A stretch of 64,000 nt of DNA from Laetmonice hystrix. Lineage: Eukaryota. The notes beneath the pieces were generated by a model that did no database searches, was not told the DNA's origin, and saw nothing but the letters and a program-made list of their open reading frames with translations. The DNA is taken from assembly GCA_965235115.1 (NCBI GenBank), contig OZ249437.1:30628001-30692000 (forward strand). Direction: 5' to 3'. Shown here piece after piece: positions 1 to 64,000 of this stretch (within the stretch, counting starts at the first letter, position 1; each line of letters starts with the position of its first letter). Made by a program: the position numbers and the translations under genes.

Positions 1-135
1 GGAAGCAACCACACTGTTAATCTAGAATCTAAAGCAACAAGTAGCCTATATTTCATAAAATAATAATAATTTCGGACTAAACGACTTCACCCCCCCCCCC
101 CCCCCCCCTTGAAAACAATCCCGGATCAGGCCCTG
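1..135. mobile_element. 3' half of a CAGGG...GGATC hAT-like MITE, same family as 7268-7509
   Basis: Shares the internal sequence (aatctagaatctaaagc..aagtagcct..tttcataaaata..aataatttcggact) and the terminal poly-C/ggatc..gccctg with the copy at 7268-7509. Confidence 0.8.
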
Positions 136-183
136 TCGACATGTAGGCCTAGGCCTAACTTTAAAACGTTTTACCGTTTACAG

Positions 184-3100
184 TTCGCCATGCAAACGGG
201 CCTGGACTACCTGTCGATGAGAGCATGGGTGTGCATTTGGGTGACGGTCACCGCGGTCGTAATGGTGGCTGTAGAGGGCTCATTCATCGTCCGTTATTTC
301 ACGAGGTTTACCGTGGAAATATTCTCAGCTCTGATTTCGCTCATCTTTATATACGAGGTCGTTTATAAGCTATTCAAGGTGAGCCCCCTTTGATAACTTC
401 CGTCACCACTGCATGGGAAACATATTTATCGTAGTTGCCACGAGATTGTATTGTTTAGCTTTATAGAGTAAAATACGGTAGGCCTATAGACGATTTCTTC
501 TTTATATCTCAGGTGCGTGTCCAGGGGGAGGGGTCGAAGAGCCCCCGATCTTTTTTGTAGGTTGATATTGAAGCACGGGTGCTCCTGATGTGAGGCTTTG
601 ACCTCCACATCGTTGCCCCCCCTCTCCCCGCGATATATCGTGCACGTACGCGCCTGTATTTATATACCTATAAAGTTTCTTTTCAGGAAGGGTAGGCCTA
701 TTTGGGGTAAGATCTTTTTTTCATATTCACAATTTATACGCCTTATTAAGTAAGGTATTTTCCCGTTTTTTATTTGCCCACCAGGTGTTCCTCAGTCACC
801 CCCTTCAACCGTACTACCCACATCCCCTTCCTAATGGAGTTGACAGTTCCGCAAATTCTTCCATGGATGTCACTGTGGACCCAAATCTCACTGAGGTCTC
901 AGGAGAGTCTTTGAGAAATCCAAGCATTGTAAACCAGCCAAACACTGCCTTCCTGACTGTGATTCTTACTCTCGGCACGTTTTCCATCGCCTACTTTCTC
1001 AAACAGTTCCGTTACAGAAAGTTACTTTGGAAGAGTGTAAGTTGCCCACGTAGACAAATATTTTATATTCTAAACTTGGTAAACTTTTTTGGTGGGAGAT
1101 AGCTGATCAATTTCCAACTTTTCAGGCACGCCGAATACTGACAGACTTTGGTATCCCTATAGCCATTGTGGTAATGGTACTTGTTGACTTCTTAATTAAA
1201 GATACATACACTGAGGTTGGTAATCATCCTTTTAAAAGCAAACACCCAATATCTCTCATTTCAATGACTCTAAAATGCAATGCAGACATGGGGTGATAGG
1301 TTAGATAAGGCTTTAGACTACATGTATATCGACAGAAATGGAGAAATCTATAATGAAATTAAACATTTCAGTTGCCTGTTTTCGCTATAAAGCGATCGTC
1401 TTATGGCTGGTTGTTGACAAAATCGTTGACCTGACATTGACTTGAACAGTCCATGAAATTCATCGGACGATGAACCGATGAATTTCATTGTTCAAGTCCC
1501 TGCCAGGTCAACAACCAGCCACTAGACGATCGCTTCATAGCGGCATCAGGGCCCTGAAATGTTGAATTTCATTAGGTTCATCCATTTCTATGGGTATACA
1601 TTTATTGATTTATGTAGTCTCAGGCCTTTTGAGTCATTGAAATGGGAGATAGTCGGTATTCGCTTATTATTATTACAAGTAATAGTATATATCTCCTGAT
1701 GGACCTAGAGAATGCAGTGCTTATTTAGGTTCCCAGCTGTTGATGCACATGGTATAATTTCTAGGCTTCTGTCGCCCAACTGACAATTTGACAGAGTAAA
1801 AAAGACGGTGACGACTGAATACATGCAGTGATGTTTTCAGAAACTTTACGTTCCGTCTGGTGGGATCAAACCAACCAACGCTGCAGTACGTGGTTGGTTC
1901 ATCAATCCGCTAGGGGTACAGGCTCCGTTACCAATCTGGGCCATGTTCGCATCAGTCATCCCTGCCTTACTCGTCTTCATCCTGATATTCATGTCACATA
2001 TGATAACGGCGTAGGTAATGTATGGGCACTACCCCAAGTGTCAATGAGCATGGCGTATAATATGCTAACCATTGTTTATACAAATGGTGCAGAGAGAATA
2101 TGAAAATAAAACTCATCAAAGGTGGGGACAAGCTCGAGTAGGCCACTTACCTGTAGAACAAGCTGATCCATATTTCAGTAGGAGTACATGGTTAGTATAG
2201 CAGAATTTCTCATGCCCAACTCCGAAGAAACCCCCTTAATTCCGTTACCATACACCAGTATTTCCAGTGTTCAAATACCCCAAACGACAAAAAATTATAT
2301 TTCTCTAAGACATTTATAATGCTTTACATTTTAATTGTATTGATACATTTAGAATTATAGTCTTTCAAAAGAACAAGAAGGGTACGGGATTCCACCTGGA
2401 CCTTCTGCTGATTGGTGCGTTTGCCACGTTGGCGGGCCTGATCGGTGCACCTCTCATGGGAATTGGTCTGGTGCGCTCCGTCTCCCACGTGTCCTCACTC
2501 AGCATCTTCAGTCAGACTCACGCTCCTGGAGAGAGGCCCAAGCTGACAGGTGTCTACGAACAGCGGCTGACGGGACTGGCAGTCCACATAATGATTGGTG
2601 AGATTGGAGGCCCAATTCTGATTATCTCAGCGATTCTGTCCATCTTGCTTCCAAAGTTTTACTGTTACACTCCCTCCATGGACACGGAGCTGTGGGGGGG
2701 GGGGGGGGGGGGTCAATGAGCGGGTCAATGAGCGGAGTGAGACAAGAATTACTAGGAGAGAAAAGTTGGAGCGAGTTAGGCTGTGATCAATGTTAGGCTG
2801 CCCTCTCCCCCAAATCCTCTGATGTAAGTTAACAGATCCTCTGATGTAAGTTAACAGAGTGCCCTGGTGCTATTTCCAGGTGTGTCCGTGTTGATGGGAC
2901 CACTGCTGAGACAGATCCCTCTGGCCGTCCTGTTTGGTGTCTTCTTGTACATGGGCATCGCCTCCATGCGTGGCGTGCAGCTTTTTGAACGAGTGGAGTT
3001 GCTCTTCATGCCAAGGAAGCACCACCCTGACGTGTGCTATGTGAAACAGGTATAATGGAAGACTGTTTACCACCTCTGCTCAGGCACGGATACAATATGG

Positions 3101-4064
3101 GGGGGGGGGGGCGCTGGGGGTTTAAGCTCCTCCCTAGCTTGATCAATTTCGAATATTGGGGGGGGGGGGGGGGGAATGACCCCAGATCCCCAAAAGCGCA
3201 CCATATATACGGTGACGACAACTCTATGATCTCGCCACTCACCCAGTTTTGAAATCTGCTATTGTTTGGAGTTCTATGAAGGTCACTTTTGTAAGCTGAT
3301 CTTTTGAACTTCTCTGCATGAAAAATGTCTTCTTGCAGGTGAAAACTTACAAGATGCACATCTACACTTTGATTCAAGTGATCTGTCTTGCTGTGCTCTG
3401 GGCGGTCAAGTCAACAAAAGCCGCTCTAAGCTTTCCGTTTCTCCTGGTCCTATTGGTTCCACTCCGTCGTTACCTACTCCCAAAGATTTTCAGTGAATTG
3501 GAACTTCTCAATGTAAGCTGTTCTGTGACATTCCAAATTCAGGTATTTTTAACGGGCATCAGTCAATCCATACTGCGCGCACAAACGCAGTGCAGTTAAA
3601 AATACGAGACTATAGCTGGGAACTAATATTGTCTGTAAAGTTCTGGAAATTTGTTCAAAGTACATGGTGCCTGCCCTATACAAGCCACTCTTTGTATAAC
3701 AATGCATGCCTAGACATTTGGAAGACGTTCTTTTAGGCCTTTCTTCAAATTTAAGGTTTTTAAGAAATCTTTATTTTTAGATTTGACGCAAGCGCTCTAT
3801 TTCGTTGTATCTATAATGGCCTAGGGCAGGTTAGTTAGACAAGTCAAACCCCTAGTCAGTTCTCCGCAGTTATCGGAGAACTGACTATAGGGTGCCGATT
3901 TGTCTAACCAAAGGGCAGGTAGGCCTACCCCAGGACCTGCTCTTGGAACCCCGCCTGTTAGGCCTATAGTGATACAGCCGAATATTAATCTATTTATTTT
4001 CTAGCTGGACCGCAATGATGAAAACAGCAAGGTCGTTACTGACACCAAGGATGAACCAGATTGA
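184..4064 (+). CDS. SLC4 anion-exchanger family paralog 'SLC4-A'; 3' part only (TM4 to C-terminus), 5' exons lie left of the window
   Basis: Eight phase-consistent AG/GT exons: 184-378, 785-1036, 1126-1215, 1841-2010, 2353-2597, 2880-3049, 3339-3512, 4005-4064 (TGA at 4062-4064). Translation carries SLC4 membrane-domain motifs ([76 protein letters not shown]). Exon boundaries and phases match SLC4-B. Confidence 0.95.
1322..1601. mobile_element. Palindromic MITE in an SLC4-A intron
   Basis: Long imperfect inverted repeat (gctataaagcgatcgtc..tggctggttgttgac / gtcaacaaccagcca..gacgatcgcttcatagc) with a central perfect 14-bp stem atgaaattcatcgg/ccgatgaatttcat. Confidence 0.75.
2815..2858 (+). 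repeat. 22-nt minisatellite, 2 copies (TCCTCTGATGTAAGTTAACAGA)
   Basis: Two exact tandem units about 20 nt upstream of the 2880 acceptor; the same unit occurs 5 times at the homologous position in SLC4-B. Confidence 0.95.
3834..3908. repeat. Short palindromic hairpin element
   Basis: 14-bp stem tagtcagttctccg/cggagaactgacta with a 7-nt loop, plus an outer gttagacaa/ttgtctaac pair. Confidence 0.7.
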
Positions 4065-4601
4065 TTGCCACAACAGAACATTTGGCTGTTTGAGGTACCT
4101 ACTAAATACCAGGGGCGTTTGTTGATGTATACGCACCAGATGTGAACCACAGAAATCACCGCGTTGTGGGATGTTGATCAACAAACGAGCAATGTATGAC
4201 CACTCTATGCCTCGTCCCACTTATATCCTCATGGCGAGGGGTCACTGAGGTGTGTATTTGTTACGAGGGAAACAATGTGTAGGCCTACGCCCGGGCGTCT
4301 TGGCGTACGGCTCGGTTGTATAATACTTTGCAGTTATGAAGAACACACTAGCATTGGTACATCAGCGCTAGCTATCTTACTGGCCACACTTTCGCCTATG
4401 CATATCATGTGGTCTGCGGCGACACGTATGGCATTATAACCTTTGCAAAATTAAAGAATGTATATATTTGTATTCCATGTTTAAAAGTATGTGTGACCGT
4501 GATGTGCAATGCTTTAATACTATACACACATTGTACATGGACAGACTGGAGAGACACCAACGTTCAGTTTGAAATAACATTTTAATAATCTGTTTTGCCA
4601 T

Positions 4602-4793
4602 TAATACCGTTGACACACCAAAAACTTGTTTTTTCAATGCGCTTCGATGCGTATTGAATCCACATATGGATGTGGTTTGGGTTCATTGCGATTCAATGCG
4701 CATTGGGAACCGTGTTGGGTGTGTCACGAGCCGTATCACTGCGATTTGAAGCGATTTGAAGCGCATTGCAGCGTCGGTGTGTCAACGGTATTA
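4602..4793. mobile_element. MITE with perfect 18-bp TIRs (terminal TA included, probably a TA TSD)
   Basis: taataccgttgacacacc (4602-4619) and ggtgtgtcaacggtatta (4776-4793), with palindromic internal motifs. Confidence 0.85.
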
Positions 4794-4824
4794 GTGTTTT
4801 GTAGGGTAGCCGCACGTGACCGAA

Positions 4825-5070
4825 CTATGTGCTGTCATCCTTCAGTACCCTGAGAAGACGTCGATCTTCTCTCGCTGTGGTTTTTCTCGGCCGACCACTT
4901 CTATAAAACTTTCTCTTCTCTGCAGTTTCTTGGTACCTCGCCCATACCAGATAAACTATTTGGCGGTAGCAGTGAAACCGTCTGGCAATATTTTGGGCCG
5001 AAACACCTTCCTCTCTGAGGCAGATGATTTCTCGCCGTTCTGCATTTGTAAGATCTCGTACTTTTGGCAT
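4825..5070 (-). mobile_element. Tc1/mariner transposase N-terminal fragment (HTH plus GRPRK linker), degenerate
   Basis: MPKVRDLTNAERREIICLREEGVSAQNIARRFHC...RSGRPRKTTAREDRRLLR is the typical Tc1 DNA-binding region. It stops early and no DDE domain is visible. Confidence 0.85.
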
Positions 5071-7267
5071 GGTGACACAAAAGCGAACGTCCTTCTGCAC
5101 AATGACTTTCCATACTACTGTAACTTTTATAGCCTACAACAAACCTCCACATCTAATATGTAATGTGAAACTGAGAGGACACGGTTGAATGTGCGCTTCT
5201 AACGAGGGCATGTTGCAATACTTTATACAGCGAGTGTATACATCATGTATAATGTTTATGCCACGATATAAACATGCAAGACTGCATGAAATTATATAGG
5301 CATACGGCCTATGTTTAATTCTTACACATTTAGGCCTCTATGCGTGATGTAGAACGTAGTTATTTTCGATATTATTTCTATTCATGGTATTCGTGTGACA
5401 TTCAATAATAAATATTTTTTGTAGTCATTGTTTAAAATTATGTTTGATGTTATACCAATTGTTATAGGTGACACTCAATCATATATGTGATGCAGATATG
5501 TCTAAGGTCAAAGGTCAAAATATCTAGGGGAACAAATGAATTCGGTCCCTGCCTAGTTTTGATAGCTCAACAGTTTCTATAAACTGCCCATATGCATCTT
5601 GAAAACGACTCAATAACGTTACTCAGAACACGAATGACGTCATAACATTCTGACGTTACGTCATGTCTGAGTTGATTAGGTATTATCAACACATCTACCA
5701 AGTTTGACTTTAGATAGGCCTACCTTGAAAAACGATCGAGTGACGACCCCTGTTTACTACTATGCCTACGATACCGTACGATTTCAAGATCCGATTCCTC
5801 TTGATGGGGGAATGAGATAATTATTTTACTTCTAGGTCCTGCTAGTTGCTGACCGGTCGTGAAATAATTGATAGACAGTGGTTAAGGTACTACTTTAGGC
5901 CTATTGATGGCTTCCTTACGGGGAAGGACAGAGGTCCTATTTACATAACTTTTTCGTGTGGCCATTCTTCAGCTATCGATGTCTCAGTTTACGAGACAAG
6001 TAATCAGCCCCTCTGGGAGATTAGGGATAGAAGAGGGATTTTATTCTTGAGCGAGCAAATCAATACACCGAAATGTCAGTATAGAAGCATTGGCGAGAAG
6101 AAAGTGTCGAGCTGCAGATAAGAATAATATGTTTCAAATCTTTTATTGTAAAACATCTGTGATACAAAATGTAATCTACAGGCAAATAACTCAATAAAGC
6201 CACCTTATACACCCTTAAGAAAAGCATCATGGTTTTTCGCATGTGCCAATGAAGCGGGTACACAGCTATACGAAGACAACAAATATATTTTTATGCAAAA
6301 ACTGTAGCCAACAGGAAAACAATAAGTACATAAATAACAAGACGATATCAGCTTCTGTAATCTAATATATTGTAAGTTTTACCATGTAATACTGTAAGAG
6401 TCCAGTCTTATATCTGGAGTATACCTAGCACTGGTAAATTTACGGATCACCCCCCCCCCCCCCCCCCGGCGCCGTTTGCTTGGACGATATGAATTAACCC
6501 CCGCCCCATTCCCACTGCCTTCAGCAAAGACCCTGTATGCAACTTTCTTTTTTGTTGCCACATATCGCTCGGACCACGACCATTGTCAAATTTAAGCGTC
6601 ACGTTTAAAAGAATGTCAATATGACTGACCATATTCACATAATCTCAGCAAGAGGTATGCTATACGATAGCTATACATTATATACTAGCTACCTTTTAAT
6701 AGTCTATAAGTCGTAGCATCAAGTCTTACCAAGTCACAATAAGTGACAATGTATACTATACTGTCAGCAGTCGAGGGCTAACCTGGCATTCATTTGGGGC
6801 CTGATACATTATGTACAGTGTGTATTGTCTCTAAAACAAGTTATGCAGGTTGGTAGGTTTAATAACATTCATTTTCAATCACAAAATATGAAAAGAAAAA
6901 CTAGCAAAAGTTTAATTTTATAAACCACCGGAATAGGGAAAAGGCCTGTATTGACGAGTAAACGAAAATGTGCGGGTAATATAAGTTTTATGTGCCTATA
7001 ACTGCGGCTGTTATCGCTACTCAGGTTCTGTTCATCCTGTATCTTATACTGAACCTTTGAAAAATCTCAGCGAGCTCAGTCATGCGACTACTACAGCTGT
7101 CGTCTGCTACATCCGTTTGTATTGGTTGCAATGTTACACCGTTTATCATCATTATCCTGTACTTGTATAAACTTAAGATGATAACGGTCCTGCGGAGCTA
7201 AATCGTAACGAGGTTAGGCTGTAGCTGAATCCTCAATTTTCTGCCCGGTCGAAGAAGGGTTTCATAG

Positions 7268-7509
7268 CAGGGCCGGATCCGGGGGGGGGGGGGGGGGGTG
7301 TGCAACCCCCCTTAGAAATCCCAAAAAAAAAGAAAGAAAAAAGGTAACGAAGATGTCAAATGTTCGTCCTCCAGCCCAGGAACCACAGTGAAAATCTAGA
7401 ATCTAAAGCGATAAGTAGCCTAACGTTATATATTTCATAAAATAACAATAATTTCGGACTTGACAACTGCACCCCCCCCCCCTTAAAAAAAATCCTGGAT
7501 CCGGCCCTG
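7268..7509. mobile_element. hAT-like MITE with a 5-bp TSD (CATAG)
   Basis: TIR cagggccggatcc/ggatccggccctg; CATAG at 7263-7267 and 7510-7514. Confidence 0.85.
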
Positions 7510-7791
7510 CATAGTATACGGCCTCTTGGGGACATAAGTGTAAAAAAAGTTATACATACTTCGTTCCCGCGAAATCATTTCGAGGGAACGAATTGTGTTA
7601 TTTCATTCCCACAAAATTCGTGGTAACGACATAACCTAGGCATATTCCGTTCCGGCGAAATTATTTACTTCCAAAATTATTTCGTGAAAATGAAATATAT
7701 TATTTCGTTACGTCGAAAAGATTTTGCTATTTCTTTCCCTCAAAATCATTTCAGTTTTAATGGACTATCTTATCCAGACTCTTTAGGAAAG

Positions 7792-9771
7792 TTATTGTAC
7801 TCCTGCTAGGGATTCTTCCTCGGGAGGAAAGGAAGACGGTTCTATGTAGACGGTGATTGGAACTGCTAGACCATCATCTGGCTGTTGTTCGGTGACGTCA
7901 TCTCGTTCCTCCCTGTACGGTTCAACCAGCCCCTGTGTATCGCTGTTTAACTGCGCCTGCGCGGTATTCAGCTTCCAATCAAATGCTTTATAAGCTAACG
8001 TCCAAAGCGCCGACCGGGACGAACGCAGACTTGACATAATGAAAAACGTCATGCTTGGAGAACATGAACGAGCTTCTTTGGCATTTAAATAGACGAACCG
8101 GCATCGTACAATTAAAGTAAGCACACAAATCACAAACACCACCATGACTGATATGAGCAAGACTTCGATGAACCTGCAAGGTCCGGGGCGCTGTAGGAAT
8201 ATTTGGCCGAAATGGTCCGAATTATAGAAGCACTGGAAATAGGAATGCATACTTTGCATCTTGGTACTAAATTCAAAGGCAGCCTGTAGATTTTCTGGAT
8301 AAATGCCCACACACACGTCGAGGGAGCACTGAAACAAAGAAACGAGTATTAACAGCGATCATTAACAGTTCACCGTCTGTTCAAAGTGGAAAAGTGAGCT
8401 TAAATGCAACCACCCTCGTTTCCTTATGAAGGCTATTGTAAGCAGGCGTATAGCGTGCACTGAGGATCCACCCTGGCGCCCCCATCAAACCATTCTTCGT
8501 CCACGCCTACACCCGCACTGTTTAGAAATGCAATGTATAAAACGCCATGAGCCAGGGCGTATGCCTACCTGTGGCTGATCTGATAATATTTCTTGACTGT
8601 TGGATATGTCTGGGTGTATGACCCCAATTCGATCTTTACCACTTCCATCTTTGTACTGCACTATGATGCGTATGCAGGTGTATGTTTGGTTCATGCATAT
8701 CTCTGCGGACCTAGAAGTGAGAGATAATGATGAAAACACCAAATCTTATCAGTGTTAAACCAATGCTGAAAAATAGGTTGATACAATGTAACACGGACCA
8801 ATCCTGTAAAAATTTAGAGCAATAAGCGCAGATCCATCAAGGGCGCCGTTGCCGGGGGGGGGGGGGGGTTGCGGTTCCACCCTTTCCAGCCTTAAACAGT
8901 GGCGGATCCAGGATTCACCCAGGGCGCGGGGGCACACCATTGGCATTGCTGCCAGAAGCTCAAAAATAGTTGGGGTGGGGGAGGCAATTGAAATCGTGTT
9001 AGGGGCACTGTCCACTACGGCCATGCGATTTTTTTTATTTATGCTAATGGTGGAATTTCACTCTGTCTCTCTGTTAAAGGTCCGTAAACTCATTGTCATT
9101 GAACCTACCGGACGCGTCATTCCCGCTTTCCTTTTTATCATAGTTACACGCATGGCTGAATACGGCTGCGTTGGAAAATGCCACCCGATGTTTTTGAGTG
9201 CGACTACCCGTTTCAACCCTAACCTGCCCGACCTACTTTCCTCATTGCGGTTCTCATCTCTGATAGCATCTAGCCTACCATACATCTAGTTATTCTGAAA
9301 GAATCATTTCATATGCGATAGTGTCTAGGCCATGTGATGTTTAACAGAAGACTGCAGGGGCCTTTCCCTTCTAAGACTGCAGCTTTATACATTGTCCTAT
9401 ATCTGAGTGCAGTCGATCTATCTGTAGGCAGTGTATAGCAAGACCATGCACATTTTAATCCCGGTTTATCTGTTCTAAAGCGCCACTGCATTCGTTTCTT
9501 GCTGCTGATCACTATAATTGATGACCGTGGTTTCGGCAGGTAATACATACCCAGCGGCGGCCAGCGTGCTCACTGGACACATTTGGCAGTTAACTGAGCT
9601 GCTGTTGTCAACGTAACTGAAGGCGCAGTGCGTCCATCGGTAGGCTTGGTTGTGGTGCCATTGTGCCATTGTCATCCCGCTTGCAATGACCGCTGCCATC
9701 AGGCAGACGAAACCAAGCACGGCAACGCAGCAATCTCCCCACGCCCCACTGTCTTTGCTGAAGCAAGCCAT
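7792..9771 (-). CDS. KCNMB (BK channel beta subunit)/CaKB-domain-like two-TM protein, 299 aa
   Basis: Exons 9771-9551, 8710-8569 and 8328-7792 join in phase (900 nt). TM1 (CCVAVLGFVCLMAAVIASGMTM) is followed by a Cys-rich loop (THC..NCQMC..C..YTCIRIIV..QCSLDVC..FQCFYN) and TM2 (FIEVLLISVMVVFVICVLTLIV), matching the KCNMB2/4-style cysteine layout. Confidence 0.75.
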
Positions 9772-11307
9772 TTCCACGTCCTCCTACCCCAGGTGACATC
9801 CCTATCCGTGTCAAGTCGAAATGATCATAGAGGCTGCAGGCCTAGGGCGACTCTTGACCATGCAACCTCACCGATAGCCTATAATCCGTGGATGGAAGAC
9901 GCGATGTGACCAACCCCCACCGTCGAAGTAACCCCAATAGGTGTCGCCAATATTTGCCCCACTAACAGATTCCAGACTGCAGACAAGCAGGCAGATGGTC
10001 TGCAACAGATCCGAACCGCTCTGGTGAAAATAGGTCATGCTATAATAGGTACGATCACCAGTGCGTGAACGAGGCACCTCCCAGTTGCATACCTACTTTT
10101 TACAGGTCAATCCTCGTTTAATGGGTTTGTTTGATCTTCTGACGGTTATAAAACGAGATTCGATGCTGTGCCCCTATATCCGCCTACAAGATATGACCAC
10201 TTCACCTAGTGCTGTACGATAGGTGTACGATAAAGGTTTCATAATTCTATAAATATGCTTATATAATAACCACATAAATCATCCAGTATGTAGGCCGTGT
10301 ATGCATTTATACAAGCACGACATAATGTCTAGTACATGTATCCCACATGTTCGGCAGTGTATGACCTTTTTGACTGCCACTAACGGCTGAGGAGATCTGA
10401 TGAGCGTTCCCCTGAAACACCTAAGGACACGAACATAATCTCACTACTATTTTATTTATTCATTCATTTCTCTTCCTTTTTCCCCTGAATTTCTCATCAA
10501 TTCCCGTAATTTCCGAATGTGCGTGAGACCAGACTGAGATAACTGGCGGCATCATCACCGACGCCGCGGCGGACGCTGGCTTCCAGCGCCTGCTCGCCAT
10601 TCGGAATAGGGCCTACACAATGTTTATTAAACTAGGGTGTCAAACTCCATGCTTGTCCTCCCGTCACTTGAAAAAACAGTGAATTGAAAAATGCATAGAC
10701 CTACCCCTAAACCTTTGGCCGGCCAACACATATTGGGTGCTGTCGAAGGTGTGTACAAAAAAATGTATATTTGAAGTTTAAGAGGGGCTATACCAGCTGA
10801 GCAGAAACAGGGTTATATATAATTTGGTTATATGGTAAATGTACACACGTACATGTATTATGTTTATAACTCCTTACAACTTCAGAACACTAGACCTCAG
10901 TTCGACAGAGAAAATATATTTTAACTTAAAGTGAATATAATGTCGCAATTTCATTGTAATGCAGCCGGGTTTTTGTACCCGTTGTCACACAAACTCGGGC
11001 ACACGAACCACATCCTAGCATGGTGTCACAAGGCTTTTGCACAACTAACAAACAAAAAGGTGGCAGGTTCCACATTTCAGTTTTTACTAGAAATGCTACC
11101 AAATCTTTCTTGAGACCTTGTCGTTATCACCTTTTATATATGTAATGAAATCATCTTGTAGAATTATGACAATTACAATAGAATGCACAAAATACTGCAA
11201 ATTCAGGTGATACTAAGAAAAAAGGGGTTCCTCGCTGTTATGAGGTTTGTAATATGACCATAAAAGTTTTGTCTTTATTGTCATGTCTTCAAGACCGTTT
11301 TCTTCAA

Positions 11308-14300
11308 CTAGCTTGATTTCTTTAGGTCACTGTCTTTCACAAAATATTCTCTAAGAGCATTTAGTGCACGATATCGATGCGATATTGTGTTCTTCACATC
11401 TTTGTCCATTTCTGCATATGTTTGATCAAAACCATCTGGTTGAAAGCAAGGATCCCAACCAAAATCTCTGGGCCCTCTAGGTTGTACGATCTTTCCGGCA
11501 GTTTTCCCCTCAAAAACTAAAACTTCATCTTCTGGCTTTCCACTGGAGTACGCAAATGTGCATAAAGCATAAGCAGATTTGTCTTCGAATCCATTAAGCA
11601 GCTTAAATAGTCCTGAAAGCATACAATTAGAATTGCTCACTTACTAATACCCATGTATACTGTACAACGGAAAAGAATACGTATCTGACAGATTATTCAA
11701 GTATATTTGACTTTCTACCTATTTATGATATATTTATGTGTAAGTTCAGCCTTCTCAATAAGCGCCGGCGGCCAGCAGTTTTGCCCGCCCACATCCCAAA
11801 AACCGCTGGCAACTTTCTCAAAATCAAAAATCGTTTTTAGTCCAGTATGTCGTCCAACATAAATCTGAGTGTAACTGATCTATTTACCCCCCAAATTGAT
11901 GTCAATTTTACTCTCAGAATGTACAAGAGTTCACCTACAGACACCAAGAAATCAAAACTTTTCAGGGGGATGCCCCCAGACACCCCCCCCCCCCCCCAAG
12001 CAAGAGTGGGTTCCCTCTTCCCACCCCCAAGGTCAGCACGGCATCGACCTACGGCTGCTGCACTATAGGGCCACCTCCTACTTTGTCAACTTCCCCTTCT
12101 ACTATTATTGAAACCCCTGAAGTTAATACAATGTTATCACTTACCTTCTGGTTTTATCTTGTCAAGGAACCACTTAATATAAGGGCCTGGCATGCCTCCC
12201 AAAGCATTGAAACACAGACACGTGTCTTCAATCATTACTGGTCCTTTGATATGTTTGGCAGCTTCCTTACACTTAGCGATAGATATCTCGGCTGGTTCTC
12301 CTTGGTATTCTGGTAAGTCGATCTTCTGGCTCAACACCTGTAACAAGAACTACCTGTAATCACTATAATTCATTTATCTGACTACTGTAACAGCTCAGCC
12401 CCAACAATCTGTGATACCGAGCACACCATCTATCTCCTGTAAAGAATTGCCTCAATGCACTTTGGAAAGTCAGGTTTGAAGTAACGCTATAATATAAATG
12501 AGACGATCAGCCCTTACATCCTTGAGAGAGGACAGTTTTAAAATGCTATCATGAAAAATCAACATCAGCAGATATGGCCTGTTGTGAAGTTTCCTTGATG
12601 TGGTGCTAATTTAGTGAGCGGCATAATGTTGTTTAAGAAGATGGATGAAAAACATCTGCTAAGATATCTAATATAATACATTCACAAAGGATCTGGAAGT
12701 AGGAACACATCTGATGGTCTGACGTCGACAGTTTACAACCATTTTTTTGTCATGGCCTTTATGAAGAAAAAAAAGTCATCAACCCACCTTATAGGGAAAA
12801 GATTCACCAAGTATATGAACAACTTCTTTCAGCTTGTTGGCATTGCCAGTGACAAAAACAATTGACCGTGACATATCAGCATCTGTTAAGAAAATTAATC
12901 TGACAGATTAGGTAGTTTAGGTGGTGCTACCTGTCAGTACCAGGTTCATTACATTCATAACATCAGCAGATTCACTTTATTGCTAGCTATATATTGTATC
13001 ATGCTGAAGGTAATGTTTTCTTTAATAAATGTTTTACACACATACCTACCATATAATACATATTCAAAACATCACAAAAACTTTCCAGGAATATTTCTAA
13101 GTAAACCACACAATTATTTCCCCAGACAATGAACCAAGTTTGGGGTGTAACTTCCAGGGCAGCTGAAGTGTGGGGTGTCAAGTGTTACATTCCCCACATT
13201 AACACTTCCATAAATTGGGGTTCAGGTTAAAGTTGGGGGTAGGGGCAACACTTGTGATACAGGGAGTACGTTAGCGGTCGCCACGCTCGCAAACGCGAAT
13301 ACCTACCGCTTGTGGCGAGGTCCACTGCCAAAATAAACCAACAAATTCGCCACGCGTGCGAATTCCACTATCCCCCAGTTTATAGCCCAGGTATCCCCCG
13401 GGAGTGCCGTTTCTCTCAAAGCCCGCACGGCTCATCCGCCACATGTATTGACTCTGGGTGGAGCACTGTGTGTAGGTGTCACATGTAGGTGATCAGGGAC
13501 CATGGTGACCGATCCACACAGCCCGGTCACTGCGCCAGGCCAGGGTACCACATATATACGCACTGCCCAGGTCGCCGACCTTAGTGCTGGCCCGTCACCC
13601 CTTGGCCATGGCCCCCACTCCTCATGTGCTGGGAGAGGCCAGGTGATACCAGGTCACATGGCATGAAGGTGGGGAGTCAGCTCGGCCCGCTTAATATGGG
13701 GTGGGGTCGGGGTTGTTAGGGGGGATCGCCGCAATAAGGGGTATATAGGCTAGGTATGGTACCCCTCAATGTGGGCCGGGCCCCTACTGAGACATCCCGA
13801 TATTCTTGCCGAGAGGGCCACTTGTGTAGAGTTATCCTAGCTCTAGACAGCTCATTCCTTTAAAAAAAACTGTCACTACACACAGGCAGCAAATGACAGC
13901 GAATGAAAGTACCTTTCTTTTAAGAAACAGCAAACACTTTATAATATCAGAGTATGTGAACACCGTGGGACCGACGGCCCGAGACCCGCTAAAAACCTGT
14001 CGGTCCGACAGACCTTCCTATTTAGCAGGCCCGATTGTCCCGCACACATTTGGCTGTTATGTACCCACCTAAGTCCCAAGTAGGCATCCATTGAGGAGAC
14101 GCTGCTACACTACATGCAATAGACTCCACTACACTGTCCTTTAGCCAACCAGAGCACAGATATACATTTTACATTTATTTATACATTTATTCTATTGCAC
14201 CTGGTAATGACACCAGCATAATAAAGACGTGTTATATTCATGAGCATGCGTTTTTGTGTAATTTTTGAAAAGTGACGTATTTCAGTAGGTCAGACAGAAC

Positions 14301-14919
14301 TCTGGTAGGTCCCCCAGACTTGTTACTTCTGCAGGACCGCAGGTCCTGCAGAAATTTTGGCACTTTCACATACTCTGTAATATACAGAGAAATTCATATA
14401 ATCTAAATAAAAAAAACAACATTTCCTTAACAATACTGTGGCTAAAACTTTTTCCATGTGGCGAGTTCTTTTCCTCAGTTGTTAGCCACTGTGGCTAAGA
14501 CCCAAAATTCACTAGTGTGCTCCCTGTGATAGTGATAGTGTTTTGAGGTGTGGGAACTGAGATGACAAAATTTTGTGGAGACATTACCACAGATCAACTA
14601 TATACAGGGTTCAAGACCAGTATTTGATGCTTTACCTTTTGCCACTAAAAGTCTCTTGCTACTATACTCCCTTTAGGGTCTCTTTTTTCAAGTTTGTTCT
14701 CCACCTGAATTTTCATAGGGATAACTATAAGCACAGAAAGGGTCAATCAAAAGTACCCTGTATCACTTCGTTTGACTATATCATTGCCAGGGTCGGCCTA
14801 CCCTAATTACCTGTATCCCCTCCTGCCGCCGGATCATCCAATATTTTTGACTTCTTCAAGGTTCCGTTTACCTCGTCGGTGGATTCAGCAGCTGCTGTTC
14901 TCTTCCCTGCTTCCGACAT
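11308..14919 (-). CDS. ITPA: Inosine triphosphate pyrophosphatase (HAM1 family), with an N-terminal extension
   Basis: Exons 14919-14811 (in-frame upstream ATGs at 14946 and 14973), 12882-12788, 12337-12145, 11612-11308. Motifs [61 protein letters not shown]. Confidence 0.96.
11747..12119. mobile_element. hAT-like MITE with a 5-bp TSD (AAGTT) in ITPA intron 3
   Basis: Imperfect TIR cagccttctcaataag / attattgaaacccctg; AAGTT at 11742-11746 and 12120-12124. Confidence 0.7.
13948..14377. mobile_element. hAT-like MITE with a 6-bp TSD (TAATAT) in ITPA intron 1
   Basis: TIR cagagtatgtgaa/ttcacatactctg; TAATAT at 13942-13947 and 14378-14383. Confidence 0.8.
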
Positions 14920-15171
14920 CACAGCAGCTCTGCAAAACCCAGACATTAATCTCAGGATTCCCTTATGATCCATGACCACATCATATGTCATCTTACACAT
15001 GGCCTTTCCAGTTTCAGAGTTTGTGCCTTTACTTAGCTTCAGTGCCGGCTGTACAGAAGGTCAAGGTCCTGCTCAAGCCCCCTCCCCCCCCCCCCGGCAG
15101 TTTTGATAGGGATACCGCTCAAGTTCAACACACACACAAACACACACCATTGGACTGCTATCAGTAACTGT

Positions 15172-15468
15172 CAGGGGCGGATCTAGCTTTCAGGAAAGGT
15201 GGGGCAGGCGCGGATCCAAGGGGGGGGGGGGGTCCAGACTCCCCTCCCCCCTGCTCGGGACCAACTTAGGTTTTTGTAATGTTACCGGGGAAGGGCCCCA
15301 GACCATTGCCCCATCTCCCGGCAGTTCGCATCTTCTGGACCCCCCCCCCCCCTGCAAAAATTCCTGGATCCGCACCTGCATAATAACATAATAATAGTCA
15401 CCAGCTGGGGGGGGGGGGTTGCAACCCCACAACCCCCCCCCCCCCCCCTCCCTCTAGATCCGTCACTG
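15172..15468. mobile_element. hAT-like MITE (5-bp TSD ACTGT) containing a nested related MITE at 15205-15378
   Basis: Outer ends caggggcggatctag / ctagatccgtcactg with ACTGT at 15167-15171 and 15469-15473; inner ends caggcgcggatcca / tggatccgcacctg. Confidence 0.8.
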
Positions 15469-17064
15469 ACTGTGATTAGGGTAGTGGTGCCCAGCCACAG
15501 ATTTTCTGGGCGATTAGTTCAGTTTCTTTACGGTAGGGCCCTACTTTGTCTAATAATTTATAGTAGGGTGTCCAGCACTTTTTTGATCTTTTGTAATAAT
15601 CCCTAATATGTCTTTGCCATTGTATAGAGTAGGTTAAAACCAGCAAATTGATACCTCTTGCAACATTCTAGCACAAATACTTAAAATTTTATGGACCTTT
15701 ACCTATATCTGATTTGCAAAAGAATTCTGGCAAATTCACCTTTGTGGACTCTGCATCTACACAGATACAAGGAAGGCTCCGAATGACAAGATTTATTGAC
15801 TTTATTGGTCTTTAAAGCCGTTAGAGCCAACTAAGAAATGTTCTGGTAGTTCCATTCACTTCACATGAGTTTGAGGGGAATTAGTCCATGTCAATCATGT
15901 AACCCATGTCGCTGCTGGTCAAAATGACATGATGTGCCACGGCACGCGGTTCATGCCTAGCCGCGGACAGTGGGCGCGGGTCCCGGGATGTGTCAAGCGT
16001 GTCCCCGGCACTTCGAGCAGGGCGAGAGCGCTGCTGCGGGACCCCGTGCTGCGGCGAACGCGGACCGGTGTACACCGTGGCTCGGGCCCGAACTCTGCTA
16101 CCCCCACTCCCCTTCTGTCTTTGCGCTCACGTGCGCTAAGCTATAATTATATGAAGTGATGTTTTCCTGACATAGAATTTGTCAACAAAGCGATTTAAGA
16201 TTGTCCCAGACATGCCCAAACAGTTCTTCATATCCAAATTAACATTTGAAATGCAGCTAAAACTTTGAACCGTTATTATTTACAGTAGACATCGGTAGAT
16301 TTACCTTAAAACTATACCATTTTGAAGCAGAATTATCCATTCTTGCGCTCGAATGTCAAAAAGAGGCAAAAGATGACCCATTTATGACGACAAACAGCAT
16401 TTATCATGTGACCACCCCAGCTCTCAAAATGGAGAACCAGGTCACACAGCCACAGATTGTTTACAAGAACGACCTACTTCACGTGTGCCACTAAGTGGTA
16501 AACGTGACAAAAGGTGTTTATTTCCTAGCTGCGATTATTCAAAAAGTTCTTTTCTTGCATGTCAGTACCTTAATCATGTGTGTAAGCTTATAGTAAGATG
16601 TAGAACAGCTGGTTTAATGACAGAGGATTAGCATTGTGCCAGATACGATGTTCAATATGGCGGCATTCGCTGGACACCCTATTTATAGTTAGATCTACTT
16701 GAACACACATTAGCAGGCCTTATAAGTTATACCTGCCCCTGCCCTGGCCTGAGTCTGCTTAGTTAGGCTAGCCTTAATTAGCTTAGGCCACGTTAGGACA
16801 AGGTCCAAGAGCTCAATTAAAACCCGTAGGCCTACATTAGTCCGCAGATTTTGTAATTTTTTATCCAAATTCGTGAAGCTATAATTCATCAGGGTCGTCT
16901 ATGTCAAACGTGAATACAAACCCCGTCACAGACCCGTCGATGCACGTGTCGTCCGCATCACCGGCCAGGACAGTCGCATAAAAATGTTCCGCAAATAACT
17001 TTTGGTTATTGGTGTCTCGGTTTAGCACCAGGTGGCATCTATAGTCGGAGTACCTTTACCACAG

Positions 17065-17217
17065 GGGCCGGTTTTACTAAGGAGTCGAAAATAACGACGT
17101 CGAAAATTTAACATAGAAGTGAATGGGTTGCTAGGTTGAAAATAACGACCTAGCAACCATTCACTTCTATGTTAAATTTTCGACGTGGTTATTTTCGACC
17201 TTTAGTAAAACCGGCCC
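17065..17217. mobile_element. Near-perfect palindromic MITE, PIF/Harbinger-like (GGGCC ends, CAG TSD)
   Basis: gggccggttttactaa...ttagtaaaaccggccc; almost the whole 153 bp folds back; CAG on both flanks. Confidence 0.85.
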
Positions 17218-17472
17218 CAGATTAGCATTAGTGTATGGTAATCTGTGCCTTTACTCTCTGTTGTGCCAGTCTCCACGTAAATATTGAGGAGTGCGGGGTA
17301 TTTTTTAAATTAATGAGGAACACTTTCTTTATTCAAAGCCCTAGATATATCTCCGAGCTTATTAATTTTATTTTCTGTGGCAGCCTATAATATGCCTCTG
17401 CTTTATCTCTCCTTTATCACTATTGCCATGTCTAATATTAATACTAGGCCTAATAGTCTCAACATATGATTG

Positions 17473-19830
17473 TCACTGGTTTAGTTTAAGCATCTGTATT
17501 TCTGTCGAGATGTTGCTCCTTGCCTGGGCTTCATACTTTTCTCTGAACTGTGGACTGGCGAAAAGATGAGGCTGCTCCAGGAACTTCTTCAATACCTATA
17601 AGGTATAAATTGTTTTAATATAACAGCTTTAAACGTCAGTTAGAAGTGGCACATACAGCGGGGTGCAACCCCCTAACTTTGGCAAACAATCCCCCCCCCC
17701 CCCCCATACAATCCTGGGGACTCCCTGGTTAGGGCATCAGTTAACAGTATCAACAGATTACTATCTATATAGGCCTACAGTTTCCTTCTTTTCAAAATAC
17801 ACTTCAGAGGAAGTATCAGCACTGCCGGTATTTTGAAATACATGTATAGGCCTAGCCTAAGATATAGGCCTATAGGATTGTAGCCTATGGAGGCAGAGGA
17901 CTTTAATACATTAGACTGATTAGTGCCCTTACCCACCTCCTAAAAGAGGTGCGTTGTTAAAGTCCTTCGTATAGTCTATAAACTTATTATTATTAGCCTA
18001 AAATAAAGTTGTTGGTGGAAGGTGTAAAGTTTCACCTCTGCTCTGCTATTCCTGTATACTGGATCTGGAATATGGATGTATTCTTGGCGGATTTCATCAG
18101 CATACATAAGGTAGTCTGAAATTGAATAGACAATTTCATACCATCATGAGACAATCGGCATTGCTTGTGTCTGCTCCAATAATTTACAGTAAGAGACCTG
18201 TGGCACGTTTAATTATAGTGCCCCTTAAAATGGAAAATATCTAATTACTGCACTCTTTAGGAGTGATCGAAGACAACAGTAAATGAGGAATAGGCCTAGG
18301 CCTTAAGCTATAACAGTAACATATTTCTATGTGCACCCATAAAAATTCTGTTAAAAAGCCGATCTTTCTCCCGGGGTGCCATATAATTATAAACAGAGCC
18401 TAGTTAATTTAAAACTTACTTTCCCGTGGCCACCCTAAGACTTCCATGTCCATGTCAAGAAAGTAATGAACATCATCCGTGCCCTGTGAATCCTCTGCAT
18501 GACCTGCTGTCAAATGGGTCTTGGTTTCTAGGATCCACTCGGAAACCTTATCTGTCAATGCTGGCTGAAAGGGCAGAATAAAAGAGCATAGAAAAGATCA
18601 ATCAAAACGTATTTTGCTGGTTCCCTCCCCATTAGACTTAAAAAAATAAAAGTTCTTATAGATCTATAATTAAGCTGCCTACCTGTTCATGCATGGCCCA
18701 TAAAATATGGGATGCTCGTGAATCATACCAAATTCACAATTTCTCCCTCGTAGTATAAGTGAAGGAATGTGCATGACTGGCGATTCATTTTATGCTGATA
18801 AGGCATGGGAAGAGAATGGTAGGCTACATTTACATACGTGTGGACTCACTTACATCTAATTTTGCATCCTGGGAGAAGGTTTGGAAGAGAACCTGACTGC
18901 ATTCCTCATTGTCATCGGCCCATGGTTCATAGATTATGCTGAAATGAAATACATGTACAAATATTATACACAATTGTTATTCTGTACCATCTAAGGTAGT
19001 TTAATTTTAAAGAAATCATTGGAGTGTACTACCTTAATTGAATCTGGTTTAAAAGATTTTTCCTTTTGATCCTAAGAAGGACGAATTAATAAGATTAACA
19101 CGTACTCGTGAAATATCGTGGCAAGTGTGACTGCCTCCTGGTCATGGATTACGTTTTCATAACTTTCCATCAACTCGAGCATGTGTTCAACATGACCCAG
19201 TGTATGATAGCGCCTCTGTACCTCACCGTACCGCTGTTTCACTTCATGCCACCAGTGCTCTCCACAACAATATTTCTTTAGTGCAGTCTCTGTCCTATCA
19301 AAGAAAGATTATAGCCTAGCTACGCCGTCCATATGCACACCAATTTGCTAAACGCATGTCCGTTTCCTTGATGGTGAAGAAAGGTTTGTAAAGCACAATC
19401 TTATGATAGAGTTTGAGGGGCTAAGTGGGCTCTTTAAAAACCCATTGATTACAAATACATGTATTACAAATATTTTGCACACAACATTAGTAGTAATAGG
19501 CCCACACGGCTTGCGCCTAGTCTTACTCACACAAATTATCTAAAGTAACAAAACCAAAACTAATATACAATCTCAATGGAGTTTAATTCTAACAGTAGGC
19601 TTATTACTACTACTCATATTTTAATTATACAGCTAGTCACCAGAGGGCAGTAGTGCATTGTTGCTGTGATACTCTGACCTATAATGTTGTTTTCCAGAAT
19701 CTTGACGAAGACAGTGCGATAAAATTCCCAGGAAGAGTGTTTATATATTAAACCACTAAGGTGGACCCGCCAAAATATGAGAAATTGAGTCCATTGCTAT
19801 TCCATACCTAGAGCCTTTTGAGTCTGTCAT
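17473..19830 (-). CDS. Uncharacterised HD-superfamily metal-dependent phosphohydrolase (COG4339-type), about 214 aa
   Basis: Exons 19294-19106, 18938-18854, 18564-18420, 18115-18036, 17595-17473 are phase-consistent; the first exon 19830-19808 (MTDSKGS) is tentative. Motifs RRYHTLGH, LATIFHDIIYEP..DNEE.S, ILETKTH, YFLDMDMEVLG, IRQEY, ARSN..EI. Confidence 0.85.
19637..19650 (+). promoter_or_regulatory. CTCF-like motif
   Basis: tcaccagagggcag matches the CCACCAGRGGGCRS core; motif match only. Confidence 0.35.
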
Positions 19831-19919
19831 GACGCCTTTCGTCAATAAGCCAGGTGGGAGTCGCAATGCACCACCTATTTCGTCATGTAAACTATCTCGC
19901 TCAAAATAAGGAGTGTAAC

Positions 19920-20000
19920 TGCACAGTCAGGGTGGTTCCGTAGTTTACCACAAGATGGCACCATTATCCGGGAAATCGCTCAGAACGGGAAGCCCTCCTC
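19920..20000. promoter_or_regulatory. Likely promoter of the HD phosphohydrolase gene (possibly bidirectional)
   Basis: CpG-containing patch with a YY1-like caagatggc and ETS-like ccggga/cgggaag, between the TRMT13 poly(A) signal (AATAAA on -, 20345-20350) and the HD gene start. Confidence 0.4.
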
Positions 20001-20819
20001 TTTGTTGCTCCATATAAGTCTGACCGAAACTTTTCCAGTCTCAAGTCAAGGTAGCATCAGCACTAGCCTATGCACAGCCATGCGATTGTCCATAGATTCC
20101 ATTTTAATACTCGACACCCTCATAAACAATTTACAATGGACTTAGAGCAAGTAAGTGAACTGGTATTTTTTTGATCCTCTTGGCTGTATTGCAGTCATAT
20201 TTAGAGCGAGAAAATGTTTAAAACTTGAAATAATAGTCCTAAGACTATTGTGTCCACGTGTCCCAGATGGCAATGAAGAGGAGTCTATGACTTAAAAAGC
20301 ATGTAAATACAAAAGTTTACAAACCAAGACGTCTAGTAAAAACGTTTATTATACAAGCTGATTTACACCTTCATATCAATTTTCTCAATAAATTGTGGCA
20401 TTATTGTTTTTTTTTAATATGGCATGAAACTGCATAGACCATTAAAAAAAACATTTTTGTTTGTTTACTGATAATTTTTGACCTCACCACTGGACTCCCT
20501 ATTTTCGGTTGTAAACTAAAAGCAAGCAAATCCATATTTGGATTACGGGAAGATAATGTCAACTTGACTTTTGTAGCATCCTATTACATCACCGACTCCC
20601 GTCTGACACAGGTGTTGGATTGGCTGGGAGAGAAACAGACAAAAAGTCAACCATTACCAATTGGGAATCGAGACATCGGCAGTTCTGTATTATCCGCAGT
20701 AATTAGACTGCCAAAGAAATATTGTTGACCTGGATCATTCCCAATGATTTTGATCACCACATTTCATCAACCTTATCAAATATGCAGCCCCAGGTAAAGT
20801 GTGAGTTTCTATCAAAATG

Positions 20820-23800
20820 TCACTTTGAACTGTAGTATAAAAATTTGTTAGTATAAAAAGGAATCTGTGAACTATTACTATAAATGGAAGGAACCTGCAA
20901 ACCTTTGTCATTGGTGGCTAAGAGAACTACATTCTCCAGTGTGAAGCTCAGTTCGGTGTACGCTACTAGTTGAGACATAAAATTGTGTTGCTTCAGGAAC
21001 TGGACACGCCCCATGTCGATCAACTTTTTACACTTGAATCCCACTTCCTCTCTCTCCTCGGGTGTCATGGTGCCGTACCTGGGGATTTATCCTTTTTTAT
21101 TACAAGGTTTATATTCCACATATCCACATATTCCAGTCCTTATATTGTCACAAGAAAATTCCATAACTTTTCGATGCGTTTGATCCCTGCTTTTAAGGGC
21201 CCCCTGATAACCATGGTAGACAACAGTCAGCAGAGATTTACAGGTAAAAGGGAACAATAAAACAGTAAACAGAGAAATAGTTTTTCTGTTTGCCATATGA
21301 ACCCTCTTCATAGAATATGAAGGGACCTTCCATTCATTGCAAATTGCGATTTTTTTTATCCACACTTTTAGGGGGTTTCGTTACATTCAAGAGCAAGTAG
21401 AAGGGCAACGTAGAAGATGCATAAATTTATTAATAAGTCTTTTAGGTGAAACTGCACAAAATCTAAAAGCAGCATGCATGACAAAAACTTTCATCTTGCT
21501 ATCTTGAGACACCTACCTGGGATGGTGGTATTCCTCACTGGTATGGCTGGAGTCTGGTTCATTATCCTCCTGGTGGGGATTCTCAAAACTAACATCACCT
21601 TCCCGTTCTGAAAGATCATTAATCTATGGGTAGCCAACAGTTTGGATAAACCAAATCATTCCCATTGCGAGCGATTACATATACAGTCAGACATTGTTAA
21701 TCCGTGCTTCATTAAGTCCGTATACCTCACAATCTGAACACACTTTCTGGTAACCTCTTCTACCATTTTCTATTTAAAATGATTCAGTAATCCATGTTTC
21801 ACACACCGAACACATTTTAATGGGCACCAAGCTGTTCGGATAAACGAGGTCTGACTGTAATTCACAAACCTGAGGGATAGGACTGTGTATTGTAGAACAC
21901 ATGTTCTCAAAAACAAGAAGTGAACTATTCAAAAGGTACAAAAAGGTGGCCAACTCCGATCTGTATACATGTATATGAATATTACATTACTTAATCTCTC
22001 CAAGGGTTTACACACAAATACAGTTGGACCTCATTAATCTAATCATAACAGTTTGTGGGAGAAAGGCGTCAGATCTTCAGTATGCCCATATATTTGGTGT
22101 CTACAACATATTGTAGACAGTCGTGCTGAAGTCGTGCACAAAAACCAGTTGGTTTATGAACCATTTGTGTAGAGAAAAAGTCTTTCATGCCTCTAAACAA
22201 ATTGAACTACCTTTGAGTTTTTCCAGAAACTTTCGAGTGGCACAGGTAGCCCAGCTGGTCATGGATGTGAGTAAACCAAACTCTCTTGGCCCGATTCCCC
22301 AGTCCCGCATGACAGATTTGGCCACATAGCTCTGCCAATCACACCTGTGGTGGCAGCAAAGGGCCAGGACTAGGCCCTCAACGTACCTGCAATCACAAAT
22401 TTTGGCTTAAAACATCAAGATGACAAAAACATCATACACTATTTCTTGAATAACCATACGCGTGATTGCAAGATCTAATTTGATTTTAGTGGATTCTCTT
22501 GTTAAACCCCTGCTTTACACATGGATATTTAAAGCATAAAGCATCCTTGCAATAGAAGATTTCCACAACTTTACATATGCACCCTTGAATCCTAATTCTC
22601 TTTTTATTAAAATTTAACTTCAATTTACATTACTTTTGGCCGAAATCTTGATATGATTTTTGGAATAGAACTAAGTCATTTTATAGCGTTATCAAAATTT
22701 CCTTGCATTTTCGATTAAGAAAATTCCTTACAGATTATTCTCACTGTTTTTGCCATCTGTCTCGCCCAAAGTTTGCAAGAGACACCGTAACATCAGATCT
22801 GAAAGAACAATTACGTGCTTTTGGATAAACTCAAAGATATAGTCACTTATTGTAAACACTTATTATAAACAGAGGAGAGAAAGTAGTAATATATTACCAT
22901 TACTTATGCTGCCTTAGCATATAAAACACTATCTAATGCCTCAAAATCATACCAGTTGCACCCCCACACAGGTGTTTGCCTAGCCCAACTATGGGGCGCT
23001 GGTTGTCCTGCAGACTCGGGACTTTTTCTGAAACGAACAAGATCAGAAAACTGTTCCCAGATCAGAGGTACCTGGGAAGTTATAGCTATGATAAAACTAA
23101 ATTACTAACTCTAGTACATGTATATCATATTTTCATCTAACCCCAGGTCCATGACATAGAATGATTCTGATCATGTTACATCGGTGGTAGCATGCTAAGT
23201 GTTATAGTTATGCCTTTAAGCTTTACATGATACAGTGGAGTCCGGTTATAACGAAGTACTCGGGACCGAGGGAAAGATTCGCTACATGCGGAATTCCGTT
23301 ATAAGCGGGAGACGCCTTAATGTGTCAGTTGGCCACCAGGTGGCTCTTCCTACTAGATTTAGTCATGATGTCCGTAACTGCCGCTAGAGTGCTTTCTAGG
23401 CAGGCCTAAATATAGGCCTAATCACCAATCAATTTTTTGTTTAGGACCTATGTGTTATAGACACCAATGCTATTATGCACAGGGTGTAAAATTAGCGGTG
23501 CGGCATGCCGCATTATTTTTGCTCCGGGCGCATCCACATGATGACCCTATGCGCCCGCCGGGCGCATTGGATGATTTGCCGTCTTGCGCCAGCGATGACC
23601 TTCTAACTGAGCGAGCCACACGTGTGTCACAGCAGTCCGCAGACTGTGTACTCTGCCTTCCCTATTCATGGAATGGGATGATCCATCCAGAGCGCAGTGA
23701 TTGATTGTTCCATTCCACACTGGGGGTGGACACGGTGGACATGTTCGACCCCAGCCAAGCTGTCCGTCACTGGCAGAAGGCTGGGTCAAGGTGTCTGCAG

Positions 23801-26800
23801 CCTACGAGTGAGAGCCGTAGCCCTGTTGTCACTGACTACTAGCAGGGCCATAGCCTGGCCCAAATCCGTTGGGGGGGGGGGGGCAGTAGACCTGCCATGT
23901 GATAGCGCGTCATTGCGCTGGTCAAGCTGGCCCGGGGTGTGGGTTAAAAAACACAAAAAAACTGGAAATCCGGGGGGGGGGGGCAGCTGCCCCCCCCCCC
24001 CCCCCCCTCCCCATGCAGGCTACGGCCCTGACTAGTGAGTGCCGGGTGGGAATAAAAATCAAAACTTGTATGTCTTATGACTCATCCACCTTTTTGTCTG
24101 CATTACACATGCACAAATTATTGTTTAGAAAAATGTGTAACATGGGGGGGGGGGGGTTTCGCCACCGTCACTATGGCGCAATTTAAAATCGGGCGCACTG
24201 AACTAAATCCGGGCGCATTGGACAGGGGGCCTCTGCGCCCGGAGGGCGCACTCTGTCTCGCCCCCAATTTTACACCCTGTATGCAGTACTTTAAATTTTG
24301 TTTTGTACTATCATTATGAATTACTCTCCCAGCTTTGGAGGGGTAGTTCCAAAACAGCCTCATAGTCTAACTCTAAGAGTAGACTGATCTATGGGGAGGC
24401 ACACCTGTAATTCCCACACCTGGAGAAAATAATCAAACGATGTGTGCCGGGGGGGAGGGGGGGGGGCTGAACATTGAGTATATTTGGTAGGGGTCTATAG
24501 GGGCCCAGGATACCAATGTGAGATATAGACTGAAGTGCAGCGGCTTCTCTCCCAACATAGACAGACTGCGGCCTACAGGCCCCCTCAGGTGGAAAAAGTC
24601 TGCATTTATTTTTGATCAAGGTGGTGACAAGTTGCTCTTTTCTTTAGGCCTACAAGTCGCCGCCAGTAGGCAAGCGAAACACGAGCCTGTAGGCAAGACA
24701 GTCAGTAACACCCCCCTCTCATTACGAAATGACATGTGTCCAGTTAAGGGAGTTCATTCCCTCCCGCCCGGCGGTCACACCTGCCGACTTGGGTCAGTGG
24801 CCACTTGACCTACTTCGCTATAGCCGGGAAGTTGTCACTTTGGGACTGGAAAGGCCTTCGTTATAAGCGAAAATTCGTTATAGGCAAACTTCGTTATATC
24901 CGGACTAAATTATATTAAACATAACAGAGACTGATTCCGTTCCTGAGATTGACTTCGCTATAAGCGGGAATTCGTTATAAGCGTGTTCGTTATAACTGGA
25001 CTCCACTGTATCAAGATCAATGATTTTGCATAGCTTTCAACTTTAAATCTAACATGTATACTTCAACACGTGTGTAAATGTAGAGCTTACACTTACTTAG
25101 GTCAAGATTTTCTATGTCAATCCTCAACCTCTCAAAGTCTGGACCTTGGTCTAATCCTCTATGGAATACATCCATCTGTGACACAAGAAAAACAATCACA
25201 TATCCCACAATCCAATAGGCAATTCCACACGGCATTGTACCTTTCACATCTGCAATGTATGGGTAGATTGTAGTCAGAAAAAAAATAAGTACCTTCATTT
25301 TATGAAGTCTCTTTCAATTTTAAAACATTACTCATCATTCACTGACATGATGGAATCAGAGTTGCTCTCCTGATAACTACTAGTAGTCTACATGCAAAAA
25401 ATATCAACTATGTAAGTCTCGTGTTTTTCTATGAACTTTGCAATGTATATCTTTAAAACATTATGACCAGCACATTACAGTGTTGGCTAAGATGGTAATT
25501 CTTTTCAAACTTCAATTGATCATACCTTGTACCTTATACTGCTTTTCTCAACGAGTATGAACTTGGTATTGTCACATGTCTTTTGTGCCCGCTGGACCCA
25601 GTGGGAAAGTCCAGCTTGAAATTGGAAAAAAATTGGAAAGCATGAGTTTTCCATGACAAAAAAGAAGCAATATATGACAGACTAGTACACACAAACGGTA
25701 TACATGTGTACCAAAGTTATGTGTATTGAAGAGCAAACTGTTGGTAAGAATAACCTGTCAGCTTGCTACCATCAATATTCAATATGTACACAAACCTATG
25801 CATGCAACCGGATTAACTTAGGGCATTAAAGTAGTAAAGTATCACTGATTCAAGTAGGACTTTCCTGTTGTAACATGAAATTACAAATCCTAATCTCAGA
25901 GTACATATCACGGGTTTTCACCTTCCAATATACAAAATTTGAAAAAAGAGAGAAAGAAAAATACAAGAGTTACCCAATAGATTATCACACACAAATGATA
26001 GGCACAGGGCAGATTTCTAACTCATCGTCAGGGAAAAAGGTTCCTGGAATGGCTGAGCTCCTCATTGACGTGTTCCCTCCCAATTCTACACATTTATCTG
26101 TACTAGATCAACCATGCATAGCCACAATATACCCAGAACTTAAGGGGCGTCCCAGTCCAAGCACAAGTGTATTAGCTCCTGGTGGCGAGTACAATATTTA
26201 CCTTTCCCTGCGCCAAATTCTATGTAGCAGCAATCATCATGGAGTAAACCCAGTTTTTCGACATGACCTACGAGAGAGGCCTACAACAGAGGATCACAGG
26301 CAAAGAAATTAAGCCAATAGTATATATTGGGTTCTTCTAGACTTATACATATTGCTTCTTGCATCTTTTTCACATATCTTAATGACACAGGATATTTTGG
26401 ACACAACACTGTAATGTCAAATACACAAATTTTCTCTGCTTTGCTTTTCATCTGGCTCGTTGTGTTTTTATCACCACCGTATGTTGTCCAGACACAGAGA
26501 GCATCTTTAAAGATACTTCTAATGATAAGCAAGAAATTGAGGAAGTTCTAACATGTTACCTGCTGTTTAAGGTGCTTTTGGGCAGCAGGCCCATTATGAG
26601 GTTTGTCAATCTCTTCCTGAAGGGCTGCATGTGATAACACCTCCCTCCTGATATCCCCAACCTTCACTAGAATTATACAATCATCATGAATTATGTGACA
26701 AATGTAGATCAAATGTTCCTTTAAAAACATTTATGGATTTAACAATTCCATGTAGTCAGTGCAGTTTTGCATATTAAAAGTAAAATGGACCACACAGAAG

Positions 26801-29800
26801 CAGCCATATAAAATGGCTATATTGTATAGATGTCAACAGAGTTTAAAAGGACAGGGCATACCAATGTACATGTACTTTCAACAAGAGACAAAGGATGACA
26901 ATGCAGTAAACGTTCTCGTATGTGTGAACTCCACCTTTAGCATAAACAAAATCTCCAAAATCTTATATACACATGTACTATGTATCTACCGGTATTTTTT
27001 AGTATTCTTTCTCCACCCTTACCCACTCCTTTCATACATCATACAGTTTTTAACATACACTTGAGGATAATATTATTCTCACCTTCATATAGTGTGTTAA
27101 CTTTATTGATCATTGCTTTTATCTCTTCTGGTTCCACACTGTTAACAGTGATCTGAAATGAAGCATAACATGTACATTTTATTCAGGGATGAAAATGTGT
27201 TTTCAACTTAACTATCACTCTATTTGCCTGGATTCAGTTTGGACTGACTGACATGAAACATTTAAGCTGGCAACTTTATAACCTTAATCAAGAAAAATTT
27301 TGATCATGAAAATCAAATTAAAACTTAAAAGTTGAAAATGTCACTCTATATGTCAACATCAAATCACTTGCCTTTGATCCATCCCAGTCTTCTGTTTCAC
27401 CAGAGTTTAAATTTTGTACATAAAAGGACTAGAAAACAAGCAAATTCAAGATTAACATTAAAAGGTATTTGAGGAGCAACATTTCAATTTTAAAAAAAAT
27501 TCAAAATGGAGATCAATAATTCTTTTGGCCAAAACACAGGGTAATTTGCACACAACATATAAACATTGTGATAATAATTATAAATACCTACTGGTTGAAC
27601 ATCTGGCCTAGAATTGCACTTTTTAAGATGTTTGTTTAACATGTCTTCATAACAGGTACTGAAACAGATGTACCAGTAATGAAAATGAATTGCAATATGA
27701 ACTTAAAAACTAGGTAGTTGACAAAAAAGGATGTGGCTTATCCAAACCTCGGAAGGACTCTATGGGATGGACAGTGCTCTAAATCATTGTTCCTAAAACT
27801 TAAAAGTTGTGTTTAGACAACTGAACAACTGCTTAGGTCATACACTGAACAAAGCTATCAGCCAGAGTCTCTACGCTCTATAGACCTGTGGAACTGACTC
27901 AACATCAGATCATGTTGACCAACCCAGCATTTTCTTTGAAAAAGGACTGTGGAGCCATAAATCCATGTAAGATAGCCACTCCCCCCCTGTCCCATTTTGA
28001 AGTTGTGAATGCATTGTTTCATCTAAAACAGGCACTGGCCCATATACGGCATATATACTTTAGGTAAATTCTCCATTCGCTACCAAGAGGCACTACAGAT
28101 TCACAGGGGTCGTTTACAACCATTCCAGTTAGAACTGTAATTTTGTGGTGGGTATTCTATGCTCAAATTTATCAGTCAACATATCCCCAAAAATTCGAGC
28201 TCATATGAGAGACATGATGGTCACTGTTCAAATGAGACTGAAACACCCAGATATGAAATTTACAAGTGAACTGATGCCTCCAAAATTTGTGGACAAGATA
28301 TACTGCAAAAGAAATGATATATGTTCAGGTTACATTTTAGTACTGTATGTATGTTTGACCCAGAACAGACATAAATAGAGTAGTTTAGCCCAGGCAGGGG
28401 TAGTTTTCCCTCAATCACCATTTTAGTGTTGTTACTTAGACTCTGGGCATTTACACAGTTATAACACAGTTAACACAATCTGAAGACAATTCTTGGATTG
28501 TATATGAGACTTGGATACAGTTTAAGCCTGTAAACATAATCTAACTAAGAATTTGAACCACTTTTCCTGGATTTCTGCACTGTTGTCACAGACTTTCCAA
28601 GGCTCTCTAAGTCTTCAGCTGCATGTAGCATGGATTCCAGCAAGACTTACTGTTTTGGATCAAGGGGACATTGAATCCGTTTTCTGTCTTTTTCATTCTG
28701 AAAATACATCAGCAAAACAGTTCGCATGTAGCATATTTTAATAGGACGAACTTGGGGGATCCAAAAAGAGTACAATTACTTTTCTAGCGGTCGACTAAAA
28801 ATAATGGCCCCATTCCTTCTCTCTCTCTATAAAAAAAACCTATGTCATTATTATTATTATAAAAACAGATTACGTTTTCAGGGCAAGTTTTGAATGACTT
28901 CTTTAAGCCTTTATGACAAGTATTCATACAGCAGGAGGTAAGGAGGGGGGGGGGGGGTCAACAGTGGCAGAGGGGGAGGGGACATCTGCCCCCTCATATT
29001 CCCCAAAGTGCCCTTTTTACAACCAAAAGTCCTTTATTTTTACAAACAAATATGCCTTTTTTTTACAATCAAAAGAGTGCCCTTCGGTTTCCATGCCCCC
29101 CATTTCGTGATAAGATTACCATTTGTTGATGTGCTCTTTTTTATGCATGACCGATTTGCCCTTTTTATGCGTGACCGATTTGCAAGCCCTTATTGTGCTG
29201 GACAGATTTAGGGGAGGGTCTAGACCCCCTTTGGCATCAATTTTTCTCTTTTCCCCATAGTGGCATAGAGCTTTCTGAATTAACCGTGTGGGACCCCCCT
29301 CCCGGTTAACAGATTGCCCCCATGGACACCCCCCCCCTTTTCAAATTCCTGGATCTGCCTGTGTGGACCTCCCTGAAATTAAGCTGAATATAGCTCAATT
29401 TGCCCTTTTTAATATATTGGACTGCCCTGAATATAGACCCTAGAACTGCCCCTGGTCAAGGTGGCAAATTTTGCAAGGCATCCTAGTAGGCCTGTATGGG
29501 TATGGCTGGATCTATTCAATTCAGGAAGTTTTAGATGGGGGGGGGGGGGAGAAAGAGAAAGGGTGGGTACTAAAACCCCCTAACCTCACGACTGACTGTT
29601 ATTAATAAAGTCAACTGTGAAGTTAGGGGGTTTACCCCACCCTTTCTCTTTCTTTTATTCTCAAGTTATTGAAATACGTAAGACTTAGTCTTAGAGTCTT
29701 AGTCGTTACACCAAATTCAATGATTGAGCAATGATAATGATTGCTATAAATAGTATAATCATTATCATGGCATCATATGAGACCGGTATCTAAACAAGAA

Positions 29801-30102
29801 TTTACCGGCTTAACATGAGAATGTTCCACACAGAATTCTCTGCCGTCTGGCGGTATAGTCCGACAATATCTTCGCTTTCTCTGCAGGTAAAAGTGGCATC
29901 GTTCAGGCCGCAGTTCCCCGCGGGCCCCTGTCGGCGTGGGCGGCGTCCCCTCGGCCTGACACCGGCCCCCGTTCCCGTCTCTGTCGTCCCCGTCTCCCCC
30001 TGGTACCGCGGCCTCACCGGGCGACGGCCGCAACGACGCCCCAGCTGCGGAGGCACCCTCTCCTGAGCTCTCCTTCCTGGCCGAGCCCCTCACATCAGCC
30101 AT
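20820..30102 (-). CDS. TRMT13: tRNA:m(4)X modification methyltransferase TRM13 homolog, 519 aa
   Basis: 14 phase-consistent exons: 30102-29806, 28697-28651, 27658-27592, 27428-27372 (GC donor), 27152-27083, 26666-26560, 26280-26202, 25614-25526, 25175-25097, 23027-22953, 22798-22732, 22386-22211, 21607-21517, 21078-20820. Motifs: CCCH finger (CHFYLQRKRRYC..CVEH), CHHC finger (CPLDPKHTCYEDMLNKHLKKCN), KHLKQQASL, EFGAGK, GKHLCG, LALCCHHRC, CKKLIDMGR, ENVVL. Confidence 0.95.
23480..24279. mobile_element. hAT-like element with a 6-bp TSD (TATGCA), nested in 23233-25008
   Basis: TIR cagggtgtaaaatt/aattttacaccctg; TATGCA at 23474-23479 and 24280-24285. Confidence 0.85.
23843..24030. mobile_element. 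hAT-like MITE with a 5-bp TSD (ACTAG), third nesting level
   Basis: TIR cagggccatagcctg/caggctacggccctg (14 of 15 match); ACTAG at 23838-23842 and 24031-24035. Confidence 0.85.
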
Positions 30103-30199
30103 TTTAAGTACAAAAACTATAGATCTACGCTTTGTGCTGGCCCTTGCTAACTTCTCGAGTAATATTTAATCACTGCGGCGAACCACGCAGCCATCTATC

Positions 30200-30280
30200 C
30201 ACGTTGTCCCGACTTCCGGAAATAAACACACAGAGCCCCCTACAGACACATTTATTAGTGGCGCCATCTAGTGGTAGCAA
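30200..30280 (-). promoter_or_regulatory. TRMT13 proximal promoter with ETS and CTCF-like motifs
   Basis: acttccgg (30212-30219) and gcgccatctagtgg (30261-30274, reverse complement CCACTAGATGGCGC) lie 110-170 nt upstream of the ATG. Confidence 0.55.
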
Positions 30281-30350
30281 TAGAAACTTGGCCCAATAGC
30301 CTCTGGTTTGATCAGTAAAATTTAATGTTGGCTCGGGCTGAGTCACGCGG

Positions 30351-30485
30351 CCCGACCCCCCCCCCCCCCCGACCCCCCATTTTCCTAACTCTTGCCTATT
30401 TTCTATGTTTCATGTAGGCCCCTATAAAAAATGATATAACTTCGTTGAAAGATTTGGAAGAAATTTCTGCTCTAGAATGTTCTAC
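30351..30485. mobile_element. Truncated copy of the MITE family at 61326-61509
   Basis: Shared internal sequence aactcttgcctattttctatgtttcatg..gttgaaagatttgg..aaatttct.ctcta.atgttc after a poly-C run. Confidence 0.7.
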
Positions 30486-33400
30486 TCAATGATCCCCCTC
30501 GGCCTAAAAAAATGTCCCCATTATTCTCATAAATGCTATAGATCCAGGCCTACTAATAGGCCTACTATAGTAGTAGGCCTATAAAAAGAACAAATCATAA
30601 AGCTTATGAAAAGTTTTATTGCAACTCAATATCCCAACACGGTAATAACAAACGCGAAACATGGACGTTGTAAAACGCCTATGAACCGCTGCAGGCTATA
30701 TATAGTGTACAGTGGAGGAAATCATTCCAAGTGCTGCAATCGTCATCCTCTATAGATATTATAGATGTCATTCAAATGTCACCCACAAAACCAGGACCTA
30801 TTTCTAGTTCCTGTACAACAATGTCTATCAAATCGTCTGCCTTTTTCTTCATCATCTTTTAAAAAATACATTCCTTGTTTATCTCAAGATCATGCCTCTG
30901 TGATATATAGTTTTGTCATACCTATTTCCGCGTCTCTACACCGTTTTACATTGTAGTATGTCCAGGCTTACAGGAATATACAAGTTATATAGGCCCCCTT
31001 CTCGGTTTAACATAACGGTACCTTAATAATAAAATAAGAATAATAAAATGTGTGCAGTTTCGGTCTCATTAAAGCATCGTTCCGTGCAACGTCACTATCC
31101 ATACATAATAGCGCCCCACTTTACGTTCATCATCTTATTGCCCTTCCATCTTTCTCTCTCAAAGATTTTAACGTTTTAACTTTCTTCTGCCCACCATGCA
31201 AGTATCTATTTTAACACTGTAGGCCTACTCTGCGTAAACGGTTCTGGCTTCTCAGAACAATTCCTTTTTCCACAATAAAAAGGTGGTGGCTCCTTGAGCC
31301 ATTAGGTTTCGTGATGAGTAAATTAATTTCTAACGAAAATTCTACTTTTCCAAGTACAAGACATATTTCATGATTTTTCAATTATCTATACCGAGTAATA
31401 ACAACCTTTTTTACGCTTCTTTCATAGACCAAGGAAGAGGGAGAACTATGAACTTTTTGCTTCCTGCGACCCAATGTGTCTACTAACCTTTGTCTCTGTG
31501 TGATACACAAGTCATGATAGAAAAATCTTTTCCTGAAAAATAACCATGTTAAAAAGGCAAAATTTGCATTTAAAAAAACCAAAATATCAATTTTCAGAAC
31601 TTATTATCTACATTAATATTTTAATACTTTTTTACAACTGAAAAGAGGGCATCAGGTTACACAAAATGCTCCCTTTTCTTGCTCCTTGGTCCTATTACCT
31701 AAGAAGCACAATGGGTATTGTCAACCAAACTATTTAATTTACTTACGGTATCTATGTTCATGGACAACACTGGCGATATCTCGGCACTTAACAAAATATA
31801 ATTTTCGACTGCTTACATAAAAATCATCACAGACTTATTTCCTTCCCGTTTCCAAAAGGAACTTCAGAAGAAGAAAAAAATCCTTCCTTTTTTACAAAGA
31901 TGAGGACGGAGTTCTTATACTAATCACATAGGTCCTTAAGGAGAGGGGGTAGGAGACTGGAAATGAAAGTAAGTGGAATGAATAAATATAAAAAAATATT
32001 TTTCGAGACACTCAGTGAAAACGACTGAAAAACGATACAAGTAGCCTAGGTGAAATGATCAAACAATTTACCGAACTTGAGCTGGAGTGGACTGCTAACT
32101 ATCTCCTTACAATGCCCTAAATACTCATTCCATGTACATAACTTTAACCTCTCACGTTACCAACCGTTACCATCTATAGAACATTACCTTATGTCTACCA
32201 ATGTAAGAAATAACTTCTATATTCTTAACCCCCCCCCCCCCCTCACACACACACATCGTCATGTCTGGCGAGGGCTGCGGTAAACACGCTATAAATCGTA
32301 TCCGACTGCCTTAACTATCCGTATGACCTATACCAACGGTAAGAGTAGCACACCAGCAGTGAAACGGGCCTTTCATCGGAGGTTTACCAAACCGTTTCCC
32401 AAACCAGTTTCTATAACTTACCAAGGTATGTCACCATTAACTTGTACTTTCCAACTTTAAATGCATTCTAATAAAAGTGCACTTATAAAGAGAAAAGTAT
32501 GTACATGTAGACTCTACACTACGACACATTCAATCACCTCGCCCCATTGCGCTTTCAGGGGTTAAGGATGCTTCATATGAAGAGCATAGACACAGCTCTG
32601 GCTGTCTTTAGATCCATTCCAATGTTAACGCCGACAATTTCCGTTAACCCTCAATGTAATAGGTCTTATTTTATTTTCACCGAGTACTAGGATTTTGCTT
32701 CCATTCGTTCGTCGTACAGAACTCCTGTTGCACTGTGCCCTCGCCCACTATGAAATGGCTCAATGCTGGCGGTTCTTCTGATGGAATATGTTGTCAAAGA
32801 TTCACAGTTGTGAATACAGTCGCATGTCTTCAGCTGGACCCAGTATATGAACCAGGTTTACTCCCCTCTGAAGATAAAGTCCATTACTTTTCGTGCGAAT
32901 AACTATCCTAAACTACAACCCAAGTTGTGCCAATAATATACATGTACTGGCTTTATACTCATGTTGCACCTCCACAAATACCTTAGAAAATACCAGTCCT
33001 CAGAGAAACAGTTGACAATAGACTGGCCAAATGCAATACTCCGGTAGATGTGTGTATTAAAACAACGTGTCTCCAGTATAAAAATAACTTCTCCTCAAAG
33101 TTTAAGGCACACGGAAATGAAAACTTCAGGAAAATACCGTTCGATCGTTTTAATGCTTACCTTGCACTTAAAATATACTAAAATAATCGCCTGTCTCCGA
33201 TGTTGTCGGCAGAGACTATACTCCCTACTTGGCAAAACCTATACCCGGTATTCAAATGTTGCAAAAGTTTTAATAAACTAATATCCACCTTTCTATACTA
33301 AACTACTGATATATGATTTACACAAAATATTGACTCAGCTGTCATCTGAAGTTTATATATAATATAGATGTATGTATACCATAATACACTGAATACTGCA

Positions 33401-35205
33401 ATCCTCCGAATAGGTTGTCTTCATTTATGATCCAATAATTGAAAACATTTTGGCAAATTAAAACCGTCATCGACATTCTGCCTCGTATCACATCTATGTT
33501 TTACGTCTTTCCTCTGAACCTTAATCGCTCTATCACTAGTCACATAATTAGTGAACCAACCCTCGCTACATAATGACCCGAATTTCATACCATGTATTCA
33601 TACACGAAGTACACAGACAACTACGAAACACCTCCTTCAAGACGACACACATACAGGGTTGTCTGGAAATAGGACTATTTTCTTGATTACCATGCCCACC
33701 TAACTAAACTGACCCATAACGCCATAGGAACCATATGTGAAAGCATGCTCAGGAATGTGTCGGACTTCAAATTTTTATGACGATACATTGCATATTTTCC
33801 AGACGGGTCCATGTTTTTGGAACACTTTCTACCGATAGCTGTACTTGTAGCCCCGTGTATGCCGAGATGCGATAAACCTGCTAATATCTCTTGTTTTCAT
33901 GTCGCTTACATACCGCTATGTGATGTTAACTATATTATGGCATTCCCCTTCCCTCCACCTAAAAAGCTCGTCCACGAGGGTAGTGGATATGCACGACATA
34001 TCTGTACCAGAACATCTACAAAATGTGATAACCTTTGATAGGGCTTTCATAAAGTTGTCAGATATAAGCGATTCATATCATGGGCTATTTTTGTTTGCTC
34101 AAATCTAGCAAAGAATGTTACATAGATTCTTTGTCTCTGGCTACAAAATAAAAGCAACTATTTATAGAGACCGAGGGGGGGGGGGATCTGGAATCAACTG
34201 CCGGTTTTTTAAAGTTAGGCCTACTTGGTCCAAGTTTAAATAATCGACCCACCCCACTCGGCACTGATAACTATCAGGAGAAGACTTAATTTCCATTTGG
34301 GCGGATTATCAGAGGTCTGTTACAGGCTAGCTTCTGATATGGCTCCGTAGACATATTTTAATTACTTGAGATATTAAAAGCACCTGTACTTTGGCCATGC
34401 ATGTCTTTCATTCACCCACTGAGATCCGAATTCTGATCCACGCCAACAACCCGATCTGTGATACATACGTTCTCAGAAGTATGTCAGACATCAATGTGAT
34501 ATCCGATTTCTAAGTACAGGTTACTGCAGTCTGTCATGGGTCCATTCCCCATGGGTCAATTATACATTCTACACATGCCAGCACGCTATGCATCTCTAAT
34601 TATACATCACAGCACACTTTATATTCGGTTACATTATGGGCATTTAACAATACAGCTAATTAAAAGTATAGTACAGCAATAACAGTACAAAATGCCATGA
34701 ATATGGCTGGAAAGTACTTGTACTTGAAATATATAAACAACACGGTCTCAGAACTTCCTCTTGTCGGGAATTTCCCTCCTAGGGGATGCCTTGGTGAGAA
34801 TTTCATAATTTAATTGTATTTTAGACACACTGTATGTGAATGACACCTTGTATGTCAGACAAGGGCGAAACCCCTTGTTTATCAAACTGGCGAAAAATTA
34901 TTATAGTATTTATTTCTTTGCACGAATATATATTATACTGGAGCCGTTTAAAATGATTAGGGAAATAAAATTGAGGGGGGGGGGGGGGGCTGTATGTATG
35001 TCCTAGAGAGAAAATGGGAAATGTCCCTGGGGGAATTACCAAGCAACACACAAAATATTTTCCCTGCCCTGTATTTGTACACGTGTCTTTGTTGAGAGTT
35101 GTGCTCGAATGCCTCTGTATTGCGTATGTGTTTATGCTTGTGGGTGTGTGTGTGTGTTTGTGTCTGTTGTGGAGCTCTCTCAAGCTCGTATTTCCTCCCG
35201 TCCAA

Positions 35206-38200
35206 TCAAACAGGCATGTGCGCCTGCTGGTAGAAATCTGGTTCATCCTCTCCATCATTAACGTCGTCAGTACCGTCATCATCTCGGTCGAGCTAGAAGG
35301 ATATCAATCAAGATTTCAATGCATCATTACGAAACAACCCCTCATATCATATAACATATTACAGAAATCGATGAATAAACCAACTGGGTTAGAGGGGGCA
35401 TATGTTATTCTATACATTAGAAGCGGTGCTATGTTCTTCAATTACGTACGGTTTACATTAAAACTGTGGCTCCGGTTTCAAGATGAAATGACTTACATTG
35501 CTGAGCTCTTTCTCAGTAAAGCATCGTGGCAGGAGAAAACTACGTAGAGGAACCATGAGGATGAGGAAGAAGGGGAATCCCAGGGCGGCTTCTGTGGACT
35601 TCACGGCCCAGAGTACAGCAAGACAGATCAACTGGACCAACGTGTAAAGGTGCATCTTGTGGGTCTTCACCTGTAAAACGTATATGGTGGTGGTGGGGGT
35701 TAATAAACCATTTACATCAATAGAGCAACCTATCCACTTCACGTAGAATTGACAATAATAACTCTGGTCTGCTTGACAATATTGACATAAAGTTCATTAA
35801 ACGCTAGTATAAAAAAATGACCTACCCGCTTCACATAGCACACGCCAGGGTGGTGCTTCCTTGGCATGAACAGCAACTCGACTCGTTCAAAGAGCTGTAC
35901 ACCACTCATGGAGGCGATTCCCATGTACAAGAAGACACCAAACAGGACGGCCAGAGGGATCTGTCTCAGCAGTGGGCCCATCAACACGGACACACCTGGA
36001 AATAGCAGCAGGGCACTCTGTTAACTTACATCAGAGGATCTGTTAACTTACATCAGAGAATCTGTTAACTTACATCAGAGGATCTGTTAACTTACATCAG
36101 AGGATCTGTTAACTTACATCAGAGGATCTGTTTTTGATGGCAAATCAAAAATGGAGAGGAAAAGGGACCATAGGGGGGAGATAGGGGAAGGAGACCTCCG
36201 AGATATTCTCACCAATCATTATGTGGACTGCCAGTCCGGTCAGCCGCTGTTCGTAGACACCTGTCAGCTTGGGCCTCTCTCCAGGAGCGTGAGTCTGACT
36301 GAAGATGCTGAGTGAGGACACGTGGGAGACGGAGCGCACTGTGGCCACCACCATGAGAGGTGCACCGATCAGGCCCGCCAACGTGGCAAACGAACCAATC
36401 AACAGAAGGTCCAGGTGGAATCCCGTACCCTTCTTACTTTTTCGACTGACTATCATTCTGCATGGACAAAAAAAAAACATAGGTTAATAAAATACAGAAC
36501 ACCAAAATTAAACATAAAAAAAAGTCCGTACTACTTTGGTAGACTTTGGCGTCATCTGTTATTCAGCACTTTTCCTGAACTACCTCTTCCTTTCAACAGA
36601 CCATGGGCCAAGTGTTATTGACGGAGTCGTGTACACTTACCCTGTTATCATGCACTCCATGAATATCAGGATGAAGACGAGTAAGGCAGGGATGACTGAT
36701 GCGAATATGGCCCAGATTGGTAACGGAGCCTGTACCCCTAGCGGATTGATGAACCAACCACGTACTGCAGCATTGGTTGGTGTGATCCCACCAGACGGAA
36801 CGTAAAGTTTCTGTAAATATAGATTCCTCTTTATAATCTCAATTTTGAGCAGGATGCACTGCAAATAATCTAATAAATGTATACTCGAATAAGTACCCTG
36901 GCGTTTATGTAATCGAGCATATAATTGGATTTTTGAATCACAATCGATTCATAATGCAGGTAAGCCTATTTTGTGGTACATCGCCACAAACACGAAATCT
37001 GGTTGAAAGTAACTATCCATAGCCCTGACCTTATCCCTAGCTCCTAACCCGGGTCCCTACACCTCCCAAAATATTCCTGTCCTATCCCTGACCTTAACCC
37101 GAACCCCTACCCACAATTTTTGAGGGAAAGTTACCATGGGGGAATAACCTATTTTGGACCGTAATTCTTTGCCACAGACCTATAATCTGCCATCTGACAA
37201 AAGAAGCTAAGAGTTTTCGCCTTCGGAGCGAAAAGGGGAACTTAATAAGTTGGAATTTTTATTTATATTGGCCTACATGTTTCGGACCTGCCACGGTCCT
37301 TCATCATTCCTCAGGTTATAGGTCAGTGTCAAAGAACTGTACATAATAGGCCTACCTGCAAGGCACTTTTTACCTTGGTATATCACCAGCAAATCATACG
37401 GCAGAAACACTAAGTAGTACACAATCACATTGACTACATTCCTCCTACTAACAACAAAGGTTTCAACTTGAATACGAAATCATAAATAAGTCTGTTAGCT
37501 CTCTACTATTGTTACATACCTCAGTGTATGTATCCTTGATAAGGAAGTCAAGGAGCACCATTACTAAAATGGCTATAGGGATACCAAAGTCTCCCAGAGC
37601 TCGGCGTGCCTGAAAAGTTGAAATTTAATGCTACTACAAATTTAACAACAGCATCAGTAACGATAATCTCCGGCACATTTTATGTTACATCCTCGACGAA
37701 AGATCAACGTGATCATGAAACCTTTTCTTCAAAGTTCTCTTGTAGGTTACTGCTAATAACGGAATTCCCAATTAAACCCGTTTCATGAAGCAACAAGTAA
37801 ACAACAATTCCTCTATTATTCAAATTTGAATCTTGTCCTAGTAACAAGTAGAAGTCTGGTACTGAACCTGGTAAGACCTACCATCACAGTTTCCCAGGCC
37901 CAGTTTACAAGCAGAATCAATCAAATTGAAGTCACAAGCTGAGGTTATATAAGCTCCCGCAGGATAAAACCTTTCTTCAGCATGCCCACTAAGTATTTTA
38001 TACGTATTCATAGCCACACCACTTAAATTATTTGCAGATCAAAATTGTTCTCAAACTCAAGAGTGGCCAAAGTTTGGAACACATGGGATACCATTTGACC
38101 AGAGTGGTACGGCAGTTACAGGGGGCTAAGTCTCATAGAACATTTGAAATCCTACAAACTTACAGAACTTATTATATGCCATTCAGACAATTTATCTTAT

Positions 38201-41200
38201 TATTTATTTCTGTAAAACTTCTGATGGATCTGATATGTGGACATGAATTTTTGTTTCTTTACCGACTATTTTGGTCATCAGAAATTTTTCTGCTTCTGAT
38301 TTTAATGAGCCTAGGCTAGGAACTTTGCGTGTGAACCGGGCCAAAAGCTACCGGGGGGTAATTTGTTTTAATTTCCTCCTTATAATACCTAGCTGTAACT
38401 GACTTGTTACCCTGAATTAAATCTCAATAATCTAATCTCAATAACAGTACTGTAGATCTTACCTGGGGATATGTTTGGTACAATTACATACCGGTAATTT
38501 TCCATTTTTGCTTAGTAAACGAAACGAAACGGACCAAGTCTAATATATCTCCAGACAATAGCCACATTACTGGCCCTGCATTAGCTGATTACCGATTTTT
38601 GCCAAAACGTGAGAGTAATATTATTACCCTTGTTACCTGGGGTCAATGACGGGCAACTTACACTCCTGCCAAGGAACTTGCTGTTACGGAACTGTTTGAG
38701 AAAGTAGGCGATGAAAAACGTGCCGAGTGTAAGGATCACAGACAGCAAGGCAGTGTTTGGTTGGTTTTCAAGGTTCCGGTTTCCTGGCAACTCTTCTGAG
38801 GCCTCAGTGACATTTGGGCCTAAAGTGACAACTTCCATGGAAGAGTTTTCGAAACTGTCAAATCCATTAGGAATGGGTGGAGGGTAGTATGGTTGAAGGG
38901 GGTGACTGAGGAAGACCTGGTGAACAAACAGAAATCATGTCAAAACCTTGCTGTTTCAGTGGTTCGGATCAGACTAATTTAACAACTGTTTCAATTACTA
39001 TACATAGAACTTCCAGGTGAACCATGCTTTATCGCTTGTGAACCTGCAAGGAAATTACAAAATTGCAGTGGCATTTATTTTGTGTCATTTCTTTTTACTC
39101 TTGCCCAAAAATTACTGTTAATATCAAAATATCATTAAAGTAGATCTTGAGGGTTGATTACTATGCTACCAGATTTAAACAACTCATTATTTCCATTTTG
39201 AAAGCATCTGACTTTCTTTCTTCTTTTATCAAACAATCAATATACCTTGTAAAGCTTGTAAAAGACTTCATATATAAAGATGAGAGAAATCAAAGATGCA
39301 AATATCTCCATGGTAAATCTGGTGAAGTATTGGACAAGGAAGGAACCCTCGGCAGCCACAATGACAATGGCGATGACTGTCACCCAAATGCACACCCACG
39401 CTCTCATCGACAGGTAGTCCAGGCCCATCTGAAGGGTGAACTGGAACCACAAAGGGGTGCAAACATAGTTCTCACGATATTTCTATTTTCATTAAATGAA
39501 GTACATGTATACATACAAGTTCATGCAGAATAGAGCCATCTAAAACACTTGTTTTGAGACATGTTAAAAGTAAAGTAAGCTATTCATCACACGATTCATT
39601 TACTCATTACATATTTGATAAATTTCATCTTCAGATTAGAAGATGGGACAAAGATATTAGCAATTAAAACTGAGAGCTGGGCACAGCAGTAAGGGTGGCA
39701 GGGGTGTGGACATGTGCGCCCCCCCCCCCCCGACCTGCTTTTATACCGACACTGCAACTTTAAATGAACTCGCTCAGATTTGGGCGCTCTACGCCTTTTG
39801 TCCTCCAAAACATAACGTTTCCAAATAGGGGGATGGAAATTTCTACCTGATAGAGGCCCTCTTCAAAGACAATGATGGGCCCAGTACATCCGACGATAAG
39901 CAACGGTTGGGCAGACAACAGGGCGAACACGACACCACTGATGGAGGTCAGGATGAGTAGCTCGCTCACTCCTAACATTTTGTCGGTCTTCTCACCTTCA
40001 AATAGAAAATACTGTCATCGACCGGGCTAGGAGGGGTCACGTACTGGAGCATGGAAGTACCCTCTACAGTTGGACACTTACGACATCAAAGATATATCAT
40101 TTATTTTTATTCCCTTACTGAAAGCATAATTGATGATGATAAAGAAAACAATCTTCCTGAAAATTCATTAGCTCTAAACATACTGAGTAGACCCCCGAAG
40201 GTGATAGCAGGTGAAAGGCAGGCGAAGTAGATGAAGAAGAAGGTGGCCAGACACTGAAGGTTGAGACCGTCCCGGATGTCGCTCCAGTACTTAGGGAACC
40301 TCCGCCGGATATCATTGACGACTCCACCAAACGGACGCTTTGTACGTTTGAGAGGGTCTCCAAACGGATCGTCTTCTGGCACAGGCGCTGAAATGAACAC
40401 GTGAACTCGTTCATGTAGGTGCAATCTCTACTACAGAATATAAAGTCATCTCATACCTAGCCAAATGGGTTGTCCTCAGTTTTAGTAGTTGCAAAGGATG
40501 GAGAAGATTGAAAATGTAAAGGAGCGTCTTCTCCTAAAGGTAGTAACAAGAACAACAGCTTACAGCTTTTATAGCCACTTCTTGTTACTAAGTTGGGGTA
40601 AGTAACTTAGCAAAGGTAAGTCTCATACATACGTAGTTTTTCCTTGGTTTTCAGTTCTCTCTTCTTTGCCTTCTCCCGCGCCATATCCATGATGGGAAGA
40701 AGTGTTTCTTTGTCCCAATCTCCAGGGGGCAGCACCAACGAATCGTCAAGGAATTCATTAATGGCACCAAGGAGATCTTCACGGCTGTCTGCTTGATATG
40801 CTACGTCATGGAACCTCTGAAAGCAGTTTCCTCGAGATGTAAACGCTCTTCAAAATGACCACCCAGGCTTAAATTGAGAACAGGTCATTGAAATGGTACA
40901 ATGGTAACACTGCTATGACTCACCGTATTTGCCATCAATGTGGAGATAGAGCGTCCAATCTGGTGGTAATCCAGCGAGCCGCTTTCCGGTCCCATCAGCA
41001 CAAACAAGAATCGCACCGGCAATGGTACTTCGGTCAAGTTACCTAGGTATTGTCCCTTTGCTAACCGCACAAACGCCATGACTGGTTTCTCCAAGAAGTC
41101 AACAGAACCGACCAGAACTGATGTGGCTTCTGCTCCCTTTGGGATCTTACGTAGGATGGGGCCACTGAGTCCAGGGCTCTGGGGCTCGGCTGGAGGAGTC

Positions 41201-44200
41201 TCCAGTACATCCACGTGTTTCTGTTAATGACACATGTCAATCCACGTGTAACATTTCAATGGCATCAGTAAGATCAGAAAGCAAACATACAATGGCAAGA
41301 GTAAGAGCAAAGGGTAAAAGCACTTAGCAACAAAATAACCTTAATTGAGAAAAAAATTGATGAATATATGAACTTACAAGGACTTCATTCATATCAATTT
41401 TCACGTGAGATTTTTTCTTGGTCTTTGTTAGTCCAGTTCCATTTGGCTGATCTTCTTTTTCCGATTTGGTAGATAAGGTGCTTTCCTTCTTCTCAGCATT
41501 CTCCATCGCATCTGAAAATGAGTGAAACTCATTTATTTCTATGCCTTTTCTTAGCGTCCCCTTCACCTTTTACCTAGATTACAATTCCTCACTCCTTAAG
41601 ATTATATGTAACATTTCGTTAACCTAGCATCATTGCTCTTTGCGTGTTCTCTATAATTGTTTTTTTTACCACATTACACATTCCCGCCATGATTTGAGTC
41701 CATTTCAACTTGTTCAGAGTGTCTTCCTGCCACTCTATTTTCGTGTTTTCTACTGGAATGGGGTTGATGATTACTGAGAATACTTCCATACCTCCGGAGC
41801 TGCGACTCCAGTTTGACCGCAAAACATTTCCCAAACTTCGGGGGAACGATGGGAGGGAGGACCTACGGCCTGAACTTGATCTACGACGAGAATCTCTGAA
41901 AGATAACATTAAACACCCATTTCATATTACTGCAGAAACTTACGGATTACCATAACAATAATTGCTTTAGTTATCAATATTCGTCATCAGTTCCAAGTTG
42001 TTACGACATGCACAATTACATACATTCTTGCTTGTCATCTTTCAAGGAGAAAGAAAGTTTTTATGTACAATATATAGGCAAACTAATCCAGATAAATGAT
42101 TGATACTTGGTAAGAAGAAATACATATGTCTGGCTACTGGAATCGCACATAATATTTAAGTATATGTGTTGATTACACATATACAATATACTTGGATATT
42201 TAATGCATAAAGAAACGACACATTACACGTCTTGACAAGAGTGCATTACCATTAACATTGATGGAATAAAACTTCGGCAACTATAACTTCATTTACAAAT
42301 ATTATCAGAAATGAATATCTGCGGTTCGGGCGAGAAGCAGAGTTTGGCAAGAAAAACAGAAATAAATGCTGAACTCTGACCTTTCATTTGCTAAATTTTG
42401 CCCACTTAATCACTCCCTGTTAGGCCCGGATCCATCAGTGGAACTAAAGTCCAGTTCCTACTCAAAAATATGAAGATGCTTTCTGACGACCTTTTTGCCA
42501 GTAAACTGACAGGCCACTTTGCCATGATAAGGTCAGAGTTAACTCAAAGGCTTTAACCAGTTCTACAAGGTCGTATACTGTGTGTGATTCTCCCACCTGA
42601 TGGGCTCAAGCACATGATAGCTCAGACTGAAGCTCCAGATACCTGTAGAAAATGGCACAAAGGGATTTGTTCCATAATATCAGCGCTCACCCGGCTGTCC
42701 TCTCCCCCCCCCCCCCCCCCCCCCCCAACAGAACGGCCCGAGTGTAGCAGACCAATGGACGCATGGTCCCCAGAAAGGAAATCCAAGCCTGCCGTAAACC
42801 ATGGTACTACTGACTGTACATGCACGGCTGCCTTTAGTCACTCCTTCAACCCCAAGATTCAGCACATTTAAAGCGACTACGCTGTCAGAATGATGAGCAG
42901 AGGAAGCATGCTCAGGGGACTCGTATACATTCAGTAATTACTTATTTGTCTATATTGCAGAAATACACCATATATACACACAAAATACGAAGAGATGGGG
43001 ACCATAAAAAATACTCCCATCTATCCTTTCGTTTATCATGGTGTGAAACATTCTAGGCCTATTACACATGGACAGAAAATTGCAATCATCTCTTTTTGCT
43101 TGACAGCATAATGCCCCACTAACTAAGATGGACTTGACGTTATTGTTTTACAACGTCTAAGCGGGACTATATTGCGTGTCGTCACCAGACTGACGGATAG
43201 CCCTGTTTATCTTGACCCAAGTATACCGAACCCAATTCAGGAGCAGCTGATGTCAAAATATTGATGCATTATCAAAATTTTCGCGCGTGAGCACTTAAAG
43301 TGTGTGTCATAGCCATCATGTCTGAACCAAGGTTTCCGTCTTACTTGTATTAATACATTTTGCTGCGTCTTTATTGATACCAACTTGTGAATACCAATAA
43401 ACACCAAGGCCCGTATGCATAAATCTATACTTTGGTTTAACCATAACCTGGTTTGGTTATTTCTCTGTCCCTAATTTAAGCTAAACCATCTTCCTGCATA
43501 CCGACACTTATACCGGGTGTAACTATAAACCGCTGGTTTTCTTGAATCCCATTTATGCATACGGACAGAGGTACAACTGATGAGTTAAACTTCAGTTTTG
43601 CTAAACTCCCATTAAACCACCTTTATGCATACGGGCCTAAATGTCTCATCTGTCCGACTGATTCCAAAAAATGACAAAATAATGTAGTTGGGACTGAAAA
43701 AAAAATTAACATACAAACTGTGCAAATTGTCCTTGAACGTGACATAGTGATCTCTTAACTATAAGACATGAGTTACAACGTTTTCACCGGCATTTTGGCG
43801 ATAGGCGGAACAGGCAAGTGAATAGCCAGCAACACGGACAGAACTTATATGCAGACAGCATCTCTGAGTCCTGAAGAACAAAACATCAACAGTAAGAAAA
43901 TGCCAAACCTTTGACCAGTCTGTTGATCAGCACCTTTTTCGACACCAAACATTGCCAATAGTTCCCTGTGATGTAGAATACAAACCAAACATGCGTTTTA
44001 AGAGATCATGTGAGGAATCATGTACTTCGTAGATTCATTGGTGACCTTCAAGCATGCACGCATGCATGATACCCTTTTATTTTATTTTATTTTTGTGGTG
44101 GTGGTGGTGGTGGTGGTGGCGGTGATGGTGGCGCTACTGGTAGTGGTGTGAAATTAGCAAATGTTGCTATTACTCATTAGACTACAGCACCTCAGTATTT

Positions 44201-47200
44201 ATGTTCTGACCTTGTGTAATGTGTTTTCAACTTTTATTTAGAGGGAAAATATCCACTCTGCGATCTGAATACATGTATCACATTTCTGTTCAAATTCCTT
44301 CAACTTGCATTTACGCTTTCTCAGACTTTATAATCATGGTTAAATATGGTTAAAATATTCAAATCTTGATTTTAAAGTTGATTAAAGGCCCGACCCTAAT
44401 ATATTACGACCAGATGTAACATATCTTTCACCCCTAGCTATATGATGTATAACTATGATGATCATGCACCCTCCCATTTGTGAGAAAAATGAGATACTCC
44501 AATATACGACTCAGCCCTGAGAGTTGACATTTCGAAACAACGTGAACCGTTGAATCACGTTATTGACAAGATGTCTAAGATTTGTGGCGAGTGGGGCTCT
44601 TGAGATGCCACTGGTGTCGGCGCATTTTTCTCCTCCATAATTGGTGATTGTTTGAACTCCAGGTTACAGATAATGGGTAAGACTGACTCATACTGGCAGA
44701 GGGCAATTTCGTCGTTATATGTTCGGGCTAGGCCTTTAAATATAGATCTAGGCAACACTTTTATACACAATAATATCTGGTCAGAATCAAATAGTGTGAG
44801 CCATAAACCACTGTGTTGATGTTGAGGTTTGCAGCGAGGAAAAAAGAGCACTATGTATAAAGAGAATGATGAAAAAACAAGCTTCCGTTTTTTAATCATG
44901 ATAATTCTTGATCTTGCTGCATACTTTTCATTAAAAAAAAGAAAAACAAGCATTCTAGTCTCAGAAGTTCAACGACCCAAATCTAGTTCCCGGCTGTATA
45001 CACAAACATAATAGCAACACAAGGCACTGTGTGTACCTGAGTTGTTGTGCAAGAGGGTCAAGAAAGTGTAACAGAGGCAAATACTAGCCTTGGCGTTGGA
45101 TGGGGGTCTAAGACGGCCATGCGTGTAATCACAACCAGGAGTGAGCATACAGCTGAGGTGTGGGGTGGGGCTCAAAGAGGCAGATTCAAACAACGAATGA
45201 AAAACGGGAAGATCTATGAGCCATTTTAGCAGAGTGCATGATCCAACCAGCAATGCACAGGGGACCCTCGGGTTTTTGTTCGGTTCACGCACTTACCCAG
45301 GTGTTAAAGATCCTTCTAAACTTTGTCCATGGAAAATGGAAACACAATTCATATAATCAACCACAAGGCAAAACAAACTTGCAATAAACATGGGGCATGT
45401 TTTAGACCCTCTTCCTCTATTTGTGCAATACATTGAAGCACATGCTGATATTTATTCCTGCCAATCGACTCCTACAATCTTCATAGACAACAACTTACAT
45501 GCTCAAAACAACTATAAATATCAATCATACTGTGCTTTCGGGTTCATGCCTCAGAGCCATTAAAAAATGACGTCACTTTTTAATGACTCTTAATTAAACA
45601 TCTTTCAAAAACCATGGGTTATTATGGCAATGGCTCGGGGAGGGGGGGGGGCAAACACGGCTTTTAGAAAACTATAAAAAAAATTACAGGCTGCTTTGTG
45701 TCTTCTTGGAGATTCATTTATACAAAAATCAGAATTCGGGAGAGGCTTACTGAACCGAATCATAGAACTCAACATATAGCTTGTCCTAAAAACAACGCTT
45801 AAGTCCATATCCCAGTTTTTCAAAGATTCTCAACTTGTGTAAAGCTTACTTATTAAACTAACAGGCTTCTGATTGGCTGGTCTGCTGAGGCCAGCCAATC
45901 AGAAGCCTGGGCGTTTACTTATGTAAGCTGGCTGAGAATCTTTAAAAAACTGGGCCCAGATTGAGAAAGATCGCAGCGGTTTCTCTATTATACTGTTGGG
46001 GGAGGGATTTGTTGTTTGACATACATAACATGCCTTTGGCGGTGAATGTGCGACTTTAAAGTTCATGTTTTTATTCCTACCCAGTGTGAATTCTCCTCTG
46101 TAAGTCAAGCATAGATAACCCTGCCAAGTGAGTCGGTCACTTGTATTCTATTTTTGGGTACTTTTTTCAGCAATCATGTACATGTCCTCGCATCAAGGTC
46201 TACCAAATAATGTGTAATGGTTTTTATTCAGCAGACCAAGTGTGGCGTTAAGGGGGGAACACACCTGACGCGATGCGACGCTATTGTGAAAAGCTCCTAA
46301 TGGTTTTCAGCGAGTGTGAACACACCTGGGCCCGGTTCGCGATACTAAGACATCTTGCTTAAGCATAAGCTTAACATTTCTGATTGGTTGATTGCCACAC
46401 ATTTAAGCTGCCTTGCTTAAACCGGTGACAACTAGCCAATCAACTGCGTTAAACTTAAGCTTAAGCAAGATGTCTTAGTATCGCGAACCGGGCCCAGAAG
46501 CTGCACGTCGCTGGAACGTCACATGTGTTCACACTCGCTGAAAACCAGTACTAGGAGCTGTGTGTCGTGTCAGGTTTGTTCCCCCACTTTACCACTAATT
46601 ATGGAACTGTATGACCATATTTTTATGTACGGCCGTTTCAGTGAGTGAGGAATGGTGGTTTTACGCCAAGTCGGCGGCCGTTTCAGAGGTTATTACATTC
46701 GCCAGCTTACCTATTCTGGACACCTCCAAGTTTATTCTGAATTGCACGAGCAGTTCCAACATTGTTTACAATGTCAGGGTTTCCGCCAGAATGTCACCTT
46801 TTTTTTGGGGGGGGGGGGAGGTTGAAGCACTTTTAGGGTGTGTGTATACCTCGGGTACGCATTTTGAAAAAAGTAAAGCTTAATGTGATAAGTAACATGA
46901 GACACTTTATGTAACTTATAATAAAATAGTTACACTCTACTAACTTCATTAAAAGATTACATGCCACACATGCATTTACTGTCAACATTCAAGACCCGAC
47001 ATCACTGCTACTTTCACAGTGTCTACTATTATCAGGAAGGACTTTTGGATCAACCTTCATAGCAATCAGGCCGTACATGACCAGATCACTCAAACTAACA
47101 ACCTTTGCCTCTAGAGTCAAACACAAAAAGAGAACGAAACCTACCTGGGACTATCCGAGCCTATCCCCGCAAAGGAGCTGTTCCTACGCAGAAAGCCTCC

Positions 47201-50200
47201 TTGTTGATTCACGTGTCTGGAAGGGCATCCAAGTACGTGTATTACTACAAATGTACTAGGGTAGTCTGGACAAGTTACCAGGGTAGTCTGGACAAGGTAC
47301 CAGGGTAGTCTGGACAAGGTACCAGGCTATTTTGGGAGCAATTTGCGAGGGAATGGGCGAGGCAAAGACTTTATTTATTTTTTTTTGGGGGGGGGGGCAC
47401 ACAGTTAAAAGGATGGCATAATCACTTTTAGTTACCCCTATTTTGTTAGTTGACAAAGCCCCTCTAATTAATTGATGTAATAATTGGTCTTAGAGGAACT
47501 GCATGGTGTGTACAAGTTATCATATCTTATACTTCGGGTGCGGCTGTTTGCACAGGACCGTTAAAGGGCTTCTGAGAACCTCTTGGACATTTTATCTGTT
47601 ATCTTTAATCACCACTGTATTATCTATATCTCTATATCAACATGGACCTCCAAGAATGCACTTCCTGGAAGGACAGTATCATAAGCGTTCTTGGAACCTC
47701 TCAGCACAACCCTGCCGTGCAATGACAAAAGGAAGCAAGTCCAACTTTCATCAAGTGTAGATTTGGATTCAGGGAAGTAAGTCCTATCTATCAATGGGTG
47801 TATTTCTGCTAAACATCCTTCTATGAAGCTACCAGTCACATGACAGAAGGAAGCACGTCCATCCAACTGCACTGTCTTGTTAAACAACTTGTTTATGTCC
47901 ATTTCTCGAAACTTGAACTTTTGGACTTGCTTCCTTTTGTCATTTCACGGCAGAACCCCACCGTGAACACCAGTCGTTTACGGTGGAATTGTCTGACGGA
48001 GGTCATGGCAGCGTGGTGGTGGTGGATAGTGGAAGGTTCGTACTTGTGTTTGAGGAGGAGAGCTTTGATGACTTTTCCTTTGCCCTCCGCGTCGAGTTGG
48101 TCGGTGAGCACCATCTGGTCGACCAAGTGGTTAATAATGGCAGGAAGGTCCTCAAGATCGAGGTCAAGTACCACCGCACCTGGAACGACACCAATAAACA
48201 ACTAAATCATCTTCTTCTACATATCGTACAAACCATCAGACCTCAACATGCACATCACACCTCTTTTAAACCGCAATCCCCCCCCTCTATAAGCCTTAAG
48301 TCCTAAGAAGATATTTTGGGACAACTGACTTACAAACGTGTCCCTTTAATTCCGTGTTGGGTATAATCTGCTCAATATTTTACAGAGGAGTTTCAGGGTC
48401 AAAATGTGTGGCTTATAATTATTATACAGGGGATTACTGTCCTTACTTCTGTTGTGATACTTTTATTTCAGCTTTGTTTGTTTTGTGGCCTGTCAAAAAT
48501 GATTTACATTCATACATTTTTAAATAGAATCTCTTTATGTGATGATGACATATAAGAGAGCAGGCTGTGACGGCCTGGTCTACATAATGACAAGTGATTC
48601 AGGCCATGTGAAAAAAAGGACATTGCAGTCAACATGTTGGCCAATTTCCATTTCTCTTTAACATTATGTTTCAAGACGTGGTGTACCGTAGTTAAAAGTA
48701 CACCCAGCAGGAGTAGATTTAGAGCGTGGTTATTTTAGGAGTCAGCAGGACTCCCAAGTCGGAAAATTTAGGAGTCCGCCAAAAAATGTGTGAGTCCACT
48801 AAGCACTAGCCTATAGAATATACAATGGGACTGGATGTAAAAAAAAGAGACCAATAATTAGAGGCCGTGTTATGCCATAATAGTCTGGGATCATAAACAG
48901 GCCACCACGCCAGGAGTCCTGAGTGAAAAACTAAGTCAGTCTTGTGACCCCTGCTGAGTAGTAGATATTCGGTTCACCGAGACTGGGCAATCGTCACCTG
49001 GTTCTGGGTTAAAATCTGCATCAATCAATCTGGGCGACAGTCGAACTGAACTGATCATAATGGGGTACAAACAACGTGGAATGAATAAAGTTTCCCCTTT
49101 TTTAACAGGACAGGTTAAAGATATTTTTCACACTGTGGGATAGGAACGTTTCTCAAATCATAGACCTGATAGAGCTACAAATTGTGGTTCGTGATCACAA
49201 ATTGTGAACCCCTCCAGGATGTCCTTTTAAGGAAGATGACAAACCTTGGGCCAGGCACTGTCGGAGTTCTAGAAGACTGTGGAATGAGAGTGAAGCTACA
49301 TGAGGTTTTCCCCAGCGCGTGGCCTCAGCTTCCACATCTTCCTCAAACTTAATCCAACGAGCTGTCTCCTGCCACTCATACTCGGCGTTCTCACCAAGAT
49401 GCAGTTCCTCAAGTTCGACGAAAAGCTGCACAATATCAAGAGGACACAAGATTGAACTATGAAGTACTAGAGGCATTAGGTGTCACTTTAGGATTAGCCA
49501 TCAGGGCAGAGACTTCTTCAATGGTGTACCAGTTTAGACTCTGGAATATTGCTCACAAACATAATTTAGTAACGGTTAGTAAGATAGCTTTGAATTATGG
49601 GTGAACGATTCACTGTAGAATCGATGCCAATATGCGACCCTAGTAGCAATAGAGGTAAAAAAAATTCTTAACGTGGTTAGACATTGAATCTTTAGACCCC
49701 ACAAAACCTAACCAGCCAGGAGCTACTGGGGCTTAAATTCCTTTGCCCCTACAGAGTAACTGTCCGCGTACCTGGACCCCTGGCTCACTGCCAGTGGGGA
49801 GATATTTTAGACATGAATCCATGCCCTGTCAAGAAATTCATAAGCAAAATAAAACAAACCTCATGTGGACTGTGGTCGATAACCGATTTCGGACCACCAC
49901 TAGATTTTCCAATTCTCACGACTGAAGCGAGAGCACTGTGTTTCCGCCTACGAAGACCTCTTGCGTCACTTAATCTATGGCCTGCAAAGAAATGACTACA
50001 GCTGCAGCAATGCCTTTGGAGATTTGCATATTTTTTGTGAATAAACCCTACTTCTTTTCATATCTCTGACCGTGCCAACGTTCTACCTTGAAATGTTTTG
50101 CAGATCCAGCAATATTCCCTCAAAGCCTTGGAGAACAGTTTTGTTAAAGTTTACCTAAAATAGATGTTTTTTAAAAGTCTTCCCTATTTTCCATAATATG

Positions 50201-53200
50201 GCAACGACATTTTGGGCGATCCCTCTAAACTTACTGGCCATTTCATCCAGATCAACACCCGATAACATCAGAGCCTCGTCATGTTCTGTGGGCACGCGGA
50301 CCATCGCATTGGTGATTTCAACTTCACTGCCCAGGTGGCGCCGGAGGGAAAGATCAGATCTCTTGTGGTGGTGGTGATGTCGATGACTCTTTGATGGCTC
50401 CTTTTCATCTCGAGGCCTGTTCCATAAATAAAACACCCTTGTCAAAAATACCATTTTAAAATGCTATCGTAATTTAACAAATTTCTTATATTTACATTTT
50501 AACTTTTAAAAAGTTAAGAGCAAAAATGTTTTAGGAAGTCATCCAGCCTGAACCAGTGAGTGACCACTAGATCAAAGCAGAACTGAATATTCAAGTTAAA
50601 GTGCCGCTGCATTCGGCAATATGCAGTCATTTGTGTCAGAGGAACACCGTAAGTATGATATTCATGACATTCAGCCCCCTCTTACTTTGTCTGGTCTTCC
50701 TTTGTTTCTTCTGCAGGTGACTCTTGATTGGTTTCAGGTGCCCCTGAAAATATACAATTTTTATTTGTGCATTTAAAAGTTTCAATTTGAAAGCTCTTGT
50801 AACTGTTAGTGCACGCTTACAAAACTTCTGTAACAAAATTACATGCTAAAATCTGGGTTAGGTCAACTTACATCCAATTGCTCCTAATCACTAGTCTCGC
50901 CCCATCTCAAAATTGACATTACCATTTTGCTATTGAGTAAATGTGAATTACAATGGCTCTCAACCTACCGATCATGAATGAAACTTTCTGGCCCGAGGCA
51001 GCTTTCTTTAAGGAGCCATCTGAAGACAACTGATGCCCCTTTCTGGTGTCGATGCTTTCTACCCCGGGGTCAGTGTGGGGGTCCGAGGAGCTCTCTCCCG
51101 CCAGCATCTCCTGAAGCGTCACCTTGGACAAACTCTCCTCAATGCCTGCACTGGCTTCATCATCATACGAGGTGGAGGCCAGCGGCTCACCAATGTAGAA
51201 ACCAACCCTGGGCCCAGCGCCGCCAGAGCTTGGTTCAGCAGTCTGTCCCGGGGGAGGCCAGTCGATGACGACTTCAGGAGTCGGAACCTCCTTGTCAACG
51301 TCCTGACTGGTAGACTCTGGCTCTGCTTTGACGCTGTCTGTCTGGCCACCATCCACTCCGTCCTGCTGGAAAACACACTTCTCAATGTCATTGAGCCTCA
51401 CCATGCGTTTAGTTCCAATTTCAACCAATTACATTTATTACGTTAAGAATCATAGAATGGTAAGAAGAAAAAATTGGGCATGCCTCTCTAAGTATAAATC
51501 AGCTCAAAATACTTGGAGAAACTGCTGTATCCAGTTCTGTCCACACCTACTTTTAAAAATTACTATATTTCTGACCAATTGGGTTGGGGGCAGGTCGTTG
51601 TGAAACCTACCATATCAATTCAAATACCTATTTAATCATTAAATTAATATAATCTGAAACAGCTAAATGCTTTCAGCGTTGTGAATACCCTGTGAACATG
51701 ACAAGACCGTGGCTGACTGCAGGCTTTGCAACCACAGAGAAATATGAAAGAAAACAAAATCACTGATAAAGGTTTTATAATTGATAACAAAAAAATCATT
51801 CCTCTTCTTCCCCTGCCCCCACCCCGCCGGAAGAAACGTACACCCGTTCTAATCCCCTCCCTCCTTGGCCTTACATCATTTGAAAGGTCCCGTCCCGTAT
51901 GCACTCTTCACTAAGTCCAAGATACACAGACTTCAACCCCGGGCATAGATACCAACTACTGGACGTTGACTCCAGACTTTCAAACAAGGTACCATCGGTG
52001 AAAAACCTGATAGAAGGAATTAAGCTCCGTTTAAATAGCACCCACTCAAATCTGATCTTACTTTTTCAACCAATAAAAGTTTTTAGATCTTTCAAACATT
52101 CTAGATGACCTGTGAGGCTTAAAAGCACAAACTTTCCTTACCTGATTGTTTGTCTCGGGGACGTTGGACATTGTCGGTTGGTAGGGTTTGGCCCTTTTAG
52201 GGACTGGTTTAGGTTGTTTCTTCTCATGACGACCTTTTGACCCATGACCTTTTTTGGCAGATCCTGAAGGCTTTGCATGAATGCTCATAGGATGGTGGAC
52301 ATGAAAATGCTCACGTCGATGCTCTGTAAGGACGAGGAAGATATCATTTCAACACTGGCCACTATTCTCTACGAAAATAACAGAAACTTAAAGAGTTAAA
52401 ATAATTTTAAAATTTCCTACCTGCAGAGTAAACTTGCGTAATTGCTGTACTTGAGAGTTAACATTAGAATGAATAATTCAACTCCTCGTATTTTCCAAGT
52501 ATCTGATAACGATCAACAGACCCAAGGTGAAGGATATGCACCAGTTCGAGTCTATTCACTCAGAACTAAAGGTTATTATGTAAAAGCTATGTTCAGCTCT
52601 GAATCACCAACCGCAAACCTGAAAGGTTAGCTGACCTCCTTAGTAATCTGGACATCATAATTATATCCTAACTATGGTTCTAACATTAACTCTTTGCAGG
52701 CTCTCCATACAGTATAACAGAATTAAAAGTGAATTTGATCATGAATCTTTCGGATCTATGCAATACTCCTGAAAATAAATTTATCCAGTCTAGAAAACCA
52801 AGGTTTCTGGATTGTTCAGGCTTCCAACAGGTTGGCTATATTAAACAACATCATGGCCTTTCATGAAATTTCCAGACCAAAACTCCCAAATCTCATCACC
52901 AATTCTGGATAAAATTAACAAAATACGTACACTAAAATCCCAGAACTATCCCAGAGTACGTCATGGAACACAATTTAGGCCTCACAGAAACAGAAATGTG
53001 GTTCAAGAGAAATGTCAAATTCCATCACATTTTCATGACTTTCCCTCCTTTTTCTATTTTCAACTTTTACAGGTCTGGAAAACATAATTTCATTTTTCAT
53101 GACTTTTCATGACCGTGGGAACCCTAAGCGCGTCGGACCGTCCGACCGGCGACGGACAAAAAATTGCAGGCCCTACAACAAAGCGGCGGACTGTCCATCG

Positions 53201-56200
53201 CCGGTCGGACGCGCTTAGTGAAACACCCCCCTGGTGCCCAGATTTGGATGTGCTTTGCACCAAGCAGTCGCAATTTTGGACAGCCCTGCTTTGATAGATG
53301 GCGAGTTCTGATGTTGAGAAATTCCTGAGGAAGGCGAAAATCAAATAAAGGCTGGCACGAAGTGTGCTCATTGGTCTTTCTATTTGTGGCGGGGTGTGTG
53401 CTAAAGCCACGTGGTGATCTGACCGCGTGAGTCTACATGTACTTGGAGGTGGGAATGTGTACATAAACACCCATACTAGGATCCCGGTGACGTCACACGG
53501 TGATATCACACATGGGACCCGCACCTTAGCGGGCCTGCACTAGCATGTTATACCACAGCGGGTTTCAGGAAGCATTAGCTTGGAAACCCCCACATTTCAG
53601 TAGTCAGTACACATACATCCTTATCTGAATCATGTAAATTACAAACGTATATATCCTATTTTTGCTCACTCTAGGTATTTGCCTGCTCAAGACATTCTTG
53701 TGGATTACCACTACATTTATACACGGATCTACCTTTATTCATATATGACATTCGACCCTGGACGTGATACAACCAGTGCGTGCCTTCAGGCTATGGATTG
53801 TTTCGAGTGGAGAAAAAAACAGTTTTAAAAAATGCCTGGATCGATGGCCTAAGGGATGGTACACTTAGCCGTCAGAACACAAACGGCTATCTTATACGAT
53901 GTGTGTTGCACAGACTTGTCATGCTATCTGTTAGAGCGAATTTAGTTAGAAATATGAAATATTATATTTTATTAAATCAAATAGGAGATATTATATCACG
54001 TGTGACACTTAATTGCTTGGTCACCTGATAAAAAAAATTGTTTTAATTCGACTTCGGCTAATTCGGGCAAAGTCAAACCGCAAAACGCCATGCGCCACAG
54101 CTACGTCATTATGGCATAGATATGCTGTAAAGGACCATAAAAAAGCAAAGAAGCCCGAACTAAAATACAACAAAGGCCATAAAACATCGACACTTTGTCA
54201 CTGGTCTACTTATGCTCTAAGGCATTTGGCATCCTCAAAAACGAAACTACGACAAACAGTGTATCAACCTTGCTGGCTGTGGGCACTGCCCCTGCTTGTA
54301 AATCAACTGTGTCAATCCACCTGGTGTCGAGATCAAACATTAATACCTGGTGACATTCCTCTGCTCCTGTCACAGTAAACATGTTCGGTCAGACACCAGA
54401 TGACTGACAACCATAAAAACAGGAATGACACAAATGCAGATTGGACAGTTGGAAGGGGAAGGGGACTGACTTCCATCACGCGCTCCACATGTTGACCGCG
54501 TGCCACCTCAACACAACAGTCCGTGTTGCGGCCATAAATCAGACGGGAGCATCACGAAAAATAATGCGCTTCAACTAAACAACTAAATATTTAGCAATTC
54601 CATCAGGATAGGAGCCAAATTAATATAAATGGCATTTAATTTCAAGTAATGAGTCTATTAGGGGATGGGGAACACGACATCGTGTCTATAGAAAATCTGT
54701 CAATTCTGATATTAAACGGTTGATTATAAAAGGTCGCCCAAGGGACAAGATATAATGATGCAATGCATGTCTCCCATCTCTGCTCCTAACATTCCTAAGC
54801 AGGCGCTTCCAACAGTCCTGGTATGCAATCCCCTGGCCCTTGTCATATTTTCACAATCACCAAAACCCCTCATTGAATATTAAATGTAGGATGGTCAGGC
54901 GAAGGTCTGTATGGTATTTCTACGTCCTGACTGCGTGGCTGGTGAATCTTGGATATAGCTGGGCAAATCCTGAGTTTTAAGCTACCTTTTACACCACCGT
55001 TAAAACCTAACTTCATACCATCTTACCCATTTTTTTCAGACCAGAACAGGTCATTATCTTGTAAAGGTTACCAGTGCCTACTATCCTGGAAAGGCAGCCA
55101 TCAGACAAAAATTAATCTCGAGGCCTCACACCATGTCACCCTGACCCTAAGTTTTTTATGGGCCGGCAGGAATATTTTGATTAACAATGAATAAAGTTTA
55201 AGAGCCAGTAAGTAAAGCCAGTAAAGCCAGAAATAACCGCGTCCGAAATGAGGTTATCAGGTATTTCAAATCAACAAGTTAAATCGCATGAATGACTAAA
55301 CATTCTGATTCACTAAGTACATGGGTACCCGATGAGCGATGTATACCGGGGGAATTAACTGTGTCACTGACATCACATTAAAATGATTCACACAACCATA
55401 ATAGAGTCACACGATTATTTTACGATCCACAAACCTAATCCAAGTAATTTTTACACGTCACTGGCTGCAACTAAGGAAAATTGCAGTAAAATTGCAGTGT
55501 TACGTTTTGGCCGTTCTGGAGTTCAAAGACTGGTCTGAGGACGGTTACGAACGCGACTTGCAGTCATAGAAGTCATTGGAGGAAAAAGTATCAAGAGGGG
55601 CCATTCTGTCATGGATGGGTACACGAAAACATCTATTACGGGTTCCGTTGAAGTTTGTCACAAAAATATGATCGCCAGGCGTCATGCATGAATGCGCACA
55701 AATTTAACACCCAATAGACGTAACTGTCAGAGCTCCACACTTATCCAGCCTTCCTGTCAAGAGCTTTACGGGGCCAAGATTGGGAACTAAGATGTTTGTC
55801 GCATACAAGACCTCGCTTTGGCCACCTATATTAACACATGCCACAAGGGAAGATGGAAAAAGTAGTGTGACTCGTCTGTACTGCGCAAGAACATGATACA
55901 CTTATTAAACATAGATCACTTTGTGGTACCGGCGTTACGACCGAACGTGGGCAAATTAAAGACATGCGGCTCCTTCGTTTAGATGAAGCTTCCCATGTCG
56001 AATATCGCGGATATTGTCTTTAAATGTATGGTAGGGTAAATAAACTGTCTGATATAGGAGCCTGACACTGCGGCCCTCCTGCAAGTATAGGGCTGAAACA
56101 CATGTAGGGCCTCTATTTTTGCTACCTGCCTTTTATCGTATGTCGGAATTCCCCGAACTATCTTACTTCGGTCACAAGTTTTATTCACCTTTCTCTCACC

Positions 56201-59200
56201 TTTCTTTCACCGCGCATTTGATTCGCTTTATTTTTCATTTATGTTAAGCTGAGGTGATAACAAAAACAATCCTGAAGGTTTGGCCAAATGGTCTGTTTTT
56301 TATGACCTTTCCATGTCGAGGTGGCAATTTTGAACACATTTTGAAAAGGTCATAAAAAAACATTTGAACTGCAGCACCCAAACTTTCAGGCTGTTTTGTT
56401 ATCAACTCAGCATAACATGAATGAAAATAAAGCGAATCTCTTATCAGTTGTGAAAACGACAAACACTTTTATGGGTTGCATTCATTTCTGGTCACCCTGT
56501 GGCTTTGCTGTTATAAATGGCTTTGCATGGAGATCAATATTATTGCCCCTGCCCTGACCATTATAACCATCATAACCATACTATGTCCATATAGAAGCGA
56601 CTTGTGACAACCCCGAAATAAGGTAACTGGATAGTAGGGAGGTAACTTTTTTCTCATGTGATCCCTGAACTAACGGCCAATAAAGGTAATTTGTTTCGGA
56701 GACTGACCCCTGTTTGCCACCATACTTACAATGGTCTGCCATTCATTTGGACTAGGGTAGTCGTTGAGGTCGGTTGTGGAAACTTGGAAATCCTTTCCAC
56801 TTTACCAGGTATTCCACACCTATAGCTGCCTTTTATTATCTTTTCAAGCTCATATACGTCGGGTTCCTCCCAAAGGATTGCTATTCTCGTGACGGCTGCA
56901 TCATTTATAAAGGCATTTGATTCCCCTACCGAAGACTTTACCGGTTCCAAAAATGAATCTTTGGGGGGATGCACATCCGTCAAGCGTTTTAGTTTTATAG
57001 CTATTTCTCGCTGTGCACGCAGCAGCGGTCGTTCATCCAGATCCAATTCTTCCCGCACTCTACCCTTCTTAAGGCGTCGTGCATGGATCGGGATGGACAG
57101 AATGTTCTTTTGTTACATAATTTATTAGCCAGAAATGTAACTGTCCTTCTGCTTTCACAATTCTATACGGGCCGTGTCAACTGTGAATTAGGAGCTAAAG
57201 AAAAACCTTTACGATTCATTCGTACATAGAGGAATACAATGTCCCCCACGGAGAGATTTATCGGTTGTGCTCGCTTATTAAACGTCTTACCATATTGTTC
57301 TCGGTTTTCTTTTGAATTCTGCTTTGCTATTTCTCGCACTTTTTTCAGATTCGAGAAAAATTGCAGGTAATCTCGGATATTTGGTTGCGGTCTAAGAACA
57401 GTGTCTATCGCCCTATTAGGTTCTCTTCCTAACATGAGATAATTTGGGGAATATCCCGTCAATTGTCCTGGCATAGCGTTTATACAACCGGCTCCATGGT
57501 GACGATTTCAAGAACTTCGGGTTCTGGAGTTGTGCCTAGGATGGGTTGACGTTGGGTTGTATCGTGTTTGTGTGACTGGCATTCTGGGCAAGTTTGTACA
57601 TAATTGTATACGTTTTTATTTAATTTTCGCAGTATTACTTCGAAACCATGATTTATAACTCCCTTTCCATCCAAAAGATAGTCCACTGCTGATAAAATTA
57701 TACTTCTTGCTTCTTGATCGTCAACTGGTAATGCTTTGTTTTCCAAGTAATCTACAAGAATTTCAATGTTTGTGTCTTTTCTTTGCATTGTTACTGTACG
57801 CGGAATCAACACTATTTTCCCGTGGCTCATCTATCGTATCATGTGTGTTCGGTGTAGGTGTGGTGTCTGCTGGTTGTTTTTATTTTAAAAAAGAGATCCG
57901 ACAATTTCACAATACATGTATATTTTTTTTATGGAACAAACAGTATTTTTTTATGTAGTTTGATGACCAAACCTGTGTTTGTTAAAAAGATTATTGTTAA
58001 AAAAAAACAAAAAAACATAGCCCCCCCCCCCCCTATCAAATGGTCCGGACCAAACTGAAAATATAAAACCATTTGGTCTGTCCAACAGGACATTACTGAA
58101 ACTGTAGACAGCATCCGACCTGGCCAGTCCGATAAGGCCCAGCTCCACTGATAATAGCCCAGCATCCAAGGATGGCCTTTACTCTACGGTCCACGGTCAA
58201 TTATGAAACCGTGCTTGCACTAGTCCCATAAACTAGATCAAAGTCCAAGGTCAGTTGTGAAACTAAGCCCATGACTTACTGAAGACAGCTTGCGACTATC
58301 ACATCTTTCACACTCTGTTTATCATCTGTACTGCATTCTCGGCTGCTTGGGCTTCTACCAGTCAGGTGTAGCCCATGACGATGCGGGAATGGTTGAAACG
58401 ACAGCAGTCAAGTAGGGGCCTACAGCTTTAGGCAGTAGCTTGTGTCAATGCCATAAATTTTGACGGGAAAAAACTAATGGCAGTTTGGTCTGCCACCGAA
58501 TACATCTGATGTTGTCGAGCTACCTTCAAACAACATGTAGGCTTACTATAATGAAAACGCATAATTGACCAACTGACCCAGCCATGCAATCCATATAACT
58601 TTGAAAAGAAATTCATATAGTCCCAACCCAAGGTTTTTTTAACCGAAACGCCAGTGTTTTATGTCAGTATCATCCAGATATTTTACAGTTGCTTATGGAC
58701 ATTATTTGACAAGACATTCCTGAAAACCTCATTCGTTTTCAACTTTAATTTGCCTCCAACTTCTAGCTTTAATCTTGGGTCATGGTAACAGCAATCTAGA
58801 CAGTGTAATCCCGAAATGACATTGTATTCTTCGATGGTTTGGATGGCAGCTTTAAAACCAGAATTGTTCGAACAATAGTAGCAGGACCTCCGTAGGGGCA
58901 AAGTTAGAGAACCTTAATTGAATTGTTGTAACAATAATAAAAGGGCATCCATATAGGGACACAATTAGACAACGTTAATTCCCCGAATTTTAGCACCTCT
59001 TTGATGCAGCGTCCAACGCCAATGTGTCCGTTTCACAACTGACTATTCAATCTCCTCTATGCCAATGTTCAGTCAAGCGTTTTCAGTCCTTTGAGTCTGG
59101 CAACAAGATATTTTCAGTACTTTTGTCCACTAAGGGCTTGGACCAATAGCTGACCAGGATTATTTTGTTCTATTTTATTGGTTGGTTTGAGACCTTTCCT

Positions 59201-59619
59201 ATTGATGTTCTACTTTGAAACCTCACTTGGAGTTTTGGGAAATAAACAACCATCGTTAAACAACTAGGATCCGTCCATCTGCCCAGCAGTGTTCTGAAGG
59301 TCGTGGGCATTCCAGGCACCCGGCGACATCAGCCTCTCTCTCTGTACATATAACCTCATACCCCCGCCCGAAAACACACAAAATACGCCATCCGACCCCG
59401 GTCATAAGGAGAGTGCAACTTACGCTCCAAATCCACCTGATCCACGACATGCCGAGGAGTAGCCTTGTTATCCGTGTAGAATCCAGTTTTGAGGTCAAAC
59501 TTGTTGACCGACTTCTCCGCATCCTCAAGGAATTCTCCCAGCTCAACATTCAGCCGTGGATTGAAGACCTCAGCCGCGCTTCCTGGAGACGGTATGGGCT
59601 CCTGCAGATCGGGAGACAT
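35206..59619 (-). CDS. SLC4A2-like: AE2-like SLC4 anion exchanger 'SLC4-B', complete, 23 exons, 1327 aa
   Basis: Exons: 59619-59424, 52323-52142, 51365-50969, 50743-50686, 50416-50235, 49981-49860, 49425-49245, 48179-48044, 47216-47145, 41895-41792, 41511-41378, 41220-40924, 40816-40633, 40387-40184, 39995-39847, 39440-39246, 38916-38662, 37609-37520, 36810-36641, 36457-36213, 35995-35826, 35670-35497, 35292-35206. Total 3984 nt, open and phase-consistent. AE motifs [79 protein letters not shown], and a ...HMPV* end. Confidence 0.95.
36017..36126 (-). repeat. 22-nt minisatellite, 5 copies, homologous to 2815-2858
   Basis: (tctgttaacttacatcagagga) x5 with one variant unit (…gagaa), about 20 nt from the 35995 acceptor. 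Confidence 0.95.
37005..37160. mobile_element. Possible Helentron/HINE-like repeat with cct(a/g)accc motifs
   Basis: gaaagtaactatcc … repeated ccctgacc/cctaaccc/cttaaccc … ggaaagttaccatgggg; family call from pattern only. Confidence 0.35.
43408..43637. mobile_element. Harbinger-like MITE
   Basis: TIR ggcccgtatgcataaa/tttatgcatacgggcc; flanks caa/taa. Confidence 0.75.
44096..44130. repeat. (GGT)n microsatellite, degenerate
   Basis: gtggtggtggtggtggtggtggtggcggtgatggtg. Confidence 0.9.
45810..45958. mobile_element. Palindromic MITE with a central perfect 19-bp hairpin
   Basis: caggcttctgattggctgg (45862-45880) / ccagccaatcagaagcctg (45891-45909); outer arms cccagtttttcaaagattctca / tgagaatctttaaaaaactggg. 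Confidence 0.8.
46252..46585. mobile_element. Palindromic MITE with a nested Harbinger-like palindromic MITE (46326-46497)
   Basis: Outer arms ggggggaacacacctgac..agctccta.tggttttcagcgagtgtgaacaca / tgtgttcacactcgctgaaaacca..taggagct..gtcaggtttgttccccc; inner TIR of about 37 bp, gggcccggttcgcgatactaagacatcttgcttaagc. Confidence 0.85.
47258..47326. repeat. 22-nt minisatellite, 3 copies (agggtagtctggacaaggtacc)
   Basis: Three tandem units with one mismatch, about 40 nt upstream of the SLC4-B acceptor at 47216. Confidence 0.95.
47712..47953. repeat. 33-bp inverted repeat (32 of 33 match) with a third degenerate internal copy
   Basis: ctgccgtgcaatgacaaaaggaagcaagtccaa (47712-47744) versus ttggacttgcttccttttgtcatttcacggcag (47921-47953); atgacagaaggaagcacgtcca at 47840-47861. 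Confidence 0.9.
53124..53218. mobile_element. Short GC-rich palindromic MITE
   Basis: ctaagcgcgtc..gtccgaccggcgacggaca / tgtccatcgccggtcggacgcgcttag. Confidence 0.75.
56220..56500. mobile_element. Possible mariner-type element end
   Basis: Ends in ttgcattcatttctggtcaccctg (reverse complement CAGGGTGACCAGAAATGAATGC); the second TIR was not found. Confidence 0.35.
56604..57830 (-). mobile_element. Degenerate Ty3/Gypsy LTR retrotransposon relic (integrase region) in SLC4-B intron 1
   Basis: [12 protein letters not shown] (integrase zinc-binding region), [15 protein letters not shown] and SVGDIVFLY (integrase C-terminal region); the catalytic core is deleted. A purine tract followed by TGTCAC (GGGGT|TGTCAC at about 56604-56614) resembles a PPT/3' LTR junction. 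Confidence 0.8.
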
Positions 59620-61325
59620 AGGTTAAATTAAACTTCACATCAAGGAAGTGGGAATACAAGAGACACTAACCACCCAAACATGTGACCCTGCATCTGGGGT
59701 TAATAAGACAAACTTAATATGAAAAACTCTTACTTGTAAGTAATTGTTATTTGGACAAATATACAGTTTTTCTTGCCTAGGTCAAACTGCTTTTCCGTGC
59801 AAAAACTTATCCCACGTAAAACGTATCACAATGCATGCTAATTCTTTCACATCTCCTCGCTATGTGTGCAAATCACAACTTTCTGTTGTGTCCACCTTCC
59901 TTTAACACGACGATAAATATTAATAGAGTGATATATTTTGTCAATTTTAATTTTAAGAAAGGGACATGCCAGGTTCCGACTTTTCATTAATGTACATACC
60001 GGCATGAGTTTGCCATTTTGGAAATTTAGGGTCGTCAGTCGCGTTCAGGGTTATATTTTTGGGGTGAGAATTGTTATTCGTTCTGTCAGTAGGTGGCTGC
60101 ATGGGCCCATTGTTTGCCGGTCTCACAAGGATTATTAATGTTGATGATAGGATAATGGACATCCTAGTTTCGATTACAGCTGACCTATCCGCGAGTACAT
60201 ACACGGAATGACAATGATGACAGGTGACGGCTAAGAGTGCATTTTTGCCCAGTTTATAATAAGGAAAATGATGAAAGGTAATGGTCACTTCTCCCCTTGT
60301 AACAATGACAAAGATTGCCAGTACAAAGGACTACCATACAATTCGACCCCTGCACAGAAAGCTAACATGTGTTGCCACTAAACCCATAAAGTAAATACGG
60401 GCGGCATACTTGAGTTAAGGTGACAACCTCAAAGATTGCCCGGGGGTTTGCCCAGTAGGCAGGTGAGCTACGTCCATAAAAGAGGTGGAAAACTATTGTA
60501 ACGTTCATCTCTCATGTTTGTCCACATGCACGACATTCGCTTCTCCAGTCATGACATCTAAAACCGGGAAGTAAGGTGCTCTATACTGAGTGGATGTCCT
60601 GACACTAAACTAGTAAAACAAATCTGGCATCAAAGCTGCTGTCCACACTAAAACCACAGGTCATCTCGGCAACACTCTGTCTAGGCTACTGTTAAAATAA
60701 ACTAAGATAAAAGCTACAAGTTTGACACATTTAAATTAGAATGTAAAAGAAAGAAAGATTTCAGAAATGTCTGACCAAGAAGTTTTCCTAAAACAAGAGG
60801 TAGGCTAAAGCATCGGTACAATTATAGAACAATTATAGTACCAAAGGCCTGCATTTCTGATTCAAGTAGGTGCAGGCCTACACAAGGAAAGAAACCTGCT
60901 GTCAAACTTGTATGGAAATTGGAGCGATCGGCGGCATCATGGAAGTCGGGTACAAAAACTAGACAGCCCCTGTTATGGAGGCAATTTCGTATTAAAGATT
61001 AAAAGCTGGCTTCGCTAGACTTTTAACACTTTGAAACAAGGTGAAAAGGTCAACGGTAAATGCTCAGGAGACAGGGTCAAATCTGATCAAAATGATAAAA
61101 CTAGTTTATCAATGCTGGCTCGACCAGCAGTTAGCTGAATCGGAAGTTCAAAGGGCCCATATAGCCTACAGAGTACCCGTATGCCTGACGCGTGCCCTTG
61201 CCAATGCCCCCTTATTCATCCTCGCCTGTCAGTTTTGTGTAATGCAGAAATCAACTTTTTAGTAGGCTATATTCATGAAGAAGCCTGTGTACAACGTGGC
61301 TTTTCGTTGTGCTTTTCGTCATATC

Positions 61326-61509
61326 CAGTGGCGGATTCAAGCCCCCCCCCCCCCCTATTTTTGAAACTCTTGCCTATTTTCTATGTTTCATGCGTAAAAA
61401 CAATGGAATTTTGTTGAAAGATTTGGGAAACATTTCTACTCTACATGTTCAGAAAATACGTCTCCGACGTTCCTGAAAAAAAAAATTCTGGGGAAGGGAT
61501 CCGCCATTG
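61326..61509. mobile_element. hAT-like MITE with a 5-bp TSD (ATATC)
   Basis: Ends cagtggcggattc / gatccgccattg; ATATC at 61321-61325 and 61510-61514. Confidence 0.85.
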
Positions 61510-61547
61510 ATATCCATCATATAACATACAACATGGGAGACATCAGA

Positions 61548-61802
61548 TGGGTTTCCATACGAGTTCCCCCTTCGCGTGTCACGTTCCACGGTTCACGCGT
61601 GAATAGAAGAATGTGCAAGTCATTTTCAAAGTGACTTCACGTGTCACCCTCATGTCACGAGTCACGCGTGAATCAATGAACGAGCTTGTTTTCCCTGACG
61701 TGAAACGTCAACGTGAACTTGGTGGAAACCGTCAAAAAAGTGAACCGTGAAACGTGAGCCGTGGTTTCCATAGGTTGAAGCGGGAACTCCTATGGAAACC
61801 CA
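61548..61802. mobile_element. Palindromic MITE
   Basis: TIR tgggtttccatacgagttccc / gggaactcctatggaaaccca; internal cacg/cgtg-rich repeats. Confidence 0.75.
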
Positions 61803-62246
61803 GCCTTTGAGCCATTTCACTCAGAAAAATGATATTGAAGTACATGGGTATCACTTTCGAATACACTGTAGTGGAAGGTTACGTACGCACCAATTGTACT
61901 GGGCCTGGATAGGTCAAGGCAGTGCAACGACCTACGTACAGTGCCAGCTCGTTCAATTTTCGCGCACCCAACTGTAAGGGGCCGCCATAATGTTACGTTT
62001 CCTGTCACTATGTCATTGGGTTGCTCGAGTTCAAAGGCGCCCACCCTGATGGCCAAGGCCAATTTTGATACATAATATGTATGCATGACTTGAGACTGTT
62101 TTGAGTAAATATTATGGCGTCAGCCACTTCTGACATACGGATGATTTGAGGGAGTTTTTTTTATATTCTATACTAGTCTACATTGTACTCCAAAACAAAG
62201 CATGCCCGATATTTATCAAAAATTGGTTTCAGCATCACAAACCTAC

Positions 62247-62430
62247 GGCAGCTGCAGTAACTCAACACTAACTTTCTTGAGGTGATATTGAGATCCTTTG
62301 GTGAAATTCGACAGAAAAAAGGAAACAAAAGTTATATGATGAGAAAACAAGTCAATAAAGTGTCGCGAAAAGAAACGCTGACCTGTGTTTGAAGTTATGA
62401 CCTCATAGGCGGCGGAAGCGGGAGGGGCTC
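62247..62430 (-). promoter_or_regulatory. Candidate promoter and non-coding first exon of SLC4-B
   Basis: Minus-strand donor GTAGGT at 62246-62241, CpG-rich ggcggcggaagcggg at about 62408-62423, and a candidate acceptor (ttattaaccccag) near 59694 upstream of the ATG exon; speculative. Confidence 0.25.
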
Positions 62431-64000
62431 TCAATAATCCTGTCCTCTGTATTTTTTATGGCATATTATTAATTATTCTTATAGATCTATTTTTGTATTT
62501 ATATGATACAACCATGTTCTACTACCTTAAGCCAACTGGCCTCCCCCAATATTGCATCAAGCCATGCCCCCTCCCCAATATATGCCTATTATCTGTTGCA
62601 CCGCTACGCAGGATGTGCATCTGTGATAGCAGTAGTAGAGAATTCAACAGATTAAACCTTTAATCTGATCTAGGCACTTTATCTTCTTAATACTGCAAAC
62701 ACCCATCATACTGAGCCACCACGGCCGACATAGCGGTAAAATATTTGGAGCCCGGAGTCTGGAAACTGGGACGTTCTGCTGATTTGATAGATACTACAAC
62801 CTCCTACAGACTTCTACAGACTTATGTATTCATATCATTATCCATAAACCGAATCACTTGTGACATGACATATCTGACCTCAATATGTTGTTGTCCTCAC
62901 CTTTAGCAGATACATTCTTTGATTAGCCTATGGACACAGCGATACGTATGCAATTATTCACACCAACAGTGGTCCTCAAACTGATAATATACGACAGCAT
63001 CACCTTTTACAGGGCACTACATCAAACTGAAGATACTAAGATATTCTTAAATACATCTTCCCCCATCATCCAGCCTTACAATATCACATCTCCTCGAGGT
63101 ACAAATACATTTACTTCAGCATGACCTTCAGCAACATGGTTCAGAGTTTCGCCCAAGACACACTTCTTGAAAATATGCAGAAATATTTTAAAATAATTAT
63201 CTAATAGTCTAAATTATGTACAAAAATTGTCGTTTTCCTGTGACTAATTACGGGGGAAAAACGGGTACAAGAGGATCGATTTTTTCAAATCAGTGGAAAA
63301 TATCCGAATTTGCGCGCATATTTTGCAAGGACATATATCCAAAATGAAGTAATTAGTGGCAGTATTCTATAGTTAAAGACTCCAAGTATGATACAAAAGT
63401 ATTTCAAATGGTCGTCAAATGAAGGATGCCACTTTTTTCAACTTCTTCATGGTACATGAGCGTGCATCTGATTCTCCCCTGGGCTCCTTTGTTATATTTC
63501 TTAACCAAATTTATTGGGACAAGTTGATCTACCGGTCATCGTAGTTGCTTAGAAGTAAGGTACGTCTGAGGGCGGATGTTGTCTCATATAGAGTGCTACC
63601 TGTAGGCCTTAATACATCTTCATGGCAATAACAGATTGTTAATAATAAAATCTATACAAATTTTGCATCAATATGCGGCGATTTTCGTGATATCGACGTT
63701 TTAATAGAATTCGAACCATTGATTTGTGAGAAATCGCTGTCCCCGAATGTAGGCCTACGGTAGTACGAGGGTGAAGGAAAAGTCCCGTTTACTGGGACGT
63801 AAACAGGCAGTTGCGATCAAAACAAGGTTGTCAGGAGTAGCAGTCAACCATGTCATCAAACCTGAAAATGAATTGCGAGGGCCACTTCATTGAACACTTT
63901 ACATGTCACTATTCGGTGACGTACTGACCTACATCGAGGTCAGAACCTTCATGTTTTACACCGATTTTCCGCGCCCCACGTGACACGGCCAGCCACATGT

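What the first reader, a model, noticed from the sequence alone, without database searches (positions are those of the whole stretch)
1994..1999. SLC4-A has lost the family's key acidic residue (AE1 E681 equivalent): FMECMIT becomes FMSHMIT
Seen: SLC4-B reads ATG GAG TGC ATG (M-E-C-M, 36660-36649) and SLC4-A reads ATG TCA CAT ATG (M-S-H-M). All six nucleotides differ while the preceding 153 nt are 98% identical. Known: the motif aligns to human AE1 FLESQIT, whose E681 lines the anion site and mediates H+ coupling (E681Q changes sulfate/proton handling). The acidic residue is also kept in NBCe1 (D754) and plant BOR1 (D311). Inference: an intact SLC4 with Ser-His here should have a different substrate or coupling, such as divalent anions, an uncoupled leak or a His-based pH sensor. 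It may be an undescribed SLC4 subtype.
Basis: partly seen in the sequence, partly recalled or inferred. Interest (0 to 1): 0.9.

Follow-up and report, generated by a model that had tools for sequence, protein, structure and literature searches.

The report
Short anion exchanger lacking its key glutamate
An invertebrate (probably annelid) genome carries an intact, selectively maintained, shortened copy of a chloride/bicarbonate exchanger gene whose universally conserved acidic residue in the ion-binding pocket is replaced by Ser-His, so it most likely moves a different ion or works differently.

Summary
Window 1994-1999 reads TCA CAT (Ser-His). It aligns without gaps to E681-S682 of human AE1. 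Paralog B reads GAG TGC (Glu-Cys). DNA contigs from three runs of one sample confirm the letters.

SLC4-A is not a wreck. All 10 membrane-domain exons are open (568 codons) and all 18 splice sites are intact. dN/dS against B is 0.28.

A and B are a gene-conversion mosaic. Per-exon dS runs from 0.10 to 2.3. Two small divergence islands sit in the converted exons, and both lie in the anion pocket:
- TM8: Ser-His in A, Glu-Cys in B.
- TM10: GIGL in A, VVAT in B, at AE1 S725-T728.

- A has no recognisable N-terminal cytoplasmic (Band_3_cyto) domain anywhere nearby, and it lacks the C-terminal MPV tail.
- Three more short paralogs on the same chromosome carry Gln-Tyr at this position and have also lost the R730 arginine.
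- In mouse AE1, E699T was inactive for Cl- and SO4 transport. Only E699Q carried sulfate.

Among 395 animal SLC4 sequences, none truly lacks Glu/Asp at this position.

No RNA data exist for this organism, so expression and the 5' end are unknown. I read A as a new acid-less, short variant of the AE type. Its function is inferred, not shown.

The parts
184..378 (+). SLC4-A exon e3 (TM5 region). Exons e1 and e2 lie upstream of the window at G000:C2 positions equal to window -5502..-5299 and -310..-162.
   Evidence: A/B alignment with conserved AG/GT sites; open frame in the spliced model; PF00955 hits
785..1036 (+). SLC4-A exon e4 (large extracellular loop, keeps two N-x-S/T sequons, and TM7)
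1126..1215 (+). SLC4-A exon e5
1841..2010 (+). SLC4-A exon e6 encoding TM8; 93.5% identical to B's exon, with identical runs up to 65 nt
1994..1999 (+). TM8 island: TCA CAT = Ser348-His349 of the model, at the position of AE1 E681-S682
2353..2597 (+). SLC4-A exon e7 (TM9-TM10)
2459..2470 (+). TM10 island: GGA ATT GGT CTG = G-I-G-L at AE1 S725-T728, directly before the conserved Arg (R730 equivalent). 9 of 12 nt differ from B.
   Evidence: pocket residues from PMC8714990
2811..2879 (+). Intronic 22-nt tandem repeat just upstream of e8, about 98% identical to the matching intron of B. It shows that homogenisation is DNA-level gene conversion.
2880..3049 (+). SLC4-A exon e8 (TM11-12)
3339..3512 (+). 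SLC4-A exon e9 (TM13-14; K851 equivalent kept); the most diverged exon (71% nt identity to B, dS 2.3)
4005..4064 (+). SLC4-A last exon with TGA stop; the tail ends ...DEPD and lacks the last 9 residues of B (FYQQAHMPV)
35206..49428 (-). SLC4-B, the full-length AE-type paralog, lying tail-to-tail with A: Band_3_cyto exons (49428..40649) plus 10 membrane-domain exons (40387..35206)
36652..36657 (-). SLC4-B codons GAG TGC (Glu-Cys), the canonical acidic state
36340..36351 (-). SLC4-B TM10 codons GTG GTG GCC ACA (V-V-A-T), close to the outgroup state (x-A-A/T-V/L-R)

Best explanation
SLC4-A is a real, intact, selectively maintained, lineage-specific short paralog of an AE-type (Glu/Arg-type, Na+-independent) SLC4 anion exchanger. 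It encodes only the 14-TM membrane domain, with no Band 3 cytoplasmic domain and no C-terminal MPV tail. Its central anion site (S1) has been rebuilt. The TM8 glutamate is Ser and its neighbour is His. The polar N-cap of TM10 (AE1 S725/T727/T728) is Gly/Gly/Leu. The rest of the site is kept: the R730 arginine, the K851 lysine, and the TM3 and TM5 site residues. These steps are shown by sequence. The following steps are inferred. Removing the carboxylate next to the retained arginine should abolish fast electroneutral Cl-/HCO3- exchange and E681-type H+ coupling. It should also leave a more positive and roomier pocket. I therefore expect A to carry a different anion, most likely divalent or larger (sulfate- or oxalate-like), or to use a different coupling, with the new His as a possible titratable group. 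Gene conversion with the neighbouring paralog B keeps homogenising the core-domain exons. The two pocket islands are spared, which is what selection for a distinct binding site would produce.
For: Letters and alignment; confirmed in reads. Intact gene: 568 open codons and all splice sites conserved. Selection: dN/dS of A versus B is 0.28 and of A versus Q1 is 0.18. Under neutral drift at 0.1 substitutions per site, the chance of no stop codon is under 1%. Among sample variants in the unconverted exons, 5 are synonymous and 4 non-synonymous. Gene conversion: exon dS ranges from 0.10 to 2.3, identical runs reach 101 nt, flanking introns are mostly unalignable, and one tract runs 69 nt into an intron. 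Islands: 15 of 18 nt differ against 26 of 567 elsewhere (p=2e-16), and 4 of 6 pocket positions differ against 13 of 187 other positions (p=6e-4). Both islands lie at residues named as lining the site (PMC8714990 sect. 27 and Fig. 6; PMC13263692 Table 2). Rarity: none of 395 SLC4 sequences truly lacks E/D here. Effect of neutralising E681: Cl- transport is lost and Cl-/SO4 exchange becomes electrogenic. Persistence of the type: Q1 and Q3 are also short, acid-less and intact at dS of about 1 from B.
Against: There is no expression evidence, because no RNA run of this organism is indexed. No first exon or promoter was found. The only start candidate is an in-frame ATG 24 nt upstream of e1, in a weak context. 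The closest tested mutant, mouse AE1 E699T (a hydroxyl side chain like Ser), carried neither Cl- nor SO4, and only E699Q did. Gene conversion from B could in part keep a dead copy looking intact. No ortholog from another species is available to show that Ser-His is old. No structural model was made.
Confidence: 0.5

Rival explanations
1. SLC4-A is a partial duplicate on its way to becoming a pseudogene. It lost the promoter, the cytoplasmic-domain exons and the C-terminal tail. The pocket changes reflect relaxed constraint. The open frame is partly kept by repeated gene conversion from the functional neighbour B.
For: No Band_3_cyto exon lies within 60 kb or anywhere else on the chromosome. 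The C-terminus is truncated. No RNA evidence exists. The AE1 E699T, E699G and E681C mutants are inactive. Conversion with B is clearly present.
Against: The unconverted exons e2, e3, e5 and e9 (dS 0.4-2.3) are also open, with intact splice sites and dN/dS of 0.07-0.28. Neutral drift at that depth would almost surely add stops. Q1 and Q3 share the same short architecture and have stayed intact at dS of about 1. Under relaxed constraint the differences would not cluster in two pocket islands.
Confidence: 0.2
2. SLC4-A is expressed but does not transport. It acts as a partner or modulator, for example by forming heterodimers with B or another SLC4 through the gate domain, or as a sensor or scaffold.
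For: SLC4 proteins are obligate dimers (established knowledge; PMC8714990). Single substitutions of E681/E699 other than Gln kill transport. Loss of both cytoplasmic ends fits an accessory role.
Against: A dead site would have no reason to resist conversion to the B state, yet both pocket islands are spared while their flanks are homogenised. The remaining anion-binding residues (R730, K851, TM3 and TM5 positions) are kept. The gate-domain exons that form the dimer interface are the most diverged from B.
Confidence: 0.2
3. The Ser-His codons are an assembly or sequencing artefact, or a chimera of paralogs.
For: The flanks are nearly identical to B, which can confuse assemblers. Unitigs break exactly at 1993/1994.
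Against: Contigs from three runs, including a divergent one that may be the other haplotype, span 1964-2404 with TCACAT unchanged. The 26-mer occurs once in the genome. No other paralog carries these letters.
Confidence: 0.01

Closest known systems
AE1-AE3 (SLC4A1-3), Na+-independent Cl-/HCO3- exchangers
   Same: Best PDB sequence matches are AE1 and AE2 (E about 1e-14 and 1e-12). A sits in the AE clade of the tree. It keeps the TM10 arginine (R730), the K851 lysine, the TM5 LIFIYE motif, the same fold family (PF00955 positions 1-544) and the same exon structure as B.
   Different: There is no TM8 glutamate (Ser instead). The TM10 N-cap is Gly-Ile-Gly-Leu instead of polar residues. There is no Band 3 cytoplasmic domain and no C-terminal ...MPV tail.
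Engineered or chemically modified AE1: E681 converted to an alcohol (Woodward's reagent K/BH4), mouse E699Q and E699T
   Same: The carboxylate is neutralised at the same position. Ser carries a hydroxyl, like the hydroxynorvaline product and like Thr.
   Different: Those are single changes in a full-length AE1. The alcohol product and Gln give electrogenic Cl-/SO4 exchange, whereas Thr, Gly, Lys, Arg and Cys are inactive. A also carries His at +1 and a remodelled TM10, so its behaviour cannot be read off from these.
Q1-Q3, the three tandem short paralogs in the same genome (G000:C2 20.66-20.78 Mb)
   Same: They share with A the lineage-specific clade, the absence of a Band_3_cyto domain, a short C-tail, no TM8 acid, and Gly-x-Gly (or Gly-Ile-Thr in Q3) at TM10.
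   Different: They carry Gln-Tyr instead of Ser-His. They have also lost the R730 arginine (Thr or Ser) and T685. Q2 and Q3 also changed the TM3 and TM5 site residues.
Na+-coupled SLC4s (NBCe1, NDCBE, NBCn1) and SLC4A11/BOR1
   Same: Same fold and the same TM8 position lining site S1.
   Different: They carry Asp (NBCs, BOR1) or Glu (BTR1) here, and the NBCs lack the TM10 Arg. The genome's own four NBC-like genes read FMDQQIT.

Membership tests
SLC4 / HCO3_cotransp (PF00955) | Membrane domain matching the family HMM over its full length | tested here: met
   A's exons hit PF00955 positions 1-54, 52-102, 101-185, 289-350, 356-432, 428-495 and 488-544, all above the cut-off. The spliced model is 568 aa and 81% identical to B.
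SLC4 / HCO3_cotransp (PF00955) | Acidic residue (Glu or Asp) on TM8 in site S1 | tested here: not met
   Ser aligns to AE1 E681. All 393 non-artefactual sequences of the 395 surveyed have E or D.
AE-type (AE1-3-like) anion exchangers | Phylogenetic placement with AE rather than NBC sequences | tested here: met
   The clade of A, B, Q1 and Q3 (support 100) lies inside AE-type sequences, with NBC-type sequences as outgroup. The best PDB hits are AE1 and AE2.
AE-type (AE1-3-like) anion exchangers | Glu on TM8 paired with Arg on TM10 (E681/R730) | tested here: not met
   Arg is present (…GLVRSV) but Glu is replaced by Ser. 207 of 208 AE-type sequences with both positions readable have E+R.
AE-type (AE1-3-like) anion exchangers | N-terminal Band 3 cytoplasmic domain (PF07565) | tested here: not met
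   tblastn with three AE proteins at E<=1 finds nothing in the 60 kb upstream. A genome-wide PF07565 scan finds only B's exons on this chromosome.
AE-type (AE1-3-like) anion exchangers | Cl-/HCO3- exchange activity | not testable with these tools
   Needs heterologous expression and flux or pH assays.
Na+-coupled SLC4 (NBC/NDCBE type) | Asp and Thr on TM8 (DQQIT) and no Arg at the R730 position | tested here: not met
   A reads SHMIT and keeps Arg. The genome's NBC-like genes read FMDQQIT.
Expressed functional gene (versus pseudogene) | Open frame, intact splice sites, purifying selection | tested here: met
Expressed functional gene (versus pseudogene) | Transcript with a start codon | tested here: inconclusive
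   No RNA runs are indexed for the organism. The only candidate is an in-frame ATG 24 nt upstream of e1.

The most novel reading that the evidence does not exclude
A and the three Gln-Tyr paralogs define a new functional class of SLC4 carriers. They are membrane-domain-only proteins without the TM8 carboxylate. They work as uncoupled or electrogenic transporters of divalent or larger anions (sulfate, thiosulfate, oxalate or carbonate) in an annelid-like animal. Their binding-site identity is actively protected by selection against gene conversion from the canonical exchanger next door.
Probability: 0.3. Interest if true: 0.8.

Novelty: new variant of a known kind. Interest (0 to 1): 0.6.

Why it matters
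The TM8 Glu/Asp is treated as invariant in SLC4 proteins, from human AE1 to plant BOR1. It is central to models of anion selectivity, H+ or Na+ coupling and electroneutrality. A natural, selectively maintained AE-type protein lacks it, keeps the partner arginine and has co-varying changes at the TM10 N-cap. This amounts to a ready-made evolutionary experiment on what this residue does. It yields concrete swap mutants to test between A and B, which are 95% identical over the core-domain exons apart from the islands. The locus is also a clean example of binding-site islands that survive gene conversion between neighbouring paralogs. If the short acid-less genes transport sulfate-like anions, that would add a new physiological role for the family in invertebrates.

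Tried and rejected
1. RNA evidence: two run searches, with A and with B as control, found only DNA contigs from one sample. Expression is therefore untested, and this says nothing about silence.
2. Orthologs: the TM8 exon searched against 1.84 billion representatives and 5.8 billion clustered proteins gave nothing above 67% identity. No close relative of this organism is in those collections, so the age of Ser-His cannot be dated from other species.
3. A search for a shared 5' exon by tblastx found only repeat fragments. It compared A's upstream 35 kb with Q1's upstream 21 kb, and Q1's upstream with B's N-terminal exons.
4. Pfam scans of ORFs upstream of A, in its 5-kb first intron and elsewhere in the window found nothing.
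5. Sister relationship of A: AU tests on unconverted and on converted exons leave A, B and the Q pair as an unresolved trichotomy. The A+Q grouping in the whole-protein tree (SH-aLRT 87) is therefore only suggestive.
6. Origin of the island: I looked for an inversion or palindrome explanation of the 6-nt island and for a donor copy elsewhere in the genome. None exists.
7. Two apparent non-acidic hits in the survey (P0104, P0130) are exon fragments read into introns, not real exceptions.
8. Structure prediction was not run.

Full report
**The observation**

On the plus strand, window 1991-2002 reads ATG TCA CAT ATG. On the minus strand, 36660-36649 reads ATG GAG TGC ATG. Both lie near the 3' end of homologous 170-nt exons, A 1841-2010 and B 36810-36641. 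The first 153 nt differ at 3 positions. All six bases of the two codons then differ, and the next eight are identical.

At first sight A's donor looked damaged. In fact both exons end in phase 2 with a GT donor (A GC|GTAGGT, B GG|GTAAGT), and the next exon continues the frame.

A phmmer search of the 56-residue exon against all PDB chains gives AE1 (E=1.4e-14) and AE2 (E=8.9e-13) as best hits. The alignment has no gap near the motif: [10 protein letters not shown] against ILIFLESQIT ending at T685. Ser therefore pairs with E681 and His with S682.

DNA contigs from three public runs of one sample span 1964-2404 and show no change at 1994-1999. They include one divergent contig that may be the other haplotype. 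The 26-mer across the codons is unique in the 627-Mb genome.

**The gene**

The window is G000:C2:30628001-30692000. I fetched 60 kb upstream and aligned A to B exon by exon.

A has ten membrane-domain exons. In window coordinates they are -5502..-5299, -310..-162, 184-378, 785-1036, 1126-1215, 1841-2010, 2353-2597, 2880-3049, 3339-3512 and 4005-4064. All 18 internal splice sites are AG/GT at the same positions and phases as in B. The spliced frame is open for 568 codons to a TGA. The exons match PF00955 from position 1 to 544 of 551.

A is 81% identical to the membrane domain of B. It keeps the following site residues:
- the TM3 site motif (VGCTGP);
- TM5 (LISLIFIYE);
- the R730 arginine (…VRSVSH);
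- the K851 lysine (VLWAVKST);
- two N-x-S/T sequons in the large extracellular loop.

**What A lacks**

B has Band_3_cyto exons from 49428 to 40649. For A, tblastn with three full-length AE proteins at E<=1 finds nothing upstream of e1 in 60 kb. A genome-wide PF07565 scan finds no exon on this chromosome other than B's.

e1 keeps its acceptor site, so an unknown upstream exon is possible. Alternatively, an in-frame ATG lies 24 nt upstream of e1 with no intervening stop. Its context is weak.

A's last exon stops nine codons early and loses the FYQQAHMPV tail. The ...MPV ending of vertebrate AE1-3 is from my own knowledge.

**A is not alone**

The genome holds about eleven SLC4 loci:
- Four NBC-like genes read FMDQQIT.
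- One gene looks SLC4A11-like.
- B reads FMECMIT.
- Three tandem genes at C2:20.66-20.78 Mb (Q1-Q3) read FMQYM[VI].

Q1 and Q3 are intact over nine exons with the same splice positions. No Q locus gave a Band_3_cyto hit, and no such exon lies in the 21 kb upstream of Q1. Q1 and Q3 end in a short acidic tail. All three Q genes have replaced the R730 arginine by Thr or Ser.

In a tree with AE proteins from many phyla, A, B, Q1 and Q3 form one clade (support 100) on a long stem. The expansion is therefore lineage-specific. The order among A, B and the Q pair is unresolved. The whole-protein tree weakly groups A with Q (SH-aLRT 87). A also shares four derived traits with the Q genes: no cytoplasmic domain, a short tail, no TM8 acid, and Gly-x-Gly at TM10.

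**Selection**

- dN/dS is 0.28 for A-B, 0.18 for A-Q1 and 0.19 for B-Q1.
- A three-taxon split gives the A branch dN of about 0.06 and dS of about 0.24.
- In simulations of neutral substitution on this CDS, the chance of no stop codon is 0.6% at 0.1 changes per site and 0 at 0.2.
- In the exons too diverged for B reads to be laid on A, the sample's variants are 5 synonymous and 4 non-synonymous. That is below the neutral 3:1 expectation, but the numbers are small.
- A has therefore been under purifying selection for most of its history. Very recent death cannot be excluded.

**Gene conversion and the islands**

Synonymous divergence between A and B varies 20-fold among exons:

| Exon | e6 | e7 | e8 | e1 | e4 | e5 | e2 | e3 | e9 |
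|---|---|---|---|---|---|---|---|---|---|
| dS | 0.10 | 0.13 | 0.23 | 0.24 | 0.27 | 0.40 | 0.44 | 0.81 | 2.3 |

Identical runs reach 101 nt. Most introns cannot be aligned, but one tract runs 69 nt into the intron before e8. This is DNA-level gene conversion, concentrated on the core-domain exons.

Inside the converted exons lie two islands. The first is the Ser-His codons, where 6 of 6 nt differ. The second is 12 nt in e7, where 9 of 12 differ. There A reads G-I-G-L, B reads V-V-A-T and Q1 reads G-V-G-T, directly before the arginine. Outgroup annelids and nemerteans read x-A-A/T-V/L-R, like B.

Together the islands hold 15 differences in 18 nt, against 26 in 567 nt elsewhere (p=2e-16). Of six a-priori pocket positions, 4 differ, against 13 of 187 others (p=6e-4).

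The positions are exactly those the literature names around the AE1 substrate pocket. E681 lies on one side and R730 on the other, with polar S725, T727 and T728 nearby (PMC8714990; PMC13263692 Table 2). I saw it independently.

**How unusual is it**

I tabulated the E681 and R730 positions in all 395 SLC4 sequences collected by three database searches (tables). They span sponges to vertebrates.

Every sequence has Glu or Asp, apart from two short fragments that read into an intron. Of 208 Glu-type sequences with both positions readable, 207 pair Glu with Arg.

There are caveats. Two of the searches excluded proteins shorter than about 520-770 aa. No close relative of this organism is in the collections. 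B's best outside matches are Owenia at 60% and Capitella at 58%. The mitochondrial COX1 uses the invertebrate code. The animal is therefore probably an annelid.

**Mechanism**

Converting E681 to an alcohol, or mutating mouse E699 to Gln, has three effects. It abolishes Cl- exchange. It makes Cl-/SO4 exchange electrogenic. It removes the normal H+ coupling.

The same paper, however, tested E699T, the closest analogue of Ser. It carried neither Cl- nor SO4, as did G, K and R. E681C is also dead. A single Glu-to-Ser change would therefore most likely inactivate an AE1.

A is not a single mutant. It adds His at +1. It strips the TM10 N-cap to Gly/Gly/Leu, which enlarges the pocket and exposes backbone amides. 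It keeps Arg, Lys and the helix dipoles. The pocket islands are spared by conversion while their flanks are overwritten, which is hard to explain unless the site is used and must differ from B's.

I therefore favour an altered-substrate or altered-coupling carrier (0.5). The alternatives are a decaying partial copy (0.2) and a non-transporting partner (0.2). The specific substrate is inference only.

**Verdict**

I class A as a new variant of a known kind. It is of clear interest to SLC4 specialists, but it has no evidence of expression and is so far seen in one genome.

Noticed in passing
G000:C2:20660000-20780500 (loci L016, L017, L018, L019, L020): Three tandem short AE-derived paralogs (Q1-Q3) read FMQYM[VI] at TM8, a natural Glu-to-Gln change. 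They have also lost the R730 arginine (Thr/Ser). Q2 and Q3 changed the TM3 (VNCTTVF) and TM5 (VIVTYE) site residues as well. Q1 and Q3 are intact over 9 exons, and dN/dS between them is 0.55.
   Followed up: partly
L017 (C2:20681693-20689152) and L018 (C2:20734309-20734804): Q2 has exons e1-e7 at one place, while the only matching e8-e9 lie about 45 kb downstream. This is either a very large intron or insertion, or a broken copy.
   Followed up: no
window 1235-1628: A repeat of about 390 nt in SLC4-A intron 5 has over 100 copies genome-wide at 70-82% identity. Each copy matches on both strands, so it is a foldback or MITE-like element.
   Followed up: no
window 2811-2879 and 35996-36132: A 22-nt tandem repeat (CAGATCCTCTGATGTAAGTTAA-like, carrying splice-site-like GTAAGT and AACAG) lies just upstream of exon e8 in both A (2-3 units) and B (more units). 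It is about 98% identical between the two.
   Followed up: partly
window 4005-4064 versus 35206-35292: A's C-terminus stops 9 codons before B's and loses the conserved ...MPV end. Q1 and Q3 also end in short acidic tails (LDPDEHTDE[LP]DKEA[DE]Y).
   Followed up: partly
G000:C2:5232500-5242000 (L021): A further SLC4 gene with KKGTGYHWDL, resembling SLC4A11/BTR1. No Band_3_cyto hit.
   Followed up: no
G000:C35 (L026): Contig 35 is the mitochondrial genome. In COX1, TGA reads as Trp, ATA as Met, AGA as Ser and AAA as Lys. This is the invertebrate code, which excludes echinoderms and tunicates. Together with B's best matches to Owenia and Capitella, it points to an annelid.
   Followed up: partly
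window -5527 (G000:C2:30622474 region, L009:4474): A 2-nt deletion relative to B puts an ATG in frame 24 nt upstream of A's exon e1, inside what is intron in B. It is a possible start codon for a membrane-domain-only protein.
   Followed up: partly

What the first reader, a model, noticed from the sequence alone, without database searches (positions are those of the whole stretch)
184..36810. Tail-to-tail SLC4 paralogs show a gene-conversion mosaic with divergence islands at the transport site
Seen: identity between SLC4-A and SLC4-B varies sharply. The TM8 exon has 3 differences in its first 153 nt. The TM9-10 exon has 2 differences in the 84 nt before the TM10 site and 1 in the 127 nt after it. 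The next exon is about 94% identical and even shares intron sequence and a minisatellite. By contrast the TM13-14 exon (3339-3512 versus 35670-35497) differs at about 50 of 174 nt, many of them synonymous, and most introns are unalignable. Inside the homogenised block sit islands where 6 of 6 and 9 of 12 nt differ. Inference: an old inverted duplication with ongoing ectopic gene conversion, where selection protects a few function-determining codons. That is the classic signature of maintained neofunctionalisation.
Basis: partly seen in the sequence, partly recalled or inferred. Interest (0 to 1): 0.8.

Follow-up and report, generated by a model that had tools for sequence, protein, structure and literature searches.

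The report
Gene-conversion mosaic between SLC4 paralogs
Two neighbouring bicarbonate/anion-transporter genes of an invertebrate share five near-identical exon patches copied from one gene to the other, while codons of the ion-binding site stay different; this is a clear but not new kind of paralog evolution.

Summary
Gene A (+, 5' end off the window) and gene B (-, 35206-51404) are convergent SLC4 genes with nine shared membrane-domain exons, all with AG/GT splice sites.

- **Mosaic:** five patches (587 nt) differ at 1.7%, the other 1065 exonic nt at 20.4%. dS is 0.055 inside the patches and 0.62 outside, and 2.2 in the TM13-14 exon.
- **Not constraint:** the same columns are hardly less diverged in other paralog pairs (dS ratio 0.65-0.96, against 0.09 for A-B).
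- **Not misassembly:** independent k-mer contigs bridge island, intron, exon and island.
- **Islands:** they align to AE1 E681/S682 and S725-T728, which overlap the S1 anion site.

The interpretation needs revision. A is probably not a plain inverted copy of B.
- A lacks the whole Band_3_cyto domain; its exon 1 splices in frame to the TM1 exon.
- Three tandem genes 10 Mb away share this architecture and A's Gly-x-Gly at TM10, and resemble A in TM13-14.
- B keeps the states found in every database homologue, so conversion most likely ran from B to A and A's islands are old residues that were never overwritten.

Selection on the islands is plausible but untested. No sister species or RNA data were reachable.

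The parts
184..378 (+). Gene A, TM3-4 exon; little or no conversion (A-B dS 0.81). Earlier A exons lie upstream of the window: exon 1 at -5913 to -5652, TM1 at -5502 to -5299, TM2 at -310 to -162 (locus L032).
785..1036 (+). Gene A, exon for extracellular loop 3 and TM5-6; intermediate divergence (dS 0.27).
1126..1215 (+). Gene A, TM7 exon (dS 0.40).
1841..2010 (+). Gene A, TM8 exon. Conversion patch 1841-1993 (3 differences in 153 nt); diverged 3' end 1994-2010.
1994..1999 (+). A's TM8 island, TCA CAT (Ser-His), at the AE1 E681/S682 positions. B has GAG TGC (Glu-Cys) at 36652-36657.
2353..2597 (+). Gene A, TM9-10 exon. Diverged first 22 nt, then patches 2375-2459 (2 differences in 85 nt) and 2471-2597 (1 in 127 nt).
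2459..2470 (+). A's TM10 island, GGA ATT GGT CTG (Gly-Ile-Gly-Leu), at the AE1 S725-T728 positions. The C-cluster genes have a similar Gly-Val/Ile-Gly.
2811..2879 (+). Shared intron tail before A's TM11-12 exon, with a 22-nt minisatellite (2814-2858, 2.0 copies). It is the only alignable intron sequence between A and B.
2880..3049 (+). Gene A, TM11-12 exon. Patch 2880-2955 (1 difference in 76 nt); the 3' part is more diverged.
3339..3512 (+). Gene A, TM13-14 exon; unconverted (50 of 174 nt differ from B, dS 2.2). Slightly closer to the C cluster than to B.
4005..4064 (+). Gene A, last exon (LDRNDEN...DEPD, then stop); 9 residues shorter than in B.
35206..35292 (-). Gene B, last exon, ending ...FYQQAHMPV then stop.
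35497..35670 (-). Gene B, TM13-14 exon.
35826..35995 (-). Gene B, TM11-12 exon.
35996..36132 (-). B's intron tail with the same 22-nt minisatellite (36017-36132, 5.3 copies).
36213..36457 (-). Gene B, TM9-10 exon. Its TM10 site, GTG GTG GCC ACA (Val-Val-Ala-Thr) at 36340-36351, matches the state in other species.
36641..36810 (-). Gene B, TM8 exon, with Glu at the AE1 E681 position (36652-36657).
37520..40387 (-). Gene B, exons TM7 (37520-37609), ECL3/TM5-6 (38662-38916), TM3-4 (39246-39440), TM2 (39847-39995) and TM1 (40184-40387).
40610..49482 (-). Gene B, exons for the cytoplasmic domain (Band_3_cyto, PF07565), in open frames 40610-40849, 40888-41223, 47896-48201 and 49198-49482. Gene A has no counterpart.
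50969..51404 (-). Gene B, probable first coding exon. A's exon 1 and the C genes' exon 1 are homologous to it, with the same phase-1 donor position.

Best explanation
B is a canonical full-length anion exchanger of the AE type. It has exon 1, a Band_3_cyto domain, a 14-TM domain, Glu at the AE1 E681 position and Val-Ala-Thr-Val-Arg at the start of TM10.

A is a convergent neighbour about 31 kb away and belongs to a derived, lineage-specific branch of the same family. Its exon 1 is spliced in frame straight to the TM1 exon, so the cytoplasmic domain is absent. The acidic residue of TM8 is lost. The start of TM10 reads Gly-Ile-Gly-Leu. Three tandem genes 10 Mb away (C1-C3) share this architecture and similar site changes.

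Short-tract non-allelic gene conversion, most likely from B to A, has recently overwritten five exon patches of A (587 nt, 1.7% different). Older events have partly homogenised other exons. The TM13-14 exon was never converted.

The tracts stop at exon borders, probably because the introns are no longer homologous. The one exception carried 69 nt of intron and a minisatellite.

The codons that stay different sit at the substrate site. The likeliest reason is that A alleles which received B's site residues were removed by selection. A would then keep a different transport specificity, possibly divalent anions, as happens when AE1 E681 is neutralised.

What is shown: the mosaic, its pair specificity, the gene architectures and the positions of the islands. 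What is inferred: the direction of conversion, the A-C kinship, the role of selection and A's substrate.
For: **Mosaic and its significance:**

**Pair-specific low dS:** A-B 0.055 inside the patches and 0.62 outside (ratio 0.09). Control ratios on the same columns are B-C1 0.65, B-C3 0.83, R1-R2 0.74 and C1-C3 0.96.

**DNA-level exchange:** the shared intron tail and minisatellite.

**Not an assembly artefact:** a 441-nt contig covers 1964-2404 and a 704-nt contig covers 1964-2667. Both join A's island, A's own intron and the near-identical exon.

**A lacks the cytoplasmic domain:** no PF07565 match within 600 kb, and none by tblastn in the 14 kb upstream. The exon 1 donor is phase 1 and joins the TM1 exon in frame. 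The C genes have the same layout and the same donor position.

**A-C kinship:**
- TM10 is GGA ATT GGT in A and GGA ATC GGA in C2, but GTG GTG GCC in B.
- TM13-14 site patterns: AC 18, AB 11, BC 11. With the outgroup: AC 4, AB 0, BC 1.
- The tree from outside the patches is (B,(A,C)) with support 69/78. The tree from inside is (A,B) with support 89/93.

**Direction:**
- B's states equal those of all 16 (TM8) and all 5 (TM10) database homologues.
- Sites derived in both A and B run at 3.3% in converted exons. That matches the B-only rate in unconverted exons (3.2%), not the A-only rate (6.1%).

**A is not decaying:**
- Open frame and all splice sites intact.
- dN/dS outside the patches is 0.23.
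- The chance of no stop codon under random change is 0.03.

**Islands and the S1 site:** alignment to AE1 and the site composition in PMC13263692. Enrichment by Fisher test p = 0.004. Neutralising E681 turns AE1 into a divalent-anion transporter (PMC8714990).
Against: - The topological conflict is not significant. AU p = 0.09 for (A,C) inside the patches and 0.24 for (A,B) outside.
- A and C are both fast-evolving. A carries 35 derived amino-acid changes against 9 in B. Long-branch attraction or convergence could therefore mimic their kinship.
- The nucleotide likeness of the TM10 island to C is largely forced by the shared amino acids.
- A's TM8 state (Ser-His) is not the C state (Gln-Tyr).
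- Four of the five patches end within about 10 nt of an exon border. That is unusual for genomic conversion and rests on an untested assumption about homology limits.
- No expression data exist for A.
- No population or sister-species data exist, so selection on the islands is only inferred from where they lie.
Confidence: 0.72

Rival explanations
1. The islands are neutral leftovers. The conversion tracts simply ended there, or a cluster of mismatches was repaired back or blocked the heteroduplex. A is redundant or under relaxed constraint, and nothing is being protected.
For: - The TM8 'island' is the edge of a tract that runs on into an unalignable intron.
- Densely mismatched stretches are expected to resist heteroduplex formation.
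- A evolves about four times faster than B at the protein level.
- A lacks the cytoplasmic domain and the C-terminal motif.
- No RNA evidence exists.
Against: - The TM10 island is a 12-nt patch flanked on both sides by near-identical sequence (85 and 127 nt).
- Three of the five S1-site residues in the block differ, against 11 of 161 other residues (p = 0.004).
- A keeps an open frame, all its splice sites and dN/dS of about 0.23-0.26.
Confidence: 0.22
2. Conversion ran from A to B, or both ways. The shared patch sequence would then be A-lineage sequence.
For: With two sequences a tract has no intrinsic direction, and the unrooted topology is the same either way.
Against: - In the patches, sites derived in both A and B occur at B's slow rate, not A's (15 observed; about 15 expected for B to A, about 28 for A to B).
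- Sites private to C rise by about the number of lost A-C shared sites.
- The patch amino-acid sequence is the conserved AE type seen in other species.
Confidence: 0.12
3. There was no conversion. A and B are plain duplicates, and the identity differences reflect stronger constraint, codon bias or a lower mutation rate in the TM8-TM12 exons.
For: These exons are the most conserved in the family (Pfam and PDB scores).
Against: - Synonymous divergence drops eleven-fold only for the A-B pair; the same columns give ratios of 0.65-0.96 in four other pairs.
- An intron tail and a minisatellite are shared.
- Divergence changes abruptly within exons.
Confidence: 0.03
4. The near-identical patches are an assembly artefact: reads from B were collapsed or polished into A.
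For: Patches 98-99% identical are longer than a short-read k-mer, and the k-mer contigs break inside them.
Against: - Contigs assembled independently from the reads join A-specific sequence on both sides of patches: 1964-2404 in two runs and 1964-2667 in a third.
- The patches still hold fixed A/B differences, and the B versions appear as separate contigs that continue into B's intron.
- The runs come from a single sample, probably the one used for the assembly, so this is an independent assembly, not independent data.
Confidence: 0.03
5. The patches were copied from spliced B RNA or cDNA, which would explain why they coincide with exons.
For: Four of the five patches end at exon borders, and seven of the eight introns share nothing.
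Against: - A keeps all its introns at the same positions.
- One patch includes 69 nt of intron with a minisatellite.
- Islands and diverged exon ends lie inside the exons.
Confidence: 0.05

Closest known systems
Islands of divergence that persist under interlocus gene conversion (for example the GOT1 paralogs of Tigriopus californicus, PMC3728101; from my own knowledge also the Teshima-Innan models and primate L/M opsins)
   Same: Paralogs are homogenised in tracts while short segments stay different. The surviving differences are read as sites under selection for distinct function.
   Different: - Here the introns are not homogenised and the exons are, the reverse of the opsin case.
- The recipient is a structurally truncated paralog.
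- A third paralog lineage allows the TM10 island to be read as probable old sequence, not new change.
- No population data are available here.
Vertebrate anion exchangers AE1-AE3 (SLC4A1-3; PDB 4yzf, 8gv8, 8y85)
   Same: - B has the PF00955 and PF07565 domains.
- B has Glu at the E681 position, Arg at the R730 position and a C-terminal ...MPV.
- For the TM8 exon the best PDB matches are AE1 and AE2.
   Different: - A and C1-C3 lack the cytoplasmic domain.
- At the E681 position A has Ser and C has Gln.
- At the R730 position C1 has Thr and C2/C3 have Ser.
- A also lacks the last 9 residues.
AE1 E681 neutralisation (mouse E699Q; Woodward's reagent K treatment), reviewed in PMC8714990
   Same: The carboxylate next to the substrate pocket is lost, as in A (Ser) and C (Gln).
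   Different: Those are laboratory modifications of a full-length exchanger. They shift it from monovalent to divalent anion transport. Nothing is known about transport by A.
Lineage-specific SLC4 duplicates in calcifying invertebrates (coral SLC4 genes, PMC4650655; sea urchin Slc4a10, PMC5986267)
   Same: A lineage-specific expansion of SLC4 genes in a marine-type invertebrate genome.
   Different: I took only titles and abstracts from these papers.

Membership tests
SLC4 bicarbonate/anion transporter family | HCO3_cotransp membrane domain (Pfam PF00955) | tested here: met
   Exons of both genes match PF00955 above the cut-off. Examples: C2:30630369-30630599 (A, E = 3e-21) and C2:30664202-30664444 (B, E = 2e-24).
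AE-type anion exchangers (SLC4A1-3-like) | N-terminal cytoplasmic domain (Band_3_cyto, PF07565) | tested here: met
   Met for B: four open frames cover profile positions 2-122 and 177-293. NOT met for A: no match in the genome scan near A, none by tblastn in the 14 kb upstream, and exon 1 joins the TM1 exon directly.
AE-type anion exchangers (SLC4A1-3-like) | Glutamate in TM8 at the AE1 E681 position | tested here: met
   Met for B (FMECMIT aligned to AE1 residues 679-685), as in all 16 database homologues. NOT met for A (Ser) or for C1-C3 (Gln).
AE-type anion exchangers (SLC4A1-3-like) | Arginine at the start of TM10 (AE1 R730), preceded by Ala/Thr-Thr-Val | tested here: met
   The Arg is present in both A and B. 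The preceding residues are Val-Val-Ala-Thr-Val in B, as in other species, but Gly-Ile-Gly-Leu-Val in A. At the Arg position C1 has Thr and C2/C3 have Ser.
Interlocus (non-allelic) gene conversion | Synonymous divergence changes abruptly along the paralogs, specifically for that pair | tested here: met
   dS is 0.055 inside the patches and 0.62 outside, and 2.2 in TM13-14. Heterogeneity p = 9e-12. Control pairs give ratios of 0.65-0.96.
Interlocus (non-allelic) gene conversion | Different segments support different trees | tested here: inconclusive
   Inside the patches the tree is (A,B) at 89/93; outside it is (A,C) at 69/78. The AU tests do not reject the alternatives (p = 0.09 and 0.24).
Interlocus (non-allelic) gene conversion | Tracts include non-coding DNA | tested here: met
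   Met for one patch only: 69 nt of intron plus a minisatellite. The other patches end at exon borders, and seven introns are unalignable.
Interlocus (non-allelic) gene conversion | Converted segments group by species, unconverted ones by paralog, in sister species | not testable with these tools
   The closest retrievable relative is saturated at synonymous sites (dS above 1.3, mostly above 2). Two protein searches found nothing closer than 76% identity.
Selection-maintained islands of divergence (neofunctionalised paralog) | Islands coincide with residues that determine function | tested here: met
   The islands align to AE1 E681/S682 and S725-T728. E681 and T727-V729 are listed in the S1 site in PMC13263692. 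Enrichment p = 0.004.
Selection-maintained islands of divergence (neofunctionalised paralog) | The recipient gene is expressed and differs in function; converted-island alleles are selected against | not testable with these tools
   No RNA runs were found and there are no population samples. The only indirect support is the open frame, the intact splice sites and dN/dS of about 0.23.

The most novel reading that the evidence does not exclude
A and the C1-C3 genes may form a previously undescribed, lineage-specific class of 'membrane-domain-only' AE-type SLC4 transporters. They would have lost the whole cytoplasmic domain and rebuilt the E681/TM10 substrate site, perhaps for divalent anions such as sulfate, oxalate or carbonate. 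Conversion from the canonical neighbour B then acts as a natural swap experiment. Everything in TM8-TM12 of A can be replaced by B sequence except roughly six to twelve codons. Those codons would mark the minimal determinants of the new specificity.
Probability: 0.3. Interest if true: 0.7.

Novelty: new member of a known kind. Interest (0 to 1): 0.5.

Why it matters
Gene conversion between paralogs with surviving islands of divergence is a known process, so the mechanism itself is not new.

The value of this case is its clarity and where the islands fall. A 12-nt island lies inside about 220 nt of near-identical exon, and it sits at the start of TM10, overlapping the anion-site residues T727-T728 that cryo-EM and simulation studies identify. 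The second island covers the E681 position.

If A is functional, nature has already done a chimera experiment. It nominates a handful of residues as enough to keep a different SLC4 specificity.

The analysis also reveals a small family of SLC4 genes without a cytoplasmic domain. Their physiology is unknown and could be tested directly.

Tried and rejected
- **Sister-species test.** Not possible. One exhaustive representative search and two word-index searches returned only exon-sized fragments from distant relatives (at most 76% identity). The one closer assembly (P0001, 72% in the variable-loop exon) has no DNA served. A look-up of P0162 failed because the machine did not answer.
- **Expression.** No RNA run holds either gene. 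Read laying could use only short k-mer contigs, so strand, splicing and expression level are unknown.
- **Joints.** Contigs that skip about 440 nt (2713 to 3155) have only about 20 nt on one side and lie in poly-G repeats. I treat them as repeat artefacts, not as a deletion allele.
- **Best two-segment scan.** It only singled out the TM13-14 exon, so I mapped the tracts with a match/mismatch segment score instead.
- **Apparent stop in C2's TM7 exon.** It is the TAG of the acceptor site, not a stop inside the exon.
- **Similarity between exon 1 of A or B and the C genes.** blastn and tblastn found none. A local protein alignment, together with the conserved donor position, shows the homology.
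- **Earlier scan notes.** None exist for this place.
- **Not used.** Structure prediction, complex prediction and RNA tools, because no claim here depends on them.

Full report
**1. What is in the window**

The window is C2:30628001-30692000 of a 627-Mb eukaryotic assembly with 35 contigs. It has no N runs. A self-comparison finds one inverted series of matches, 178-3482 (+) against 39446-35527 (-), at 77-94% identity.

The open frames in these blocks are SLC4 membrane-domain exons. The best solved-structure matches are AE1-3, NBCn1 and NDCBE. The closest named full-length proteins are AE2-like or band-3-like proteins of molluscs, a priapulid, a sea cucumber and a hemichordate. The organism's name is hidden from me. 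I treat it as an invertebrate.

The genome holds about ten SLC4 loci.

**2. Gene models**

I fetched 20 kb upstream of the window and defined nine homologous membrane-domain exons in both genes. All 36 splice sites are AG or GT, and both reading frames are continuous.
- Gene A (+): TM1 exon at window -5502 to -5299, running to the TM13-14 exon at 3339-3512. The last exon is 4005-4064.
- Gene B (-): TM1 exon at 40387-40184, running to the TM13-14 exon at 35670-35497. The last exon is 35292-35206.

About 31 kb separates them. That interval contains a Ham1/ITPase exon, a TRM13-type zinc-finger exon and transposon fragments.

**3.

Per-exon identity and Nei-Gojobori dS for A against B:

| Exon | Identity | dS |
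|---|---|---|
| TM1 | 89.2% | 0.24 |
| TM2 | 87.2% | 0.43 |
| TM3-4 | 81.0% | 0.81 |
| ECL3/TM5-6 | 83.7% | 0.27 |
| TM7 | 84.4% | 0.40 |
| TM8 | 93.5% | 0.10 |
| TM9-10 | 92.2% | 0.125 |
| TM11-12 | 93.5% | 0.22 |
| TM13-14 | 71.3% | 2.2 |

- Heterogeneity of synonymous differences among exons: chi-square 68.7, p = 9e-12.
- The longest run of synonymously identical codons is 47 (permutation p = 0.003).

A segment score resolves five patches:
- -5458 to -5313 (146 nt, 3 differences)
- 1841-1993 (153 nt, 3 differences)
- 2375-2459 (85 nt, 2 differences)
- 2471-2597 (127 nt, 1 difference)
- 2880-2955 (76 nt, 1 difference)

Together the patches are 587 nt at 1.7% difference, against 1065 nt at 20.4% outside them.

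Seven of the eight shared introns are indistinguishable from shuffled sequence, and their lengths differ widely (for example 4988 against 188 nt). The intron before the TM11-12 exon shares its last 69 nt. That stretch includes a 22-nt minisatellite with 2.0 copies in A and 5.3 in B.

**4. Controls**

*Constraint or mutation rate.* On the same alignment columns, the ratio of dS inside the patches to dS outside is 0.09 for A-B. It is 0.65 for B-C1, 0.83 for B-C3, 0.74 for the duplicated pair R1-R2 of another species, and 0.96 for C1-C3. The drop is therefore a property of the A-B pair, not of the columns.

*Misassembly.* k-mer contigs built independently from public reads of the same organism include three bridging pieces. 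A 441-nt contig covers 1964-2404 in two runs. A 704-nt contig covers 1964-2667 in a third. They join the TM8 island, A's private intron, the near-identical TM9-10 exon with its TM10 island, and the next intron. B's versions appear as separate contigs that run into B's own intron. The 704-nt contig differs from the reference at 9 positions, mostly in the intron. This suggests allelic diversity of the same order as the patch divergence, so the patches are very young.

**5. A is not a plain copy of B**

- B carries a full Band_3_cyto domain spread over open frames at 40610-49482.
- A has none. The whole-genome scan for PF07565 has no hit near A. tblastn with B's cytoplasmic exons finds nothing in the 14 kb upstream of A's TM1 exon.
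- Instead, an exon weakly homologous to B's exon 1 lies just upstream of A's TM1 exon. Its donor is at the same position and phase as B's (ATCG|GTAGG). It joins the TM1 exon in frame across a 148-nt intron.
- A's last exon also stops 9 residues before B's ...FYQQAHMPV.

**6. A third lineage**

Three tandem SLC4 genes at C2:20.66-20.78 Mb (C1-C3) are 60-81% identical to B exon by exon at the protein level.
- They have no Band_3_cyto match.
- They have the same layout: an exon 1 homologous to that of A and B, with the same phase-1 donor, followed directly by the TM1 exon.
- Their TM8 site reads Gln-Tyr. Their TM10 start reads Gly-Val/Ile-Gly in C1 and C2, and Gly-Ile-Thr in C3. At the R730 position they have Thr (C1) or Ser (C2, C3) instead of Arg.

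A's TM10 island (GGA ATT GGT CTG) resembles the C state (GGA ATC GGA in C2). B's island (GTG GTG GCC ACA) shares GTG GCC ACA with a distant species.

In the unconverted TM13-14 exon, sites uniting A with C outnumber the others: AC 18, AB 11, BC 11. With the outgroup the counts are AC 4, AB 0, BC 1. In the TM9-10 exon the counts are AB 46, AC 5, BC 5.

Maximum-likelihood trees give (A,B) inside the patches (support 89/93) and (B,(A,C)) outside (support 69/78). The AU tests do not reject the alternatives (p = 0.09 and 0.24).

I therefore rate the A-C kinship as likely (about 0.7), resting mainly on the shared architecture. It is not proven.

**7. Direction of conversion**

- All 16 database homologues of the TM8 exon have Glu at the E681 position. 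All 5 homologues of the TM10 exon have Val/Phe-Ala-Thr-Val-Arg. B is therefore the conserved type.
- Using the distant species as outgroup, A has 80 derived nucleotide changes and B has 39. At the amino-acid level the counts are 35 and 9 (p = 1e-4).
- In converted exons, sites derived jointly in A and B occur at 3.3%. This equals B's private rate in unconverted exons (3.2%), not A's (6.1%). Sites private to C rise by about the number of lost A-C sites.

This fits conversion from B to A. It is an inference from small counts.

**8. Is A alive?**

Outside the patches dN/dS is 0.23. My rough split gives about 0.26 on A's branch and 0.09 on B's. The frame is open and all splice sites are intact. 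Placing half the observed differences at random leaves the frame open in only 2.8% of trials. A is therefore constrained but evolving faster than B. Its expression could not be tested.

**9. The islands and the transport site**

By alignment to AE1 (4yzf numbering), B's Glu-Cys corresponds to E681-S682. The four TM10 island codons correspond to S725-T728, just before V729 and R730.

A 2026 review lists the AE1 S1 site as S465, G466, I528, F532, E681, T727-V729 and R730 (PMC13263692). Within the TM8-to-mid-TM11-12 block, 3 of the 5 S1 residues differ between A and B, against 11 of 161 other residues (Fisher p = 0.004).

[quoted passage not shown] This prompts the hypothesis that A (Ser) and C (Gln) handle different anions.

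One caution. The TM8 island is the edge of a tract, and the diverged stretch continues through the intron into the first 22 nt of the next exon. Only the TM10 island is truly internal.

**10. Mechanism proposed**

Short-tract non-allelic conversion occurs between inverted paralogs 32-46 kb apart. It can start only in exons that purifying selection had kept similar enough, and it ends where homology ends, at the introns. One event carried an intron tail with a minisatellite. Alleles of A that received B's site residues were removed by selection. Alternatively, the mismatch cluster itself resisted conversion.

Intermediate dS values (0.24-0.43) in the TM1, TM2, ECL3 and TM7 exons point to older events. 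TM13-14 and the last exon escaped, and TM3-4 largely so.

**11. Comparison and verdict**

The pattern belongs to the known class of 'islands of divergence under gene conversion' (for example PMC3728101). Two other first-stage notes in this genome also report conversion tracts between paralogs (I did not check them).

It is a clean new example, not a new kind of system. What this analysis adds is the domain-less SLC4 subfamily, and the evidence that A's TM10 island is probably old sequence surviving an overwrite from a canonical neighbour.

Noticed in passing
G000:C2:20661000-20780000 (loci L034-L046): There are three tandem SLC4 genes (C1-C3) without a Band_3_cyto domain. They have Gln-Tyr at the E681/S682 positions and Thr (C1) or Ser (C2, C3) at the R730 position. 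Their pairwise dS is about 0 in some exons but 0.1-0.25 in others, so they may have their own conversion mosaic. The TM11-14 exons that seem to belong to C2 lie about 45 kb downstream of its TM9-10 exon.
   Followed up: partly
window 4005-4064 (+) against 35206-35292 (-): A's last exon ends 9 residues early. It lacks the ...FYQQAHMPV tail that B and the other species' genes keep.
   Followed up: partly
window 11311-11640 (-), 29776-30165 (-): Unrelated genes lie between the two SLC4 genes: a Ham1/ITPase exon (PF01725, E = 2e-28) and a TRM13-type CCCH zinc-finger exon (PF11722, E = 8e-11).
   Followed up: partly
window 4828-5133 (-), 57166-57830 (-): These look like transposon remnants. One open frame has a CENP-B/HTH-type DNA-binding motif. 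Two others resemble retroelement integrase (Integrase_H2C2, below the curated cut-off).
   Followed up: no
window 2694-2712 and about 3110-3170: A run of 19 G and other G-rich stretches sit in A's introns. k-mer contigs pile up here at very high depth, and some 'join' 2713 to 3155 with only about 20 nt on one side. This is most likely a dispersed G-rich repeat, not a deletion allele.
   Followed up: no
window 1964-2667: One run's 704-nt contig differs from the reference at 9 positions, nearly all in A's intron (2018-2350). This suggests about 1.3% allelic diversity, similar to the A-B divergence inside the patches.
   Followed up: no
L033 and L048 (ena:ERZ25767047 ctg38987, about 52 kb apart, same strand); L047 (another contig): A distant relative has its own tandem pair of full-length AE-type genes (R1, R2). 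Their dS varies by exon from 0.35 to 1.1. L047 carries an exon product identical to L048's, so it may be a haplotig or a recent copy.
   Followed up: partly
window 4-135 against 7378-7509; 30362-30482 against 61342-61450: These are dispersed direct repeats at 78% identity, unrelated to the SLC4 genes.
   Followed up: no
G000:C29:20045000-20065000 (-) and 20196000-20209000 (+): A second pair of full-length SLC4 genes in inverted orientation lies about 130 kb apart on another chromosome. I did not examine it for conversion.
   Followed up: no

What the first reader, a model, noticed from the sequence alone, without database searches (positions are those of the whole stretch)
2353..2476. Second binding-site island: TM10 GIGL-VR in SLC4-A versus VVAT-VR in SLC4-B
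Seen: 9 of 12 nt differ at 2459-2470 versus 36351-36340, flanked by 98-99% identical sequence. The start of the same exon also differs in a burst (IIVFQKN versus MIVSRKS). Known: this stretch aligns with AE1 S725-A726-T727-T728-V729-R730, the TM10 N-terminus that forms the anion pocket together with TM3 and E681. R730 is retained in both copies, but the T728 equivalent is Leu in A. Inference: TM8 and TM10, which face each other across the substrate cavity, changed together, which argues for pocket redesign rather than decay.
Basis: partly seen in the sequence, partly recalled or inferred. Interest (0 to 1): 0.8.

Follow-up and report, generated by a model that had tools for sequence, protein, structure and literature searches.

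The report
Old pocket codons spared by gene conversion
Two neighbouring copies of an anion-transporter gene in a worm genome keep overwriting each other's exons, yet a few codons that line the ion-binding pocket stay different. This suggests the shorter copy keeps an altered pocket, though no one has yet shown that it is expressed or what it carries.

Summary
In exon 7 (2353-2597), copy A differs from copy B at 19 of 243 coding bases. Nine differences lie in 2460-2470 (G-I-G-L versus V-V-A-T), seven in 2356-2374 and three elsewhere (permutation p < 5e-6).

The island aligns without gaps to AE1 S725-T728, and V729-R730 are kept. It is not a fresh burst. All 6 third-codon positions in the TM10 and TM8 islands differ, against 3 of 121 in the surrounding converted sequence. 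Synonymous divergence between A and B ranges from about 0.03 to over 2 among exons. This is patchy, exon-limited gene conversion that left old divergence at pocket residues.

A is intact over its ten TMD exons but lacks the N-terminal cytoplasmic domain. Three further copies 10 Mb away share that truncation, the loss of the TM8 acid (41 of 41 database relatives keep E or D) and a G-[I/V]-G start to TM10. The TM3 motif of A is unchanged.

Pocket change rather than decay is supported. "Changed together" is not shown, and the burst at the exon start lies outside the pocket. No RNA data, structural model or transport assay could be obtained. Divergence peaks under gene conversion are a known signature; this natural SLC4 pocket variant appears undescribed.

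The parts
2459..2470 (+). TM10 island of copy A: GGA ATT GGT CTG = G-I-G-L, equivalent to AE1 S725-T728. The next two codons, V-R (V729-R730), are unchanged.
   Evidence: All four third-codon positions differ from B. The GGA codon is shared with paralogs C, D and E.
36340..36351 (-). TM10 island of copy B: GTG GTG GCC ACA = V-V-A-T, close to the family consensus x-A-A-T.
   Evidence: The closest external relatives read T-V-A-T-V-R or V-A-A-T-V-R.
2353..2597 (+). Exon 7 of copy A (TM9-TM11). The converted cores 2375-2458 and 2471-2596 have pS 0.03-0.04 against B.
   Evidence: Pfam PF00955, 85 bits.
2356..2374 (+). Burst at the exon-7 start (I-I-V-F-Q-K-N versus M-I-V-S-R-K-S), in the cytoplasmic TM8-TM9 loop. 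Here A is the derived copy.
   Evidence: B, C, D, E and the outgroup all read M-I-[IV]-x-[KR]-K.
1841..2010 (+). Exon 6 of copy A (TM8). The core 1841-1993 has pS 0.026 against B.
1994..1999 (+). TM8 island of copy A: TCA CAT = S-H, where B has GAG TGC = E-C (window 36657-36652, minus strand). Equivalent to AE1 E681-S682. All 6 bases differ.
   Evidence: the end of exon 6 aligns to AE1 685. E or D in 41 of 41 relatives.
2011..2352 (+). Intron 6 of copy A. It cannot be aligned with B's intron 6. Together with 1994-2010 and 2353-2374 it forms one unconverted genomic segment.
2880..3049 (+). Exon 8 of copy A (TM12). It has 11 scattered, mostly synonymous differences from B (dS 0.22), consistent with an older conversion.
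2811..2879 (+). The last 69 nt of intron 7, shared with B at 94-100%. It includes a 22-nt tandem array: 2 copies in A, 5.3 in B at 36017-36132.
   Evidence: This shows that homogenisation acts on DNA and can reach into an intron.
184..4064 (+). Copy A, exons 3-10 inside the window: 184-378, 785-1036, 1126-1215, 1841-2010, 2353-2597, 2880-3049, 3339-3512, 4005-4064. Exons 1-2 lie left of the window at G000:C2:30622498-30622701 and 30627690-30627838.
   Evidence: All splice sites are AG/GT. The reading frame is open for 569 codons and ends in a stop.
35206..40387 (-). Copy B, the ten TMD exons: 40387-40184, 39995-39847, 39440-39246, 38916-38662, 37609-37520, 36810-36641, 36457-36213, 35995-35826, 35670-35497, 35292-35206.
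40915..41160 (-). Exon of copy B that encodes part of the N-terminal Band 3 cytoplasmic domain. Copy A has no counterpart.
   Evidence: PF07565, 125 bits. The genome holds only five such exons, none near A, C, D or E. Nothing similar lies in the 24 kb upstream of A.

Best explanation
**The genes.** A and B are convergent paralogs of an AE-type SLC4 anion exchanger. Their 3' ends lie about 31 kb apart. B is the full-length, conservative copy. A encodes only the membrane domain.

**The process.** Interlocus gene conversion, confined to the exons where homology survives, has repeatedly overwritten A and B. It was most recent in exons 6-7. It has not replaced the few codons that set A's anion site apart:
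- E681/S682 equivalents are S-H in A.
- S725-T728 equivalents are G-I-G-L in A.

These codons carry old, saturated divergence. The most likely reason they persist is selection against convertants that would restore a B-type pocket. This matches the known 'peak of divergence' signature of neofunctionalised duplicates under gene conversion.

**Origin.** A probably belongs, by function and perhaps by descent, with three other membrane-domain-only paralogs (C, D, E). These also lack the TM8 acid and begin TM10 with G-[I/V]-G.

**Predicted function (inferred, not shown).** A keeps R730, K851 and the TM3 cap, but it lacks the TM8 carboxylate and the TM10 hydroxyls. By analogy with AE1 in which E681 is neutralised, A should not be a normal electroneutral Cl-/HCO3- exchanger. 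It more likely handles divalent or other anions, or works electrogenically, with the new His as a possible titratable group.

**Shown:** the anatomy, the mosaic divergence, the age of the islands and the intactness of A. **Inferred:** selection as the cause, and the change in substrate or coupling.
For: - Differences cluster strongly.
- Synonymous divergence between A and B by exon 1-10 is 0.24, 0.43, 0.81, 0.27, 0.40, 0.10, 0.125, 0.22, 2.2 and 0.87.
- The converted cores have pS 0.026-0.043, while A-C and B-C are 0.40-0.55 over the same codons.
- Third-codon positions differ at 6 of 6 in the islands against 3 of 121 in the cores, p = 1.6e-8.
- Identity stops at the exon edges, except for 69 nt of intron 7.
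- The islands coincide with S1-site residues. My rough chance estimate for two patches of that size hitting those residues is 0.003.
- A is intact with canonical splice sites. In unconverted exon 9, dN is 0.17 and dS is 2.2. A's protein distance to C is similar to B's.
- C, D and E changed the same positions: Q-Y in TM8, and GVGT, GITS or GIGS in TM10. They share the GGA codon and the N-terminal truncation with A.
- E or D is universal at the TM8 site (41 of 41), and none of 150 relatives has G-I-G.
- The least-converted exons place A with C and D, with support 82/71 (exons 9-10) and 89/75 (exons 3, 9, 10).
- Precedents exist for divergence peaks under gene conversion (PMC3924837; bioRxiv 10.1101/2020.08.04.234435; PMC3728101).
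- Neutralising E681 turns AE1 from a monovalent into an electrogenic divalent-anion exchanger (PMC8714990).
Against: - No RNA run holds either copy, so A's expression, its 5' end and its start codon are unknown.
- A discontinuous tract can arise without selection. A cluster of 9 mismatches in 11 nt can block heteroduplex formation or be repaired back.
- One of the three unconverted patches, the exon-7 start, is not a pocket site.
- The AU test does not reject A+B as sisters in the unconverted exons (p = 0.25-0.29). Shared-derived sites are mixed: AB 7, AC 5, BC 2.
- A's TM8 codons (TCA CAT) resemble neither B's nor C's, so common descent of that island is not shown.
- There is no GC3 excess in the converted exons.
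- No structure was modelled and no transport data exist.
Confidence: 0.55

Rival explanations
1. Patchy conversion without selection. A is a silent or functionless partial duplicate whose exons are kept open only because B keeps overwriting them. The islands are spots where dense mismatches mechanically stop heteroduplex formation or are repaired back to the recipient sequence.
For: No RNA evidence exists. A lacks the N-terminal domain and the last nine or so residues of the tail. One unconverted patch is a non-pocket loop. Islands with 75-100% mismatch are poor substrates for heteroduplex formation (general knowledge of recombination).
Against: Exon 9 is unconverted (pS 0.71), yet it is open and conserved at the protein level (pN 0.15). 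All ten exons keep AG/GT splice sites. Mismatch density had to build up at these exact codons first. They are the most conserved positions in the family. Three other truncated copies are also intact.
Confidence: 0.2
2. A recent adaptive burst, which is what the first reader's wording implies. After A and B were homogenised, positive selection quickly drove many substitutions into TM8 and TM10 together.
For: Five to six non-synonymous steps lie in four TM10 codons and four in two TM8 codons, at pocket sites.
Against: The islands also carry the synonymous-type changes expected only from long divergence: GGA not GGG, GGT not GGC, CTG not CTA. Third positions differ at 6 of 6 against 3 of 121 in the flanks. 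G-[I/V]-G with the same GGA codon is already present in C, D and E, which are far diverged from A (A-C pS 0.40-0.47 over the codons of exons 6-7 where A and B are converted).
Confidence: 0.08
3. Micro-conversion from the C/D/E cluster. A short tract copied from a paralog 10 Mb away put G-I-G into an otherwise B-like exon.
For: A shares GGA-AT[T/C]-GG with paralog E over eight of nine bases. The donor cluster lies on the same chromosome.
Against: The shared stretch is at most 9 nt, and the flanks of C, D and E are about 27% different from A's. The fourth island codon and the TM8 island do not match C, D or E. Tracts that short, between sequences that diverged, are not expected.
Confidence: 0.07
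4. A is a non-transporting partner. The membrane-domain-only protein pairs with B, since SLC4 proteins are dimers, and acts as a regulator. Conversion keeps the dimer interface matched while the pocket is free to drift.
For: The gate-domain exons are well conserved or converted. The pocket has lost its key acid. C, D and E have lost the Arg as well.
Against: A keeps R730, K851 and the TM3 cap unchanged, which argues that anion binding is retained. Free drift would not stay confined to six codons.
Confidence: 0.1

Closest known systems
SLC4A1-3 (AE1-AE3) Cl-/HCO3- exchangers
   Same: Copy B matches them in the membrane domain at E about 1e-19 to 1e-13 per exon. It keeps the S1 site: the TM3 T-G-P cap, the TM8 Glu, and TM10 x-A-T-V-R. 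It also has a Band 3 cytoplasmic domain. Copy A shares the fold family (PF00955), R730, K851 and the TM3 cap.
   Different: Copy A has Ser-His for E681-S682 and G-I-G-L for S725-T728. It has no cytoplasmic domain and a shortened C-terminal tail.
AE1 with E681 neutralised (Woodward's reagent K/borohydride; mouse E699Q)
   Same: The TM8 carboxylate is removed while R730 stays, as in copy A. Paralogs C, D and E carry exactly E to Q.
   Different: Those are laboratory modifications of a full-length protein with a normal TM10. A also rebuilt the TM10 cap, and C, D and E lost the Arg.
Duplicates held apart by selection under gene conversion: red/green opsins, RHD/RHCE, ATP1A1 paralogs of Leptodactylus frogs, GOT1 of Tigriopus
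   Same: Near-identical paralogs carry narrow peaks of divergence at residues that set function.
   Different: Here the introns cannot be aligned, so conversion is limited to the exons. The paralogs are inverted and unequal in length. Selection is inferred from one genome only, without population or cross-species data.
N-terminally shortened SLC4 isoforms (e.g. kidney AE1; from my own knowledge, not checked here)
   Same: Part or all of the cytoplasmic domain is missing while the membrane domain is intact.
   Different: Those are alternative-promoter products of one gene with a normal pocket. A, C, D and E are separate genes with no cytoplasmic-domain exons nearby.

Membership tests
SLC4 bicarbonate/anion transporter family (Pfam PF00955) | Significant match of the membrane domain to the family profile | tested here: met
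   A exons 3, 6, 7 and 9 score 40-85 bits against a cut-off of 27. B exon 7 scores 97 bits. PDB matches are AE1-3, NBC and NDCBE proteins.
SLC4 bicarbonate/anion transporter family (Pfam PF00955) | Acidic residue in TM8 at the AE1 E681 / NBCe1 Asp position | tested here: not met
   Copy A has Ser, and C, D and E have Gln. Copy B has Glu. 41 of 41 database relatives have E or D.
SLC4 bicarbonate/anion transporter family (Pfam PF00955) | TM10 N-terminal motif x-A-[AT]-T-V-[R/L] | tested here: inconclusive
   A keeps V-R but has G-I-G-L in place of x-A-A-T. B has V-V-A-T-V-R. None of 150 relatives has G-I-G.
SLC4 bicarbonate/anion transporter family (Pfam PF00955) | TM3 N-terminal [ST]-G-P cap | tested here: met
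   A and B both read V-G-C-T-G-P.
SLC4 bicarbonate/anion transporter family (Pfam PF00955) | N-terminal Band 3 cytoplasmic domain (PF07565), typical of animal SLC4 | tested here: not met
   For copy A there is no match in the 24 kb upstream, and none of the genome's five such exons is near A. Copy B meets this feature.
SLC4 bicarbonate/anion transporter family (Pfam PF00955) | 7+7 inverted-repeat fold with a core and a gate domain | not tested
Paralogs with a selected divergence peak under interlocus gene conversion | Strong heterogeneity of synonymous divergence along the gene | tested here: met
   dS ranges from about 0.03 to 2.2 among segments.
Paralogs with a selected divergence peak under interlocus gene conversion | The peak coincides with residues that determine function | tested here: met
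   The islands are the E681/S682 and S725-T728 equivalents, which are S1-site or adjacent residues.
Paralogs with a selected divergence peak under interlocus gene conversion | The peak persists across species or in population samples despite ongoing conversion | not testable with these tools
   Only one sample of this species was found. No close relative with an A-type copy was found.

The most novel reading that the evidence does not exclude
A, C, D and E form a lineage-specific clade of SLC4 transporters that lack the cytoplasmic domain. They have dispensed with the otherwise universal TM8 carboxylate and rebuilt the TM10 anion cap as a glycine-rich G-x-G turn. This would make them a new substrate or coupling class, for example proton-independent exchange of divalent or sulfur oxyanions. 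In A, this pocket has been defended codon by codon against overwriting by the neighbouring canonical gene.
Probability: 0.3. Interest if true: 0.7.

Novelty: new variant of a known kind. Interest (0 to 1): 0.5.

Why it matters
If A is expressed and transports, nature has already done a six-residue swap in the SLC4 anion site on an almost isogenic background. A and B are 98-99% identical on either side of the islands. That would mark out which residues set substrate choice and coupling, which remains an open question for this family. It would also add a clear example, within a transporter, of selection holding functional codons against gene conversion. Four genes encoding only the membrane domain would also show that the cytoplasmic domain can be dispensed with for some role in this animal. 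If A is silent, the case is a caution: mismatch-dense patches can survive conversion without any function.

Tried and rejected
- **Expression.** Two searches of public runs found only DNA contigs from one sample and no RNA. The single read-laying run confirmed the DNA but said nothing on expression. Its apparent variants at 1869, 1879 and 1945 are cross-laid contigs of B. The one at 2417 looks like bubble-popping in a contig rather than a polymorphism.
- **A-like or C-like relatives elsewhere.** The exhaustive search with B's exon found no G-I-G among 150 hits. The word-index search with A's exon found nine hits, all canonical. The search with C's exon found nothing.
- **Resolving A+B versus A+CDE.** Trees of the unconverted exons favour A with C and D, but the AU test does not reject A+B. 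Shared-derived site counts are mixed.
- **GC-biased conversion.** There is no GC3 excess in the converted exons.
- **Assembly artefact.** Rejected, because contigs join the island to A-specific intron sequence.
- **Pseudogene decay.** Rejected as the main reading, because the frame is open and the splice sites are canonical.
- **Earlier notes of this scan.** None exist for this place or for SLC4.
- **Between and beside the genes.** ORFs in the 31 kb between A and B gave no family match. Further right, at window 57483-57830 on the far side of B, one ORF is a weak retroelement integrase fragment.
- **Structure modelling and docking.** Not run. A spliced protein cannot be handed to the folding tools by reference, and I did not type it in.
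Full report
**1. The observation**

- A 2459-2470 reads GGA ATT GGT CTG (G-I-G-L).
- B 36351-36340 on the minus strand reads GTG GTG GCC ACA (V-V-A-T).
- That is 9 of 12 bases different. Both are followed by GTG CGC (V-R).

On a codon alignment of the whole exon, A and B differ at 19 of 243 bases.

| Place in A | Differences |
|---|---|
| 2460-2470 | 9 |
| 2356-2374 (I-I-V-F-Q-K-N versus M-I-V-S-R-K-S) | 7 |
| 2408, 2417, 2572 | 3 |

None of 200,000 random placements put nine differences into any 12-nt window.

The exon aligns without gaps to AE1 residues 693-771. The island is therefore S725-A726-T727-T728, followed by V729-R730, and the T728 equivalent is Leu in A. DNA contigs from three public runs of one sample carry A's island attached to A's own intron. 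The island is not an assembly chimera.

**2. The genes**

The window lies in a 627-Mb genome. Earlier notes of this scan call it an annelid; I did not check this.

Gene models built from tblastn matches and splice-site inspection give two convergent SLC4 genes.
- **Copy B** (minus strand) has a Band 3 cytoplasmic domain (PF07565) and ten membrane-domain exons.
- **Copy A** (plus strand) has the same ten exons, all with AG/GT splice sites, and an open frame of 569 codons. Exons 1-2 lie left of the window.
- No cytoplasmic-domain exon lies in the 24 kb upstream of A. The genome's only five such exons belong to B and to four canonical SLC4 genes elsewhere.

Three more paralogs (C, D, E) lie at G000:C2:20.66-20.78 Mb.
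- They start at the same exon as A and also lack the cytoplasmic domain.
- C and D are intact over all ten exons. E was recovered for seven exons.

The five genes form one well-supported clade against AE-like proteins of other animals (100/99).

**3. What the pocket looks like**

| Position (AE1 numbering) | B | A | C | D | E |
|---|---|---|---|---|---|
| TM8, E681-S682 | E-C | S-H | Q-Y | Q-Y | Q-Y |
| TM10, S725-R730 | V-V-A-T-V-R | G-I-G-L-V-R | G-V-G-T-V-T | G-I-T-S-A-S | G-I-G-S-A-S |

- Among database relatives, 41 of 41 have E or D at the TM8 site. None of 150 has G-I-G.
- The nearest outside genes are two to three full-length copies in another assembly. They read F-M-E-S-Q-I-T-G and T-[V/F]-A-T-V-R.
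- B is therefore the conservative copy, and A, C, D and E are derived.

The literature places these residues at the anion site.
- The S1 site of AE1 is S465, G466, I528, F532, E681, T727-V729 and R730. The TM10 backbone NH groups and the T727 hydroxyl hold the anion (PMC13263692; bioRxiv 10.1101/2022.02.11.480130).
- S725, T727 and T728 are the polar side chains near the site.
- S725 lies close to E681, and S725R abolishes transport (PMC8714990).

**4. How the pattern arose**

Synonymous divergence between A and B varies widely among exons.

| Exon | 1 | 2 | 3 | 4 | 5 | 6 | 7 | 8 | 9 | 10 |
|---|---|---|---|---|---|---|---|---|---|---|
| dS, A vs B | 0.24 | 0.43 | 0.81 | 0.27 | 0.40 | 0.10 | 0.125 | 0.22 | 2.2 | 0.87 |

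- With the islands removed, the cores of exons 6 and 7 have pS 0.026-0.043. A-C and B-C are 0.40-0.55 over the same codons.
- The introns do not align at all, except for the last 69 nt of intron 7, which includes a shared 22-nt tandem array.
- This is mosaic interlocus gene conversion of different ages, limited to the exons where homology survives.

The islands are not new.
- All six third-codon positions in the two islands differ, against 3 of 121 in the cores (Fisher p = 1.6e-8).
- Several island changes are of the synonymous kind that a quick adaptive burst would not need: GGA rather than GGG, GGT rather than GGC, CTG rather than CTA.
- A's first island codon, GGA, is shared with C, D and E, and its G-I-G with E.
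- The islands are therefore old divergence that conversion has skipped.

The TM8 island (1994-1999), the rest of exon 6, the unalignable intron 6 and the exon-7 start burst (to 2374) form one continuous unconverted genomic segment. The burst at the exon start is therefore not an independent event, and it lies in a cytoplasmic loop. The TM10 island is a separate 11-nt hole inside otherwise 98-99% identical sequence.

**5. Selection or mechanics**

The rough chance that a two-codon patch and a four-codon patch would fall on E681 and on T727-R730 is about 0.003 (my own simple estimate).

Evidence that A is maintained:
- A is intact.
- Its unconverted exon 9 is conserved at the protein level (pN 0.15 against pS 0.71).
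- Its protein distance to C is about the same as B's.

A peak of divergence at functional residues in converting duplicates is a described signature of selection. Examples are the opsins, RHD/RHCE, the ATP1A1 paralogs of toad-eating frogs and GOT1 of Tigriopus. I therefore favour selection against convertants.

The mechanical alternative is not excluded. Dense mismatches can block heteroduplex formation or be repaired back. I found no RNA data to show that A is used.

**6. Descent**

- Trees of the least-converted exons place A with C and D (82/71 and 89/75). The converted exons place A with B (91/77).
- The AU test does not reject A+B (p = 0.25-0.29).
- Shared-derived sites are mixed: AB 7, AC 5, BC 2.
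- A shares four features with C, D and E: the same N-terminal truncation point, a shortened C-terminal tail, loss of the TM8 acid and G-[I/V]-G. These make a single origin of the truncated, pocket-altered lineage, later overwritten by B in A, somewhat more likely than not. I put this at about 0.6.
- A's TM8 codons (TCA CAT) match neither B's nor C's.

**7. Function (inferred)**

Removing the charge of E681 in AE1 nearly abolishes monovalent exchange and makes Cl-/SO4 2- exchange electrogenic and proton-independent (PMC8714990).

What A keeps and loses:
- A keeps R730, K851 and the TM3 cap.
- A replaces the acid by Ser, puts a His next to it, and turns the TM10 cap into a glycine-rich, hydroxyl-free turn.

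I predict that A is not a standard Cl-/HCO3- exchanger. It is more likely a transporter of divalent or other anions, or an electrogenic one. A role as a non-transporting dimer partner is a lesser alternative.

**8. Verdict**

- The words "burst" and "changed together" are not supported.
- The TM3 prediction is negative.
- The evolutionary pattern is a known kind. The natural pocket variant and the genes encoding only the membrane domain appear undescribed, within the limits of my searches.

Noticed in passing
window 2814-2858 (+) and 36017-36132 (-): A 22-nt tandem array (unit ATCCTCTGATGTAAGTTAACAG, which holds a donor-like GTAAGT and an acceptor-like AACAG) sits just upstream of exon 8 in both copies. 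A has 2 units and B has 5.3. It resembles the splice-junction-seeded minisatellites noted elsewhere in this genome.
   Followed up: partly
G000:C2:20661086-20668500 (C), 20681693-20689149 (E), 20764529-20780100 (D); loci L003-L005, L011-L019: Three more SLC4 paralogs lack the cytoplasmic domain. D and E also changed TM3 (N-C-T-T-V-F for G-C-T-G-P) and TM1 (I-T-L-S-G for I-T-F-G-G), and all three lost the TM10 Arg. E was found only up to exon 7.
   Followed up: partly
L006 (G000:C29:20046887-20050072), minus strand: A canonical SLC4 gene has an open-frame minisatellite (peptide unit R-P-Q-F-L-G-V-R-Y-V-Q-T-Q, more than ten copies). It starts at the donor end of the exon homologous to exon 7.
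   Followed up: no
G000:C2:30622473 (left of the window; locus L016): Copy A has an in-frame ATG 27 nt upstream of its first membrane-domain codon, inside what is intron in B. An in-frame stop lies further upstream. C, D and E have no such ATG, so they must use unknown upstream exons.
   Followed up: partly
window 4005-4064 (+) versus 35292-35206 (-): A's C-terminal tail stops nine residues before B's (…D-E-P-D stop versus …[13 protein letters not shown] stop). C and D also end near this point, so all truncated copies lack the terminal M-P-V.
   Followed up: no
L023 and L025 (ENA ERZ25767047, contig ctg38987, 52 kb apart); L024 on a second contig: A related organism's assembly holds two to three full-length, canonical copies of the B-type gene with the same exon structure. 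They make a useful near outgroup.
   Followed up: partly
window 57483-57830 (-): This ORF gives a weak match to the integrase zinc-binding domain (PF17921, below the cut-off). It is probably a decayed retroelement on the far side of B's 5' (N-terminal) exons.
   Followed up: no
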